DNA of 64,000 bases from a virus. The notes beneath the pieces were generated by a model. That model made no database searches. It saw only the letters and a list, made by a program, of their open reading frames with translations, and had not been told where the DNA came from. The DNA lies in IMG/VR virus record IMGVR_UViG_3300027743_000025, positions 1 through 64,000 of that record; one strand, written 5' to 3'. The position numbers and the translations under genes are program-made. Shown here piece by piece: positions 1 to 64,000 of the stretch; positions within the stretch are counted from its first letter, which is position 1, and the number at the start of each line of letters is the position of its first letter.

Positions 1-13
1 ATCGGGACCTGCT

Positions 14-313
14 GTGAGTGAAGACAACCCGAACGCCGTGGGCGGCTACTGGGAGGACCACAGCAGCCCGACCGAGGGGAAGTGGATCTACACCACGGAG
101 CCATTCGAAGAGATCGCCGTGCTGGATCTTGGCGGTCCCGGTGGTCGCTGGAAGATCATCATGGAAGACTACAACGATGCTCTCCCAGATGCCATACCTC
201 CCATGTCAACCGCTGACCTGAAGCGATTCTCCGAGGGCATCCACTCTCTGGGCTACTACGGCAACATCCAGTGGGCGCGGGATGAGCGCGAGTCCGGAGC
301 CGGTTACATATGA
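14..313 (+). CDS. hypothetical phage protein
   Basis: 99 aa acidic ORF with GTG start and plausible codon usage; no recognisable domain. Confidence 0.6.
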   Translation: MSEDNPNAVGGYWEDHSSPTEGKWIYTTEPFEEIAVLDLGGPGGRWKIIMEDYNDALPDAIPPMSTADLKRFSEGIHSLGYYGNIQWARDERESGAGYI

Positions 314-427
314 GAGAGCCTTGGCTCTGGCTGTGGGCTTATCTGTTCTTCGTCATGCTGCTGGTGCTCACCTCTGCGCTCGAACACCTGCCGTTCCAGC
401 TTTTCCGGTGACCCATGCCACAAAGGG

Positions 428-457
428 TTGGCACTCGTTGACATAGGTTGGTAGTGT
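428..457 (+). promoter_or_regulatory. sigma-70/SigA-type promoter with tandem GTTGGC-N4-GTTGAC repeat
   Basis: TTGGCA-N18-TAGTGT upstream of ORF 497. Confidence 0.6.
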
Positions 458-496
458 TCCTGGTGTAAGCAAGTCAACCACCACCACGGAGCACTC

Positions 497-1132
497 ATGA
501 ACAAGAACACAAAGGCGGCCGGCATCGGCGTTGCCGCTGGCACCTTCACTGCCGCGCTGTTCGGCGCTGGCTTCGCACTCGGCACCTCAGCCATGGCTGC
601 CCCTGCGCCCGTCGCTGCGCCGGCTCCCGTCGTCCAGCTGGCCTCGGACGGAACCTGCCCGGTTCCCCCCACCCTGACGACGGCGCCGACCAGCGGAAAG
701 CCGGCCCCGGCCGCCCCCACCAAGAAGATCGTCAAGAACGACAACCGGACGTGGAACGACAACCGGAGCTGGACTGACAGCCATGACGTGGTCAACACGA
801 TCACAATCACGGAGACCAAGACCATCATCAAGAACATCAACAACGACACCAGCACCATCACGATCATCAACAACTACCCGGCCCCGGAGCAGCCTCCGGT
901 GACTCCGCCGGTGGAGGAGCCCACTCCCCCGGTTGACACGCCGACCACCCCGCCGGTGGAGGACCCGATCACTCCTCCGGTGGAGGAGCCCACTCCGCCA
1001 GTGACTGAGGAGCCGCCGGCCACCCCGCCGGTTGACAGCGGTCACGACAACAACGGCAGTGGCAACGATGACCGGGGAATCCCGGGCGACACGACCGACC
1101 CCACCCACGGCAACGGTGGCGGCAAGAAGTGA
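497..1132 (+). CDS. secreted proline-rich repeat protein
   Basis: Sec-type signal peptide (SAMA), TPPVEEP-like repeats, GGAG RBS. Confidence 0.8.
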   Translation: MNKNTKAAGIGVAAGTFTAALFGAGFALGTSAMAAPAPVAAPAPVVQLASDGTCPVPPTLTTAPTSGKPAPAAPTKKIVKNDNRTWNDNRSWTDSHDVVNTITITETKTIIKNINNDTSTITIINNYPAPEQPPVTPPVEEPTPPVDTPTTPPVEDPITPPVEEPTPPVTEEPPATPPVDSGHDNNGSGNDDRGIPGDTTDPTHGNGGGKK

Positions 1133-1653
1133 AAATCCGAAACCTTCTCATGACCCTGCCCCTGATCGTCGGCGTCGGACTGGTGGTTGACAGCGCTCCA
1201 GCGGCGGCAGCTGCCAAGCCCCGCGTCGTGTGGGTGTACGTCCAGAACAAGGCCACGGCCACCAAGTACTGGCCGATCCACCGGGCGCTCCAGTTCGTGG
1301 ACAAGTACACGGGCTCAACGTTCCGGTATGGGAAGTGCCACGCTAACGCCAAGTGCATCACGATCAAGGAAGACTGGAAACTTGGTCCCACCTACGCGGG
1401 CATGACTAACTTCCGTGGCCCTTACGTGCAGCTCCGCAACGGGGAAACGGACTGGAGCAACCTCATCCAGCTCCAGCCTCGCCAGCGCTACGCAGATTGG
1501 AACATGCGGTATGACACCGTAATCCATGAGCTAGGCCACGCGATGGGGATCTACCAGCACAACGCCGACTCATCCCGGACCATGTTCTGGATGGTTCGTA
1601 GCAACGCCCCGTCGTTCAGCTGGGCCGAGCAGAAGATCCTTCGTAGGCACTAG
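1129..1653 (+). CDS. secreted zinc metalloprotease (metzincin, M10/matrixin-like)
   Basis: signal peptide; HELGHAMGIYQH motif plus downstream Met-turn (RTMF); GTGA overlap with upstream gene. Confidence 0.85.
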   Translation: MKIRNLLMTLPLIVGVGLVVDSAPAAAAAKPRVVWVYVQNKATATKYWPIHRALQFVDKYTGSTFRYGKCHANAKCITIKEDWKLGPTYAGMTNFRGPYVQLRNGETDWSNLIQLQPRQRYADWNMRYDTVIHELGHAMGIYQHNADSSRTMFWMVRSNAPSFSWAEQKILRRH

Positions 1654-1667
1654 GTTGAGCGCACGGA

Positions 1668-1699
1668 AACGGCCGGGGGAAACCCCGGCCGTTCTTTTT
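1668..1699 (+). terminator. intrinsic terminator between convergent genes
   Basis: AACGGCCGGGG-GAAA-CCCCGGCCGTT followed by CTTTTT. Confidence 0.85.
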
Positions 1700-1702
1700 G
1701 CG

Positions 1703-2059
1703 CTAGTACGCCTTGCCACCCATTCCCGGTTCCGGAGCCGGCTGAGGCGTCGGCTGGGGAGCAGGAGTCGGCTGAGGCGTCGGTTCCGGAGCAGTGGGCT
1801 GCTCGGGAGCCGGCTCAGTCTTAGTCACGAAAAGCTCGTAAGCCTCCTTCAAGGCATCGAACCTGGCCTTAGCGACCTTCTTCGCGACATTCTTAGCGTC
1901 AGAGCGGTCGTCGGCATACGCATCCTTGGCTGCCTCGAACTTCTCTTCCGCCGCGTGCTTCAGCGCCATGAGCTGGGCAACGGCGCCCGTAGGCGTCGGC
2001 TCCGGAGTAGTTTCCCCGTTCTCATAGTCGCTCTGCGCGTGCGCAGGGTTGTTACACAT
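1703..2059 (-). CDS. hypothetical protein with helical core and PEPTPQ repeats
   Basis: ATG at 2059 preceded by GAGGGGGTG RBS; real start is downstream of the track start. Confidence 0.7.
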   Translation of the reverse strand: MCNNPAHAQSDYENGETTPEPTPTGAVAQLMALKHAAEEKFEAAKDAYADDRSDAKNVAKKVAKARFDALKEAYELFVTKTEPAPEQPTAPEPTPQPTPAPQPTPQPAPEPGMGGKAY

Positions 2060-2110
2060 GTGATCTTCACCCCCTCTCAGATCTCTTATCCAGCATACCG
2101 GATACTCAAG

Positions 2111-2139
2111 TTGACGTACGTTGACACGAGAGCTATAGT
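2111..2139 (+). promoter_or_regulatory. sigma-70-type promoter with tandem GTTGAC-N4-GTTGAC
   Basis: TTGACG-N17-TATAGT. Confidence 0.8.
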
Positions 2140-2169
2140 AGGGTAGTACCCACCACCAAAGGAGTCGAG

Positions 2170-2376
2170 ATGCAGAACCTGGCCCACGTGTTCGTTGAGA
2201 AGTCTCAGGAAGAGATCGTGTCAACCATGGTCGCGCTAGCCAACCAGGCTCACGAAACATGGGAGAAAGCCAACCGGGACGGAGCAGCGGCCGGCTACCT
2301 GTTGGCCCTGCACTCTCGCTACCAGGCTTTCCAGATTTGTGCTGAGGTAGCGCAGGGTCTGGGAACCCGCGCATGA
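2170..2376 (+). CDS. hypothetical protein (paralog of 2561..2815)
   Basis: AAGGAG RBS; shared SQE(E/D)I...LAxQAxxxWExA. Confidence 0.8.
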   Translation: MQNLAHVFVEKSQEEIVSTMVALANQAHETWEKANRDGAAAGYLLALHSRYQAFQICAEVAQGLGTRA

Positions 2377-2561
2377 GCCAGTGCAAGTCTGAGCTGGTGG
2401 CCCCGTTCTACGGGGTTGACATCGCCCACCAGTGCACCTACGCAGCCAGCGCTCCCCCGCACAAGCACTACTGCGGGTGTGGGTATGAGTGGCGCGATGA
2501 CAACGTCATCACCAACGCGCCCGAGCAGGCAACCGTTACACCCAACACTAGGAGATTCTAA
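2373..2561 (+). CDS. small Cys/His-rich putative Zn-binding protein
   Basis: HQC...HKHYCGCGYEW; ATGA overlap. Confidence 0.75.
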   Translation: MSQCKSELVAPFYGVDIAHQCTYAASAPPHKHYCGCGYEWRDDNVITNAPEQATVTPNTRRF

Positions 2562-2815
2562 TGAGTAACCCCGTCCACCTGTGGGAGCGACTCTCGCAGG
2601 AAGACATCGCGTGTCAACTGGAGCACCTCGCGCGGCAGGCTGAGGCCATCTGGGAAGAGGCTTCCGTCCAGGAAGAGATGGCCCCCACCATCCTGGCAGC
2701 TATGCGCGTCCGCGCGCACGAAACCAGGCAGGCCGCGCTGATCGCTGCCGGCCGGAACAACATCCTGCTGCACGTCAGCGAGCGTGAGGTCACGCGGGAG
2801 TGGGACAAGCAATAA
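2561..2815 (+). CDS. hypothetical protein (paralog of 2170..2376)
   Basis: AGGAG RBS, TAATG coupling. Confidence 0.8.
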   Translation: MSNPVHLWERLSQEDIACQLEHLARQAEAIWEEASVQEEMAPTILAAMRVRAHETRQAALIAAGRNNILLHVSEREVTREWDKQ

Positions 2816-2828
2816 CCAGCAGCACAGC

Positions 2829-2865
2829 AACGCGGCCCCGGTATCAAACCCCGGGGCCGCGTTTT
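2829..2865 (+). terminator. intrinsic terminator
   Basis: AACGCGGCCCCGG...CCGGGGCCGCGTT followed by TT. Confidence 0.8.
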
Positions 2866-2954
2866 GGTGTGCGCTCAACTTCACCATTTACTGGAGGATC
2901 CATGCCACCTCCTGCGCTCACCACTGTAGCCGGCCGGTATCTGGTTTGCAAGTG

Positions 2955-2983
2955 TTGACATCCTGCGTACTACCGGCTAGGTT
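2955..2983 (+). promoter_or_regulatory. sigma-70-type promoter for pilin genes
   Basis: TTGACA-N17-TAGGTT. Confidence 0.7.
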
Positions 2984-3033
2984 AGTCCTACACGCGGTGC
3001 CCGTCACCGCTCCACCTCACCACTGGAGTACCC

Positions 3034-3375
3034 ATGCTTAACCGCCTGATGAAGCGCTACGCCGACCTTCGCAAGAAGGAAGACGGCTTCACCCTGATCG
3101 AGCTTCTGATCGTCATCGTCATCTTGGGCGTGCTGGCCGGCGTCGTCGTCTTCGCCGTGTCGGGCATCTCCGACCGTGGGGCAGTGGCCGCTTGCAAGGC
3201 CGAGAAGAAGACAGTCCAGGTAGCTGTTGAGGCGTACTACGCCAAGACCACTCCTGGCGCCTACCCGACCCTGTTTAGCCAGTTGGTCCCCGGTCTGCTG
3301 CACTCCATCCCGGCCGGCCAGGTCGCTACGGACAACCCGGTGACGTTCGCTGACGCAGCCTGCCCCACTCCGTAA
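3034..3375 (+). CDS. type IV pilin (prepilin-type N-terminal cleavage/methylation domain)
   Basis: KKEDG/FTLIELLIVIVILGVLAGVVVF class III signal with E5; C-terminal Cys pair. Confidence 0.92.
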   Translation: MLNRLMKRYADLRKKEDGFTLIELLIVIVILGVLAGVVVFAVSGISDRGAVAACKAEKKTVQVAVEAYYAKTTPGAYPTLFSQLVPGLLHSIPAGQVATDNPVTFADAACPTP

Positions 3376-3451
3376 GTCTCCCCGTTCGTGGGGGTGGGTC
3401 GCGAAGGGACGCGCGGCTCACCCCCATTTTCCTACCACCAGAAGGAAAATC

Positions 3452-4900
3452 ATGAAGCGTCGTCTAGCTGACGACAGTGGAGCATCACTCATCATCGCCC
3501 TGATCTTTATCGTGGTTGTGGCCGTGGTGATGGGAGCCATCCTCACTCTTGCAGAGGCGAACCTGAGAACCACCTCGGTTGTGAAGGACCGGGCTGACAA
3601 GGATTACGGCGCCGATGGCGCTGCCAAGATCGCGATCAAGCAACTGGAGAATGACCACTACCTCGGAGGCGACTGCCCCGCGATGAGTGTGCAAGCCGGC
3701 TACGCCGTGCAGTGCGAGGTCGACGAGTTCAACTCCAGCATGGGGGACATCAACACTGTCAACCGGCAGGCAACCGCTCTGCTCGCGCTGGCTCCGGCCG
3801 GACAGGGTCTCTACTTCAACATTCAGGGCAACCCAGCTACACAGTCGATCAAGGTCAAGGGTGGGCTGTTCTCGCACTCTGACTTCGTGGTTGATCACGG
3901 ATGGCTGGACTCTCTCGGCCCGGTAACCGCGCGGGGTGACTGCCTGCTGCTTACTGCGCAGGCCAGGCTCACGGCTCCTAAACAGGACTGCAAGATCGGG
4001 ACCGTGGCCAACAAGCTTGGCAAGGACCCGAACTACTCTGTTCCGGCCGTGACCGGGGACGCCACCGTGCAGCCATGCACCAAGACCAAGAAGACGCCCT
4101 ATGTGGTGACGCCCGGAATTCTCGACGCTACCGACATGATCGCACTGAACAAACTGACCTCCAACCACGCCGACTGCCAGGATGTGGTGATCTGGCTCAA
4201 GCCAGGTGCTTACCAGTTCAACTCGGTATGGGAGATCAAGTCTGGCAAGGTGGTTGGTGGAGGCAGCTCCACACCTCCGGACACTGTGGATCCCAACAAG
4301 CAGGGATACTGCCCTGCGCCCATCCCGCTGGAGGGACAGGAAGCTACGTGGACTCCACCGGCTGCTGGCCTCGGAGTGACGATCACGTTCGGCCCATCGG
4401 CGCAGCTATCCATGGTGCCTACACCCTCCAAGATCACACCCTCCATGGAGCTGTGTGGCAACTACGAGAAGAACAAGCCGCCGATCGTGTTCTATGGTCG
4501 AACCGCTGCGCCGGAGACTCTGGCCATCAAGACAGACCCTAACTCAGACTTCCGCCTGTACGTTCAGGGAACCACGTACCTGCCCACATCCGTGATTGAC
4601 CTCCAGCTCAAGAAGGACGTGCTTCCGTTCTTCCGGTCTGGTATCACGGCTTACCGATTCCGCGTGGATGGCTTGGGCAACGCCAGCTCTGTTGAGCCAC
4701 TGGTGGAGACCCCCGACGCTGAAGGCACCAGCAACTCCGGCATGGTGTGGCTGGAAGTGAGGAGCACCGCTGACAACACCGTGCGGCTGCGGGCCAAGGT
4801 GTATTTCTACATGGCCAAGCAGACCGAGGATGAGCCGCCGGTTCCTATTGACCCGCCGAAGTACGCATCCAAGATCGTCAGCTGGGCAAACCAGCGCTAA
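3452..4900 (+). CDS. PilX/TadG-like large minor pilin
   Basis: DDSG/ASLIIALIFIVVVAVVMGAIL prepilin-like N-terminus lacking E5; beta-rich Cys-containing body; C-terminal IVSW. Confidence 0.75.
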   Translation: MKRRLADDSGASLIIALIFIVVVAVVMGAILTLAEANLRTTSVVKDRADKDYGADGAAKIAIKQLENDHYLGGDCPAMSVQAGYAVQCEVDEFNSSMGDINTVNRQATALLALAPAGQGLYFNIQGNPATQSIKVKGGLFSHSDFVVDHGWLDSLGPVTARGDCLLLTAQARLTAPKQDCKIGTVANKLGKDPNYSVPAVTGDATVQPCTKTKKTPYVVTPGILDATDMIALNKLTSNHADCQDVVIWLKPGAYQFNSVWEIKSGKVVGGGSSTPPDTVDPNKQGYCPAPIPLEGQEATWTPPAAGLGVTITFGPSAQLSMVPTPSKITPSMELCGNYEKNKPPIVFYGRTAAPETLAIKTDPNSDFRLYVQGTTYLPTSVIDLQLKKDVLPFFRSGITAYRFRVDGLGNASSVEPLVETPDAEGTSNSGMVWLEVRSTADNTVRLRAKVYFYMAKQTEDEPPVPIDPPKYASKIVSWANQR

Positions 4901-4914
4901 CGGTTGACACAGAC

Positions 4915-4947
4915 AAGGACGGCCGCTCTGGTGGGGCGGCCGTCCTT
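4915..4947. terminator. bidirectional terminator hairpin
   Basis: AAGGACGGCCGC...GCGGCCGTCCTT between convergent genes. Confidence 0.75.
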
Positions 4948-4954
4948 CTGTGCT

Positions 4955-5641
4955 CTAGAAGCGGTTCGGGAACCTGTTGATGATGCCGAGAGCGATGATG
5001 TCAGCCATCATCCCGGCGGCGTGGCTTTGCGCCATGTCGTAATCCCGGAGGCTGTCGACGTACTTGCCACCCAGCTCGGCCGTAGCCTCATTGATGGTCT
5101 GGCTGAGATGTACCTGCATGTAGTCGCGCATCGCCTGCTGAGGCCAGCGCTGGGGGTCCAAAGAGGACAGGAAGTCAGCGACCTGGTTGCCGTTGACTCT
5201 CCACGCTGAGATCGCTGCCGTGGTGGCCGGCCCGTTGTTGGCCTTCGCTGCAACCAGGATCGCTACGGCTCCGCCGATGTGGCTCTTGAGGAGCGCTGTC
5301 AACCGGGCACCGTTCAGGTCGCCGTAGAACGGCTTGATGCTGTCGCCGATGTCAACCTGATTCTGGAGCAGCCGAGCGGCCGTCGCGTTGAACCGGGAGT
5401 TCGGCTGAGCCTCGGAGAAGTACTCCACAATGGCCATTCGCGTATAGGCCACGTGGTCAAACCACAGCCTGCGCTGCTGCGCGCGGAATGCGAATTGAGC
5501 GCCGACGTTGCCACTAGGGGCGACGGTCACGTAGACGGTAGGTCCGGGGGTTGGATGCTTGGTGGTGATACTGCACGCCGCCGTGCCGCTGAGCGACACA
5601 GCCAGTACTCCAGCCACAAGCAAGGCTGAAATTCTCTTCAT
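4955..5641 (-). CDS. secreted (lipo)protein with His-containing helical repeats
   Basis: lipobox-like TAAC; LWFDHVAYTR, RLLQNQ, LLKSHI motifs recall a family of helical putative metal-binding proteins. Confidence 0.7.
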   Translation of the reverse strand: MKRISALLVAGVLAVSLSGTAACSITTKHPTPGPTVYVTVAPSGNVGAQFAFRAQQRRLWFDHVAYTRMAIVEYFSEAQPNSRFNATAARLLQNQVDIGDSIKPFYGDLNGARLTALLKSHIGGAVAILVAAKANNGPATTAAISAWRVNGNQVADFLSSLDPQRWPQQAMRDYMQVHLSQTINEATAELGGKYVDSLRDYDMAQSHAAGMMADIIALGIINRFPNRF

Positions 5642-5709
5642 GTTCCTGCCCTTTCGTCCGGGTTTCCGGAGCGTATCACGTGGTCTGGGTCACAAAGTAG
5701 CCCCGTTCG

Positions 5710-5738
5710 TTGACACCTGTTGAGAGACGAGCTAGTGT
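5710..5738 (+). promoter_or_regulatory. sigma-70-type leaderless promoter with tandem repeat
   Basis: TTGACA-N17-TAGTGT, ATG 7 nt after the -10. Confidence 0.8.
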
Positions 5739-5745
5739 TACCTAC

Positions 5746-5871
5746 ATGAACGACGACATCGAACTAGAAATCCCCGAGTGGGATGAGGACGACAAGGAGT
5801 GCGAGGGCCACGAGAGCCTGGCCGGCGCTTTCCACGGAGCCAGCTACTTCTGCGATGGGAGCTGCAAGTGA
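5746..5871 (+). CDS. 41 aa acidic Cys/His peptide (not in ORF track)
   Basis: MNDDIELEIPEWDEDDKECEGHESLAGAFHGASYFCDGSCK; leaderless start; GTGA overlap with next gene. Confidence 0.7.
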   Translation: MNDDIELEIPEWDEDDKECEGHESLAGAFHGASYFCDGSCK

Positions 5872-6065
5872 CCGCCCCTACGCCCACCCTGCCGTACCTG
5901 CGCCCCCGCACGAACGGCCACGTGCTCCACATCCCCCGGGAGCCCGGCCAGTCGGGCTGGCAGGCGGCCCTGTGCGGGACCGTGGGCCGGGAGCCGGATG
6001 TCTACCGCCGCGTCGACAAGGTGTGCCGGATCTGCACGGGAAAACTTCTCAACGGAAACTCTTAA
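5868..6065 (+). CDS. small H...CG...CxxC zinc-finger protein
   Basis: VLHIP...ALCG...VCRIC. Confidence 0.75.
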   Translation: MTAPTPTLPYLRPRTNGHVLHIPREPGQSGWQAALCGTVGREPDVYRRVDKVCRICTGKLLNGNS

Positions 6066-6140
6066 GAGGCTCCGGCCGGAGCCGATAGGAATCATGTAAG
6101 CGCGGGGAACACCCCGCCACCGAGGCCCCTTGGAGGAGCC

Positions 6141-6425
6141 ATGAACACCACCACCGCGATCGCCCCCACCGCCGCTGGTATCGCCGCCACCGTCAAGGCC
6201 GCGTACGGGATCCTGGCCCTGAACAAGCCAGAGCTGGACGTGGTGGTCATGGACTACTACTTCCCCGTGGCCGTCCGGGGTGCCAGCGTCCTGTGGGGCG
6301 AGGACAACGACGTGACCCTGGCCATCAACGCTGTCTCCCTGGCCGTGAAGGCTCAGAAGGACATCGACGTGATCCGGGAGGCCGTGGTCGTCGCTCTCGG
6401 GGAGCTGGCCCTGGCCACCGACTGA
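6141..6425 (+). CDS. hypothetical protein
   Basis: GGAGGAG RBS, good codon usage. Confidence 0.8.
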   Translation: MNTTTAIAPTAAGIAATVKAAYGILALNKPELDVVVMDYYFPVAVRGASVLWGEDNDVTLAINAVSLAVKAQKDIDVIREAVVVALGELALATD

Positions 6426-6432
6426 GAGCACA

Positions 6433-6466
6433 AAAGAGGCGCGGTCCCGGAAGGGGCCGCGCCTTT
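6433..6466. terminator. bidirectional terminator hairpin
   Basis: AGGCGCGGTCCC-GGAA-GGGGCCGCGCCT with A/T flanks. Confidence 0.75.
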
Positions 6467-6475
6467 CGCTTATCC

Positions 6476-6538
6476 CTAGAGGATCGCGATGAGCAGAACA
6501 ACCAAGATCACAATGAGCACTACACCAAGGATCCACAT
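6476..6538 (-). CDS. 20 aa hydrophobic micropeptide
   Basis: MWILGVVLIVILVVLLIAIL with strong GGGAGGTG RBS. Confidence 0.65.
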   Translation of the reverse strand: MWILGVVLIVILVVLLIAIL

Positions 6539-6552
6539 GTCAACCACCTCCC

Positions 6553-6948
6553 TTACTCAGAGATGATCTCCCCGTCAACGATGTTGTCGTCATCCGGGGC
6601 TGGTGGGGCCGGCTCAGCTGCCGGCCGAGCTGCGATCTGTGTCAACCGGTCCCGCAGGGCCGCGATAGCTCCGTCGTTCTGAGGGCCGCTGTCGTCCTGA
6701 TTCTCCACCGGGGCCGCCAGCCGCACGGCCACATCCACCCGCGCGGGCAGGCCCACCCGGTCCAGGACGGCCGTGGCGGCGTTCACCCTGGCCAAGTCGT
6801 TCCGCCCGTTGACCATCACGTCTGTGAGCGTGTCAACCGAGATGCCAGCTGCGCTGGCCAGGTTCAGCCAGGTCTCTCGCACCAGCGCGACCGCCTCGGA
6901 GAAGTTCGTCGGGCGCTGCTGCGGGACAGGTAGGTTATCGGCCGTCAT
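6553..6948 (-). CDS. hypothetical protein, terminase-small-subunit-like features
   Basis: RVNAATAVLDRVG and C-terminal IVDGEIISE resemble TerS-like phage proteins; ATGA overlap. Confidence 0.55.
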   Translation of the reverse strand: MTADNLPVPQQRPTNFSEAVALVRETWLNLASAAGISVDTLTDVMVNGRNDLARVNAATAVLDRVGLPARVDVAVRLAAPVENQDDSGPQNDGAIAALRDRLTQIAARPAAEPAPPAPDDDNIVDGEIISE

Positions 6949-7166
6949 GGAAACAGCGTACCGCCAGATGGGGGATGGGGTGGCGTGTCCGGTTCGCACC
7001 AATGCTCCACCACTGCTGCTGAGATCTGCTGCCACATCGGGATCAGCTCGTCGTTCACATCTTCAGCTGTCCGGCTGCCGGTTGCCACGACGATGGCGGC
7101 CGTTGCGCACTTCACCGAGTAGGCGTTCAGCAGGGCGAGGAACTCCGCGCGGGTCATGTCAACCAC
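6945..7166 (-). CDS. hypothetical protein
   Basis: coupled to neighbouring ORFs. Confidence 0.6.
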   Translation of the reverse strand: MVDMTRAEFLALLNAYSVKCATAAIVVATGSRTAEDVNDELIPMWQQISAAVVEHWCEPDTPPHPPSGGTLFP

Positions 7167-7414
7167 ACTCCCGTTGGCTTGTCCCCGTGGGCGAGCATCG
7201 CCAGGCCCTGGCCGAGGCAGGCCATGTCAACCGCGCTCATGTACACGCCGGGGTAGTCGTCTGTCACCTCTAACCGCCACACGCCGTCGTCGTACTTGGT
7301 AATCCACCAGAGCACGTCCTCAAGTCCCCCGCGCTGGTCAGCGGCGTGGAAGATGTAGCAGGACCGGTTCAGTTTCGTGGTGTGTTCCCAGTAGGGCGGC
7401 TTCAGCTCGGTCAT
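7154..7414 (-). CDS. hypothetical protein
   Basis: 86 aa ORF, first in leftward unit. Confidence 0.65.
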   Translation of the reverse strand: MTELKPPYWEHTTKLNRSCYIFHAADQRGGLEDVLWWITKYDDGVWRLEVTDDYPGVYMSAVDMACLGQGLAMLAHGDKPTGVWLT

Positions 7415-7448
7415 CCCGAGAGGCTAGCACGCGCGGTCGGGTGTGTGG

Positions 7449-7477
7449 TTGACACCTGTTGAGCTGGTGTGTACAGT
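7449..7477 (+). promoter_or_regulatory. sigma-70-type leaderless promoter with tandem repeat
   Basis: TTGACA-N17-TACAGT-N6-ATG. Confidence 0.8.
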
Positions 7478-7483
7478 AGAGAC

Positions 7484-7663
7484 ATGAGCGAGCTACTCCT
7501 CCGGTCCGTGAGCGGCAACCGGACCCACATCTACTCCCGCGAGACGGGCACGCGGTTCGGCCGCCGCTACATCGCGGTGTGCGGCGCGGCGATGTTCTCG
7601 TTGGCCGCAACCGGCCCGGTGGCAGACTGCCCCCGGTGCCTGGCAAAGAAGGGTGCAGCATGA
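7484..7663 (+). CDS. small H...CG...CxxC zinc-finger protein
   Basis: THIY...AVCG...DCPRC. Confidence 0.75.
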   Translation: MSELLLRSVSGNRTHIYSRETGTRFGRRYIAVCGAAMFSLAATGPVADCPRCLAKKGAA

Positions 7664-7875
7664 GCTACCAGTTCAACTACTTCCTAAGCAAGACCGGGCT
7701 GCTGCACAAGCGGGCGGCTGCGCCGGCCGGGGGTGAGACCCTTTGCGGGATAGCCGTGAGCGACCTGTTGGACGACTACCTATACCGCGTGGCCGAGGAT
7801 GGCTGGGCAGAGGGTTGGTTGGCCGAGAACCCTCACGATCTGTGCCGCAACTGCAAGGCGCAGGCTCATGCCTAG
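7660..7875 (+). CDS. small H...CG...CxxC zinc-finger protein
   Basis: LLHK...TLCG...LCRNC; ATGA overlap. Confidence 0.75.
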   Translation: MSYQFNYFLSKTGLLHKRAAAPAGGETLCGIAVSDLLDDYLYRVAEDGWAEGWLAENPHDLCRNCKAQAHA

Positions 7876-8026
7876 TGCCGAGCACGTCGACTACCCACAC
7901 CAGCCTGGCTACCTCTACGACTGTCCCGGCTGCGAGCTGGAGTGCAACTGCGTGCACATGCAAGATGACATGATCTGTCTACACTGCTCTATTGTGGTCA
8001 TCCGCGAGAGGGGCTCCAATGACTAA
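7868..8026 (+). CDS. small Cys-rich protein
   Basis: HVDYPHQPGYLYDCPGCELECNC...CLHC. Confidence 0.7.
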   Translation: MPSAEHVDYPHQPGYLYDCPGCELECNCVHMQDDMICLHCSIVVIRERGSND

Positions 8027-8255
8027 TCTCTACGAAACCCTGCACCTGCGCTACGAACGCGGCGCGTTCGTGGCAACGGTGGGGCGGCTCATTACCGGCA
8101 AGCGTCCGTACTTCATCAACATCGTCGACACCGGCACCGGGGATGAGACCTGCTACGCCTCAGACCTCTCTCGGGATGGCATGCGGGCGGCTGTCGCCCG
8201 CCTGCGGGCCGCCGGGTGGCGTTGGGCGCCGTCCGTGGGGAAGTGGGCGGGATGA
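8019..8255 (+). CDS. hypothetical protein
   Basis: GAGGGG RBS; overlap-coupled. Confidence 0.7.
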   Translation: MTNLYETLHLRYERGAFVATVGRLITGKRPYFINIVDTGTGDETCYASDLSRDGMRAAVARLRAAGWRWAPSVGKWAG

Positions 8256-8485
8256 GCGGGCGGCTTATCAACATCGAGCTGGAGCGCCACTCCATGTGGG
8301 AAAAAGAGGGGGACACGGTCAGCATCTACCGGGATCCGCTGGCCAACTACCCGCGCTACTACGTGCTAGAGCAGTCGTATGGGGATGAGCATTCGATCAT
8401 CACAGACCGGGATCTGGACCCGGCCGGGCTGGAGCGGCTGGCCGCGTACCTACGCGCAGAAGGTTGGGAGAGGTGGCCGCTGTGA
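8252..8485 (+). CDS. hypothetical protein
   Basis: ATGA overlap; C-terminus similar to that of 8019..8255. Confidence 0.7.
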   Translation: MSGRLINIELERHSMWEKEGDTVSIYRDPLANYPRYYVLEQSYGDEHSIITDRDLDPAGLERLAAYLRAEGWERWPL

Positions 8486-8838
8486 GTGCTGGTGCGGGTG
8501 GCAGCTGGGAGCTGCTGCTGGAGGAGAATCTCCGGCTGCGTGGGGAGGTGGCCGAGTGCCATGAGCTGCTGGCCGAATTGGTCGGTGGCCAATTCGACTA
8601 CCGGGTTCTGGTATCCCTTTGCGACCGCGCGGCTATGGTGCTCGGCCGGGCCAGGATCGCGCGGGGCAACACGGTTCCGGCCCCGGCCACGTATGCCGAG
8701 ATGGACGCGCGGCTGGGTGTCAACCGGCCGCGCGGCGGCGCCGTCAACGGGGATGTCGTTGTCAACCAGCCGTCCCCGGACGCGCACGAATGCCCGCAGT
8801 GCCGGGACTACGGCTGGTCCGGGTCGGGGGAACGGTGA
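8482..8838 (+). CDS. hypothetical protein with C-terminal CxxC
   Basis: GTGA overlap. Confidence 0.6.
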   Translation: MSAGAGGSWELLLEENLRLRGEVAECHELLAELVGGQFDYRVLVSLCDRAAMVLGRARIARGNTVPAPATYAEMDARLGVNRPRGGAVNGDVVVNQPSPDAHECPQCRDYGWSGSGER

Positions 8839-9104
8839 GCCGCCGGCCGTCGTTTCCCGGCGCGCGATCTCCGTGGGAGGAGACGGTCATGTACCGCCAC
8901 CCCGTCACGGGGGAGCGCTTCGTCTTCGTGCCGCTCCTCCAGCGGGTGGAGGCGTACACGAAGGGATCTCGTACGTCCTACCTCTGGGTGTTTGTCAACC
9001 ACACGGGGACAGACCCGAATCACCCCCTGGTGTGGCGGGCCGTCTGCGATCTCCTGGCCGGCCGCTATGACGAAAGGCGCGGCGAGCCTAAGATCCAGGC
9101 ATGA
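8835..9104 (+). CDS. hypothetical protein
   Basis: GTGA overlap. Confidence 0.6.
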   Translation: MSRRPSFPGARSPWEETVMYRHPVTGERFVFVPLLQRVEAYTKGSRTSYLWVFVNHTGTDPNHPLVWRAVCDLLAGRYDERRGEPKIQA

Positions 9105-9673
9105 CGCACGCTAAGAAACTCCTCGCTGTCCTTGCCGTAATCGTCCTACTTCTATCCGGCTCGGCCGTCCCTGCTGGTGCGGGTGCTGCTGGGGCGGCCG
9201 TCTGCCCGGGGGCCGCCGGCTTCCCCCTGTCGTCGCTCCCGAAGACCGCGCCGGGAGAGTCGCACGCCGGCCTGGGTTCAGTGGTGGCTTACCACGGGAC
9301 CTGCTTTGACAGGATCGTGTTCCTCTTTGACGTGACGGTTCACGGCTACCGCGTCGCCTATGAGGCGCCCTTTACCGAGGGGCGTGGCCTGCCGCTTGGG
9401 CCGTTTACCGCCGGTGGGGCCGTGCTCAACGTCGTGCTGTTCGCGAGTGCCTACCCCGAGGCTTTCGCGCCCGGCAAGGGGCTTACGGCTGGGGGGCACG
9501 GGGCCTTTGGATCCTTCCTGACCTTCAGGACCCTGCGCGATGGGCTGTATGGGGGCAGCTTTGAGGGTCGCACGACCTTCTCGATTGGCGTGCGGGCTCG
9601 GCTCCCCATGCGGGTTCAGGTTCTTACTGGCCCGCCGCGCATCGTGCTGGATGTGCTCCACGTCTGGCCGTAG
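9101..9673 (+). CDS. secreted AMIN-like domain protein
   Basis: signal peptide; FDRIVF...GYRVAY...GSFEGRTTFSIGV...RIVLDV pattern typical of actinobacterial AMIN-like proteins. Confidence 0.75.
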   Translation: MTHAKKLLAVLAVIVLLLSGSAVPAGAGAAGAAVCPGAAGFPLSSLPKTAPGESHAGLGSVVAYHGTCFDRIVFLFDVTVHGYRVAYEAPFTEGRGLPLGPFTAGGAVLNVVLFASAYPEAFAPGKGLTAGGHGAFGSFLTFRTLRDGLYGGSFEGRTTFSIGVRARLPMRVQVLTGPPRIVLDVLHVWP

Positions 9674-9683
9674 GGGGCCGCGT

Positions 9684-9712
9684 TTGGCACCTGCGTTGAC
9701 ACGTGTTAAGCT
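9684..9712 (+). promoter_or_regulatory. sigma-70-type leaderless promoter
   Basis: TTGGCA-N17-TAAGCT-N6-ATG with GTTGACA in the spacer. Confidence 0.7.
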
Positions 9713-9718
9713 ATAAGC

Positions 9719-9958
9719 ATGTTCATTCAGCATCCCGCCCACGTGATCCGCGACTCTGCTGCTTGGTTTTTGCTGGGGTTGCCCATTCTGTTCGTGGCCA
9801 CCATCATCGTGTCTATCTCAGCTGGAGGTCTCAGCCTGATAGTCGCCTACGCGGTGCAAGCCGTCGTCGTGTTCAGCGCGGCCGTGTGGCTGTTCAAGAA
9901 GTGGGACCGGCGCAACGTCGCCCGCGCGCTAGCTCGCAAAGCTGAAGGGCGCCTATAA
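9719..9958 (+). CDS. small 2-TM membrane protein
   Basis: two hydrophobic helices and basic tail. Confidence 0.75.
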   Translation: MFIQHPAHVIRDSAAWFLLGLPILFVATIIVSISAGGLSLIVAYAVQAVVVFSAAVWLFKKWDRRNVARALARKAEGRL

Positions 9959-10067
9959 GGGGTATCGGGGGACGGCGCTTAGGTATTTGTGGTGGTCGAT
10001 GGGCACGGTTTCGTGCACAGGTCAAAATGGTGGCCCGGCGACGTGGGGGGCTCCGGCCCGCCATTCG

Positions 10068-10098
10068 AAAAAGAGAGCGCCTCCGGCGCTCTCTTTTT
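10068..10098. terminator. intrinsic terminator
   Basis: AAAAAGAGAGCGCC-TCC-GGCGCTCTCTTTTT. Confidence 0.8.
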
Positions 10099-10148
10099 CT
10101 CGGGTGGCCCAGCTCACAAAATCCAGGGCCAAGGCTTGGCCCTTTTCG

Positions 10149-10177
10149 TTGACATATGTTGAGAGCTGAGCTAGGCT
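10149..10177 (+). promoter_or_regulatory. sigma-70-type promoter with tandem repeat
   Basis: TTGACA-N17-TAGGCT. Confidence 0.8.
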
Positions 10178-10220
10178 AGGGATACAAGGCAGGACAAGCT
10201 CTCAAGAAAGAGGCAGGAAG

Positions 10221-10907
10221 ATGCAAGAGACCAAGCCAGAGGCGATGACAGAGAAGCAAGAGGCTTATCTCGCAGCCCTCCTAGAATCTCGCGTCTGCCC
10301 TGCCTCTGTGTCAGGGGAGCTGGAGTTCCTGAAGGCCCTCAACATCAGCCCTGACAAGGCGACTGCCAGCAAGTACATCACCGCCCTCCAGGGCGCCCCC
10401 TACAAGCCCAAGACGGTCACCGTAAGCAATACGGTGCCTGAGGTTACGGTGCCTGCTTCTACCTACGTCCCCGCCAGCGTGAGCGGCGGCGCGCACGTTA
10501 CGGTGCAGCCCACCAGCAAGAGCAAGTGGCAGCAGTGGGAAGACATGCCGTGCGGCTACTACACCGTAGAAGGTTCGTTCTACAGCTACGGTGACACCGG
10601 CGTCGCGGTCTACCTGATCTCGATGCAGAAGAAGAAGTACGGTGCACCCCGCAAGATCGTGCGGCGGCTGTGGAAGTCGTATGAGGGTAAGCCCAAGTGG
10701 CAGACTCTGAGCTACCCCACCGCAGTTCAGAACCTCGCAGGCCACGCCCCGGTTGACATCGCTACGGTGGCAAAGCTCGGCCTGAACTTTGGCTTCTGCT
10801 GCTGCTGCCTCCGGACACTGACTGACCCGTTCAGTGTCCAAAATGGAATTGGCCCAGTCTGCGCAAAGACTTGGGGATACGCGCCGGCCAGTATGCTTGC
10901 GGGGTGA
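10221..10907 (+). CDS. DUF6011-like zinc-finger protein
   Basis: C-terminal CxxC-RTLTDPFSVQNGIGPVC; N-terminal MTEKQxAY motif. Confidence 0.8.
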   Translation: MQETKPEAMTEKQEAYLAALLESRVCPASVSGELEFLKALNISPDKATASKYITALQGAPYKPKTVTVSNTVPEVTVPASTYVPASVSGGAHVTVQPTSKSKWQQWEDMPCGYYTVEGSFYSYGDTGVAVYLISMQKKKYGAPRKIVRRLWKSYEGKPKWQTLSYPTAVQNLAGHAPVDIATVAKLGLNFGFCCCCLRTLTDPFSVQNGIGPVCAKTWGYAPASMLAG

Positions 10908-10950
10908 CCAAGAGCAAGGGCATCCGCTTCTAGCCCCGGCCCCGGTTGAC

Positions 10951-10977
10951 AGCCCCCGCCCCCGGCGGGGGCTTTTT
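10951..10977 (+). terminator. intrinsic terminator
   Basis: AGCCCCCGCC-CCC-GGCGGGGGCT followed by TTTT. Confidence 0.8.
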
Positions 10978-11003
10978 GTGGCCCGGGTCACAACCCCCAG
11001 ATT

Positions 11004-11032
11004 TGGTGACAGCCGTTGACACGCGCTAAGCT
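11004..11032 (+). promoter_or_regulatory. leaderless promoter with GGTGAC-N4-GTTGAC repeat
   Basis: TAAGCT-N6-ATG at 11039. Confidence 0.65.
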
Positions 11033-11038
11033 TCAGGT

Positions 11039-11215
11039 ATGAACGAGATCGCAACCGCCACCGCCACCGCCGAGTGGAAGGCCGGCTACCGGGCCGAGGC
11101 CCTCCAGATCCTGGCCGAGTGCGGCGCGACCAGCGGCGAGCTGAGGGAGTTCCTGAGCGGCCTCGGGTTTGGCACCGCGATCGCATGGACCCTAGTCGAG
11201 AGGTACGGAAAATGA
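11039..11215 (+). CDS. 58 aa hypothetical protein (not in ORF track)
   Basis: MNEIATATATAEWKAGYRAEALQILAECG...; leaderless; ATGA overlap with next gene. Confidence 0.7.
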   Translation: MNEIATATATAEWKAGYRAEALQILAECGATSGELREFLSGLGFGTAIAWTLVERYGK

Positions 11216-11385
11216 AGATCGGCACGCTGGTCAAGATCACCGGCAAGAGCACCGTCTACCGCGTCCGCGAGGTAGACCCCAAGAACGACATGGTCAAGAT
11301 CAGCGCGGCTGGCACCAACGTTGCCCGCCGGCACGACCACTCCGGGTGGATCGCCGCCCGCCGGTTGACAGAAGTTCCCGAATAA
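11212..11385 (+). CDS. small KOW/SH3-like protein
   Basis: MKIGTLVKITG...VREVD pattern. Confidence 0.65.
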   Translation: MKIGTLVKITGKSTVYRVREVDPKNDMVKISAAGTNVARRHDHSGWIAARRLTEVPE

Positions 11386-11422
11386 TCCTCATGTCCCCCG
11401 CCCGCGTGCCGATCAGAGAGTC

Positions 11423-11611
11423 GTGACGATGACAGAGTTCCTCCAGACGAAGACCGGCGGCCCCCACCTGCTGCACGTCCCCGCGAACCGGGCCGTGATC
11501 TCCAGCTGGCAGGCCACCGCGTGCGGCAGGATGGGTACCGCCGTCCAGATCGCCGCCGAAGGCGCCCGGGTGTGTGCGCAGTGCGCGCGGGCAACCGAGC
11601 TGAACCCGTGA
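11423..11611 (+). CDS. small H...CG...CxxC zinc-finger protein
   Basis: LLHVP...WQATACG...VCAQC, close to 5868..6065. Confidence 0.75.
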   Translation: MTMTEFLQTKTGGPHLLHVPANRAVISSWQATACGRMGTAVQIAAEGARVCAQCARATELNP

Positions 11612-11904
11612 CGGCCGCGCTACACCCCGGGAGGTTCGTACCAAACGTGAACAATCGTGGGGTTGAAGCCCTTATCCGCCGCTCCCCCGTCCCGCTGGCC
11701 GCCGACACCCGCCGGGAAGCGCGGCGCGCGGCCCGGGGAGGTCTCGATATCGCCCCGGTAATGGCCCTCAGCGCCACGCTCGCGCTACGGAACGGCCTGC
11801 GGGTAGTTCCACTCGCCCTCTGGGATGCCGCCGTGGTCACGGAGACTCTCCGGCGGCTCGATTGGGGCACTGACAGCCGGGACAGTGAGCTTCCTCCGGC
11901 TTGA
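11608..11904 (+). CDS. hypothetical protein
   Basis: GTGA overlap; overlaps a convergent ORF. Confidence 0.45.
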   Translation: MTAALHPGRFVPNVNNRGVEALIRRSPVPLAADTRREARRAARGGLDIAPVMALSATLALRNGLRVVPLALWDAAVVTETLRRLDWGTDSRDSELPPA

Positions 11905-12178
11905 CCGGCGCGATCAGGAGCCCAATGAGCCGCGCCGCGCCCGCCGCCGACTTGGATTGTCGCAAAATGGTGTCAACTGCCTCCGGAAAGTGCGCTGCGA
12001 GCTTTGCATACGCCTGTTCTAGAAGCGCAGTGTCAACCGTTTCGATGTCAACCGGCTCAGTTACGCGCCCCGCCCACCGATTTGGGCTGTGTGCGGCGCA
12101 ATAGTCGCGTTCGGGCAGTGCTATACCGGCGCAGTCAGTCCCATCCTTGCGTTGCTCCCGACACCCACCCGGCCCCAC
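11837..12178 (-). CDS. Zn-binding protein (C-x-KDG-x-C...YCxxH)
   Basis: CREQRKDGTDC...DYCAAH motif; C-terminal CPGC. Confidence 0.6.
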   Translation of the reverse strand: MGPGGCREQRKDGTDCAGIALPERDYCAAHSPNRWAGRVTEPVDIETVDTALLEQAYAKLAAHFPEAVDTILRQSKSAAGAARLIGLLIAPVKPEEAHCPGCQCPNRAAGESP

Positions 12179-12454
12179 GTTATGCCCATCATTACCCGAT
12201 ATTACCGAATCCTACCCACATGCTCCCAGATCCTCATCCTACCAAGATCACTCACTCCCAGTGCTCTCGGTACCTGGCCCGTCCCGCCACGGCCTCCCCG
12301 GTCTCCACCAGATCCCACCATCCGTTACGCCTGTCCAGGCGCACCCGGTACCTGCGCCCTGTCAACCACGCCCGACGACTGGCCTCCGCCACGGCCGACT
12401 CAAAGTCCCTGAACCACGCCATCGATGCTCCTAACTGCACGCCGACCCCCGAGT

Positions 12455-12640
12455 GGGGGTGACAAGTGGGGGTGACGGGGGTGACAACTTGTCACCCCCT
12501 TGTGTAAAAAGTCTTTTACAAAAGAGACAAAGTGACTGTTGATCTTATTATGGGGGGGAGGTTTGTTATAGTTTGAAGTAATTCGGGGGTGACAAATTTT
12601 CTCCTGGGGGTGACAAAATCACCCCCTTTCTGTCACCCCC
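12455..12640. repeat. putative replication origin: GGGGTGAC(AA) iterons flanking an AT-rich tract
   Basis: five direct and about three inverted copies around the most AT-rich stretch seen in the window; abuts 3' end of primase-helicase. Confidence 0.75.
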
Positions 12641-15282
12641 AAACCGTCGATGGATGCCAGATGGAACGTTACCTTTTCGTTACCATTTCCAGCAGCCACG
12701 CGACGCTCTACTTTTCCCAAAGACACCAGTCTGTCCAGAACGTCATAACAAACGTCCCGAGATCCCTTGTCCCCACCCATGGCGCGACGAACATCAGCCC
12801 GACTAGGCCCGTGCCCAGGAGCCCACCCTTCCAGGAACTTCAAGATCTTCCGTGCCGCCTTGTCAACCGCCGAGACAGCCTTGGCCGCGTCCCCCGAAGC
12901 CGAGAGCGCCTCACGAATCGCGACCGCCGTGTCCACCGCGTTCTGCACCCGGGGAGCGTTGAGCCGCCGCGCGCCCACCGGCACCGCCCACTCGCAGGCC
13001 GCCACCACGCCGGCAGCGTGCTGCAATAGCACGGCCGCCTTGTCCCACCAGCGACGCGAGATCCCCTCCCCACCCAGCTGCCCATGTCCGCGTGCCAGCA
13101 GCGCGGCCAGCTGATACCGGAGGTCCACGTTTGCCTCTGGAGCCACCACGTACGTGGGATCCAGGGTCGTACGCACGGGCAGGACCAGCTCCCGAGCTTC
13201 TCGCCGCACATCCTCGGCAACCGGGATGAGCCTCTCTGGCGTGCCGTACGTGTCGCTGAACTGAAGGCCAGCGAATTGATCTTCAAAGCGCGGCAGCTTC
13301 CCAGGCCATGTGACACCCAGCTCGCCCACGTAGGCATCCCCTTGACACCCCACCCACAGGAAGCGCTGGGTAAGACCCCCAGCAGTTTCCCCGAGCAGGA
13401 AGCCCGCGTTCATAGGCTGGAGCCCGACGACCATCACCATGCGGTACGTGCCAGCCTCTACGCGCTGCTTGAGCCCCTTTGTCTTCCACCCGAAGGCCAG
13501 CCGCTCTCCGGACCACGCCTGCCGTAGCAGGGACAGCAGGTGCCCCGCGCCCGACCTACCGGCCAGCTCGGACAGCAGCGTGCCCTCATCTACGTAGAAG
13601 ACCACCGAGTCCCGGTCCCGCTTGTTGACCAGCGATTTAGGGTCTGGACCAACATCATCAAAGTATTGATCAATCAAGCCCTCCGGCGACCCCAGATCTA
13701 CCTGCGCATAGTTCGGCTCATGCCCCGCGTCCCCGCACCAGCAGGCCGCCACGCGCGCCGGGTAGAGCTTGCGGGCCACGTTGTACGCCCACGTCTTGCC
13801 AGACCGGGAGATACCCGTGAGCGCGATGAACGGGTTGATAGGGCCGTGTGGCGTGAGCACGTCCAGCGGGATGTCCAGCGCCCAGAGTCCCATCACCGCG
13901 CCCAGCACCCCACCGCGTTGCGCCCCGAAGTGATCTGCCCCGTCCCGGATGTGCCGGAGCACGTCGGTATCCCAGAACGATTCCGGGAGCACGGGCATGA
14001 GAGGACCGCTGCTGCTGCCGGCCGGCTCCTCTTCCTGCTGCTGTGCAGCCACCGTGTCAACCAGCCCGATAGGCTCGCCCCCACTGCCGCCGCCGGCCGG
14101 CTTGCCAGGCGCAGCCGCTGCCCTCGCCACGGCCGGGGGAGGAACCGGAGCGTCTGCCGCCGAGCCACCCACCTCGGACGCCACCAGCGCGCCGGCCAGC
14201 ACCTCTGAGCCCCCGAGCGCCTCGGCCATAGCCTCTAGCCCGAGCCAGTCGCTTTCCGTCATCGCCTCGCCGTAGCACGTGCACGAGCTATCTGGCAGGC
14301 CCAGCATTGACTCCGCCTTGTGCACCGCGCCGGACACCGCCCGGAAGAACTCCTGCTGCCACTGGCGGGTAGGTTCATCGGACACGCGATCTTTGTAGGC
14401 CAGCCAGACCTTCCCGAGCGCGGTACCAACCCCCCGGTGTCCCTCCCAACACAGCAGGACCAGCGCATACGTAGCCGAGACCATGGTCGGGTAGCGCGAC
14501 GGCTCCACCTCAACGTTCGCCACGCAGGTATCGGCAGCCGCCCGGACCTTGCCGCACGGAACCTCATCGGTTGACAGAGACAGCAGCCAGTCCTTGCCGT
14601 GCCCGGAAGTGCCGGCCGGTGCCACCTCGCCGCTGCCGCCGATCCCGCCGCCGGACACAGCTGGAAACGCTGCCCGGATGTTCTGACAGGCCCATTCGGG
14701 TAGGGCCGTGACATCAGCGGCAGTCGGGAAGTGATCCAGCTCGACGCCGCCGCGACCGATCTGGTAGCGCGCGCCACCAGCGTCCGGGTTGGTGCCGGCC
14801 ACCACGATGTACCCGAACTTAGCCCGCCGGATGTCAACCGCCCCGAACTCACCGGGGAGCGTAGCGATGATGTCTAGGGGAGCCCGGAAGATCAGCGTGC
14901 CGGATCTCTTCTCCATCCCCAGGCCGCGCGACGCGACCATGATGGCTGTTGACCACAGCTGCTGAGCCCGGACCTCGGACCCTTTGCACACGTACTTGAC
15001 GAAGTCCTGCCAGCCCTCTTTGAGCTGGCCATCTTTCTCATAAGTATCGATATCGAAGGCGACGTATCCCGGAGCCAGACGGAGCCCCAGGTCGTACGGG
15101 ATACCACGCGCCACGACCTGCTTGCACCACGCGCTGGTTATCTCGATGCCGTGAAGGCCGTGAGCCTTAGGCTCCTTGCATGCCTTGCCGCCGGCCAGAA
15201 CGTTGATAGGTTCGCCGATGCCAGAGTCTAAGACCTCTTGGAACTTTGCCGCGAACGCGCTTATACTGCCATCAGTTGCCAT
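12619..15282 (-). CDS. bifunctional primase/polymerase fused to P-loop helicase (DUF3987-like)
   Basis: N-terminal AFDID and GYIVV prim-pol motifs; Walker A GISRSGKT, Walker B FYVDEG, GLTQRF; C-terminal wHTH-like. Confidence 0.8.
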   Translation of the reverse strand: MATDGSISAFAAKFQEVLDSGIGEPINVLAGGKACKEPKAHGLHGIEITSAWCKQVVARGIPYDLGLRLAPGYVAFDIDTYEKDGQLKEGWQDFVKYVCKGSEVRAQQLWSTAIMVASRGLGMEKRSGTLIFRAPLDIIATLPGEFGAVDIRRAKFGYIVVAGTNPDAGGARYQIGRGGVELDHFPTAADVTALPEWACQNIRAAFPAVSGGGIGGSGEVAPAGTSGHGKDWLLSLSTDEVPCGKVRAAADTCVANVEVEPSRYPTMVSATYALVLLCWEGHRGVGTALGKVWLAYKDRVSDEPTRQWQQEFFRAVSGAVHKAESMLGLPDSSCTCYGEAMTESDWLGLEAMAEALGGSEVLAGALVASEVGGSAADAPVPPPAVARAAAAPGKPAGGGSGGEPIGLVDTVAAQQQEEEPAGSSSGPLMPVLPESFWDTDVLRHIRDGADHFGAQRGGVLGAVMGLWALDIPLDVLTPHGPINPFIALTGISRSGKTWAYNVARKLYPARVAACWCGDAGHEPNYAQVDLGSPEGLIDQYFDDVGPDPKSLVNKRDRDSVVFYVDEGTLLSELAGRSGAGHLLSLLRQAWSGERLAFGWKTKGLKQRVEAGTYRMVMVVGLQPMNAGFLLGETAGGLTQRFLWVGCQGDAYVGELGVTWPGKLPRFEDQFAGLQFSDTYGTPERLIPVAEDVRREARELVLPVRTTLDPTYVVAPEANVDLRYQLAALLARGHGQLGGEGISRRWWDKAAVLLQHAAGVVAACEWAVPVGARRLNAPRVQNAVDTAVAIREALSASGDAAKAVSAVDKAARKILKFLEGWAPGHGPSRADVRRAMGGDKGSRDVCYDVLDRLVSLGKVERRVAAGNGNEKVTFHLASIDGLGVTERG

Positions 15283-15466
15283 CGCAGCTCCCTAAAGCTG
15301 AGTGGCCAGTCAACGAAGACGCCGATGATGTAACGGCCGGGCCACTCCCCAGAGTGCCCGGCCAACTTCATGTTTGCGAAGAAGTCAACCGGATGCGAGG
15401 TTCACCCCGCAGGGTTGTGAGCTTACCCCCCGCCTAACCTCCTGCGGTAGCCCGCAAAACAGGCAG

Positions 15467-15496
15467 TTGACAGCCGGCCAAGCAGCCCCCTAGATT
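15467..15496 (+). promoter_or_regulatory. sigma-70-type promoter
   Basis: TTGACA-N18-TAGATT. Confidence 0.55.
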
Positions 15497-15553
15497 CTCT
15501 GCCATGGGCATCTTCACTCACCTGCAAGGAACAATTCTGTCTTGATTGGAGAT

Positions 15554-16549
15554 GTGCCCATGGGGATACCTAGCCCCCTATTAGTCAAGATCTACCTGCC
15601 CGGTGACGACGACCTTGAGTATTACGCTGAGGTCGAATCCCCTTATGACGCCAAGGACATCATCAAGATCAAGTCCTACGGGTGCAAGTGGGATAAGTAC
15701 AAGAAGCGTTGGCTGGTGCCCACGGACGATGTTCCGGATTTGGTTGAAGCCCTTAAGGTAAACGGATACCGGACTCACATCATGGACACTAAGGCTCCGG
15801 CCAGGGAGCCCCACGTCGGAGGCATCAAGACCGAGTATAAGGGTATTCAGTTCCGGTCCATGTTGGAGGCTAGGTACGCTGCCTGGTTTGACCTGGTTGG
15901 CTGGCAGTGGGTGTACGAACCGTTTGAGGCTGACCACTACATCCCCGACTTCATGATCCAGGGAGAGCACCCGTTCCTGGTTGAGGTCAAGCCGGCCATG
16001 AGCCAAGCCGAGTACATGGAACCGGTTGACAGGATCAGCAAGGCGTGTGCCGAGGTCTGGAAGAACGACATCTTGATCCTCGGTACGACCCCGTTCGCCC
16101 CAACCCTTGATGATGCTGAGTACCTCCATGACAACCGGTACCCCAACTCTGAGTGGGAGCTTAGGCTGGGAAGCGGTAATCAGATTGCTGGTTGGTTTGG
16201 TGAGTATGATCCCGACGCTATGACAGTTGTAGACACTGGACCCGTGATGTGTCCGACCCCCGGAGGCATGGAGGAAGCGCCATCCGGCATGATAGCTCCG
16301 CCCCTGACACACCCGTATAGCTGGGATGTCGGTTACTGGTGCTACTGCACAGCTCACTACGAATACACCGGTCAGGGGAGTGAACCTGTGCGCGTGCCGT
16401 GTGGGAACCTTGGAGTGTGGCACCTGTGGGGGAGCTGGAATGCTCGCCCCTGTAGCCATCACGACAAGTGGTATGGTCCCGTGACTGAGATCAATATGCG
16501 AGACCTCTGGAATCAAGCCGGCAACACGGTCCGGTGGGAGCCCAGCTAG
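15554..16549 (+). CDS. PD-(D/E)XK endonuclease with N-terminal HARP-like domain
   Basis: YKGIQFRSMLEARYA...YEP...YIPDF...VEVK; N-terminal SPYD...KWDKYKKRWLVP. Confidence 0.8.
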   Translation: MPMGIPSPLLVKIYLPGDDDLEYYAEVESPYDAKDIIKIKSYGCKWDKYKKRWLVPTDDVPDLVEALKVNGYRTHIMDTKAPAREPHVGGIKTEYKGIQFRSMLEARYAAWFDLVGWQWVYEPFEADHYIPDFMIQGEHPFLVEVKPAMSQAEYMEPVDRISKACAEVWKNDILILGTTPFAPTLDDAEYLHDNRYPNSEWELRLGSGNQIAGWFGEYDPDAMTVVDTGPVMCPTPGGMEEAPSGMIAPPLTHPYSWDVGYWCYCTAHYEYTGQGSEPVRVPCGNLGVWHLWGSWNARPCSHHDKWYGPVTEINMRDLWNQAGNTVRWEPS

Positions 16550-16553
16550 ACCC

Positions 16554-16582
16554 TTGACGAACCCGGCCACCCGAGCTAGTTT
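16554..16582 (+). promoter_or_regulatory. promoter preceding an ORF-less structured region
   Basis: TTGACG-N17-TAGTTT. Confidence 0.55.
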
Positions 16583-16587
16583 CACCA

Positions 16588-16760
16588 CCAGCGCCGACAG
16601 GCCGCGCGCCCCAGCGAGGATCACGACCGGGATCATGGACTGGCTGGGTAGCCGAAGACCCCCGCAGGGCATAGCGCATACCGTGCGGGGGTCTTTGCTA
16701 TGCTGCACACGTAGCGGGAGGGAGCCGCCCCGGCAGGGGCCGCCCCCTCCCTTTTCGTTG
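16588..16760 (+). ncRNA. candidate small RNA
   Basis: promoter followed by hairpins at about 16609-16647, 16655-16697 and 16716-16755 (last two with T tails); no credible ORF. Confidence 0.35.
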
Positions 16761-16858
16761 GCTACACTGTCAACCGTGCCCTATGGCGCCCACGCTCCTA
16801 GCCTCAACGGGCGGATGTCGTGCACAGGCACAGCGTGCCGCGAGAGCGCAGCGGACGC

Positions 16859-16897
16859 AGCAAAGACCCCCGACCGGCCAGCCGGGGGTCTCTTGCT
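16859..16897 (-). terminator. terminator hairpin after lipoprotein gene
   Basis: AGACCCCCG...CGGGGGTCT with flanking pairing. Confidence 0.65.
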
Positions 16898-16905
16898 GTC
16901 AACCG

Positions 16906-17247
16906 TCAGACACTGCAAGAGGTAGAGATCAGACCGAGGTCCATCTCCTGAAGCTGAGCGTCGCCCTTGTCGCGGACCAGGTAGTAACGGGCGTACTCAC
17001 GGGCCGTAGCGTCGGCAGTCTTGTCGTTCTGCAGCGCCTTGAGGGCAGCAGCGATCTGAGCCTTGGATCCGGTCAGAATGGCCTCACGTGCCGCGTCGCA
17101 CGTCGAGGGCTTCTCGGCCGCCGGAGCTGCTGCTCCACCGCCAGACTGAGGCAGGGCATCCTTGTCAGTGCCACCGGCTCCGCAGGCGACGGAAAGTCCG
17201 ATCAGCGGTACAGCCAGGGCAGTGATGATCAGGCTGAGCTTGCGCAT
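16906..17247 (-). CDS. lipoprotein
   Basis: AAGGAG RBS; signal peptide with lipobox SVAC; extra Cys pair. Confidence 0.8.
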   Translation of the reverse strand: MRKLSLIITALAVPLIGLSVACGAGGTDKDALPQSGGGAAAPAAEKPSTCDAAREAILTGSKAQIAAALKALQNDKTADATAREYARYYLVRDKGDAQLQEMDLGLISTSCSV

Positions 17248-17318
17248 AATTTGTGCTCCTTGGTTGTGGTGGTTGGTGGAACCCGGCCGGCCCCAGGCGG
17301 AGCCGGCCGGTACTACTA

Positions 17319-25583: not shown

Positions 25584-25853
25584 ATGACGATGACTATTTT
25601 GGATCAGTCTGACGTTGTGCACACGCTGCTCTTGCAGCGGGATCAGTTGACTAAATCGGTTGCTGCTATGGATTCCATAGCCCGAGCAGAGCAGGCCCGC
25701 TATGCGCGCCTCCTGGCGCTGGCTCAGGCCCTGGTTGACACGTGGGGGGTAGGCCCGCTCTCCGCAGTGGAGCAGGAGTTCGCTGACGCACTGGAAGCGC
25801 TCGAAGACCCGGTAAGCATGGCCGAGCTGCTCAGATTTCCAACGTCAACTTAG
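25584..25853 (+). CDS. hypothetical helical protein
   Basis: AAAGGG RBS. Confidence 0.65.
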   Translation: MTMTILDQSDVVHTLLLQRDQLTKSVAAMDSIARAEQARYARLLALAQALVDTWGVGPLSAVEQEFADALEALEDPVSMAELLRFPTST

Positions 25854-26139
25854 GACGGTAGTTCCGTCTAGCGAGGTATCCTCGCACCTGCCGCCGCGTG
25901 TCCTCAGAGACCGCGCCGACGAACACCACCTCATCATCAGGCTGGTAGTTCGTGCGCGCGTGATGTTCCTGGCCGTCCACGTGTAGGAAGAACTCAGCGT
26001 GAGTGAGCCTCCGAGCCCGGATGTACTGCGTACCGCGCTTCAGGTTGACAGCGTAGATGTAGACCACCGCGCTCCGTCCCTCACGTTCTTTCCACCGCGT
26101 GCCGATCCGGTGACCTTCGTAGTCAAGCTCAAGTTCCAC
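25831..26139 (-). CDS. hypothetical protein
   Basis: GAGG RBS. Confidence 0.65.
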   Translation of the reverse strand: MELELDYEGHRIGTRWKEREGRSAVVYIYAVNLKRGTQYIRARRLTHAEFFLHVDGQEHHARTNYQPDDEVVFVGAVSEDTRRQVRGYLARRNYRPKLTLEI

Positions 26140-26168
26140 AGCTAAAGATCCTCGCGTAAAACAGGATG

Positions 26169-26522
26169 CTAGATAGGAGCCACTTCAACAGACTCATCAT
26201 CATCATCTTCTTCAATGTAATCGAAGGAGTTGTTGATCTCGTCGACAGCTGCCTTGGTCTTCTCGATCCAAGGCCCCAGGGTGTTGGCACCCAAGGACCC
26301 CAGTTTACCCAGCGTGCCGGCAGCCACCTTGACAGCCGAGTCCAGGACATGAGCTGTCATCCCGACCAGCGCTCCTATGGTTGACACGGCCACCTCCAGC
26401 CGCGCCACGCGGGAGGACAGGCTTAGCAGCTCAGCGTCTACCGGATCCATAGGCTCCGGCTCCTCAGAGTCCAGGATCTCTTGAATGACCTCCCCGGCGT
26501 ACTTCTTGTCTTCTGGCATCAC
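26169..26522 (-). CDS. hypothetical acidic protein
   Basis: GTGA overlap. Confidence 0.7.
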   Translation of the reverse strand: MMPEDKKYAGEVIQEILDSEEPEPMDPVDAELLSLSSRVARLEVAVSTIGALVGMTAHVLDSAVKVAAGTLGKLGSLGANTLGPWIEKTKAAVDEINNSFDYIEEDDDDESVEVAPI

Positions 26523-26827
26523 TCGGCCGCCACGTAGCGCAGGTAGAGTTCCACCCGGTCAGTGGCGCCTTCGCGCTCCTCGGAGCTAGCGACGTACGCC
26601 TCCCACGAACCGCTGTCAACCACGAATGCGGCCAGCTGGCCGCGCCGGATGCGCCACGCCGTCTGGGAGATAACGCGCAGCCGATCCTTAGGGCCAGACC
26701 CCACTAGATACCACTTACCCGGAGTGCCCTTGCACTTGGTTGCCACGGCCGCGTACGGCTCAAAGAGCACGGTTGCACGCTGGGAAGCGCGCGGGGGTGG
26801 GCTCGCCACTTTGCTGATCTTATCCAT
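26519..26827 (-). CDS. hypothetical protein, possible DNA-binding
   Basis: PGKWYLV...AWRIRRG...FxxxxGSWEA...LYLRYV pattern seen in actinophage proteins; leaderless. Confidence 0.7.
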   Translation of the reverse strand: MDKISKVASPPPRASQRATVLFEPYAAVATKCKGTPGKWYLVGSGPKDRLRVISQTAWRIRRGQLAAFVVDSGSWEAYVASSEEREGATDRVELYLRYVAAE

Positions 26828-26833
26828 GGCTCT

Positions 26834-26875
26834 AGGTTACCTGCTCTTGCCAACGATTGTCAACCAAGGTAGGGT
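26834..26875. promoter_or_regulatory. overlapping divergent leaderless promoters
   Basis: minus: TTGACA-N18-TAACCT-N6-ATG; plus: TTGCCA-N17-TAGGGT-N7-ATG. Confidence 0.75.
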
Positions 26876-26882
26876 AGCCCAC

Positions 26883-27197
26883 ATGCCAAGGAAGCGTCGC
26901 ATGGACGCACACATCTACTTTGGCAGCTTCATGTCATTCCGCGACATTGAGACCGTCCGCGCCCCCGTGCTGGAGGGAACCCCGGTTATCGCCGCTCACC
27001 TGTACCGCCGGGAAGACCAGACTTCGCTGTGTGGGGTGGCGCTGCCCGGCATGCAGCAGTCTTCGTTCACCACGGTCCAGTGTCAACTGTGCTGGTTGCA
27101 TGCCAGGCGCCTACAGGAAGGCCCCCGCAAGCCGTTGCTGGCTCCACGGTGGAAGCCATACGCCTACGGGGACCGCTGGTCTTACCGGTTCGTCTAG
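26883..27197 (+). CDS. H...CG...CxxC zinc-finger protein
   Basis: AAHLY...SLCG...QCQLC. Confidence 0.7.
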   Translation: MPRKRRMDAHIYFGSFMSFRDIETVRAPVLEGTPVIAAHLYRREDQTSLCGVALPGMQQSSFTTVQCQLCWLHARRLQEGPRKPLLAPRWKPYAYGDRWSYRFV

Positions 27198-27865
27198 TAG
27201 AAGGCGTCGTTCGCCAGCATCTGGATAGCGATGACGTGCACCGACCCGGCAGCACCCTTGTCCATGTTCGCAGCCGCTTCCACATCCAGCCAGGCGGTTG
27301 ACTGCGCCTTGATGGACAGGAGCAGGTCAGGGTTGTTGGACGCTAGGGCGATAGCCGGGACCTGCGTAAAGCGGCCGGCCGGGAAGTTGATCCGCTTCGT
27401 CTGCAAGTGTCCAGCGCCGGCCGTGACCGAGAACCCACTGAGGTTGCCAGTGAACATCGCAAAGGGCAGGTACTCAACCCGCGTGCCAGCCACCCTGGCA
27501 ATGTCCCCGCCAGGCAGCATATGAAGCTGATTCTTCACTGTGCTGCCATCGAAGTTCTGGAGAATGGTGGCCCCGTCACTGGTCCGAGTGTAGAGCCTGG
27601 TGGTAACGGCATGGCCCGGAGTTGAGAGGTTACGGATGTCCAGGAGAGCTTCCTTCCTCACGGTGTGGCTGCCGAGCGTGAGGCCATCCGACACCGCGAG
27701 AGACTTCGTAGACATCGCCGTGGACAGCGCAGCTGCCTGATTTTGCAGCCCCTTGAGAGCTAGGTCAACCGCCCGAGCCAGATTCTCGAAGGCGTCCGGC
27801 CCGTCCGCGTCGTCTGTATAGTCCGGCCATGGGAGATTGTTCGGAGCGCCGGTAGTCTGTGCCAT
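27194..27865 (-). CDS. minor tail/tail-fibre-like protein
   Basis: N-terminal TTxxxNLPWP...LAxAVD and C-terminal INFPAGRFTQVP...VHVIAIQ resemble actinophage minor tail proteins. Confidence 0.6.
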   Translation of the reverse strand: MAQTTGAPNNLPWPDYTDDADGPDAFENLARAVDLALKGLQNQAAALSTAMSTKSLAVSDGLTLGSHTVRKEALLDIRNLSTPGHAVTTRLYTRTSDGATILQNFDGSTVKNQLHMLPGGDIARVAGTRVEYLPFAMFTGNLSGFSVTAGAGHLQTKRINFPAGRFTQVPAIALASNNPDLLLSIKAQSTAWLDVEAAANMDKGAAGSVHVIAIQMLANDAFY

Positions 27866-27869
27866 CTCG

Positions 27870-29762
27870 TCACCTCTCTTTGCCCAACAGCAAGTCTATA
27901 AGGCCCTGCCGATCCTTGTCCCGGATCACTTGCTCGATGGCAGTTTCGTTCTGGCCGAGCCGCTCCAGCTGGGAGAACTCCACGGTGCCCTCCGTGAAGT
28001 AGTCGATCACCGTCAGAGAGCTATGCTTCTCCGCCCCAGGCCGGTGGAAGCGAGCGAGCGCCTGCGTCATCATCGGGCTGGACCAGGACCGCTGAACCAT
28101 CAGGATGGTGTCGGCCGCCGTCAGGGTGATGCCCTCGGCCGCTGCTCCGAACGTGCAGAAGATCAGCTTCCTCTTGCCGTCTTGGAACAGCTCCATGGCC
28201 CGCTTGACCTCATGGTCCGGGAGCCCGCCCGCGATCACCGCGATCTCGTTCCAGTGCGCTCCCATGCGCTGCCGGAGCACATCCTCTGTCAACCGGAGCA
28301 GCTTCTTGCTCTCGAAGAAGACGATGCACTGAGAGTCCCCGAAGTCTCCCGAGGTGATGTCGTCCACGACCGCGTCAACCTTGCAGCTCGGCATGGCCAA
28401 GTTGATCGTGACGCGCGGCGTCTCCTGCCCCGGCACCACCGAGGTGATCACCGAGCCGTGCGCCTGAGCCAGCATCATCAGCCGGCCGGTCTTGATCATG
28501 ATGGACTGCGCTGTCAACCGGTCCGTGGTCCCGTCCGGCTGCTTCAGCCAGGCAACCATCTGGTCCCTCATCTGCGTGTAAGCCTCGGCCTGCTGCTTGC
28601 CCATGGCCACCGTCCGGACCAGCGACCCGCCGCGCTGGATCTCCGGCAGGCTGAGGACATCAGCTTTGAGAACCCGCCGGGAGATCGCTTGGAACGTCGA
28701 CTGAAACTCCCGCTCCCGCTCGTGCTTGAGCCCCAGCACCCGTTCGAACCCAGCGTTGTCGAATCCCTTCCGGCAATACCAGTCCACCCAGCTGCTCTTG
28801 ACCGGCCACGCTACCGGGTCCAGCCAGTGCAAGGGAGACCAGCAGTCGTCGGGGGTACGAGAGACCAGGGTGCCGCTCAAACCCCACCTACGGGCTTCTG
28901 GACGGGCTGCCGAAAGTCCCCATAACGCCTGAGCGTTGACAGTCTTCGCATTCCGGATCCTGTGTACCTCGTCCGCGACGATCACCGACCACGGGATGAC
29001 GTTCAGTTCCTTCTCGTGAGCCTGGCACTGCGCCGGCTTGATCGAGCCTTCCTCGGACAGCTTTGGCCCGCCGCACCTCGCGCACTTCTTGAGCGCGTGG
29101 CCGGGGAACGCCCGGAGCCGGGTGTGCGTGCGCATGGCCTCCCACCCGATCACGACTATGTCGCCCGGCCCGACATCGAACAGCTGCTTCCGCCGGGCTG
29201 CCAGCGTCCCGCCGACCACTACCGCCCGAGTCCCCGGCCCCAGGTACTCCGCGATCTCTGACTGCCACCCCCAGCGGACCTTATTCGGGCAGACGACCAG
29301 GACCGGCCCTGACTCCAGCAGCCCATCAGCCGTGAGCGCCGCCAGGACCGCGCGGGTCTTGCCGACCCCGACCTCACTCAGCAGCAGTCGACCAGGGATC
29401 TCTGGCTGCTCTGTCAACCACAGTGCATCCTGCATCTGGTGGGGGTAGAGCGCCCCAGCCGCCTGCAACGTATCGGCCTCCCGCTGAGCGGACTGCTCCA
29501 GCAGCTCAGACCACCGCGCCTTGTCCTCGGCCACCCACATGCCTACGGCCTCGTCCGGCTTCAGTGGAATCCGAAGGTATCTCGCGATATCACCCAGCGA
29601 GAGCACCGCCGGCCGCCGAGCCGGGATCGTCCAGCACGCCCCGTCACGCCAGTAGAGAGCCCCAGGGATCTCCTTGATCCGGCCCAGCGTGGCCGGGGGA
29701 GCCTTGACCGCCAGCCGGCCGGTGTAGCGGTTGCCCTCAGGGACGAACGAAACGTTGATCAC
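27870..29762 (-). CDS. SNF2-family DNA helicase
   Basis: EVGVGKT, DEVH, LSGT, AAEGITLT, QALARFHRPG; N-terminal HARP-like. Confidence 0.92.
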   Translation of the reverse strand: MINVSFVPEGNRYTGRLAVKAPPATLGRIKEIPGALYWRDGACWTIPARRPAVLSLGDIARYLRIPLKPDEAVGMWVAEDKARWSELLEQSAQREADTLQAAGALYPHQMQDALWLTEQPEIPGRLLLSEVGVGKTRAVLAALTADGLLESGPVLVVCPNKVRWGWQSEIAEYLGPGTRAVVVGGTLAARRKQLFDVGPGDIVVIGWEAMRTHTRLRAFPGHALKKCARCGGPKLSEEGSIKPAQCQAHEKELNVIPWSVIVADEVHRIRNAKTVNAQALWGLSAARPEARRWGLSGTLVSRTPDDCWSPLHWLDPVAWPVKSSWVDWYCRKGFDNAGFERVLGLKHEREREFQSTFQAISRRVLKADVLSLPEIQRGGSLVRTVAMGKQQAEAYTQMRDQMVAWLKQPDGTTDRLTAQSIMIKTGRLMMLAQAHGSVITSVVPGQETPRVTINLAMPSCKVDAVVDDITSGDFGDSQCIVFFESKKLLRLTEDVLRQRMGAHWNEIAVIAGGLPDHEVKRAMELFQDGKRKLIFCTFGAAAEGITLTAADTILMVQRSWSSPMMTQALARFHRPGAEKHSSLTVIDYFTEGTVEFSQLERLGQNETAIEQVIRDKDRQGLIDLLLGKER

Positions 29763-30058
29763 TGGTCCCGGAACTCCTCGTCAATCTCTTTCTCCGGATT
29801 TTCCCACTTCTCCGGCAGGTGCTCGAACACCTTCCCGTCACCGGCTGGCCGCTCCTCCCGGAGCTGAGCTTTGATCCGGATGTGCGCTGTCGAGTCAGTG
29901 AACGTGAGAGCCTGTAGCCGACCGCGCCAACCGGAGATCTCAGCCCTCTTGATGTACTTGGCCCCGTAAAGATCGGCCATGTCCAGCGCGGCCTTCAGCT
30001 CGTCCGTTGTCATGCCCACGTCGCGATTGCCGGCACTAGCCGTGAACTCAACGCCCAT
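29759..30058 (-). CDS. hypothetical protein
   Basis: operon context. Confidence 0.7.
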   Translation of the reverse strand: MGVEFTASAGNRDVGMTTDELKAALDMADLYGAKYIKRAEISGWRGRLQALTFTDSTAHIRIKAQLREERPAGDGKVFEHLPEKWENPEKEIDEEFRDQ

Positions 30059-30059
30059 C

Positions 30060-30497
30060 TTAGACCACCCTTATAGTGCTTTCGGATACGTGGTTGCTTG
30101 CCCACAGTAGACAGTGCCTGAGAGCGTCCCGCGCGTGCCCGTCCTTGGTCTTAGGAACGGGGTAGTGCTTCACGCGCTCCTCCGTTCCGAACTCCTTGGC
30201 ATCCGCCGGGTCTTGCAGATAGATCTTGTTCCCGTTCAGGTGACACTCGCCCTTCATCCATCCGATCATCTCTAGGCTGGCTGGCTGCCACGTCTTGTAA
30301 CCCGGTCGCGGCTTGAAGGACTCAGTCACCACGCACAGGCTGGGAAGGGATGTGTGGAGGACCCTGTGGAAGTAGTCGATGAATTGAGTCTGCGTGTACT
30401 CGTGCCACTCCAGCACCGAGATATCTTCAGGCCCGTACGCCACCGCCCGGACGACCCCAGTCATGACCCCAGGATCCACTGCCACGATCGTGACCAT
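30060..30497 (-). CDS. RuvC-like Holliday junction resolvase
   Basis: IVAVDPG.MTG, VTESF, HARDALRH. Confidence 0.8.
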   Translation of the reverse strand: MVTIVAVDPGVMTGVVRAVAYGPEDISVLEWHEYTQTQFIDYFHRVLHTSLPSLCVVTESFKPRPGYKTWQPASLEMIGWMKGECHLNGNKIYLQDPADAKEFGTEERVKHYPVPKTKDGHARDALRHCLLWASNHVSESTIRVV

Positions 30498-30514
30498 CCT
30501 GACCACCTTCTCTT

Positions 30515-32302
30515 TTACTTGCAGTCTGCCCACGTTCGGCCGATCACTGGAGTTGCCGTGATGGAGACCCCGTACTCCTCCTTGTCAACAACAGCGTTCA
30601 TCACCTCGCGGATCGTGTCAACCGCCTCCACGACAGCCCACGCTGGCATCTCGAACAGCACTTCGTCGTGGACCGGCAAGATCATCCATTGCTCCAGACC
30701 AGCTTGTTGCAATCCAATCAACGCCATCTTCAGGATCTCCGCCGCATGGCCCTGCGTGGCCCAGTTGGGGAGCTTGCGGATCTCCTGCCGCCGCTTGAGC
30801 TTGAAGCGCCGGCCCGTAGGGGTGGTCACGTAGAAGCCCTCAGGGTTGAGCTTGTTGATCATTCCGGAGCCTGCCGACGCCACCGAGCGGTAGCGCGCCT
30901 GTAACGCCTTGAGGACCTTCACCGCCTGGTAGACATCCACCCGAGCAGTGGCCGCGATCGTCTCGACACCGCCGCTGTAGAGAGTCGCGTACATGGTTGA
31001 CTTCAGGATCTGCCGCCGCTTGTCTGACTTCTGGAAGTTCGGCTCCTTGTAGAGGTCCCGCCCGAGCATCACAAAGAAGTCTTCGCCCTGCTCGTCCGCC
31101 AGCCGGAGCGTCTCCTTGAGCGCGTCGTCAAAGTTCAGGAAGGCCCACGTGCGCAGCTCGATCTGGCCGTAGTCCGCCGAGACGATCACGTGCCCATCTC
31201 GGGCCTCCACCGCCTTACGGACCGTCAGGTCCCCAGCAGGGAGCTGCTGCAACGGGGGGTCAGCTACCGACATACGGGTGGTCCGCGCCTGGCACGGGTT
31301 GATCTGCGGGTGGATGCGGGCCGTCTCATCCAGTTGGTACCCAGAGGCTTCCGACATAGCAGCCAGATAATTGACCCGCGTCCGGTGCACATCTCTGTAC
31401 TCCAATACAAGATCAGCAATCGGGTGGTCGATCGCTCCTAGTGCGTCCTTGTCAACCGACAGCTGGCCGCCTGCCGTCTTCCGCGCGCCGGGCGGCATGA
31501 CTCCCGCCAGCTGGAGCGCTTTAGCTACGCTCGCGGGTGCAGACGGGGTGATGCTGTATTCCGACTGGAGCCGGGCAGCAATCATCTTCTCCCGCTCCAC
31601 CAAGAGATCAGCCTGGTTGGCCAGGTACAGCCCGTTGACGGGTAGGCCGTTGCGCGCCATGGCCGTGCAGATGCTCGCTGTAGCAACCTCCGTCGAGTGG
31701 CATCCCTGCCACTTCACATTGCGCCGCCGAGCTTCGTACGTGTCCCACAGCGCCGCCGTGAGGCACGTGTCTAGCACCCCGTAGCCCACGTAGGGCCGCC
31801 AGTCCAGCGGGACAGTGGCCCAGGTCCAGCCGTTCTGCGCCATGCCCGCCTTGAGCCGCTCCTCGCCCGAGCCCGCCCACGGCCCGAACTCCCGCACCGC
31901 CAGCGGCTTCAACCGGCGGGTGTCATCAGACCAGTTGTCCAGGCCGGCCCAGATCATGCCGTCCTCCAGATGCTCGATCGGCATCCGGTATCCCATCTCC
32001 CAGATGGCCCAGTAGTCGTACGGGAGATTCCACCAGACCTGTTTGACGCCGGCCCGGTCACACCACTTCAACGCCTCCAGCGCGAGCCCCCGCCAGTCAT
32101 CCCAAGGCACTGACCAGCCGCCGTCCGTGTCTCCAAACTGGAGAGTCCGAACACGGAAATCCGGGCGCCACTGCTGGAGCCCGGTGCCCTCCGTGTCAAC
32201 CCCGACCCGAGTACGGCCGGGACGTGTCAACCAAGCCCAGAACTCAGTCACGTCCGACACGTCGGAGACCATCTGGAAAGTCAGGTTGAACGGGTCGATC
32301 AC
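30515..32302 (-). CDS. polA: DNA polymerase I (family A, with 3'-5' exonuclease)
   Basis: VDTE exonuclease motif; ADYGQIELR (A), KSTMYATLY (B), PVHDEV (C). Confidence 0.95.
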   Translation of the reverse strand: MIDPFNLTFQMVSDVSDVTEFWAWLTRPGRTRVGVDTEGTGLQQWRPDFRVRTLQFGDTDGGWSVPWDDWRGLALEALKWCDRAGVKQVWWNLPYDYWAIWEMGYRMPIEHLEDGMIWAGLDNWSDDTRRLKPLAVREFGPWAGSGEERLKAGMAQNGWTWATVPLDWRPYVGYGVLDTCLTAALWDTYEARRRNVKWQGCHSTEVATASICTAMARNGLPVNGLYLANQADLLVEREKMIAARLQSEYSITPSAPASVAKALQLAGVMPPGARKTAGGQLSVDKDALGAIDHPIADLVLEYRDVHRTRVNYLAAMSEASGYQLDETARIHPQINPCQARTTRMSVADPPLQQLPAGDLTVRKAVEARDGHVIVSADYGQIELRTWAFLNFDDALKETLRLADEQGEDFFVMLGRDLYKEPNFQKSDKRRQILKSTMYATLYSGGVETIAATARVDVYQAVKVLKALQARYRSVASAGSGMINKLNPEGFYVTTPTGRRFKLKRRQEIRKLPNWATQGHAAEILKMALIGLQQAGLEQWMILPVHDEVLFEMPAWAVVEAVDTIREVMNAVVDKEEYGVSITATPVIGRTWADCK

Positions 32303-32478
32303 TGGAAGCGCCGCTTCCGGATCTCGATCGTGGCATCCTCCAGCTGCTGCCAGGCCGCGTCCACGGTGTGCGGCAGATCCTTGCCCTGAAGGAGCGAGAA
32401 CAGCTGAGTGGCTTCCGTACGGGTAAGCCCAGCCACTTGAGCGTAGGTAGCAAACAGCATCGAAACTATGGCATCCAC
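32299..32478 (-). CDS. 59 aa hypothetical protein (not in ORF track)
   Basis: AGGAG RBS, GTG start, GTGA overlap with polymerase. Confidence 0.65.
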   Translation of the reverse strand: MDAIVSMLFATYAQVAGLTRTEATQLFSLLQGKDLPHTVDAAWQQLEDATIEIRKRRFQ

Positions 32479-32540
32479 GTGGTGTGCTCCTAAAGATCGG
32501 GCCGGTAGCTCACGCTACCGGCCCGTACTGGTTGTTGGTG

Positions 32541-33116
32541 TCAGGACCAGTCATCATCTTTGGTCGGGGGGTTGACAGCGCCGGTCATGGTGAGACCCTC
32601 GCCGCCAAGTTCAATGTCGTCGTCTTCCAAGCTGATCTCCTGCTCTCCATCACCGAGGGTGCTGGCCCCGGAGTAGTCGCCGGATGAGATAGCTGAGTCA
32701 ACCCCGAGATTCTTGCGGAACCGAACCCGGTTCCGAGGCTGCCCCAGGTACTCGTCCTCATCCAGCCCGACCAGGATCTTCTGGCCGAGCATGTGCGCCG
32801 CGATCTGGTCGGCCGTAGGCCGCTCAGACTTGATCCACTCCTGCGAGGCGCCCATAGCCTTGAGCCCCTGAGCGAAGATCCGCGCAGCCACCGAGTTTTC
32901 CGGCGACCACGTGAGCTGCTCAGAAACCTGCCGGCCCTGCTGTGGACCGTTCATGGCCTCCAGTACGACTTTGAAGCACTGCTTGCCACCCTGCGTAATG
33001 GCCGCCGTGGATTTAACCACGACCATCTCATACTCCCCTTTGGGGAGCGGCTTGCCTTCCAGCTCCTCCCCGAACGCCTCGAACTCGTCCGCGAAACTGA
33101 ACTCACCGTCAGACAT
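32541..33116 (-). CDS. DUF669-like single-stranded DNA-binding protein
   Basis: PLPKGEY...GRQV...EYLGQPRNRV; acidic C-terminal tail. Confidence 0.8.
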   Translation of the reverse strand: MSDGEFSFADEFEAFGEELEGKPLPKGEYEMVVVKSTAAITQGGKQCFKVVLEAMNGPQQGRQVSEQLTWSPENSVAARIFAQGLKAMGASQEWIKSERPTADQIAAHMLGQKILVGLDEDEYLGQPRNRVRFRKNLGVDSAISSGDYSGASTLGDGEQEISLEDDDIELGGEGLTMTGAVNPPTKDDDWS

Positions 33117-33951
33117 CTTCCTCCTTCCCTTCTCCCGTGCTGGCCGACGCATCTCCGATGGTTGACACGACGGCCGGCTCCGCCATCAGCGGACCGCCAT
33201 CCTTGAACACCAGCTTGATCAGTTTGGAGAACGTGGTATTCCTCGCCGCGATCTCCGCCGTAGTCGAGCCGGTCACTTGCGGCAGGGTAACGATGGCCGG
33301 TATCCGACCGCCCACCCGCTCGCCCGCCTCTATCCGGCCAGGAAGGCGCCGCGTGCGAAGCTTACGCACTTCCTGCCCAGTCTTGTTGTCCGCCTCCACA
33401 AACAGATACGCCGTGACATCCATCAGGTACGGCACCACGGTGTTGAGCTGTCCCTGCAAGTGTGGCCGGAGCATACCGTCTCCGGTTTCCTTCGTCATGG
33501 CCGTGACGACCACAGCCTCCAGCGGGTGGTTGGCATGGAACGTCAGGTCCCGAAGGTCCCGCATGAACCCGCCGACAATTCGCAGTACAGAACCCCAGTC
33601 CTGAAGCTTGACCTGGTTACGCCCGGCCACGTCCTCGATATAGCGGTACTGAAGTTCAGAGATACTGTCAACCGACGCCGACCGGAACGGGTGCTTCCCG
33701 CCGTGCAGCCAGTCAAACGCCCGCTGCGCATCCTGCCACTCCCGCACCGAGACCACGGCCGTATCCCAGTCAGCTGTCTTAGACCAGGATGGAGGGGGAT
33801 CCCGTGGATCCCAGTGGACCCCCCTGATAGGCAGGAACCGCGCCGCGCTCTCTACATCGAAGTAGACACGGGGTGCCGGAGTGCTGGCAGCCAGTAGGCT
33901 CTTGCCCACTTTGGACATACCATGCACCAGCATGGAGAGCGCCGGCTCCAT
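33109..33951 (-). CDS. AAA_24 / Sak4-like ATPase recombinase
   Basis: HGMSKVGKS, FDVE, VDSISELQ. Confidence 0.85.
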   Translation of the reverse strand: MEPALSMLVHGMSKVGKSLLAASTPAPRVYFDVESAARFLPIRGVHWDPRDPPPSWSKTADWDTAVVSVREWQDAQRAFDWLHGGKHPFRSASVDSISELQYRYIEDVAGRNQVKLQDWGSVLRIVGGFMRDLRDLTFHANHPLEAVVVTAMTKETGDGMLRPHLQGQLNTVVPYLMDVTAYLFVEADNKTGQEVRKLRTRRLPGRIEAGERVGGRIPAIVTLPQVTGSTTAEIAARNTTFSKLIKLVFKDGGPLMAEPAVVSTIGDASASTGEGKEEDV

Positions 33952-34568
33952 CAGGCCCTCGCAGGAGCCTGCTGCTGCATGTAGCCGTTAGGGGTATTAC
34001 CCCCGTTAGGGCCGAACCACTGCTGAGGGGTAAAGACATCATCATTAGGGTAGGGAGGCTGCGACGGCTGCTGCGCCTGCTCAGCCTGGTTGACCTCAGC
34101 CTGCGTCTGCCACTGGCCGTTAGGCCAGCGGGTGAGCATCTCGGCCCGGGACTCCGAGCTGACCCGGTTGGTGTAGTTGACCAGCTCCTCAGCCGACGCA
34201 CGATCCTGCGTGCGCATGTCAACCACGTTGCCGCCGTTGAAGATCCGAACGCCGTACTCCGGCTCCGGCGCCGGCTCCGGCGGGGGCTCCGAGTAGCCGA
34301 TGCCCTCCGGGACAGCCAGCCGCTGCCGGAAGCTGTGAAGGTTGACATCGGTCCGCGCCCACCGACCACGGTGGACAAAGATCCAGACATCCCCACAGCG
34401 CAGGCAGGCCCACATGATGCCGGGGTGCCAGTTGTCCGCCGAGGGGCGGATGCACTCGTGCTGACCTTCTGCTGTCATGTTGCTACGGACCTCTCTTATA
34501 GCATCGACGACCTCAGGCTCGGGGACCGTCGACCGCTGGCTGGTGGGCCACATTCTCCAACCGGTCAT
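33951..34568 (-). CDS. hypothetical protein with Zn-ribbon and Q/P-rich tail
   Basis: HEC...WACLRCG; start uncertain. Confidence 0.6.
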   Translation of the reverse strand: MTGWRMWPTSQRSTVPEPEVVDAIREVRSNMTAEGQHECIRPSADNWHPGIMWACLRCGDVWIFVHRGRWARTDVNLHSFRQRLAVPEGIGYSEPPPEPAPEPEYGVRIFNGGNVVDMRTQDRASAEELVNYTNRVSSESRAEMLTRWPNGQWQTQAEVNQAEQAQQPSQPPYPNDDVFTPQQWFGPNGGNTPNGYMQQQAPARA

Positions 34569-34603
34569 AACTACGATTACCTCTCTACTATCTACAAACA
34601 CGG

Positions 34604-34798
34604 TCACCCTAACCACTTGTGTAGGGCCACGATCTCAGCACATGGCCAGCGCTGGCTGCAAGAGTTACACAAGCGGCCCCCATACATCCCTGCTGTGTGC
34701 TCTGACAAGATGACCTCCACCAAGGCATGAAGGTGATCATCAGTGATCAGTAGCGCCTTGTCCCTCAGACTTTCCATGTTCACCAGGAGTTTGCCCAC
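34604..34798 (-). CDS. small H...CxxC..WPC protein
   Basis: EH...CNSCSQRWPC motif common in actinophages. Confidence 0.65.
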   Translation of the reverse strand: MGKLLVNMESLRDKALLITDDHLHALVEVILSEHTAGMYGGRLCNSCSQRWPCAEIVALHKWLG

Positions 34799-34799
34799 G

Positions 34800-35726
34800 C
34801 TACACCGCCTCCCGGTCATCGGTATAGCGCTCGAACGGATCGCCGACCACGTATAGATCCTCCAGCATATTCTCCGCCGCTGCCTTGCCGGTGGCCTGGT
34901 ATTCAGCGCACGGGAGTTTGAACGGGCACGTAGCGCACTGCCACGACGGGTGGAACGGTGTGGCAATGCGATGGTCCATCCCCGAGTCAAGATCGCGCTT
35001 GGCCCGGATCATGTTGTTCAGAATGCCGATCAACCGGAACCGGTACGCCATCAGGTCCATGTGACTGATCGGGATCACCAGCCGCTTGTAGAACGGTGGT
35101 TTGGCCGCCGCCGTGCGGAGCACCTTGCGCAACAGCGTGTAGACGATGCCGGCCACCCAGGGATCGTTGCGATCTGAGCTGGCCTCCAGCAGCATGTAGA
35201 GCCGGCCCTGCGGGGACATCTCCAGACCCAGGATCGTAGGTTCCCCGAAGTTGCCCACTGTCTTGTAGTCGTTGATGAAGATCGCCCCATCCGAGAGCCG
35301 CCGCGAACGCCGGTCCAGCTTGCCCCGGACCAGGATGTCAACCACTACCCCGTCGACCTCCAGCGTGACCACTTCCTTGAGCTGCGCTTCAATCCCCAGC
35401 GTCTCCCAATCGGCAGCCTCGCTGGTTGACCACTCCGCATAGCCCTCCAGCATCGCGCGGCCGAGCTTGTTCTCCTTGTCCAGTCCGTCCGTGAACCCGC
35501 CGGCAGCCTTCTCATACTCGTACATCATCAGGGTATCCCAGATGATCTTGATATCGGTACGACCCTCATCCTCCTCCCACAGCTCCAGCGCGGTGTGGAT
35601 CCGCGCGCCGAACGGAAGCGGCCCCACGGGAGGCTCATCCCTGCGCCTGAGCCGCCGATAGGTACCGAAGTACCACGAGCGCGGACAGCTCATGAAGCGC
35701 TGCATGTCCGAGTAGCTGGTCTGCAT
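34800..35726 (-). CDS. Cas4/RecB-like PD-(D/E)XK exonuclease
   Basis: SYS...CPRSW, GKLD, DYKT, QGRLY, CxxCPFxxxC. Confidence 0.9.
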   Translation of the reverse strand: MQTSYSDMQRFMSCPRSWYFGTYRRLRRRDEPPVGPLPFGARIHTALELWEEDEGRTDIKIIWDTLMMYEYEKAAGGFTDGLDKENKLGRAMLEGYAEWSTSEAADWETLGIEAQLKEVVTLEVDGVVVDILVRGKLDRRSRRLSDGAIFINDYKTVGNFGEPTILGLEMSPQGRLYMLLEASSDRNDPWVAGIVYTLLRKVLRTAAAKPPFYKRLVIPISHMDLMAYRFRLIGILNNMIRAKRDLDSGMDHRIATPFHPSWQCATCPFKLPCAEYQATGKAAAENMLEDLYVVGDPFERYTDDREAV

Positions 35727-35772
35727 AGTTGCGTATACTATGGTTGACTACCAGACCACACAAGGGGTAAAC

Positions 35773-36519
35773 ATGACCTTCACCCACAGAGACCTACGAA
35801 AGTTCAACTCCGACGCCAGGAAGCTGATCCTGAAAGTGCAAGAAGCCGGCTGGCACGGGGACCGGATAGCCCGTCACGGGGCCGTGTTGCTAGCACCAGA
35901 CGATCAGCCGTTCCGGATCTGCGTACCAAGGAATGTGAACGGCCGGCTGCTCAACAACACGATGGCCCCGTTCAAGCGCTGGATGATCCAGCAAGGCCCG
36001 TCTTTCGCCACCACCACCGAAGAGGTTCAGCAGATGCCAGCGTGTGCCGAGTGCGGCAAAGTTTTCGAGCGTAAGCAGCAGGTCACAGTCCACCACGCGA
36101 TGGTCCACGACCTGAAGCAGTGCCCAAACTGTGAGCGGAAGATGAACGCCAGCAACCTGGCCCGTCACATCGCCTCTGCGCACAAGCCGTTCCCTGAGCC
36201 CGAGACGGCTCCGGTTGACATGGAAGCGCCCCTCACGCTGGCCGGGATCGAACTGAACATCCCATCGGCTAACCCGGGGCTGATGGAGTACTTCCGGGAG
36301 CCGCCGCTGGTGGAGCACACCCCCGAGCAGCCGTCTGAGCAGCTGACCGCCATCCGCGCGATCCTCATCCCCAGCATGGAACGGGAAGCGAAACGGAACC
36401 GAGCCCGCATAGCCGAGCTGGAGCGGATGATCGTTGACCAGCAAGAGGTACACCGCAAGGAGATGGAAGAGTGCTCCGCCAAGCTGGATCTGATCCGGGG
36501 TCTAGTTGACAACCGTTGA
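35773..36519 (+). CDS. tandem C2H2 zinc-finger protein with HicA-like N-terminus and coiled-coil tail
   Basis: CAECGKVF...VHHAMVH and CPNC...LARHIASAH. Confidence 0.75.
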   Translation: MTFTHRDLRKFNSDARKLILKVQEAGWHGDRIARHGAVLLAPDDQPFRICVPRNVNGRLLNNTMAPFKRWMIQQGPSFATTTEEVQQMPACAECGKVFERKQQVTVHHAMVHDLKQCPNCERKMNASNLARHIASAHKPFPEPETAPVDMEAPLTLAGIELNIPSANPGLMEYFREPPLVEHTPEQPSEQLTAIRAILIPSMEREAKRNRARIAELERMIVDQQEVHRKEMEECSAKLDLIRGLVDNR

Positions 36520-36534
36520 CCGTTGGTGTAGAGT
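36506..36534 (+). promoter_or_regulatory. promoter with tandem GTTGAC-N4-GTTGAC
   Basis: TTGACA-N17-TAGAGT. Confidence 0.8.
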
Positions 36535-36568
36535 CGTTCCTATACAGCGAGTCAACTAAGGGGTCGGT

Positions 36569-37141
36569 ATGTGGATCGTAGGACAGTATGGCTTTATCTC
36601 CCTGGTGCAGCACAAGAACGACCCAGGGATCATGCAAGTCCGCGCACGGGTGCGGGAAGACATCCTCATGTACTTCCCCGGATATGAGATCGACATGATC
36701 ATCGGGGCCGACTACCTTTACCGCACGAACGTCCCGCGTGAGATCGTGGCCGAGACCATCGCTGCCGAGATCATGGGATACAGCGTGACCAGCCACGTCA
36801 AGGATGAGGCTATCCGGGCTTCCCAGCCGAACGCCTACCGGCAGACCGCCTACTACGCCTGCTGGAGAGCCCTCTCGGACATGCAGCCATACGCACCATA
36901 CTCCCGGCTGCCGCGCGCTGAAGAGAAGCGCCTGCTCAATCGGCGGGTAGGAGTGCAGCAGCCGCTGAACTGGTGGGATGACGCCATGCTCCCGTTCGAG
37001 AAGGATGTGATGAACCCAGCGTGGGACGGTCCGACGCAGGACATCCCCGAGCTGGAGGAAGACGATAAGCAGCCCCGGGACAAGCACGGCCGGTTCGCCT
37101 CGAAGCACCGCAAGACCAAGAAGGGTAAGACCAATGGATAA
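36569..37141 (+). CDS. conserved hypothetical phage protein
   Basis: MWI...GFISLV...VRAR...ADYLYR; C-terminal QPRDKHGRF. Confidence 0.8.
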   Translation: MWIVGQYGFISLVQHKNDPGIMQVRARVREDILMYFPGYEIDMIIGADYLYRTNVPREIVAETIAAEIMGYSVTSHVKDEAIRASQPNAYRQTAYYACWRALSDMQPYAPYSRLPRAEEKRLLNRRVGVQQPLNWWDDAMLPFEKDVMNPAWDGPTQDIPELEEDDKQPRDKHGRFASKHRKTKKGKTNG

Positions 37142-37520
37142 CGGGTATCCGCCGCTCCCGCACGACGACCGGGAGGAGAAGCTGCCCGCGTGGGCGCAGA
37201 AGCAGATGGGCGAGCTACGCCGCCGGACCAAGGCCGCTGAGGACGCCGTATTCAACGCCGCGAACGGGGAGAAGCTGGAGGAGTCGGATACGATCTTCCG
37301 GCCCTACGGGGACATCCCTAAGGGTTTGGGTGTGGGCCAGACAGTGCGATTCAAGCTGACTGGTGGGGAAGCCCAGCCGAAGTTCAGCAGTGACTACATA
37401 GATATTCGGGTGATGGGCGGCAACGGCCATGCCGTACAGATCATGGGCGGCCGAGCTGTTGTCCTACACCCACAATCGTCTAATGTGGTCAACGTCCGTA
37501 TGGCCCCGCCTTACCTGTAG
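37134..37520 (+). CDS. hypothetical protein
   Basis: KLPAWAQ...PQSSNVV pattern seen in actinophage proteins. Confidence 0.75.
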   Translation: MDNGYPPLPHDDREEKLPAWAQKQMGELRRRTKAAEDAVFNAANGEKLEESDTIFRPYGDIPKGLGVGQTVRFKLTGGEAQPKFSSDYIDIRVMGGNGHAVQIMGGRAVVLHPQSSNVVNVRMAPPYL

Positions 37521-37534
37521 GAAGGAGCAGCACC

Positions 37535-38074
37535 ATGAGCGGTAAGACCAAGATCTCGATCGCTGTCCTGTGGTTCATGGTGCTGCTCTCTGTGATCTGG
37601 CTGTTCGTGCCGAGCGTGTCAACCAAGGGCATCGGGGTGTTCCGGTGGTTCAACCCGGAGAAGGTCTACATCAGCGTAGATCCGAGTCTCAGCGAGGTAG
37701 TCTGGCCGGTGGCCGAGGCAGCCAAGTTCGTCGACCAGTACACCGCCAGCAAGATGGTGTTTGGTAACTGCCGTAAGGGCAGCCGGTGCATCACGATGCG
37801 AGAAAACCCGAAGCTGCCTATCACCGTCGCTGGCCGCGCTAGCTGGACTAGAGAACGTTTGACTGTACGAGTTGAGTTCAACTCTTCGTATGCAGACAAG
37901 CCCCATGATGCGCTGCTGCGCCTGGTGATCCATGAGTTGGGGCACACGTTCGGGATCCATGGCCATAACCCCGAGTGCACGTCCGTGATGTTCGCCTACC
38001 TCACGTGTGGGCGAGGCGTGCCACCGCCCCAGAGCTTCACCGCCGAAGAGATCAAAACCCTAGAGAGGCACTAG
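37535..38074 (+). CDS. membrane-anchored zinc metalloprotease (paralog of 1129..1653)
   Basis: HELGHTFGIHGH, SVMF Met-turn; N-terminal TM; AAGGAG RBS. Confidence 0.85.
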   Translation: MSGKTKISIAVLWFMVLLSVIWLFVPSVSTKGIGVFRWFNPEKVYISVDPSLSEVVWPVAEAAKFVDQYTASKMVFGNCRKGSRCITMRENPKLPITVAGRASWTRERLTVRVEFNSSYADKPHDALLRLVIHELGHTFGIHGHNPECTSVMFAYLTCGRGVPPPQSFTAEEIKTLERH

Positions 38075-38076
38075 GA

Positions 38077-38409
38077 ATGGTTGCCCGCATGGACCCCAGG
38101 ATCGTGGCCGAGATCCTGACACTGCATGACAAGGTGCGCCGGAGCTATGCTCGCCACCTGCACTGGCAGTTGACATGCGTGGCCTACCACATCAACCCCG
38201 AGATCTTCCCGCTTCCCCAGGAGCGCAAGAAGCCCGCGCTGGCACACCGAACTAATATGTACTTGATGGCCGTCCGATTGACCAAGCTGCTCCACTTGCC
38301 GTTGCCTGTCTCGGCTTCGCTGTATGAGATCGGCAAGCTGTTGCTGACCGTGGAGACCAAGCTGCTTAACATCCCGGAAGCTGACCCTGAGGAGATCGAC
38401 TTTGTTTAG
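38077..38409 (+). CDS. hypothetical protein
   Basis: operon context. Confidence 0.65.
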   Translation: MVARMDPRIVAEILTLHDKVRRSYARHLHWQLTCVAYHINPEIFPLPQERKKPALAHRTNMYLMAVRLTKLLHLPLPVSASLYEIGKLLLTVETKLLNIPEADPEEIDFV

Positions 38410-38410
38410 G

Positions 38411-38851
38411 ATGGGCGAGAAGATCTACAAGAAGGGCGAGTCCTTTGAGACCGCCAAAGCATTTGACCGCCATGTCCTGTGGGCTAACGATGACACGGTC
38501 TTCTACGCTTACGCCGCCGGGGACAAAGGTATTGGGTACGCATCTAGTTCTCCGGAGGACTTCGTGATTCTGCCCCAGCCCCAGCGACCCGGCCTGAAGG
38601 TGGGCGACATTGCCAAGCTGCGCCACTCCAACGGTAAGGCTAGGTTCACGATCAAGTTCATCATCGATAATGATGCTCTGGTCAAGGGGGACGACGGCAC
38701 TGTCAAGATCATTGGGCTGGATAGTCTAGAGCCGGTCAACTGGAATATCACCAGGATCGACTGGACCGATGACACTACGTGGGTTGTCACGATCACCGGC
38801 ACCGGCAAGATTCCGGACTGGGTGGGCGACACGGACCACCCGCTCTCTTAG
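38411..38851 (+). CDS. hypothetical protein with KOW-like segment
   Basis: LKVGDIAKL. Confidence 0.7.
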   Translation: MGEKIYKKGESFETAKAFDRHVLWANDDTVFYAYAAGDKGIGYASSSPEDFVILPQPQRPGLKVGDIAKLRHSNGKARFTIKFIIDNDALVKGDDGTVKIIGLDSLEPVNWNITRIDWTDDTTWVVTITGTGKIPDWVGDTDHPLS

Positions 38852-38855
38852 AGGA

Positions 38856-38884
38856 TTGTCAACCACTAAACCGCCCACTAGTCT
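38856..38884 (+). promoter_or_regulatory. leaderless promoter
   Basis: TTGTCA-N17-TAGTCT-N6-ATG. Confidence 0.65.
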
Positions 38885-38890
38885 CCAACC

Positions 38891-39121
38891 ATGAACCTAG
38901 GGGACGTGTGGAACGCACTGCTCACAGCGGTTGAAGTTCTCGTTGTGGCCTGCGTACTCGTGCTTGGCGTGATGATCCTAAGAAACGCCGCCGTGGCCTC
39001 CCGGACCTGTAGACAGATGATCTGGGCACCCAGCCGGCACAACCACAGATGCTCCGTAGCGCGCTATACGGAACACGCCGCCCACCGATGCAAGTGTGGG
39101 TACTTATGGGAAAACTACTAG
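38891..39121 (+). CDS. membrane protein with Cys/His domain
   Basis: TM plus HRC...HRCKCGYLW (cf. 2373..2561). Confidence 0.7.
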   Translation: MNLGDVWNALLTAVEVLVVACVLVLGVMILRNAAVASRTCRQMIWAPSRHNHRCSVARYTEHAAHRCKCGYLWENY

Positions 39122-39129
39122 CCTGCCTG

Positions 39130-39158
39130 TTGTCATTCGTTGATAAGCCTGCTAAGAT
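39130..39158 (+). promoter_or_regulatory. promoter with degenerate tandem repeat
   Basis: TTGTCA-N17-TAAGAT; GTTGTC-N4-GTTGAT. Confidence 0.7.
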
Positions 39159-39192
39159 GGAGACATCAGCCACCAAGCAGGAAGGCACCGAG

Positions 39193-39330
39193 ATGATCGT
39201 CTGGACTCCAGAAACCGGGAGCACCTACGGCCACGACCAGAACCCCGTCGTCTTCGCCGTACAGAGCTACCACATGTGGATCAAGAAGATCGTCCGGGAC
39301 ATCCGGTACCCGGAAGGACCACCACAGTGA
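39193..39330 (+). CDS. 45 aa hypothetical protein
   Basis: GGAAGG RBS, ATG 39193. Confidence 0.6.
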   Translation: MIVWTPETGSTYGHDQNPVVFAVQSYHMWIKKIVRDIRYPEGPPQ

Positions 39331-39710
39331 GCTACACCGTCTTCGTAGACCACCCCGAGAGCGCAGCCATGCGCGAGGAGAACTGGACCGCTTGGAGCTT
39401 CTGGTCCGAGCAGAATGCTCCGTGGATCGGCCTTGGAGTCCAGGAAATGGCCGGCGTGCTGGAGCAGCTGGCCGACCAGCCCACGGGCAATGACATCCCA
39501 GCTGTGCTGAACAGCGGCGGGCACTTAACCCCTGACCAGGCTTTGTCGCTCAGACTGTTCCTGGCCCTGAACCCGAACATCCCGGTGCGCTTCGCACACG
39601 TGCTGACGTTCGCAGCCAACTATGGGCACGGGCTCCGGGTAGAGCTGTCACCTCAGGCTCCGATGACAGCCGTAACGTACTTGGCCAACAAGGGATCCGC
39701 CCGCAACTGA
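39327..39710 (+). CDS. hypothetical protein
   Basis: GTGA overlap. Confidence 0.65.
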   Translation: MSYTVFVDHPESAAMREENWTAWSFWSEQNAPWIGLGVQEMAGVLEQLADQPTGNDIPAVLNSGGHLTPDQALSLRLFLALNPNIPVRFAHVLTFAANYGHGLRVELSPQAPMTAVTYLANKGSARN

Positions 39711-40138
39711 GTGAGCACCTCGAACGCCAGCCGTGGCAGGCTGTCAACCGGACGGCCCTCTGTTACCGCCGCGACCACTTCCTCCGGCGTGCGGAGCACC
39801 CAGGCCCGGTAACGCTGGACCTCCAGCCGGGTATGTGGGTCCATCCGATCTCCCACTGCCGGCCGGCACTCCACACAGGGAACCCGCCGCACAAGGCCCT
39901 CTTCCCCCGCGTCGAGCCAGGAGATCATCCGCCAGTTGACACGGGGACAGGTCGGCTTGTGTGCCACTGTCGAGCGGCCGATCTTGCTCATGACCCACTC
40001 GTCTGAGCCAGCTAACCGATAGATCGCCAGCTCCGTCCACCGCACAGCAGAAGTCCGGGCACTGGTGGCTGAGGCGACAACGGTTGCTTCAAACTTCAGG
40101 TACCGCCGGCCGTCTCGGACGACATGCGGCGCGGCCAC
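39653..40138 (-). CDS. conserved hypothetical actinophage protein
   Basis: VRDG.R.L.F...RWTELAIYR...GRS.V.H...C...PCVEC. Confidence 0.75.
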   Translation of the reverse strand: MAAPHVVRDGRRYLKFEATVVASATSARTSAVRWTELAIYRLAGSDEWVMSKIGRSTVAHKPTCPRVNWRMISWLDAGEEGLVRRVPCVECRPAVGDRMDPHTRLEVQRYRAWVLRTPEEVVAAVTEGRPVDSLPRLAFEVLTQLRADPLLAKYVTAVIGA

Positions 40139-40413
40139 TAGCCGGCCGCCTGCCGCTTGCGGTACTTGCTCCGCCCGGTGCCGTTGGTCTGGCCGTCCTT
40201 GCCGCTGAACTCCCGCTCGATCAGCCCCCGGCGGGCCAAACGCCAGAGCCTGGTGGCTGCCTCATGGGTAGGAATCGCGAGCACCTCAGCGACCTCTACC
40301 GGGCGCATGCCGTCAGCAGCTTTCCGCCGGTTCAGGAGCTGGACGATCAGCCGGTCGCGCTCAGCTCGGATCTCGGGAACCTCCGGCGGCTTCTTGGGCT
40401 TGATCTTCTGCAT
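40138..40413 (-). CDS. winged helix-turn-helix DNA-binding protein
   Basis: GMRPVEVAEVLAIP...LWRLARRGLIER. Confidence 0.75.
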   Translation of the reverse strand: MQKIKPKKPPEVPEIRAERDRLIVQLLNRRKAADGMRPVEVAEVLAIPTHEAATRLWRLARRGLIEREFSGKDGQTNGTGRSKYRKRQAAG

Positions 40414-40437
40414 GCTGAGTAGCGTACTATACTCCGC

Positions 40438-40998
40438 ATGATTAGTGGTGAGGCTGCGAAGGATGCGCTAGTTGTGGCGGCCCGCAAGGTGCACGCAGAG
40501 CAGATGACGATAAACGGCGACAGAATTCACGGAGTGAACATCACCGTTGACCCAGCGTTATATCTCGCTGCCTGGCAGGGTGGAAAGCTGAAGGTTGAGA
40601 AGGTGGAGATCCCCAGCGTCATGTGGGACAACGCCAACCCGGAAGTGGTGCTCAACTCCCTGATCCCGAAGGAAGGCGCCGACCAGCTGGAGGGCTTCAT
40701 CGGAGCCCTGTTCACCGGCGAGGTCGTCATGGTTGACACGGAGAAGAAGGGCAAGGCCGGAGTGCCGAAGGGAACGCTTCCCGTGACCAGCGTTTCAGGC
40801 CGGTTGACAGTGGGAGTGCTCGCCACTGAAAAGACCCAGGTGGGGTTGCTCGAAGTTGAAGGAGAGCCCGCCCCGACCATCTTCACCGAGATCGGGAAGT
40901 TCGGCCCCGTGGGGAAGGCTCTCCTTGCGTTCTCTAAGCGGATCGTGGACGCTGCTGCCACCAAGGCGACCAATGAGGATCCGTTCAGCCCGCTCTAG
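40438..40998 (+). CDS. hypothetical protein
   Basis: 186 aa ORF, probably leaderless (TACTAT-N7-ATG). Confidence 0.75.
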   Translation: MISGEAAKDALVVAARKVHAEQMTINGDRIHGVNITVDPALYLAAWQGGKLKVEKVEIPSVMWDNANPEVVLNSLIPKEGADQLEGFIGALFTGEVVMVDTEKKGKAGVPKGTLPVTSVSGRLTVGVLATEKTQVGLLEVEGEPAPTIFTEIGKFGPVGKALLAFSKRIVDAAATKATNEDPFSPL

Positions 40999-41864
40999 GG
41001 GACGAAATTCATCCCAACAGCGAACCCGATCGCACCGCCGATGATCAGGAATGCAATGGCGACCAGAGCGACCACACTCCGTAAGGTGGCGTTGGCCGCC
41101 GTGAACGCCGAGGAGCTGGCATTCAGGGAGTTCAGGTTGGCGATCACCGTGGGAGCGAAGTCGTTCGCCAGGTAACCCGTGCGGTTGAAGGTGGTCCACT
41201 GAGCGCCGGCCGCCGTGTAGCTGCCCCCACTCGGGTCCACGTCGTACTGCCATACATCCTTAGCGCTCACTTCGTCCTCATCTCCTTGTCCCCACTGCCC
41301 GCGATCTTCCACCTCGGACTCATTCTTATCGCAGTCAGCGCCTGCGATATAGACCCCGTTCAGCACCTGCTTGACGTGGTTGCCGGGATACCAGCTGCCA
41401 TAGCTCCAAGCGTAGGTCTGCCAGAACCACTCGCACCAGCCATTGTTAGCCGCCTCGGTCACGGCGCGGTAGCTGCCATAGATGCCGAGCCGGGAGCGAG
41501 GCAGAACGGAAGCCAGGCCGTCAAAGTAAGACTTGGCTGTTGGCAGCTGGTTGGGCTGGATATCAAAGTCCACTGAGAAGTAGATCGGACGATTCTCCGG
41601 CATGCCGAGAGCCCTCGCCTGCGCGATAGCCTCACGTGCGTGCTCCACCCCAGCTGAGTAGCCGCCAAGGGAGTCCTGCGTGTCCCACTCCCAGTTGCAG
41701 ATCACCGAGAGTCCGGCCGCTAGCAATGAGTTCAGCTCACTTTGCCCGAGATTCTTGCCCGTCGTGTCGTACGACAGGTAGCGAAGCACATAGCGGTAGC
41801 CGAGCCGGTACAGCTCTTGTGGGTTGGGCCGTCCCCAGGAGTAGTCAACTCCGTATACGGTCAT
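40995..41864 (-). CDS. endolysin, DUF1906 (Rv2525c-like/GH25-related) glycoside hydrolase with C-terminal TM
   Basis: GVDYS...RYLS...GKNL...PIYFSVDFD...GIYG...WQTYAWS. Confidence 0.88.
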   Translation of the reverse strand: MTVYGVDYSWGRPNPQELYRLGYRYVLRYLSYDTTGKNLGQSELNSLLAAGLSVICNWEWDTQDSLGGYSAGVEHAREAIAQARALGMPENRPIYFSVDFDIQPNQLPTAKSYFDGLASVLPRSRLGIYGSYRAVTEAANNGWCEWFWQTYAWSYGSWYPGNHVKQVLNGVYIAGADCDKNESEVEDRGQWGQGDEDEVSAKDVWQYDVDPSGGSYTAAGAQWTTFNRTGYLANDFAPTVIANLNSLNASSSAFTAANATLRSVVALVAIAFLIIGGAIGFAVGMNFVP

Positions 41865-41873
41865 GCTCCCCTC

Positions 41874-44069
41874 CTACTCTTTCTCCTGCTTAGGCTGAGC
41901 CTTCTTGGCCGGAGGCTGCGGGACAGCCTTCTTGGCCGGCTGCTCCGCCGCCGGAGACTTGGGCTTGGGCTTGGGCTTCTCCTCCGGCTCCACCTCAGCC
42001 ACGATCGGGTACGTGTCAACCGGGAAGTCTTCCAGCGGCATAGCCGACTCGTCCACAGGGGACTCCTCAGCTGTTGCTGCCAGCCCGCCGCCGTCAGTGA
42101 TCTGGAAGATCAGCCTTCCGGATCTGGTTCCATCCGCGTTCTGGACAACAAGCGCCAAGGCGTACGGAACGCCGGGGGTGACAGTGAACTGAGAAACAGG
42201 AAGCACAGCAGTCAGTTGCGTTGGACTGACGGGAGTAGTCACCAGCTGAATGTCCTTGATATTGGTATTTCCTGTGGTGAATACCAAGACTTTCGGGTTG
42301 TTGAACCCTGTTCCGTTAATCGTCAAAACGGTGTCAGGGCTGCCGGGCAACACATCTGGAGGGGACACGTCGACAATTGTCGGAGAGGAAGCGCTAACGA
42401 TGATTGACTGAGGAGCCTCCGCTCCTGAAGAGTCAATCACCTTGGCCGAGTAGGTGCCGGGGCCTGCATAGGTGTGGGCGTAAGCCGCGTTGTTCTGGAA
42501 TGGAGGGAGGAAATCCTGCGTCCCATCGCCCCACACGAAAGTCTGCTGTGCACCAAGGCCGCTCATGTTCCGGCCGGCCATCCCGCCGTTGTACCAGTAT
42601 GAAGTGAGCAGAGAGGCAGGTGCCGCAGTGATGGGGAAGCTCTGCTCTCCCCAGGCCCCAGTGGAATCCGTAGCCCGAACCGTGTAGGTCCCAGCAGCAG
42701 CATAGGTGTGAGACGTGGTAGCTGTGCCATTGGCAGCCGTGGTGAACGTTCCGTCTCCCCAATCGTAGGTAACCGCCCCCGTAGAGAACTGAGCAGTTGC
42801 ATCGAGCTTGAGCGCAACGTGAGTGCCTGCAACCTTGAGCCCGGTAACCACCAGCTGCTGAGTCTTCAGAGCGGCCCCAGCAGTGGGGGTCTGCCCTGAT
42901 CCGCTGGAGAGCAGTGAAACGGTATACGTCCCAGGGGCCGGGTAGGTGAAGATCGGTCCCGCTCCTGCCGATGCACAAGCCTGTCCGCCCGCTGCGCCGA
43001 AGTCGTAGCAGAAGTGTGGAGCCTGGTTGGTTGACAGCTGTGCCTTGAGGCCGCCCATGTTGTGCACGCTGAAGGTGACATCCACCGGGACAGGCTCTGT
43101 GCTGGAAGCTCCGCCGACATCAGTTGCCGTGATGGTGTAGGCACCCAGCGTGGCGTAGTAGTGGGTCGTCGGGGTAGTCCCGTTAGGAGCGACCGTATCT
43201 GTGGACCCGTCTCCCCAGTCGTACGTCACCGCGCCGGTAGCGTTCGGGGCTGTGACCGTCACCGTCTGACCGGTCCGGACCACCGTGATCGGGAGGAGCA
43301 CCAACGACGGGTCAATGGGTCCGAGCCGCACCGCCGCGCAGGGCGCGAAGTCGACGGCCGCGATCTCGTTGGCCTGCACCATGGTGTGGTTCTGCTGCGC
43401 GTTCAAGATCAGCCCGGACGTGTCAACCGGGGTGAGGTAGATCTTGATCGGGCCGGTGAACCACAGCCACGGGACGACGCGGGGATCTCCGGTCGGGAAG
43501 GGGTTGGAGTATCCGGTGGACGACACCACCACGTCACCCCAGACCGAGACCAGGTCTCCGTCTCCCGTAGTCGTCAGGACCCCAAGCTGGATGAGCTTGG
43601 GCACGTGATCCGGGGCCACATGCATTAGTGGGGCTTCGCCGATCACTGAGCTGGTCCACATCTCCCGAGCACCCGAGATAGCGGCGACCCAGTCAGCGTC
43701 AGTGGCGTTGTCCGGGTCGGCCGGCAGCGGCGCCTCTCGCATGCCCCCCAGCCAGGTCTGCGCGTCGCCAGTCGCCTGCATGATGAATGACCGGCCCAGA
43801 GCCCGCTCGTTGACATCCTTCAGTGCGCCTTTGAGCCAGGTCGGGGCGTCTTCCCGGTAGCAGGATGTGCCGCTGAACAGCTCAGCGTTGATAGCGAACG
43901 GCGCCACAAAGTATACGGAGTCATCTTCCCCCGTGATGATCTGGCTGTCCTCTACTGCACAAGCGTCAGAGAGGTACACGTTCACGTCACACTCGCGCGC
44001 CTTTGCCTCGTAACCCACCATCCAGTTGCCCTCGGACACCTGCACGTCGGCCGCGTCAAGTAGTCTCAT
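41874..44069 (-). CDS. capsid pentamer-like protein fused to PKD and IPT/TIG-like domains
   Basis: N-terminal W.vGY...C...PF...E.A...GY...W.TGP...N...A.E...C pattern; repeated TYDWGDG...HTY...GTYTV; SPTIVDVSP. Confidence 0.7.
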   Translation of the reverse strand: MRLLDAADVQVSEGNWMVGYEAKARECDVNVYLSDACAVEDSQIITGEDDSVYFVAPFAINAELFSGTSCYREDAPTWLKGALKDVNERALGRSFIMQATGDAQTWLGGMREAPLPADPDNATDADWVAAISGAREMWTSSVIGEAPLMHVAPDHVPKLIQLGVLTTTGDGDLVSVWGDVVVSSTGYSNPFPTGDPRVVPWLWFTGPIKIYLTPVDTSGLILNAQQNHTMVQANEIAAVDFAPCAAVRLGPIDPSLVLLPITVVRTGQTVTVTAPNATGAVTYDWGDGSTDTVAPNGTTPTTHYYATLGAYTITATDVGGASSTEPVPVDVTFSVHNMGGLKAQLSTNQAPHFCYDFGAAGGQACASAGAGPIFTYPAPGTYTVSLLSSGSGQTPTAGAALKTQQLVVTGLKVAGTHVALKLDATAQFSTGAVTYDWGDGTFTTAANGTATTSHTYAAAGTYTVRATDSTGAWGEQSFPITAAPASLLTSYWYNGGMAGRNMSGLGAQQTFVWGDGTQDFLPPFQNNAAYAHTYAGPGTYSAKVIDSSGAEAPQSIIVSASSPTIVDVSPPDVLPGSPDTVLTINGTGFNNPKVLVFTTGNTNIKDIQLVTTPVSPTQLTAVLPVSQFTVTPGVPYALALVVQNADGTRSGRLIFQITDGGGLAATAEESPVDESAMPLEDFPVDTYPIVAEVEPEEKPKPKPKSPAAEQPAKKAVPQPPAKKAQPKQEKE

Positions 44070-44078
44070 GTCCTCTCC

Positions 44079-44816
44079 TCAGTTGGTGTAGCTGGCCGTG
44101 AGCTGGCCCTGGTTGGGTACGGTGGTCTGGATTACCGTTTCGTATAGGTCTGAGTGTAAGCCGATTCCGACCGCCGTAGCGTCGCGAAATGCCTGTGCCC
44201 ACGCTATGGGGAGGTAGATCGTAGTGAGCACGCCAGTAGGGATATACGGAGTAAAAACCCTAGAAATACTGGTATAAGACCCCGGAGAGCCGGTTCCTGT
44301 CCCTGCCTTCAACAGGTCAACCGCCAGCGATACCTTGCTGAATACCTGAAAGGGCTGGATCTTGATGTTGAGACCAGTCAGGGTCTTGCCCACCAGCGAG
44401 GTGCCGAAGGCTGCCGGGTAGAACATGGCCACATTCTGTTCCCCGCCCACGGGGAGGTTCACCCCGCTGCTCCACGCCCCCGTGTCTTCGCGATACCCGG
44501 CCCAGCTACTGGCTGTGGTGGAAGTAGGAGTGATTACCGGATCTACTGGAGCCGTCACCAGAGTTACCTTGCCGAGCAGCAGCATTCCCCTGGTCTCCAT
44601 GACCAAAGTCTCGGCAAAGTCCCCCACGGCCGGCGTGTAGTTGCCCGTATATGCCACACCAGTGATATCTACGTTGGATGGGTTGGTAGTCGTCGACTCA
44701 TCGGTGTATCTGACCGTCGCCGTGCGCGTGGTGGTGTTCACGGCCGTTACATAGGTCCGGATGACCCGGATGGGAGTTTCTTTCTTGAGCACATGGGCCA
44801 GGTCGTAGGACATCAC
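44079..44816 (-). CDS. minor tail protein
   Basis: position after DUF5047-like gene; YTPAVGD. Confidence 0.7.
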   Translation of the reverse strand: MMSYDLAHVLKKETPIRVIRTYVTAVNTTTRTATVRYTDESTTTNPSNVDITGVAYTGNYTPAVGDFAETLVMETRGMLLLGKVTLVTAPVDPVITPTSTTASSWAGYREDTGAWSSGVNLPVGGEQNVAMFYPAAFGTSLVGKTLTGLNIKIQPFQVFSKVSLAVDLLKAGTGTGSPGSYTSISRVFTPYIPTGVLTTIYLPIAWAQAFRDATAVGIGLHSDLYETVIQTTVPNQGQLTASYTN

Positions 44817-45919
44817 TCATCCCCCAGGTCGGTCTTGGTAGCCAAGGTCGTCAAACTAGACGTACCTCCGGCCAACGGGGTGGTGATGCTCTGTATAATG
44901 TGGATTTCTGACTGTCCATCCTCCAGAATCATCTCAAAGGCATCCCCCGCCTCTGGATACATGAGCGGAAGCAGCTCCAGACCCACAGTGCGGGACTTGG
45001 CCAGGGCCAGTGCCAGGGCATTGTTAGCCATTGCCTGGCATTCAGCCGCCGTCCGGATGAACGGGCTGGTGACGAATCTAGGCACCATGCCGAACGGGCC
45101 ACCCCAGCGGGTAGGGGATTTTGATTCCACTCCTCCGACCATGAAGGGGTCGTAGGCAACCGCGAATGCCGGTTTGATAGCTGGATCAGTGGGCTGCGTT
45201 GTTGCCACCACTGCGTTGTACACAGCTGAGCGGTTGGACTCGATGGTAGGCATGACGATAACGCCGTTCTGGCCTACCTTCAGCTGAAACGCAGGGCCAG
45301 AGTTGCTGATATTGGGGATGTCCTTGATGATGAACCGCCCGGACCAGTCCACAAAGACCTCAGCGTCAACGCTCCGGGCCAGCGTGTCAACCGCTTCCCA
45401 TCTCTCCCGATCCCAGGGCACTTGAGTCCTCACCCTGCCGTCTCTGGTGTTCATCGCGATGACCTCTGCTGAAGGTAGAACCTCAGTGATCAGTCCTGCG
45501 ATAGAGGCTGTAGCCATGGAGTTGTACACCGGCATCCGAGGCGTAATGAACCGAGCGTCAATGATGTAGTTCTCCAGCCCGACACCTTTGATTGGCACCG
45601 TTCCCCGGCTGGTCGTGCGGCTTACGGTGTCAACTCGGAATTCCCCCAGCTGGAGCAGCTCATTGATACCGCCACTGAGTCCCTTGTACACCTTGAACCG
45701 GCACTCCAGTGCGTCGATGTTCAGATTTTCCCACTGATTCAGGGCCACCTCGAAGTCGCATGTCAACCGGCTATTGCTGCCGCGATCGCTGGTCAAAGAG
45801 CCACGTGTGAACTTCACATTCTCGACTGCCAGCACACCGTTCCGGTAGATGTCGATCTTGGTGGTGTATGTGTGGGAAAGCTGCACGGCCTCGCGGAACC
45901 CGTCACTGACAGGGATCAT
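44813..45919 (-). CDS. minor tail protein (DUF5047-like)
   Basis: MIPVSDGFREAV..SH; YNAVVA; SPTRWGGPFG.VPRF.TSP. Confidence 0.85.
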   Translation of the reverse strand: MIPVSDGFREAVQLSHTYTTKIDIYRNGVLAVENVKFTRGSLTSDRGSNSRLTCDFEVALNQWENLNIDALECRFKVYKGLSGGINELLQLGEFRVDTVSRTTSRGTVPIKGVGLENYIIDARFITPRMPVYNSMATASIAGLITEVLPSAEVIAMNTRDGRVRTQVPWDRERWEAVDTLARSVDAEVFVDWSGRFIIKDIPNISNSGPAFQLKVGQNGVIVMPTIESNRSAVYNAVVATTQPTDPAIKPAFAVAYDPFMVGGVESKSPTRWGGPFGMVPRFVTSPFIRTAAECQAMANNALALALAKSRTVGLELLPLMYPEAGDAFEMILEDGQSEIHIIQSITTPLAGGTSSLTTLATKTDLGDE

Positions 45920-47682
45920 GGCGTCTCCCCCTGCGGACCCTGAGGAGGCACGCCAGCCAGCGCCCATCCGGTCGCCGCCTGCACAGTAGGGAGTCTCTCC
46001 GGCTTCGTGATGCGCGGAACGGCCGAGCGTCCGGGACGACTGAACGTCCCACTGCTACCGCCAGGTATGGTGACATCGAGCCAGGTGCCGCTCTGAGCCA
46101 GCTCCCGCCAGCCGCCTGCCGCGTCCTTGACATCCTGCCAATCCGGGATGGTAGTTAGCGCGATCAAACCCTCTGGCGCCTCAACCTTGTCGATCGGCAC
46201 AGCCCACGAGCGCTCCGGCCTCCGGTGGTCTTTAAAGACCCTATTCTCAACTAGGTTGCCACATGCGATATACCAGTTGTTCTCTGGATATCTAGAATCA
46301 GTGTTCCTCAGGAAGAGAATGTGGCCAGGGGCAAATAGTCCTAGGACTCTTTCCCGCTCCTCCAGTGTATGGGTAAAAAACACCATGTCTGTCGATGCAT
46401 CTATGCGCTTATCAGAGACAGCTACCTGATCGAACCGGTTGACAATCGGGTAGAGATCCTGCCGTGCAGCATAGGTGATGTCACCGATACGGATCAAACC
46501 GACCCACATGCCTAGAGCAGGAGCGATGGGATCCTGAAGGAAGATAGGAGAGCACGCTAGCAGAGCATCGCTGTAGTCCGGACCCAGCAGCTCACAGTCC
46601 GCATAGGACACCGTGACGCTAGGTCCGTAGTACGTGACAGCCCCGTTCGGCTCTATGACGATACTGTCGTCATGACTGAATTCCGAGGTATCCGGAGCTG
46701 TATAGACGACATCAGCTGCCGTTGTGTTCCTGTCGATGTAGTTATTGATCGCAGGGTGGAAGGTGTTCCCTGCTCCTGTTGCGTCTCCGGCTTGGAGGAT
46801 CTGAAGCTTGTCAAAGTACCAGACAGAGACTGACTCAGCTGAGCTTCCTCCGTGCGAGAGGGTCAGCACATTTGTGGAAGACGTTGCTGGTGCTGTGAAC
46901 TCTGCCGCGAAGAAAACCCACTTGCCACGATCCCCCGGCCTAATGCCGATGATCTTGATGGGAGCCAGCACAACAGCCCCATCGCCGCTAACAGCATTGA
47001 TGGAGGCATACAGCGCGCCTATCTCAGTCAGAGGTTCGCCGCCGGCAGGGTTTACCAGGAGATCCGACCATGGCACCCCCGTGTCGCCTAGCTGGTCCCA
47101 CGTCTGGGAAGCCTGGTCATACACGTTCTGCCAAAGCTGTCCAGCAGGGCTGATCACCTGAACGTAGCCTGTCAACCGGTACCGCTTGCCGGCCACCCAG
47201 CCAGGGGCGCCCCCAGTGTGCGAGAGCGGGATCGTGTAGAGGAGAGCCGGCTGCGCGTCAGTGGACACCCGCGCCATGCTTGTGCCGTTGAGCGGGGCAG
47301 AAGCCTCAGGGTCTGCACTGCCATCAACGTAGGTCAGGACATGAGGGGCGACCGTCTTCCAGTCCTCCGGAGCGGTCTGCGTGTCCTGATCAAACATGGG
47401 ATTGGAGAGCAGCTGACGCTGGACGAACCTCTGAGCGTTGGCCGGCAAGGTCATCAACATGCGGTAGAACACAGGCTGGCCCAGTGGCATCTCTGAATCC
47501 TCGAACGGGGTCAAGCCCCCCGGGTTGACACCAGTCCTGACTCCGCCCCGGATAGTGACCCAGGACGACTCCACCGTGGGCGTGACAGTGCGCTGCACGT
47601 TCACGTTGGTGTTCGGGTACTGCACGTCACCGGTCAGGATGGCCACCCCGCGCTGTGTGTTGATGTCGCACTCCAGTGACAT
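45916..47682 (-). CDS. minor tail protein with inserted carbohydrate-binding-like domain
   Basis: follows TMP; D.EMPLGQPVFY; LLSNPMFD. Confidence 0.75.
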   Translation of the reverse strand: MSLECDINTQRGVAILTGDVQYPNTNVNVQRTVTPTVESSWVTIRGGVRTGVNPGGLTPFEDSEMPLGQPVFYRMLMTLPANAQRFVQRQLLSNPMFDQDTQTAPEDWKTVAPHVLTYVDGSADPEASAPLNGTSMARVSTDAQPALLYTIPLSHTGGAPGWVAGKRYRLTGYVQVISPAGQLWQNVYDQASQTWDQLGDTGVPWSDLLVNPAGGEPLTEIGALYASINAVSGDGAVVLAPIKIIGIRPGDRGKWVFFAAEFTAPATSSTNVLTLSHGGSSAESVSVWYFDKLQILQAGDATGAGNTFHPAINNYIDRNTTAADVVYTAPDTSEFSHDDSIVIEPNGAVTYYGPSVTVSYADCELLGPDYSDALLACSPIFLQDPIAPALGMWVGLIRIGDITYAARQDLYPIVNRFDQVAVSDKRIDASTDMVFFTHTLEERERVLGLFAPGHILFLRNTDSRYPENNWYIACGNLVENRVFKDHRRPERSWAVPIDKVEAPEGLIALTTIPDWQDVKDAAGGWRELAQSGTWLDVTIPGGSSGTFSRPGRSAVPRITKPERLPTVQAATGWALAGVPPQGPQGETP

Positions 47683-47686
47683 GGCC

Positions 47687-49891
47687 CTACCTCCGTCCGG
47701 TCACGATCTGCTGCGCCAGGGTCTCGTTGTTTTCTTCGATCTTGGTATCAATGATGGCGTCCAGCTTCTCCTGGCCAATGTAGACGTTGACCGTAGTGGC
47801 ACCCGCAGTGGCCGTGGCCACCTTGGTGGGATTGGAGGAGTCGGCCTGCGATGGTCCAGAGGATGGTGTGGGGACCTGGCCGGTGCGGTTCATGAAGTTC
47901 AGCGCCCCGACACCCAGCGCCTTGACGGCTGCCGACCTCAGTACGAACTCCCCGTTGGACAAGTTCGTCGGGATGCTGTCAGAGGTAGCCGTGCCTGGCC
48001 CCGTGATCAGGCCGCCTGTAGCTTTGTTCTTCTCTATCAGACGCTCAGCGTTGATCCTGGCAATAGAGCCTTCAACATCCCGGAGTCCACTAAGAACCTT
48101 ACCGATGTTCACCTGCGCTGCCTCGATACCAACCTGAATCTGGACCTTGATCGGGTCATCTGGGAACTTACCAATCTCCCTGGCTAGGCCGTTCAAGGAA
48201 TCCCGAGCTGTGCCAGTAGCCCCAGCCGCGTTTAGAGCACCGGTAGTGAAAGACTTGAACCTCTTATCAGCTTCTGCCTTGCTGATTTTTCCAGCTTGCA
48301 CTTCCCCCAGCAAGGCACTGGCAGCTGTCTTGATGCTAGCTTCAATGGTCTTGTAGTTGGCTTGGCCAGCCCTGGTCCTAATGTCCAGGGTCCTACCATT
48401 TTCCTTAATGGACTCGGTTATGTCGAGCCAAGCCTCATTGATTGCTAGCTGAGGATCCAAACTGGACTGAGTCGAAGATATCAGGTCCTTTTGGGCCTGA
48501 ATGACATCCCTATACGCTTTTTCCTGGCCCTCTAGGCTAAGGGTGACCGGGTCAATCCCCTTCTTGATTGAATCAGCAGCTGACTTGCCGACCGTGTCAA
48601 ATCCTTTCCCAATGTCCTCAAGGGACTTTGAGTCAAATCCATCTATAGCACCTCCCATCCTGTTGACTGAGGCCGCCATTTCAGAGGTACCAGCCGTGGC
48701 GACTGCCAGCGCTGCCCGTGCAATGGGGTTCATTTTGTTGACTTTTTCGCCCCACTTGTCGAGCAATTCAATCAGCTTGATGCCTATGAGTATCAGGCCC
48801 AGAATGGACCGAGCTACAACCACCACGGCCGCGCCGAGGAAGCCCATGGCTATCTTGACTTCCTTGGAATGGTTGTTCATTTGCTCGAACACGGCAGCCA
48901 AGTCATGCCCGATGACATCGACGATCTCAATCAGGATTGGCAAGAACATCTCACTGCCCTTAATGAGGGCATCGAAGATCCTCGTGATAACCAGCTCAGC
49001 CCTTTGGAATGCACCAGAGATCTGATTGGCAACGTTTCCCAGAGGCTTCAGGTTGACTCTCCTAAGTATTCCCAGGAGAGCATCAGTAGCCGATCTAAGG
49101 ACTCCCATCAGCGGGCCGCGTATAGGCTCAAGGGCGCTTAGTAGCCCCGCCATCAGATTTTGTCCAGCCTGCTGACCGGCAAGCTTGAACGTTGGATCCT
49201 TGCTGATCAGCAGGATCAGCGCACCGCCCACCAGCCCGGCTCCAGCAACAGCGCTCAGGTAACCAGCAATTCCAGTAACTAGGAACGATCCCAGGAGTGT
49301 CGCTGCCGCCGCGATCGCTGCCAATACTGGCGGCGATGTAAAGGATGAGATTAGCCCACGACCACCCAACAGCTCTGTGGTCATAGCCTGGCTAATGTTC
49401 GAGCCAATAGAGCCCAGCCCTGAGACGATCCCTGCTCCCAGCGATTTACCGGCAGTGACTCCTCTTTCTCTGGCCAGTGCTCCGCCGATGGATATATTAG
49501 AGGTGACGCGCGAAGCGAGGCTCTTTACCTGACTAACAAACCCAGCGACGAAAGAGTTACCGGAGATCCGGCCGTCCTTGTCTACCTTCCTCCGAACTTT
49601 CTCAGTTACATCACTGATGGATTTGACTACCGTCTGGGAAGAGTTTTTGATGCCATTAGAAATGCCCTTAGTGACATTCTTACCTATTTTATCTCCAGTC
49701 TGCTTAAGATCAGGTGAAGAGGAGACTCCCTTAGCAATACTCTTTCCAGCATCCTTGCCCACTGCTTCAGCTGCTTTGTCTATGTCTTTCTTTGCATCCT
49801 TAAGCGAACCCTCCACGGTCTTTTTGATATCATCGCTGACCTTGCTGGAGATCAGCTTGACCCTGATATAAGCAGTGCCAACGATTGCCAT
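47687..49891 (-). CDS. tape measure protein
   Basis: N-terminal IVGTAYIRV; Ala/Gly helical and TM-rich; GGLITGPGTATSDSI...LSNGEFV. Confidence 0.88.
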   Translation of the reverse strand: MAIVGTAYIRVKLISSKVSDDIKKTVEGSLKDAKKDIDKAAEAVGKDAGKSIAKGVSSSPDLKQTGDKIGKNVTKGISNGIKNSSQTVVKSISDVTEKVRRKVDKDGRISGNSFVAGFVSQVKSLASRVTSNISIGGALARERGVTAGKSLGAGIVSGLGSIGSNISQAMTTELLGGRGLISSFTSPPVLAAIAAAATLLGSFLVTGIAGYLSAVAGAGLVGGALILLISKDPTFKLAGQQAGQNLMAGLLSALEPIRGPLMGVLRSATDALLGILRRVNLKPLGNVANQISGAFQRAELVITRIFDALIKGSEMFLPILIEIVDVIGHDLAAVFEQMNNHSKEVKIAMGFLGAAVVVVARSILGLILIGIKLIELLDKWGEKVNKMNPIARAALAVATAGTSEMAASVNRMGGAIDGFDSKSLEDIGKGFDTVGKSAADSIKKGIDPVTLSLEGQEKAYRDVIQAQKDLISSTQSSLDPQLAINEAWLDITESIKENGRTLDIRTRAGQANYKTIEASIKTAASALLGEVQAGKISKAEADKRFKSFTTGALNAAGATGTARDSLNGLAREIGKFPDDPIKVQIQVGIEAAQVNIGKVLSGLRDVEGSIARINAERLIEKNKATGGLITGPGTATSDSIPTNLSNGEFVLRSAAVKALGVGALNFMNRTGQVPTPSSGPSQADSSNPTKVATATAGATTVNVYIGQEKLDAIIDTKIEENNETLAQQIVTGRR

Positions 49892-49898
49892 GGAGTGT

Positions 49899-50491
49899 TC
49901 ACCTCATCCGTCTTCCCCAAAGGTGCGGCGGGACGTTCTGTAGATCTTCAATAATCTCAGCCTGATCGCTGCTTGCTGTCTTCTCTAGTCTGGCCATCTC
50001 TGTCCAGAATCTCTCTTTGCGTTCTGCTATCTCCGGACCATCAACGAACTTTTTCTCCAGCCAGTGCTCTACTACTGAGAAAGCGCGGGCTGCGTCGAGC
50101 GTGAGTAGGTCAAGACCTCGGGAGAGGCACCATCCGTCGAGTTGCTTCCATCGGAGGTTGCCTGTGACGTAGATTCCGAGGTCTCTCCAGTAGGGCGGGC
50201 CGTGTAGACCTCCGAGAGCCAGTTGATGATTTCCATCAACGTGCTAAGAGGGATAGCTTTGTTAGGATCGTTGATCATCTCGTTGAAAAGATCTAGAGAA
50301 TCCGGTTCGAGAGCAGTAGCAAAGAACATCCGGATAGTCTTGATAGAAGACTCAGACTCGTCTTCACTGTTAGCGCCGATAGCGAGAATCACCCCCGCTG
50401 CCATTCTCGGCCGGCAGTAGAACTTCACCCCTTCAAGATCGAAAGACACAGGGTCCTTAGCCTGTGCCACTGCGAACACTTTGTGCGCCAT
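49899..50491 (-). CDS. tail assembly chaperone with -1 frameshift extension
   Basis: short form 50072..50491; -1 frame is open from CGCCCTAC (50197-50190) to TGA 49899 and encodes WKQLDGWCLSRGLDLLTL. Confidence 0.8.
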
Positions 50492-50501
50492 CTCATCTCC
50501 A

Positions 50502-50714
50502 TCAATCTTCTGTATCCGGGTAGTGCCACGAACCCACCCGGTGCTTGTTGGTGTCGTACGGACTCTTCGTAGAGAAGAACATGTTGTCCGACCGGCTCAC
50601 TGCCAGGTCAGCAATCTTGTCGTCCCCGTACAGTCGGGAGATCACTGCCGCGCGGCAGTAGGTGACCTCATACTCGAAGTCGCGCTCTACGTAGTGGACC
50701 TCTTGGCCGTTCAT
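50502..50714 (-). CDS. hypothetical protein
   Basis: GAGGGG RBS; inside tail operon. Confidence 0.6.
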   Translation of the reverse strand: MNGQEVHYVERDFEYEVTYCRAAVISRLYGDDKIADLAVSRSDNMFFSTKSPYDTNKHRVGSWHYPDTED

Positions 50715-50715
50715 G

Positions 50716-51141
50716 TCAACCGCCCCTCTCCCACATCCCCAGCGCCCGCCGGAACCCGCGCTCCACGTAGTGGACCGCCGGGTTACCGGGGTGGCTGACC
50801 TTGGAGAAGTAGACGACCGCGCCGACCTTGGCCCAGTAGAACTTGAGTCTGGCGTTGGGGTTAGGGCTGCGCGGTCGGATCACGTGTGCCCGGCCACCCT
50901 GATCCTGAGCCGCCGAGTAGCCAACGCTGGCCCCTGCATCAAAATAGATGCCGGACTGCGTGCGACCTTTCTTATAGCTCATGCTTTTGGCTAGGCCGCC
51001 GTGCCGTTTCGGGGCCATGCCAGCCATCCGAAAGACTGACTCCTTGGCCAGCCGCTCGAAGCGCCGGCCGACCTCGCCCTGCCATCCCAGGAACGCGCGT
51101 AGCGCCGGCTGATCTAGGACCACCCACACGTCTTTGGCCAT
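50716..51141 (-). CDS. HK97-gp10-like tail completion protein
   Basis: AP.R.G.L..S...HVIRP...LKF...V.HPG. Confidence 0.75.
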   Translation of the reverse strand: MAKDVWVVLDQPALRAFLGWQGEVGRRFERLAKESVFRMAGMAPKRHGGLAKSMSYKKGRTQSGIYFDAGASVGYSAAQDQGGRAHVIRPRSPNPNARLKFYWAKVGAVVYFSKVSHPGNPAVHYVERGFRRALGMWERGG

Positions 51142-51142
51142 G

Positions 51143-51667
51143 TCACACCGCCCCGGCTGCTGGCAGGTTGAGTATCAGCTCCACCGTCTGGAGGCCACCC
51201 TGAGGCGCATGCGTGATGACCTGCAACTCCGGGCCGATCTCGCCAACGGTTGACACGACGCACAGCATGGCCTCCGCGTCGGCTGAGGAGATCTGAGCCG
51301 CCTCGCGCTGCTTGGCCACGGGGGGTGTGCCGCCGTTCTTGGTCGGGACGGCCGGTGTGCAGCGGGTCACCAGACAGCTGAAGTTGGCCAGCCAGCGGAA
51401 GGCGTCGCACATGATCGTGCCATCCCACACGGGGGTCGGCACCCAGCCGGAGAAGACGACGGCCGCCTGCTCGCAGTCCTGCACGATGGGCGACATGTAG
51501 ACGATCTTGCGCTCCGGGAGTGTGAGCCCACGCCCGAGGAAGCAGGTCTCCATCCTGGCCAGCAGCGCGTCAGCCATCCCGTAAAGCGTGTCCGGGAACG
51601 GGGTTTGGATGGCCTCGTTGAGGTTCACAAAGTCGCCTGTGCGGCGATAGACCGGTGGGGTGGTCAT
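51143..51667 (-). CDS. putative tail terminator
   Basis: synteny; DCEQ, RC.P, PQGG motifs. Confidence 0.65.
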   Translation of the reverse strand: MTTPPVYRRTGDFVNLNEAIQTPFPDTLYGMADALLARMETCFLGRGLTLPERKIVYMSPIVQDCEQAAVVFSGWVPTPVWDGTIMCDAFRWLANFSCLVTRCTPAVPTKNGGTPPVAKQREAAQISSADAEAMLCVVSTVGEIGPELQVITHAPQGGLQTVELILNLPAAGAV

Positions 51668-52434
51668 AGCGGATTCACCACCGGCGGAGGCTCAGCGAAG
51701 GTGGCCGTCCGCACGCAGACAGCCACGCCGGGAGGAGAGTCGGGGGTGTAGACGGCCGAAGGCCGCCGCGCCTTGTCCGGGTTAAACGGAGCCAGGAAAG
51801 AGTCAACCCGGGCCAGCCCGGTGAACCCCTTGTCCAGGAAGGTCTGCGGGTCGATGACCGTGTAGGAGATCCCCTCCCGGTTGACAGAGGTAACCCGATC
51901 AGGGAGCTGACACTCGTCGTCCCCGATGATCCCCAGATACAGCTCATGGGCGAAGATCAGGAGCGCCCGGCGGGCCGCCCTGGTGATGGTTGACCCGAAC
52001 CGGTAGGCCATCTTGACCATGAACGTCTCGCGTGGCTCACAGCCGCACGCGCCCATCATCCAGCCCAGATTGCAGTGCTTCTCATTGAAGTAGACATCCT
52101 GCCCGACCAGGCAGGGAGTCCAGGGGAGCGGCACCGTGGGATCTCCGTCTGTGCCGCATACCCAGTAGACGCCGGTCACCTCGCGCAGTGGCCGGAAGGT
52201 CGGTGTCAACCGGTGCACCCGAGGCGTAGCCATGTAGTCCTCTTCAGCGCAGCCGGCCGGATGCAGCTTGAAGCCGGAGAGGCGCATGAGCACCTCTCCG
52301 GCTATAGCAATGGCCTCTGCGATGTCCTCGGCCTCGGCCGGCGTAGGGAAGATCTCCAAGTCCGGAGCAGGGAGTCGTGTCCCGTGCCAGACAGCGGCGA
52401 TGACGGAAGGGTCCTTAGGGTCTACCCAGAGCAT
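51664..52434 (-). CDS. head-to-tail adaptor
   Basis: ECQLPDRVTSVNREGISY...GFTGL..VD..L...NP. Confidence 0.8.
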   Translation of the reverse strand: MLWVDPKDPSVIAAVWHGTRLPAPDLEIFPTPAEAEDIAEAIAIAGEVLMRLSGFKLHPAGCAEEDYMATPRVHRLTPTFRPLREVTGVYWVCGTDGDPTVPLPWTPCLVGQDVYFNEKHCNLGWMMGACGCEPRETFMVKMAYRFGSTITRAARRALLIFAHELYLGIIGDDECQLPDRVTSVNREGISYTVIDPQTFLDKGFTGLARVDSFLAPFNPDKARRPSAVYTPDSPPGVAVCVRTATFAEPPPVVNPL

Positions 52435-52469
52435 TTCAGCCCTCCCGTCATCGCCATCAACCTGCTGCC

Positions 52470-54122
52470 TTACATGTTGCTGGTGCCGCGCCTCGCCCTA
52501 CTCGTGCTAGGCGTAGTTCCCGTGGCCGGCGTGGGCGGCGTGCTGCTGCCCGTGTTCGGCGGGATCTCGTCATTGCTCGGACCAGGGTTGACCGGGCCAG
52601 TGCTAGGCGCCGGAGTCGGCTCCAGCGTCAGGCCAGGCTCCGGGGCCGGAGTCTCCGTGCCACCACCGCCGGTCGTCGGCGTCGGAGGGGGAGGCGTAGT
52701 AGGCTCGCCGCCGCCGGAAGTAGGTCCGGCTTCCGGACCTTCCTCGCCGCCGGCCGCCTGTGCCCCGAAAGCCGCCGTTCCAGGTGCCCAAGCTGTGCCC
52801 GTCCAGTTGAAGTCGAACGTTCCGACCGTGAACGTCTGGCCAGTGGTCCACGCAGCCGGCAGAGCAGGGGCGTACCCGAGCCCGGACAGCTTGTCCGCGT
52901 TGGTCTGGTCAGATGCCGTGATCGTCGTTTCGGCACTGAACGTGTCGCTAGGTTCGACAGCTTCCTTGACCGGGCCGGCGTACAAGACCCAAGTGCTGCC
53001 ATTCCAAGAGACCTGGTCGGTAGTCAGCTGCGCATACTGGTCAGCCAACCACTGAGTGGTCGGGTTGGCCGTGACAGCCGGCACCATGGCCAGCAGCTCC
53101 GCCAACGTGTCCGGAACTGCCGCGTTTGCCGGGACCTTCGTGGCCGGGCGACCGGCGTTGAAGGCTGTCAGAACTGGCGGAACTGCGCCAGCTACCCAAG
53201 CAGTGCCATCCCAATGTGCCTGCGAACCATCGGCAAGAAGCACGTACTGGCCAGCAGTCCACGGAGCACTGTTGCCCAGCGGGCCGAGAGCCTGAAGGGC
53301 TGCCAGATCCGCCGGCCGCGTTGCATTGACCGGAGACAGCGTTGCCGGCGTGCCAGCCACGATCGCGACGACCGGGATACCGAGGTTAGCGAAGCAACCA
53401 CGGAGCCCTACCGGAGCGTTCGTAGCCCGCGCGTAGGCATACACACGGTCCGCGTACTGCGGAAACTTCCAGTCAAATGCTCCAGACACGGGAGCCGGGG
53501 AAACTCCAGCAAGGTCCAGGTTCGGGCCAGTGCCGTAGTTCATGTTTCCCGTACCTACTCCAGTGAAGACAGTAGCCAGATTCCCGTTCTCGACTACCCG
53601 GTCCCCATCAAGCCGGAGCTTGACCGAGGGGAAGAGGTAATCCCAGTAGGGGCACTGATTAGCTGATTTTCCGTTGACGATCGCAGATGCCCAGACGCGA
53701 AGGGCAACCCCGTTTGGGTTAGCCTCCACACCAGTTTTCTCGGCTGCGTAGCCAACCGCGTGGAGGTCATCAGGCAAAGCACCGGGGAGCGGGCAAAGCG
53801 CCCCGGTGCTGTCCACAATGACCTCTCCACCGACCAGCATCTGGGTGAGCACCGGGTCCGGGTCACACAGCTCAAGGCCGATAGTCGTGTTCTTCAGGGT
53901 GTCAGGAAGCTTGTACGTGACGCAGATTTCACCAGCTGCGTTGATGATCTCGATCTCATCGCCCTCGACGTACACGGGGGTGAACGTGAAGGAGATATAG
54001 CCACCGGTCAAGTAATTGTCACACTCGCTACCCGACAGGGGAGCACCGTCCGGTCCGAGTCGCGTCGCCATAAGCGCTACGCCACGGACTGAAGCGGCAT
54101 TGTCCTGTGTGTACTTAGCCAC
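52470..54122 (-). CDS. major tail protein with C-terminal repeats and Pro/Thr-rich tail
   Basis: SVRG...TRL..DG...GDEI...NAAGEICV; three WTxGQY/F...W.GT.W repeats. Confidence 0.85.
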   Translation of the reverse strand: MAKYTQDNAASVRGVALMATRLGPDGAPLSGSECDNYLTGGYISFTFTPVYVEGDEIEIINAAGEICVTYKLPDTLKNTTIGLELCDPDPVLTQMLVGGEVIVDSTGALCPLPGALPDDLHAVGYAAEKTGVEANPNGVALRVWASAIVNGKSANQCPYWDYLFPSVKLRLDGDRVVENGNLATVFTGVGTGNMNYGTGPNLDLAGVSPAPVSGAFDWKFPQYADRVYAYARATNAPVGLRGCFANLGIPVVAIVAGTPATLSPVNATRPADLAALQALGPLGNSAPWTAGQYVLLADGSQAHWDGTAWVAGAVPPVLTAFNAGRPATKVPANAAVPDTLAELLAMVPAVTANPTTQWLADQYAQLTTDQVSWNGSTWVLYAGPVKEAVEPSDTFSAETTITASDQTNADKLSGLGYAPALPAAWTTGQTFTVGTFDFNWTGTAWAPGTAAFGAQAAGGEEGPEAGPTSGGGEPTTPPPPTPTTGGGGTETPAPEPGLTLEPTPAPSTGPVNPGPSNDEIPPNTGSSTPPTPATGTTPSTSRARRGTSNM

Positions 54123-54164
54123 TTCACTCTCCTTGTCTCGTCACCGTCGCTGACTGCCGACCGG

Positions 54165-55808
54165 TTACGGGCAGCAGTACCCGGTGTCATCGAGCGGAGA
54201 AGTGATCCACAGTGGCAAGCCCCCGACGCTGGCCACGCTCTCGAAGATCTCGGAGAACTGCATGTAGTCGTTCGTCCGGACCAGCGCTGAATCCCGGATC
54301 AGACCGAGGTCCAGTGTGCCGCCGTCGAGCAGGAGCAGAGATCCCTCAGGGAAGAGAGCCCACTGAACCTGGCTCGGGAAGTCCGGCAGAGGCACCGGGG
54401 TTGCCAGGGTTGCCTCATCGAAGGGAACGTAGAACCCGCCCGGAGGAGCCGTTGTAGCCGCGCCGCCCGCGTCGGCCGCCGGCAGGGAAGCGGTCGGCAT
54501 CCAGGTGTCCAGGGACCACGTCACCGTGATGCCCAGCTCATTGAGGATGCTGTTCAGCTCCGCCTCGGACATCCCGTAGTTGTCGGGAAGCCGGGCCGTC
54601 GAGTTCTCGGCCGTGACGCTGTCAGAGATCATCAGGTCGCGGAACCATGACGGGATGATCGCATGCAGCCGCTCGTTGTTGACCAGCCGGTTGACATCCC
54701 GCAGGTAAGCCGCCGCCCGGTGGATGGTCCGGATGAAGTCCCGGATCGCGCCGTACGCCATGGCCGGGCCGGTGACCAGCTTGGAGAGCGCCTTGATCTG
54801 CGAGAGCAGCACCGCCTCAGCGAACCGCGCCTGCTGAACCCGAAGCATCTCCGTGTTGGCCGTGACCATCTCCGGGAAGATCCGAGACTGGAGCACGCCG
54901 AACTTGATACACATCGTGATGGCCTGAACCTCGGCCGTCTGCTCCGGCGGGCAATCCGCCCGGATGCAGACCTTCCAGGTCAACTCGTCGGCCGGATCGA
55001 CCGCTTCGTCGTCGTCACAGGTCCAGACAGCCACGCCGCCGGTCACGTCCGCGAGCTTTGGACCCTTGAAGTACCGGATGCCACCACGGTCAGCTTGGAA
55101 GCCGGGAAGCGCGCCGCGCACCGGCCGGTCCGTGTCGCCGATCGTGTAGAGGTCGTAACGGGTCTCCAGCGGAGCACAGCAGCCGCCGGCCGCCACGATG
55201 GCTGCCTGGTTGGTCACGGCCTCGATCTTGGCCTTGTTCCCTTCCAGGTCACCCTGGTAGAGGATCCGGTCTTCCGGCGCCTTGGTCTTGATGGAAGCCA
55301 CCACGACCTTCTCGCCATTGCCGCCGCTCAGGCCGTGGAGGGTGCGGATGCGCTTCGTGAAGGCGTCCGCGAAGTCCTTCAGGGTCGGAATTACAGTTCC
55401 AGCCGAGTAACCCGGGATGTCAGCGCCAGCGACCACGGAGGTCGTGGGCGCCGCCGTAACCGGCTCACGGTCACGCGGCACGGTCAGAGCGCCGCCTGCT
55501 GTCTGCTGCTCCACCGGGTCACCTTCCTTAGCTTCGTCGTTGTTGTCTTCAGCAGCTGCGACCAGCTGCGGTTCCATAGCGGCTGGCACCGGAGTCTCAG
55601 CAGCCGGGGCCGCTTCGCTTCCGCCATTTGAGCGCTTCTCCAGCTCACTAGACACCTGGTCCAGCGCGTCAGCGAGAGCAGCCATGCGCACGTCGTCGGC
55701 CGCCTGATCGGCAGCGTCGAATGCCGCTGTGATGTCTGCCTGAAGGCTCGCGAGTTCTTCGTCAGTGAGGTTGGCGATATCTGCGAGCTTCTGAGCGAAC
55801 TCGTCCAT
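54165..55808 (-). CDS. major capsid (hexamer) protein
   Basis: N-terminal scaffold-like helix; AAGGCCAP.E..YD...RGGIRY...LDLGLIRDS...TNDY..F.E.FE; AAGGAGG RBS. Confidence 0.88.
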   Translation of the reverse strand: MDEFAQKLADIANLTDEELASLQADITAAFDAADQAADDVRMAALADALDQVSSELEKRSNGGSEAAPAAETPVPAAMEPQLVAAAEDNNDEAKEGDPVEQQTAGGALTVPRDREPVTAAPTTSVVAGADIPGYSAGTVIPTLKDFADAFTKRIRTLHGLSGGNGEKVVVASIKTKAPEDRILYQGDLEGNKAKIEAVTNQAAIVAAGGCCAPLETRYDLYTIGDTDRPVRGALPGFQADRGGIRYFKGPKLADVTGGVAVWTCDDDEAVDPADELTWKVCIRADCPPEQTAEVQAITMCIKFGVLQSRIFPEMVTANTEMLRVQQARFAEAVLLSQIKALSKLVTGPAMAYGAIRDFIRTIHRAAAYLRDVNRLVNNERLHAIIPSWFRDLMISDSVTAENSTARLPDNYGMSEAELNSILNELGITVTWSLDTWMPTASLPAADAGGAATTAPPGGFYVPFDEATLATPVPLPDFPSQVQWALFPEGSLLLLDGGTLDLGLIRDSALVRTNDYMQFSEIFESVASVGGLPLWITSPLDDTGYCCP

Positions 55809-55957
55809 GAGTCTGTTCCCTCCTTCTTTGGGCACACCTCAGTCAATAGCTGAAGAGTTACGCCCGGTTGGGTAGGAAAGGTCACTACCCGGATGGAGGG
55901 TCACTCGATACCCACAGAGTATGACACAGCGATCTGGGTCACAAGCCACACCCACAG

Positions 55958-55986
55958 TTGACAGTGGTTGACCTGCTGTGTATAGT
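55958..55986 (+). promoter_or_regulatory. promoter with tandem GTTGAC-N4-GTTGAC
   Basis: TTGACA-N17-TATAGT. Confidence 0.85.
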
Positions 55987-56027
55987 TGCCCTTGTACCGC
56001 TCACCACTACCACCCAGAGGAGTTCCC

Positions 56028-56339
56028 ATGAGTGAGAACAAGATCAACCTAGAGCCCATCCCCACCCAGCTGGACACCAAGCCCCGCCACCGGATCTACT
56101 TCCGCCTCTTCTCCGCTGCCCAGCGTCTCGTCGGCGTGCCCGGCATGTCCCCGGCTCAGCGGATCGAAAACCTTGAGGTCATCCGGGAGAGCCTGCTGGA
56201 TGCACTCGCAATGCTGGAGATCGACATCTCTACCCGCAAGGCTTTGGTTGACATTGAGGCAAACTTCCACACCACTGCGGAGGAGCCCACCCAGACTGTT
56301 GAGGTTGAGGAGACCGATACCCCCGAGTGCCCCGAGTAA
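56028..56339 (+). CDS. hypothetical protein
   Basis: GAGGAG RBS. Confidence 0.75.
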   Translation: MSENKINLEPIPTQLDTKPRHRIYFRLFSAAQRLVGVPGMSPAQRIENLEVIRESLLDALAMLEIDISTRKALVDIEANFHTTAEEPTQTVEVEETDTPECPE

Positions 56340-56349
56340 TCCTCAGCAG

Positions 56350-56382
56350 GAGCGCCCACCGACTTAGGTCTGGTGGGCGCTT
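56350..56382 (+). terminator. terminator hairpin
   Basis: AGCGCCCACC...GGTGGGCGCT. Confidence 0.65.
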
Positions 56383-56426
56383 CGCTTATTGCTAGCCTAC
56401 CCCTAAGGTGAGGTGGGAGGTTAGCG

Positions 56427-56735
56427 ATGAGACTGAAGTTGCTGTTGGTGGCACTGCCTATACTGCTGCTGGCCAACTGCGCAGCACCGGCTCAGACCTG
56501 GTCTTTCAAGATGCCCAACCTGGTGGGCCAGGATCTGCTTAAGGCCAAGGGTCGGTTGACACAGCTGGGATTCCCCATCGAGAACATCTCGGTATACGCA
56601 GGAGACTCAGTCCACGATCTTGGTGTGGAGTCTCGATGGGTAGTGGAAACACAAGAACCACCGCCCGGGACGGTGGTTCCTGTGTGCGAGGAATGCTACG
56701 TAAGCCTGATCATCATTCCACTGCTGGCGGAGTGA
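56427..56735 (+). CDS. PASTA-domain lipoprotein
   Basis: lipobox LANC; MPNLVGQDL..A...L...GF...VV.TQ.P.PGT.V. Confidence 0.8.
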   Translation: MRLKLLLVALPILLLANCAAPAQTWSFKMPNLVGQDLLKAKGRLTQLGFPIENISVYAGDSVHDLGVESRWVVETQEPPPGTVVPVCEECYVSLIIIPLLAE

Positions 56736-59459
56736 CTACTTGAACGGGGACACGATCTCGTCGTCCTTGAACTTCTTGGCCGCCTTGCTGTACAGGCCAT
56801 TGATCTTAGACTGGATAGTGGCCCGGTCAGCCTGCGGAATGCTGGCCCCGCCCCGTGCACCCTTCAGCGCTGCTGCTGCCGCTGCGAGCCCGGAGTAAAC
56901 GATCTGGAGCTTCCCGTTGACCACGTCAGCGATGGGGAGCTTCCACGATCCCTTGTTGTTCGGGTCAGCTTTGCTGTCGTGGTAGAGGAATCCCTGCGCC
57001 AGCTGCCCCGTGTCATAAGTGCCGTCCGACTTCTTGGCCCTAGCGAACATGCGGTTAGCTGCTGCTGCCCCATCCCACGACCGACCCCTATCAGCAAAAG
57101 GGAGCCCTGAATCACCCCCCGCTGCCGCCGTGACCGGGTGAACCCGGTCGCGCAGCTTCTGGATCCTCAGCTGCTTCGCGGCCTCCCGCGCCCGCTGCAC
57201 AGCCTCCGACGCCGGCTGTTCCACGGGAATGGCCGGCTCAGCCTCAGCCTCTTCTTGCTCGGCCTCCGGTTCGGCCTCCGGGGAAATGATCTCGACTTCG
57301 TCTGTCTCAGGGAGCTGCTCCGGCTCGGCCTCCACTGCTGCCGTTTCAGGCTCCTCCGTGAAGAGAGCCGTCTCCACAGCGGCCAGCCGCTCCAGCACGG
57401 CCGCGTCCGCCGTCATGCTGGCCTTGAGCACCGCGAGGGACCGCGCGCCGGCCGCCACCAGTGCGGTAACCGCGCCACTCGCGACCCTGGCCCGAGCGAT
57501 CGGGAAGCCCGGCACGTTGACCTGGCAGACCGCGACCAGCTCCAGCGAGCCGTTGATGGGCCGCCAGTCCCCCGATGGGGCCGACGCGCGGAGCGAGCGG
57601 ACCTGCTCAGGCTTGATGTCCGGCCGGAGCGCGCCGGCCACCCAGATCCCGAACTTGTCCTCCCCTACCACCACGTCAGCGACCGCGCTGGCCGTGTTGT
57701 CGTAGTGGGCCACGGCGTGCCCAGCGTCCGCATTGAGCGGCGCGTGGCCGCCGGCCAGGGTCAGCTGGCCCACGTTCACGTCCTTGCCGCTGGCCGTGCG
57801 CAGGGTGCCGGTGGTGAAGTAGCTGTAGTTAGACCGGGAGCGCGGCGGCTTGACGCTGCCGGGGAGCCCGATGTGCGCCTGGTGCCAGTCCGCGATGTGG
57901 CCGAAGACTCGGCCGCTGTCGTCGTGGGTCAGCGGTGTCAACCGCTCCAGACCGGGGTTGGCGAACCACTCGTCCGGGGGTGCCACCGGGAACCCGCCGG
58001 CCAGGACGGCGCGCACCAGGCCCACGTCGTCCAGTGCTTCTGTGTAGATGCCGTCCTTCAGCATGTCGACATTCCTTCCGTGATGATCACTCCATGCGCC
58101 GGCCACCAGGGCGGACAGCAGCGCCTGTTCGGTTGACATGGCCGATGCAGCATGGCCCCGGTTCCGGCCTCGGCCCGGCCACTTGCCCAGCACCCTCTTG
58201 TGAAGGTTCGCGCAGTAGCCCTCAGCCCGGCCGGGCATGTACTTGTTGAGCTGGTGGACGCACCGCTTGAAGTCTCCCGGAGCGCCCCACTTGATCTTGG
58301 CAGCACCCTTGCCCTCGGCCCAGTAGCGCCGGAGCTTCTCGGCCCGGGGGTCGGGGGAGACCGCTGCCGTGACCCCGTCTATCTGCGCGATCACGTCAGA
58401 CAGGGCCGGGTCATCCAGCTCTACCAGCGGCGGGGGGTTTACACCCTCCAGCTGCGCCAACAGCTCGGGGTCATCGACCCATGACTTCTGGTCATAGCGC
58501 TGGACTTTCGGCCCCGGCTGGAGCCGGATCAGTGCGATCACCGCGCCGGGGTCCAGGTCATCGACCACAGCGAAGGGGGTCCAGTCTTCCTCGGCCACCG
58601 TGTCAACCGCTGCTGACAGCGGTGAGGCCATCCGGCTGATCCGGGAGCTGATCTTCTCTTGATCAGTCTGCGGGATCTGGAGGCTGGGAAGCAGCTCGGC
58701 AGCAGCAGTGAGGCCAGCCGAGACGATCTGAAGCTCACCGTTGACCACATCAGTGAAAGGAAGGAGCCAGGCCGCCTGCGTCTGCGGGTCCGCGTCAGGA
58801 TCTCGGTAGAGGAATCCCTGGCTGAGCTTGCCCGTGTCGTAGGACCCATCCGTCTTCCTGGCCCGCGAGAACAGCCGGTTGACAGCAGCATCCCCATCCC
58901 ACTTCCGAGCGCGGTCGGCAAACGGAAGGGTGAGGTCGCCGTTCACGGAAGCCAGCAGCGACAGATCCTGGTGCCCGGAATGCCGGAAGGCTGAGGGAGC
59001 CAGCCACGCCTGAGGCGTGTAGCAGCGCAGGGCCAGGCCTTCCGCGCCGGACAGCAGGGCATCCGCGAGGTCCACCGCGTCCGGCATGGTGAGCAGGATC
59101 AGTGGGTCAGAGCCCTCCCAAGGCTCCCAGGCGCCGGCCGCTGTCAGGGTCTCGTAGGATGCCTCTCCCACCCGACGCACCAGCTGCCGATAGAGCATGT
59201 CGTCGGCCGCGTCCGCCGTGGCGTAGAACCCGATATCCTCGCAGTCTGAGTCCGGGCACTCCAGCGTCTCGCGGGCCGGCCGGCTCAGAGCCGAGAGCGC
59301 TGACTCCAGCGTGTCGTCCGCCCACTTCCCGCTGTCACCCCCGGATGCCGAGAGCGCGAGGAGCTGCCACGCGGGCACCTCATGCTGGCTGACTTCGCCG
59401 CGCAGACGCCGGGGAACCGGGTAAGCCTTGTTATATCCACACATGACCAAAGATGTCAT
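56736..59459 (-). CDS. multidomain capsid maturation protease
   Basis: PP.EWF.NP...GRVFGHIA.W...HYDNT...GED..GIWVAG...SGDWR...VNVPGFP; duplicated LPFADR..WDG domain; LRRYW..GKGAAKI.W domain. Confidence 0.8.
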   Translation of the reverse strand: MTSLVMCGYNKAYPVPRRLRGEVSQHEVPAWQLLALSASGGDSGKWADDTLESALSALSRPARETLECPDSDCEDIGFYATADAADDMLYRQLVRRVGEASYETLTAAGAWEPWEGSDPLILLTMPDAVDLADALLSGAEGLALRCYTPQAWLAPSAFRHSGHQDLSLLASVNGDLTLPFADRARKWDGDAAVNRLFSRARKTDGSYDTGKLSQGFLYRDPDADPQTQAAWLLPFTDVVNGELQIVSAGLTAAAELLPSLQIPQTDQEKISSRISRMASPLSAAVDTVAEEDWTPFAVVDDLDPGAVIALIRLQPGPKVQRYDQKSWVDDPELLAQLEGVNPPPLVELDDPALSDVIAQIDGVTAAVSPDPRAEKLRRYWAEGKGAAKIKWGAPGDFKRCVHQLNKYMPGRAEGYCANLHKRVLGKWPGRGRNRGHAASAMSTEQALLSALVAGAWSDHHGRNVDMLKDGIYTEALDDVGLVRAVLAGGFPVAPPDEWFANPGLERLTPLTHDDSGRVFGHIADWHQAHIGLPGSVKPPRSRSNYSYFTTGTLRTASGKDVNVGQLTLAGGHAPLNADAGHAVAHYDNTASAVADVVVGEDKFGIWVAGALRPDIKPEQVRSLRASAPSGDWRPINGSLELVAVCQVNVPGFPIARARVASGAVTALVAAGARSLAVLKASMTADAAVLERLAAVETALFTEEPETAAVEAEPEQLPETDEVEIISPEAEPEAEQEEAEAEPAIPVEQPASEAVQRAREAAKQLRIQKLRDRVHPVTAAAGGDSGLPFADRGRSWDGAAAANRMFARAKKSDGTYDTGQLAQGFLYHDSKADPNNKGSWKLPIADVVNGKLQIVYSGLAAAAAALKGARGGASIPQADRATIQSKINGLYSKAAKKFKDDEIVSPFK

Positions 59460-62143
59460 GATGCCGCCTCCCAGTGTGCCTCTCTCTGCAACTGCGCTAC
59501 CTGGTCATTAGTGAGAATACGCTGATACTTCGCTCTCACTACCGTGTCCTCGAACGTCGTCTGGTCGACGGAGTTGAAGGCTTCATAGAGCGCGGCATGG
59601 TTATCCATAGTTGGCTCTGTCTTACGAACTGCGAACGTCGCGTTAGCCACTGCTTCCCGGACATCATCGAAAGTCTTGAGGCCGGCCTTGAAGGCATACA
59701 ACATCGCGACCACATGATCGGTCCCGGAGGCAGTGCCGAAGACACCAGCAGCAGCAGCCACCGCGCCGGCCGGAGCAGCTGGAGCAACTGGAGGAACTCC
59801 GATGGCACCCGCGCCGGGCATCTCAGCAGAGTGGTCCAGGAGAGTAGCCGGCTTGGTGGTGTTGTCGTAAGATGCCCAGCGGTCCATATAATCGGCGAGA
59901 TCGTTGAAGTTGATGATGTTCTGGGTAGTGTCTCTCACCCTGTTCTTCTCGATGACCCTTGAGGGAACGTAGCGGCCACCAATGGTGTCATCGCTGTTCG
60001 CATCCCGGAGACGGTCAATACCGCGCCGGTGACGCTCTTGCACCCTCTTCAGGGAAACATCGATAGGAACGTCTACGAAAACTCCATCCACCGCGTAGCC
60101 CAGCTTCCTGAGATCGTCCACATTGACCGGTGGAGGATCACCGCCCATGGTGCCATCGAAGATGACGTTGTAGCCCTCAGCGATCAGTCGAGACTCAAAC
60201 AGCATGGCTAGCCGACTGGACATCTTATGGATCAGGTCGGCCGTCTCCAGCTCTCCCATACCAGGGATATCTGGTGCGTCTCCCCGCTCTGCGATCCTCT
60301 CCTTGAAAAGGTCTGAGTTGATCTGCACCCAGTCCCTGTCTAGGATCTCCTCTCCGCCTACGGCTTCACTCAGGATGGTTGACTTACCCGCCCCCGGCAG
60401 TCCACCCAGGAGCAAAGACTTCCTACCTTGTGGTTTCGGCTTTCCAGCCTTAGTGACGGTCATCTCCGCATGCAGCTCATCAACGAGCTGCTCAAAGTAC
60501 TCTTCTCGCTCGGTAGACCACTGGCCGTTAGAGTCTCTGAACGCATCTTCGTAAGCCAGTCCAGCTGCTCTAGCGTCTGCCAGGGTGTCATCCAGCCACT
60601 TCACATGTGCCTGGTATTCCGCATCAGTGAGCGGAGGCTGGCCCTTCACATTGACGTTGGGGGCCGGAGGCCGGCTAGCGATGAACTCCTGTAGCTTCTG
60701 GTCGTATTGCTCCAGGGAAAGAGTCGGCCGGTAGTTCGGATCAGCCGCTCTAGCTACGTCGACTTCCTCGATCGCGCTCAAGTTCTCAGTGAGGCTGCGG
60801 GGCAGAGTGGCCAACGACTTTGGAGCCATCATCACCTTGTCGTTGATGTCCCCTACCGGGATCACGTCAGGGAATCCGGCTGCCGGGTCTGCGGGTATTG
60901 CATTCCCATCCCGGTCCACGTAGGAGACATGGGCGCCCTGAGGGGTGAGGTTGGTGATCTGGCCCCGGCGCCGATCAGCCGTGCGGCTGGTGATCGGAGC
61001 GTTCTTGTCTGCGAAGACATTCACCAGGCCGAACTTCTCGATGAACGTGCCGTCCTTACCGCGCGGGTGCAGCCACTCTCTCCAGTTGATAGCCGCGATG
61101 ACTGCCGGATGATCCAGCAACCTGTGCTCACGGGACTGCATCATCAAGGATCCGAAGATTCCAACCGGCTCATCCCCATTGATGCACAGCTGCACGTAGT
61201 GCTTCGCGGCGGCCACGACGGCTGCCGCCGCCGTGGCTTCCTCAAAAGGGAGAGTCATCTCCTCGCTGTCAGAGGCGGGGAACTCCGGCAGTGTCTCGGG
61301 AGCGGTTTTGCCGAGCTGCCATTCCTGCGGGATCTTGTCGAGTGCCCCCAGAGCCTTTGCGCGCTTCACCACATACCACCGGCTGTCGGGGTGGGTGATG
61401 GCATAGCGCACAGCCACCGGAAGATCATCCACCCGGTTGACAGACGGGATGTTCGCTCCAGATGCCACTACCGCTTCCTCCGGTTCGCCTACCGCCGGCT
61501 GTGCTTCTCCCGGCATCTCGATAACCTCGGCTTCTTCGCCAAGCAGCTTGGTCGGCAGATCAGCCACGCTAATGGTCTTTCCGCTGGCATCGCCAGCGTC
61601 CCACACTGCCAGAGCGGATGGGGCCACCTGCACCAGGGACATATCGTCCAGCGTTGTGTTGCCCTCGGGGAGTGCGATCCATTCCCCGTCATACCGCACG
61701 AACGGTCCCATGCCAGTCTCGATAATCAGCGTGACGACTGTGTTGTCCGGAGCCACCACAGCGTCCAGTTGGAGTGCCAACATTCCTCCCCTCAAAATGT
61801 GAGCCTCAACCACGGTTAGCGGCTGCGGTACACCAGCGTCTGGAGCCAGAGTGATTGCATCATATGGGTCAAGTGGCCGGATCCGTATTGTCTCATCCGG
61901 AGCTGCCGGGTCAGAGAAGACAGCTGTCGCTGTCAAGACTCCTCCGCCCTCATCAACAGGTTCAGAGATCACTACTCCACGCAGCTCATCCCCTTCGTCC
62001 CACACAAGCATGAGACCGTTTTCGCCAGTTTGTAGCTCCACGTCGGCACCATAACGAACCGAGGTCGTGTCATACGGCGCTGAAGTGATTGGATCAACTC
62101 TGTGGATGATCACCTCAATGACGGCCGGGTTGGGGGCTAGCAT
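59456..62143 (-). CDS. large head-region protein with zeta-toxin-like P-loop kinase domain
   Basis: LLGGLPGAGKST, INSDLFK, GYNVIFDGT, GGRYVP; HPRGKDGTFIEK motif. Confidence 0.8.
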   Translation of the reverse strand: MLAPNPAVIEVIIHRVDPITSAPYDTTSVRYGADVELQTGENGLMLVWDEGDELRGVVISEPVDEGGGVLTATAVFSDPAAPDETIRIRPLDPYDAITLAPDAGVPQPLTVVEAHILRGGMLALQLDAVVAPDNTVVTLIIETGMGPFVRYDGEWIALPEGNTTLDDMSLVQVAPSALAVWDAGDASGKTISVADLPTKLLGEEAEVIEMPGEAQPAVGEPEEAVVASGANIPSVNRVDDLPVAVRYAITHPDSRWYVVKRAKALGALDKIPQEWQLGKTAPETLPEFPASDSEEMTLPFEEATAAAAVVAAAKHYVQLCINGDEPVGIFGSLMMQSREHRLLDHPAVIAAINWREWLHPRGKDGTFIEKFGLVNVFADKNAPITSRTADRRRGQITNLTPQGAHVSYVDRDGNAIPADPAAGFPDVIPVGDINDKVMMAPKSLATLPRSLTENLSAIEEVDVARAADPNYRPTLSLEQYDQKLQEFIASRPPAPNVNVKGQPPLTDAEYQAHVKWLDDTLADARAAGLAYEDAFRDSNGQWSTEREEYFEQLVDELHAEMTVTKAGKPKPQGRKSLLLGGLPGAGKSTILSEAVGGEEILDRDWVQINSDLFKERIAERGDAPDIPGMGELETADLIHKMSSRLAMLFESRLIAEGYNVIFDGTMGGDPPPVNVDDLRKLGYAVDGVFVDVPIDVSLKRVQERHRRGIDRLRDANSDDTIGGRYVPSRVIEKNRVRDTTQNIINFNDLADYMDRWASYDNTTKPATLLDHSAEMPGAGAIGVPPVAPAAPAGAVAAAAGVFGTASGTDHVVAMLYAFKAGLKTFDDVREAVANATFAVRKTEPTMDNHAALYEAFNSVDQTTFEDTVVRAKYQRILTNDQVAQLQREAHWEAAS

Positions 62144-62145
62144 GG

Positions 62146-63999
62146 CTACACCTCATAGCTTTCCGGGAGATCCAGAATGTTCCGGATGTTCGGTGGCAGG
62201 TAGAGGGGTGGCAGGTCGGAAGGCTTCATAGTCTTGGCTACAGCCATGGTGACGATGTACTTCTCAAGTGGAATGCCATTGATCGACACGATTCCCTTGG
62301 CCTTCAGCTTCGCGATAGCCGAGTCAACTTCCTTCTGGCTGGGAACCGCGATCATGGAGGTCTGTTCAGGACTTAGACCACCGCTAATGTAGTAGTCCTT
62401 CACGTTGCCCCAGTTGAGAATGTTCTTGAAGACGTTCTCTTCCCCGTAAGTGGGGTTGCCGAACACGTCTCCCAGGGAGGCTCGCATGTCCCCGATACGC
62501 CCGTAGACAGCCTCAGGACGGTAGTAGGACATGATGCCGCCGCTGACGTAAGAAGCCTGGTCGTTGTGGTCTGGAAGCCTGGTGTAGCTCTTGGCTGAGG
62601 CATAGGCCCCGTGGCCGGCATACCCGCCAGAGTCGGACTGCGCCGACTTCCCTAGACCCTTCCCAGACGGCGCGTACACGGCTCCGTTAAGTCGCTTGTT
62701 CATGGAGTTGACCTGGCCGTACAGAGCCGCCGAGACGACGGTCTCGGCATCGGCTCTACTGCCACCCTTGACTACCAGGTTCATCTTGCTCTTGGCCTTC
62801 ATGGCAGTGATGGCTCGATCCGACCAGAAGAACGACACCTTGCCAATGGACTCATCCACGCCGACCCGCACGTCCTGCCAGCCAAGGTCAGGGATGCCCA
62901 TCTGATCCCCGGCCAGTTTGAAGATCTGCTCATCAGACAGGCCCTGCGTGTTCTCCACATCAGCCTGGTTCCACTTGACCATAGTGGACAGCATGACCCG
63001 AACCTGCTGCTTAGCTGAGGACTGCGTCATGGGGGAGTAGCCACCCAGGCCCAGCTCAGCCAGCGCGGCAGAGAGGTCTGCATCTGTCGCACCCTCAGGC
63101 AGGGATACCGAGGTCATGCCGTAGCGGGAATCGTTCTTGTAGGAACCAGACGGCTCCACCACTTCAATAACAACCCCGTTACTAGCGACCAGGCGCACAT
63201 TGGTGGAGGAACCGAAGTCGCTGAATGCACTCTTGTGAGCCGGCACCGCCTGTCCCGGCTCTACATCCAGTGTCCCGTCCGCGTGCATGGCCGAGAGTCC
63301 GCCGTCATGAGCGATGGTCCAGCCCTTATCCTTGGCCGTTTGGCTCAAGGTGAACTGCCCCGGGCTCAGCACCTTGATCTTGGTGGGATCCCACGTGTTT
63401 ACCGTATAGGTGTGCCCGGATGCCCATGGGGTGGTGACGACATCAGTGCTTCCCAGGCTCTTGAAGGTGACCTTCTTGTTTCCATCCGGCGTGTCCTCGA
63501 CAGCGACCACCTCGAAGTTCGGGGGGTTGCCAGAGTTGTCCGGCCGCCAGGCGCCCTGATTCTCCGGCTTGCTGCTGGCAGACGGCTTAAGAGCGACACG
63601 CTCGCCCACCGCGATGTCTCCGGTGAGCTTCTTGCTGCGTACCCAGTCGCCCTGTTCCTCCATGGCTCCGGTGGCCAGGTTGCTCGCCAGCGTCGCGCGC
63701 TGCTCCTTGGTCAAAGAGAAGATCACCCGGTTGTACTTCTTGCCGGATGGGCCGACTGCGCGGACCGTGACCATCTCGCCGTTCCGGATGCCCGGGACGC
63801 TGGTGACGATCGCCCGCCACTTGCCGTCCTGCAAGGTCTTGCCCAGCGCCTCGGCCGGCGTGTCAACCGCCAGCGCCATGCCCTGCGGGACAACTGACGG
63901 AGGCAGCGGAGCCTTATATGGGGTGTACTCCTCCATGTCCAGCCGGAGTGCCGACACAAGCCGCGTCGACTTCTCGCCAGTGGAGGTCAGGACTACCGC
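62146..63999 (-). CDS. large hypothetical virion-region protein (5' end outside window)
   Basis: reading frame is open to the window edge; no domain recognised. Confidence 0.75.
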   Translation of the reverse strand, partial: AVVLTSTGEKSTRLVSALRLDMEEYTPYKAPLPPSVVPQGMALAVDTPAEALGKTLQDGKWRAIVTSVPGIRNGEMVTVRAVGPSGKKYNRVIFSLTKEQRATLASNLATGAMEEQGDWVRSKKLTGDIAVGERVALKPSASSKPENQGAWRPDNSGNPPNFEVVAVEDTPDGNKKVTFKSLGSTDVVTTPWASGHTYTVNTWDPTKIKVLSPGQFTLSQTAKDKGWTIAHDGGLSAMHADGTLDVEPGQAVPAHKSAFSDFGSSTNVRLVASNGVVIEVVEPSGSYKNDSRYGMTSVSLPEGATDADLSAALAELGLGGYSPMTQSSAKQQVRVMLSTMVKWNQADVENTQGLSDEQIFKLAGDQMGIPDLGWQDVRVGVDESIGKVSFFWSDRAITAMKAKSKMNLVVKGGSRADAETVVSAALYGQVNSMNKRLNGAVYAPSGKGLGKSAQSDSGGYAGHGAYASAKSYTRLPDHNDQASYVSGGIMSYYRPEAVYGRIGDMRASLGDVFGNPTYGEENVFKNILNWGNVKDYYISGGLSPEQTSMIAVPSQKEVDSAIAKLKAKGIVSINGIPLEKYIVTMAVAKTMKPSDLPPLYLPPNIRNILDLPESYEV

Positions 64000-64000
64000 G

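Follow-up and report, generated by a model that had tools for sequence, protein, structure and literature searches.

Short DNA words that are repeated along a chromosome and read by a dedicated factor have been described in several settings. In Cluster A mycobacteriophages, a repressor binds stoperators and stops transcription polarly throughout a prophage. Stoperators lie in promoters and short intergenic spaces, number "more than twenty" 13-mers in phage L5, and work in one orientation only (PMC9283540, PMC6550527). DNA uptake sequences, as in Neisseria and Haemophilus, are exact short words that in H. influenzae lie mostly inside genes and without orientation bias, and their even spacing has been remarked (PMC1939737). 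They also shape the proteome (PMC2817400), and in Neisseria a minor pilin, ComP, reads the uptake sequence (PMC3868556). Chi is a stop signal for a host nuclease and acts in one orientation. Some lambdoid phages strongly over-represent Chi (PMC3784561). Here we describe a group of uncultured soil and sediment phages, actinophage-like and about 85 kb in size, that carry the same ten-letter word about once every thousand bases, evenly spaced and on either strand, in a pattern that looks like a chromosome-wide tag read by a DNA-binding factor. In contrast to stoperators, 94 of 109 copies lie inside ORFs, and sense and antisense copies are used alike. In contrast to Chi, orientation is irrelevant to spacing. 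The statistics resemble those of uptake sequences, although no cellular genome with a dispersed excess of the word was found among those searched.

A sharp, over-represented word in the phage genome

The window analyzed was a 64,000-base stretch (positions 1 to 64,000) of the 86,173-base IMG/VR virus record IMGVR_UViG_3300027743_000025, hereafter G000. GGTTGACA/TGTCAACC occurs as 90 exact copies in the window (38 on the plus and 52 on the minus strand; 204-63868), against 1.87 +/- 1.33 (largest 6) in 100 dinucleotide-preserving shuffles. The array continues to the end of the record, with 109 copies in all (48 plus, 61 minus), whereas the word read backwards occurs once. Markov expectations of order 1, 2 and 3 are 2.6, 3.4 and 7.1. 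Each of the 24 single-mismatch variants occurs only 0-13 times, and variants at the second G only 1-2 times each, so the word is sharp. The base before it is C (58) or T (40) in 98 of 109 copies, and in high-GC relatives it is followed by C, such that the full word is Y-GGTTGACA(-C). In the high-GC genomes the flanking positions are nearly fixed, with Y in 197 of 204 and C in 159 of 204 copies.

The observation made in the first-pass annotation was confirmed. Its count of roughly 110 copies of GTTGACA/TGTCAAC compares with 114 found, its count of about 90 copies of the full word was correct, and all 24 coordinates that it listed hold a copy within 1 base. Using rough gene calls (128 ORFs, covering 91% of the record), 94 copies lie in ORFs and 15 between them. 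Inside the window the split is 51 sense, 26 antisense and 13 intergenic, and thus the 2:1 ratio of sense to antisense that it gave is right as a count. The reading frames it named are also right, namely xGG-TTG-ACA (R/W-L-T), xxG-GTT-GAC-A (V-D), xTG-TCA-ACC (S-T) and xxT-GTC-AAC-C (V-N), while the frame with TGA and the Cys-Gln-Pro frame are empty. It had proposed that loss of the enrichment under codon-preserving shuffling would refute the observation. Synonymous-codon shuffling within each gene gave 7.9 +/- 2.6 copies (largest 16 of 500) against 94 observed, and did not refute it. A base-calling artefact, which it had also raised, is very unlikely, as the word recurs in separately assembled contigs from different IMG/VR samples, and a contig of a run from another study matches 28267-30163, with three copies, without any difference.

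In the window, sense copies on the plus strand lie at 931-938 and 1030-1037 in ORF 497-1132, 1185-1192 in ORF 1150-1653, 2414-2421 in ORF 2373-2561, 10751-10758 in ORF 10221-10907, 11363-11370 in ORF 11212-11385, 16024-16031 in ORF 15560-16549, 23806-23813 in ORF 23543-23896, 25733-25740 in ORF 25590-25853, 36213-36220 in ORF 35740-36519, 40731-40738 and 40802-40809 in ORF 40438-40998, 56246-56253 in ORF 56028-56339, and 56554-56561 in ORF 56427-56735. Two further plus-strand copies, at 18192-18199 at the end of ORF 17989-18207(+) and at 24773-24780 at the end of ORF 24546-24788(+), each form the -35 box of a dual-box promoter. Sense copies on the minus strand lie at 5297-5304 and 5350-5357 in ORF 4955-5599, 6640-6647 and 6831-6838 in ORF 6553-6999, 7157-7164 and 7225-7232 in ORF 7154-7414, 12360-12367 in ORF 12252-12422, 12861-12868, 14055-14062 and 14832-14839 in the primase/polymerase-like ORF 12619-15282, 19609-19616 in ORF 19298-19681, 19865-19872 in ORF 19782-19919, 21545-21552 in ORF 21474-21740, 22143-22150 in ORF 21985-22263, 26614-26621 in ORF 26519-26827, 28287-28294, 28512-28519 and 29412-29419 in the helicase ORF 27870-29762, and 30616-30623, 31450-31457, 32194-32201 and 32225-32232 in the DNA polymerase ORF 30515-32302. 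Others on this strand lie at 33666-33673 in ORF 33109-33951, 34217-34224 in ORF 33951-34478, 35336-35343 in ORF 34800-35627, 39742-39749 in ORF 39653-40138, 42014-42021 and 43421-43428 in ORF 41874-44069, 45385-45392 and 45761-45768 in ORF 44813-45919, 47170-47177 in ORF 45916-47682, 52204-52211 in ORF 51664-52434, 57936-57943 and 58601-58608 in ORF 56736-59459, and 63861-63868 in the 2745-codon ORF 62146-70383.

Antisense copies on the minus strand, within plus-strand ORFs, lie at 204-211 in ORF 14-313, 2219-2226 in ORF 2170-2376, 3757-3764 in ORF 3452-4900, 8718-8725 and 8760-8767 in ORF 8482-8838, 8993-9000 in ORF 8889-9104, 25097-25104 in ORF 24810-25229, and 37617-37624 in ORF 37535-38074. 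Antisense copies on the plus strand, within minus-strand ORFs, lie at 14569-14576 in ORF 12619-15282, 20165-20172 in ORF 20060-20344, 21005-21012 in ORF 20703-21344, 22898-22905 in ORF 22836-23018, 26043-26050 in ORF 25831-26139, 26379-26386 in ORF 26169-26519, 32570-32577 in ORF 32541-33116, 33160-33167 in ORF 33109-33951, 34340-34347 in ORF 33951-34478, 43029-43036 in ORF 41874-44069, 46437-46444 and 47523-47530 in ORF 45916-47682, 51248-51255 in ORF 51143-51667, 51879-51886 in ORF 51664-52434, 54689-54696 in the major capsid ORF 54165-55808, 58131-58138 and 58877-58884 in ORF 56736-59459, and 61435-61442 in ORF 59456-62143.

Among the intergenic copies, those at 4902-4909 (+), 10944-10951 (+) and 16897-16904 (-) lie directly before a terminator-like hairpin, and that at 16768-16775 (-) lies near one. 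The copy at 7447-7454 (+) is the -35 box of a dual-box promoter, with TACAGT 17 bases on, and those at 18994-19001 (+) and 26858-26865 (-) are promoter-like, with TAAGCT and TAACCT, respectively, 18 bases on. The copies at 12031-12038 (-) and 12046-12053 (-) are the closest pair of the genome (15 bases). Other intergenic copies are at 6538-6545 (-), 18859-18866 (-) and 38857-38864 (-), and a copy at 50714-50721 (-) lies across the junction of ORFs 50502-50714 and 50716-51141.

Selection, spacing and distribution among relatives

Selection acts on the DNA. The word is realized at 59 of 95 synonymously possible sense places and at 35 of 57 antisense places (62% and 61%), and the proteins themselves are bent towards it, as word-compatible peptides number 152 against 85.8 +/- 8.5 after shuffling of the residues. 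The sense bias is therefore not a polarity, which corrects the first-pass annotation. Strand order along six genomes is random (runs test, |z| at most 1), and in relatives spacing is regular only when both strands are pooled, with per-strand coefficients of variation (CVs) that match random relabelling. This argues against a polar stoperator model and against any RNA-level or strand-specific role.

At least nine further viral contigs of the same capsid lineage (GC 61-71%) carry the word, which is unchanged across capsid identities of 43-50% and over this range of GC. In the high-GC ones the spacing is far more even than chance. The CV of the gaps is 0.58, 0.58, 0.49 and 0.53 in the word-bearing relatives G002, G026, G027 and G029, with P of 0.002 for G002 and 0 of 5000 simulations as even for the other three. 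The bearers G030 and L198 have CVs of 0.52 (without a simulation for G030) and 0.49. There are 0-1 gaps under 150 bases where 3-10 are expected, and G029 has 6-8 copies in each full 10-kb bin. Sites are kept between close relatives but turn over between distant ones. In the relative G001, 54 of 81 aligned sites are identical, against 27% of all 8-mers, whereas only 1-3 of 19-31 sites lie at homologous codons in distant bearers.

None of the 401 Actinomycetota genomes, 20 other genomes or 5 cultured phages (four of them capsid relatives) that were examined has such a density. The most in the Actinomycetota is 94 copies of YGGTTGACA in 1.8 Mb (52 per Mb), against 98 in 86 kb here (about 1140 per Mb). 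The 20 other genomes, which gave triple matches, are at or near control level, except for one whose excess was seen as tandem 9-base arrays in the two of its loci that were read. This survey covers a sample of genomes rather than the phage's actual host.

The capsid tree needs only two changes of the trait, and a derived clade of 11 rows lacks it. That clade and an outgroup (G003, G004, G005 and G028) also lack both genes of a two-gene module at 35740-37141, although G005 and G004 are incomplete (35% and 87%), and the link between genes and trait rests on only two independent contrasts on the tree. All 8 word-bearing genomes or fragments that hold this region have both genes. They are adjacent in the 7 whose coordinates were seen, and in G002 they lie 3.6 kb apart. 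Gene 1 (35740-36519, +; 259 aa) has an N-terminal domain of ~80 aa with a weak HicA-like lead, two C2H2 zinc fingers above the Pfam cut-off and a coiled-coil tail. Its N-domain was found in 8 of 8 bearers holding the region and in 0 of 5 contigs without the word, but the fingers are missing in 3 of the 8 (G002, G026 and G030). Gene 2 (36569-37141, +; 190 aa) has a conserved 115-aa N-domain, an acidic linker and a basic tail. The N-domain models at pLDDT 96.5 but matches no solved structure. The best Foldseek E was 0.1, with the DNA-binding domain of T4 MotA and LAGLIDADG enzymes among these hits at probability 0.4, and the best VIA-align Z was 4.2. The domain belongs to a large family (4579 representatives at E up to 0.001), with members in ~90-kb phages of Gram-negative hosts. 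One of these, Touem01, has no over-represented word in its first 50 kb and 2 copies of this one in its whole record. One viral contig with a 61%-identical copy of gene 2 has 0 copies of the word in 14 kb.

Interpretation and alternative readings

Our analysis demonstrates that selection installs the word through synonymous codons and also through amino-acid changes, and that it maintains the number and even spacing of copies, at one per 0.8-1.5 kb whatever the strand, gene or reading frame, but not their places. From this we infer, tentatively, that the word is a docking site on double-stranded DNA for one highly specific DNA-binding factor that must occupy the whole phage chromosome at regular intervals. 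Such a factor would tag phage DNA as distinct from host DNA, which as far as sampled is at least 20-fold poorer in the word, and so organize, protect or regulate it as a unit. In the lineage of G000 the same core, GTTGACA, also serves as the -35 box of the promoters. Binding and the identity of the reader both remain on the inferred side. We consider a phage-encoded reader more likely than a host-encoded one, although a word that stays invariant over such deep divergence would also fit a very conserved host reader. The only candidate that tracks the trait is the gene pair at 35740-36519 and 36569-37141, neither member of which has a demonstrated DNA-binding activity or fold.

The interpretation in the first-pass annotation was thus partly supported. 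A dispersed system over the whole phage chromosome under DNA-level selection holds, as does its remark that the word contains the -35 hexamer, but its list of mechanisms (repressor or nucleoid-like silencing, polymerase or sigma decoy or loading sites, replication or packaging signals, a modification target) is too broad to be confirmed as a whole, and none is shown. Of its candidate proteins, only 35773-36519 lies in the module. The product of 40138-40413 (MarR-like, below the Pfam cut-off) and the primase have relatives only in the closest relative, and 26519-26827 and 10221-10907 also have relatives in a relative that lacks the word.

A possible but unlikely alternative is that the copies are orphan -35 boxes, on which region 4 of the host housekeeping sigma factor docks, either concentrating polymerase on phage DNA as an antenna for the real promoters or draining it from the host. 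All 15 TTGACA-N16-18-TAnnnT sites of G000, and all 15 of G001, have G before the hexamer, so the same heptamer is the working -35 box here. In G027, G029 and G030 every TTGACA is preceded by G (95 of 95, 84 of 84 and 40 of 40). The non-bearing relative G004 also uses TTGACA promoters (8 sites), so the hosts read this hexamer. An invariant word over deep phage divergence fits a very conserved host reader, and sigma region 4 is highly conserved. However, only 5 of 109 copies have a -10-like TAnnnT at 16-18 bases, with about 1 expected, and stable binding of polymerase to a -35 box alone is not established. The dispersed copies need more than the hexamer, given the nearly fixed Y and GG before it and, in the high-GC genomes, C after it, whereas the 10 dual-box promoters found carry A, C or G before GTTGAC. 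Related phages that use TTGACA promoters do without the array, and the trait follows phage lineage.

It is more doubtful that the word is the target of a phage or host enzyme that modifies a base or nicks one strand, with the regularly spaced marks or nicks serving protection, replication or recombination. A sharp, asymmetric word of 9-10 bases without tolerance for mismatches is as typical for enzymes as for binders. Distant homologues of 36569-37141 sit directly before, and overlap, a gene annotated as DNA methylase or restriction enzyme in 2 of 3 phage records inspected, and the phage encodes a GmrSD_C-type nuclease domain at 20703-21344. However, a target for modification alone gives no reason to multiply the site up to about 50-fold (order-1 expectation) and space it evenly. 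No methyltransferase or other modification domain was found in the 48 distinct ORFs scanned, of 128, and the GmrSD_C gene has a relative only in G001. These considerations rest on assembled contigs alone, which reveal neither nicks nor modifications.

A signature set by the host, either an uptake sequence or a Chi-like signal that the phage copies to pass as self, appears less likely still. G000 and G001 encode a type IV pilin-like protein (N_methyl), but the pilin genes have relatives only in G001 and not in the other bearers, and no genome among those surveyed had a dispersed excess. The phage has its own exonuclease, Sak4-like annealing protein and SSB, a situation that in lambdoids goes with absence of Chi (PMC3784561).

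A stoperator-like immunity system is very improbable given the in-gene location and strand-independent spacing described above, and no integrase domain was seen in the ORFs scanned (a minority, so that a temperate life is not excluded), even though the word is asymmetric, holds the complement of the -35 hexamer, occurs both at promoters and dispersed over the genome, and comes from a phage with actinophage kinship. Ten promoters of G000 do carry two GTTGAC boxes 10 bases apart over the -35 box and spacer, as an operator would, but such dual-box promoters are missing from four of the seven bearers counted (0 in G002, G027 and G029, 1 in G030 and 2 in G026). In addition to the three at copies of the full word, dual-box cores of the form GTTGAC-N4-GTTGA, with the related heptamer rather than the full word, lie at 2110-2124 (+), 5709-5723 (+), 10148-10162 (+), 23481-23495 (-), 55957-55971 (+) and, just upstream of ORF 36569-37141, at 36505-36519 (+).

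Frequency, sequence context and selection

The window, the first 64 kb of an 86,173-base IMG/VR virus record (G000, CheckV 100%) with 61% G+C, encodes a helicase, a family A DNA polymerase, a primase/polymerase-like protein, a Sak4-like annealing protein, an SSB and an exonuclease, together with a major capsid protein, a major tail protein, a tape measure and a portal/protease-like protein. The capsid is about 39% identical to those of Arthrobacter, Microbacterium and Gordonia phages, and short stretches of the polymerase gene match Microbacterium phages at about 72%, although no close cultured relative exists in the phage collection searched. Contigs of public runs from freshwater sediment and soil hold this phage or close strains. 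In the head module, a 2745-codon ORF (window 62146 to record 70383, minus strand) has a peptidoglycan-binding domain and a 2'-5' RNA ligase-superfamily domain, and the 895-codon ORF beside it (window 59456-62143, minus strand) has a Zeta-toxin-like kinase domain; long matches to these occur only in word-bearing relatives. An ORF with a GmrSD_C-type (His-Me finger) nuclease domain (window 20703-21344, minus strand) has a relative only in G001, the closest relative of this phage.

The octamer GGTTGACA occurs 90 times in the window, against 1.87 +/- 1.33 in dinucleotide shuffles, and 109 times in the record (48 on the plus and 61 on the minus strand). It is the most frequent 8-mer of the genome, and GTTGACA is the most frequent 7-mer. 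The word is sharp, in that each of its 24 one-base variants occurs only 0-13 times; the commonest interior variant, GGGTGACA, has 12 copies in the record, several of which are reported to form an iteron-like cluster at the end of the primase gene (window 12455-12640). The word extends by one base, as C or T precedes 98 of 109 copies, and in three relatives of 70-71% G+C, 197 of 204 copies are preceded by C or T and 159 of 204 are followed by C. The enrichment described in the first-pass annotation was therefore upheld, and all of the coordinates listed there were found to be right. Its interpretation was only partly supported.

Genes were called with a rough codon-usage caller of our own (128 ORFs, 91% of the record). 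By these calls, 94 copies lie in ORFs, 59 sense and 35 antisense, and 15 lie between ORFs. Two of three frames are used on each strand, whereas the sense frame that would read TGA and the antisense frame that would read Cys-Gln-Pro are empty. Shuffling of synonymous codons within each gene left 7.9 +/- 2.6 copies (largest 16 of 500) against the 94 observed, so that the refuting test named in advance for the enrichment fails to refute it. A compositional or codon artefact was thus rejected by dinucleotide shuffles, by Markov expectations of orders 1-3 and by synonymous shuffles. All places at which the protein sequence would allow the word by synonymous choice were then counted, and the word was found to be realised at 59 of 95 sense places and 35 of 57 antisense places. 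The 2:1 excess of sense copies stated in the first-pass annotation therefore reflects opportunity, not preference. The proteins are adapted too, since word-compatible peptides number 152, against 85.8 +/- 8.5 when the residues of each protein are shuffled. The same holds in four relatives, with 121-151 observed against 76-81 expected and 38-61% realised.

Systematic miscalling of GGTCGACA, raised in the first-pass annotation as a possible artefact, was also rejected. GGTCGACA occurs 0 times, and as only about 3 copies would be expected from base composition, their conversion could not give 109 copies. The word recurs in contigs of other IMG/VR samples, and a contig of a run from another study covers 28267-30163 without a difference, although with only 40 of 1145 variant positions seen, a variant falling within a copy is not excluded.

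Only 5 of 109 copies have TAnnnT 16-18 bases downstream, with about 1 expected (background 1.07% per site). G000 has 15 TTGACA-N16-18-TAnnnT sites, all with G before the hexamer. Ten promoters have a second GTTGA(C/G) box exactly 10 bases after the first (window 2110, 5709, 7448, 10148, 18193, 24774, 36505 and 55957 on the plus strand and 23495 on the minus strand; record 83531). The two boxes lie one helical turn apart over the -35 box and spacer, often with a start codon a few bases after the -10 box, giving a leaderless look. This dual box is a feature of G000 (10) and G001 (7) and is rare or absent in the other bearers (2 in G026, then 1, 0, 0 and 0), and the dispersed array does not depend on it. 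Four intergenic copies of the word (window 4902, 10944, 16768 and 16897) sit directly at G+C-rich hairpins followed by T runs, which are terminator-like.

Distribution, spacing and turnover among relatives

A capsid search followed by a capsid-profile search of IMG/VR gave 24 loci. The word-bearing genomes and fragments are G001 (86.5 kb, 81% nucleotide identity to G000 over 64 kb, collinear but permuted, 102 copies), G002 (38.8-kb fragment, 28 copies), G026 (82.7 kb, 79 copies), G027 (86.5 kb, 66 copies), G029 (89.6 kb, 59 copies), G030 (31.4 kb, 27 copies) and the smaller fragments L001, L012, L157, L158 and L161. A further contig, L198, was found later through another gene and has 21 copies in 20 kb. 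The word is lacking in G003 (3 copies in 65 kb), G004 (3 in 107 kb), G005 (0 in 37 kb), G028 (1 in 85 kb) and nine further loci with 0-1 copies. No replacement word was found in the genomes without it, where the best z is 8.9, against 37-47 for the word in G000 and G027. The frequent words of G028 (the record of locus L159), such as CCGACCGG with 66 copies in the whole record, are clustered (gap CV 1.6-2.5) and look like a collagen-like Gly-Pro-Thr coding repeat, a reading made by inspection only, rather than a dispersed signal.

On a capsid tree of 25 rows, midpoint-rooted for drawing only, the trait needs two changes. The bearers form several deep lineages, whereas one derived, well supported clade of 11 rows lacks the word, as do two long-branched outgroups. 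Five cultured phages also lack it, with 1-22 copies in 92-193 kb; these are four capsid relatives (Mimi, Sixama, Pumpernickel and DSL-LC01) and Touem01, which carries a distant homologue of ORF 36569-37141.

In the relatives with fewer copies the spacing is strikingly even. The CV of gaps is 0.58 in G002, 0.58 in G026, 0.49 in G027 and 0.53 in G029, against about 0.98 for random placement, with P of 0.002 for G002 and 0 of 5000 simulations for the other three. The CV is 0.52 in G030 and 0.49 in L198, the former without simulation. Gaps under 150 bases number 0-1 where 3-10 are expected, and gaps over three times the mean number 0-1 where 1-4 are expected. G029 has 8, 7, 7, 7, 6, 7, 7 and 6 copies in successive 10-kb bins. 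In G000 and G001, which carry about 50% more copies, the CV is 0.89 and 0.85, which is not significant (P 0.13 and 0.065), and density falls from 19 to 8-9 per 10 kb along G000. The regularity belongs to the pooled set, as per-strand CVs (0.54-1.29) are what random relabelling of strands gives, and the order of strands along each of six genomes passes a runs test (|z| at most 1). A copy on either strand therefore serves equally, which points to reading of double-stranded DNA and speaks against strand-specific processes, namely priming, Chi, KOPS, polar roadblocks and RNA signals. Primase recognition or Okazaki priming was rejected on this ground and because the primase gene is not shared among the bearers.

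Between G000 and G001, 54 of 81 aligned sites are identical, against 26.9% of all aligned 8-mers, and lost sites mostly differ at several bases. Against the distant bearers, only 2 of 19, 1 of 26, 3 of 30 and 1 of 31 G000 sites in aligned codons have a copy at the homologous place, where the expectation is 0.2-0.4. Individual sites are thus protected in the short run and replaced in the long run, while the word, its number and its spacing persist across capsid identities of 43-50% and a shift of G+C from 61 to 71%.

Host genomes and candidate readers

In order to ask whether the word is a signature of the host, a genome collection was scanned for three copies within 30 bases of each other. This returned at least 120 scattered stretches, and the five that were read are local tandem repeats. 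Of 20 genomes behind such stretches, 19 are at or near control level. The twentieth, a Chitinophagaceae MAG of 41% GC, has 1332 copies of the same octamer, which in the two loci that were read (L089 and L113; contigs CAVSJA010000008.1 and CAVSJA010000002.1) are inverted pairs of tandem 9-base arrays, (GGTTGACAG)n facing its complement; the likeness to the phage word is probably coincidental. Among 401 Actinomycetota genomes drawn evenly from the phylum, the highest count of YGGTTGACA is 94 in 1.8 Mb (52 per Mb) and most have fewer than 10 per Mb, whereas G000 has 98 in 86 kb, or about 1140 per Mb. These genomes are a sample that did not systematically cover other phyla and need not include the host, so the absence of an excess is not proof. 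The SalI site GTCGAC is completely absent from the records of G027 (86 kb, 71% GC), for which base composition would give roughly 30, and G004 (107 kb), while G000 has 23. This suggests restriction avoidance and different hosts within the group, and hints at hosts with a SalI-type restriction system. SalI comes from Streptomyces.

All ORFs of G000 and of G027 were compared with the other genomes by tblastn. After removal of antisense shadows and a divergent SSB, one gene pair stands out, 35740-36519 and 36569-37141, which is present in all seven bearers compared (G000, G001, G002, G026, G027, G029 and G030) and in none of the four non-bearers (G003, G004, G005 and G028). The two genes are adjacent in the seven genomes whose coordinates were seen, L198 among them, and in G002 they lie 3.6 kb apart. 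The pair, and the N-domain of gene 1 in particular, tracks the trait in 8 of 8 bearers against 0 of 5 contigs without the word, although this rests on few independent contrasts and on no biochemical hint beyond the zinc fingers of gene 1.

Gene 1 (35740-36519) has a conserved N-domain of ~80 residues with the pattern GW(T/H)G...H...PD, for which a protein atlas gives only weak HicA-family leads (score 0.8). In G000, G001, G027, G029 and L198 it is followed by two C2H2 zinc fingers (PF00096, 28.5 bits in G000 against a cut-off of 25.2) and a coiled coil. In G002, G026 and G030 the homologues are bare proteins of 82-83 aa without fingers, so that tandem fingers are not conserved wherever the word is present, and the fingers were rejected as the universal reader.

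Gene 2 (36569-37141) has a 115-residue N-domain with invariant Arg, Asp, Tyr, Lys and Trp residues, an acidic linker and a very basic tail. The N-domain is predicted with a pLDDT of 96.5, but matched nothing solved in PDB by Foldseek or VIA-align, nothing by sequence profile and no Pfam or PHROG family, and its look-alikes in the protein atlas are unnamed. The weak Foldseek rows include the DNA-binding domain of T4 MotA and LAGLIDADG enzymes, at E 0.1-0.2, which we do not count as evidence. A single-protein scan with the partner protein found only its own contig. The family of the N-domain is large and occurs in ~90-kb phages of Pseudomonas, Escherichia, Aeromonas and others, one of which has no frequent word. 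In 2 of 3 records it lies next to a methylase or restriction-like gene. In Pseudomonas phage Touem01 (L184, 19216-21266) and phage Dolphis (L190, 3001-5033), distant homologues of ORF 36569-37141 overlap the start of a 562-codon gene annotated as DNA methylase or restriction enzyme, and lie downstream of a giant ORF, a gene order reminiscent of this phage group. A viral contig with a 61% identical copy of gene 2, but without gene 1, has no copy of the word in 14 kb and no other frequent word, and gene 2 was therefore rejected as a sufficient marker of the trait.

Interpretation and comparison with known signal words

The analysis establishes an exact asymmetric 9-10-mer without orientation, with even coverage, turnover of places, invariance of the word, no host excess in the genomes sampled and a lineage-bound distribution. 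These facts fit a docking word for one very specific reader of double-stranded DNA that must be present at regular intervals along the whole phage chromosome. Binding, the existence and identity of the reader and the role of the occupied array, which could compact, protect, discriminate self from host or silence globally, are inferred. We favor this reading tentatively, and consider a phage-encoded reader more likely than a host one. A more far-reaching version, which remains doubtful, is that of a viral 'self-word', in which a lineage of phages has written an orientation-free ten-letter tag into its own genes at regular intervals of about 1 kb. A dedicated reader, perhaps the module 35740-37141 built on a domain with no matching solved fold, could then tell phage DNA from host DNA (at least a 20-fold contrast in density) and act on the whole chromosome at once. 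It would be the phage counterpart of uptake sequences and Chi, but encoded and read by the virus itself.

Genome-wide signal words, such as uptake sequences, Chi, KOPS and stoperators, have each revealed a machine that reads DNA as a whole, and we place the array among them. Literature searches for the word itself returned primers and unrelated hits. Searches on over-represented, evenly spaced motifs in phage genomes and on dispersed repeats in actinobacteriophages gave stoperators, Cluster O repeats and Chi in lambdoids but nothing like this, although repeat tables in the supplements of actinophage papers could hold a similar word that was not seen. What these searches did not find described in a virus is the combination of about 60-110 exact copies, mostly inside genes, forced through both codon choice and amino-acid choice, evenly spaced, blind to strand and stable across phages whose capsids are only 43-50% identical. 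If a phage factor reads the word, this is a new way for a virus to mark its chromosome, and it would also be a compact, orthogonal DNA tag and reader pair; if the reader proves to be viral and the function is self-marking, it would be new in kind. If the host polymerase reads it, it is a new strategy of host take-over. Either way the question becomes testable, with ten bases, a short list of candidate proteins and several natural genomes that differ in density. The array also warns that synonymous recoding or codon optimisation of such phages would erase a selected signal.

The main alternative, which we consider unlikely, is docking of host polymerase through sigma region 4 on orphan -35 boxes. 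TTGACA is inside every copy of the word, and GTTGACA is the -35 box of the promoter-like sites of this genome. However, 104 of 109 copies have no -10 partner 16-18 bases downstream, as a sigma-70-type promoter would, and the flanking Y and GG, and C in the high-GC genomes, are nearly fixed as well. That the word is instead the target of an enzyme is more unlikely still.

A signature set by the host is a remote possibility. By its statistics the array is closest to the DNA uptake sequences of Pasteurellaceae and Neisseriaceae (PMC1939737; PMC2817400), which share an exact short asymmetric word at roughly one per kilobase, mostly inside genes and in several frames, with no orientation bias, a remarked even spacing, a visible effect on protein sequences and turnover of sites while the density is kept. 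Those words fill bacterial chromosomes, with hundreds to thousands of copies throughout the genome of the competent host, and are read outside the cell by the uptake machinery. Here the word fills phage genomes, and none of the 401 Actinomycetota and 20 other genomes sampled has it dispersed. A ComP-like reading, in which a minor pilin of the uptake machinery reads the word, is not favored for the phage's own pilin, as the pilin-like gene is found in G000 and G001 but not in the other bearers. This gene (window 3034-3375, plus strand), which has an N-terminal methylation motif, is followed by a 482-codon ORF without a family (window 3452-4900, plus strand) that is 87.6% identical in DNA to its G001 counterpart, above the 81% average of the two genomes, and both ORFs have relatives only in G001. 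Chi, over-represented in some lambdoid phages, is an octamer that marks DNA as self and is enriched in certain phage genomes (PMC3784561). There the median observed/expected ratio is 2.3, the sites are concentrated between origin and packaging site and the word is the host's own. Chi acts in one orientation. Here the ratio is about 15-40 by Markov orders 3 to 1, copies are spread evenly, there is no host excess in the genomes sampled, and both orientations are used in random order (48 plus, 61 minus), without the skew of a RecBCD-AddAB type signal.

A stoperator-like polar silencer is the least likely of the alternatives, since the array lacks defining features of the Cluster A system. By its carrier and its -35 core the array is closest to the stoperators of Cluster A mycobacteriophages (L5, Bxb1), which are also phage-borne, asymmetric, overlap the -35 hexamer, are used at promoters and are scattered over the whole genome. 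Stoperators, however, are 13-mers, a few dozen per genome, in promoters and short intergenic spaces, predominantly in one orientation relative to transcription and with function lost when reversed (PMC6550527; PMC9283540). The present word is 9-10 bases with 59-109 copies per complete genome, and 86% of copies (94 of 109) lie inside ORFs by our gene calls, free of orientation and evenly spaced. No Cluster A-type repressor, which is monomeric with an HTH and a stoperator domain, was found in searches that did not include a profile of that repressor; the only HTH-like hit, 40138-40413 (MarR_2, 23.5 bits, below the cut-off of 27), has a relative only in G001.
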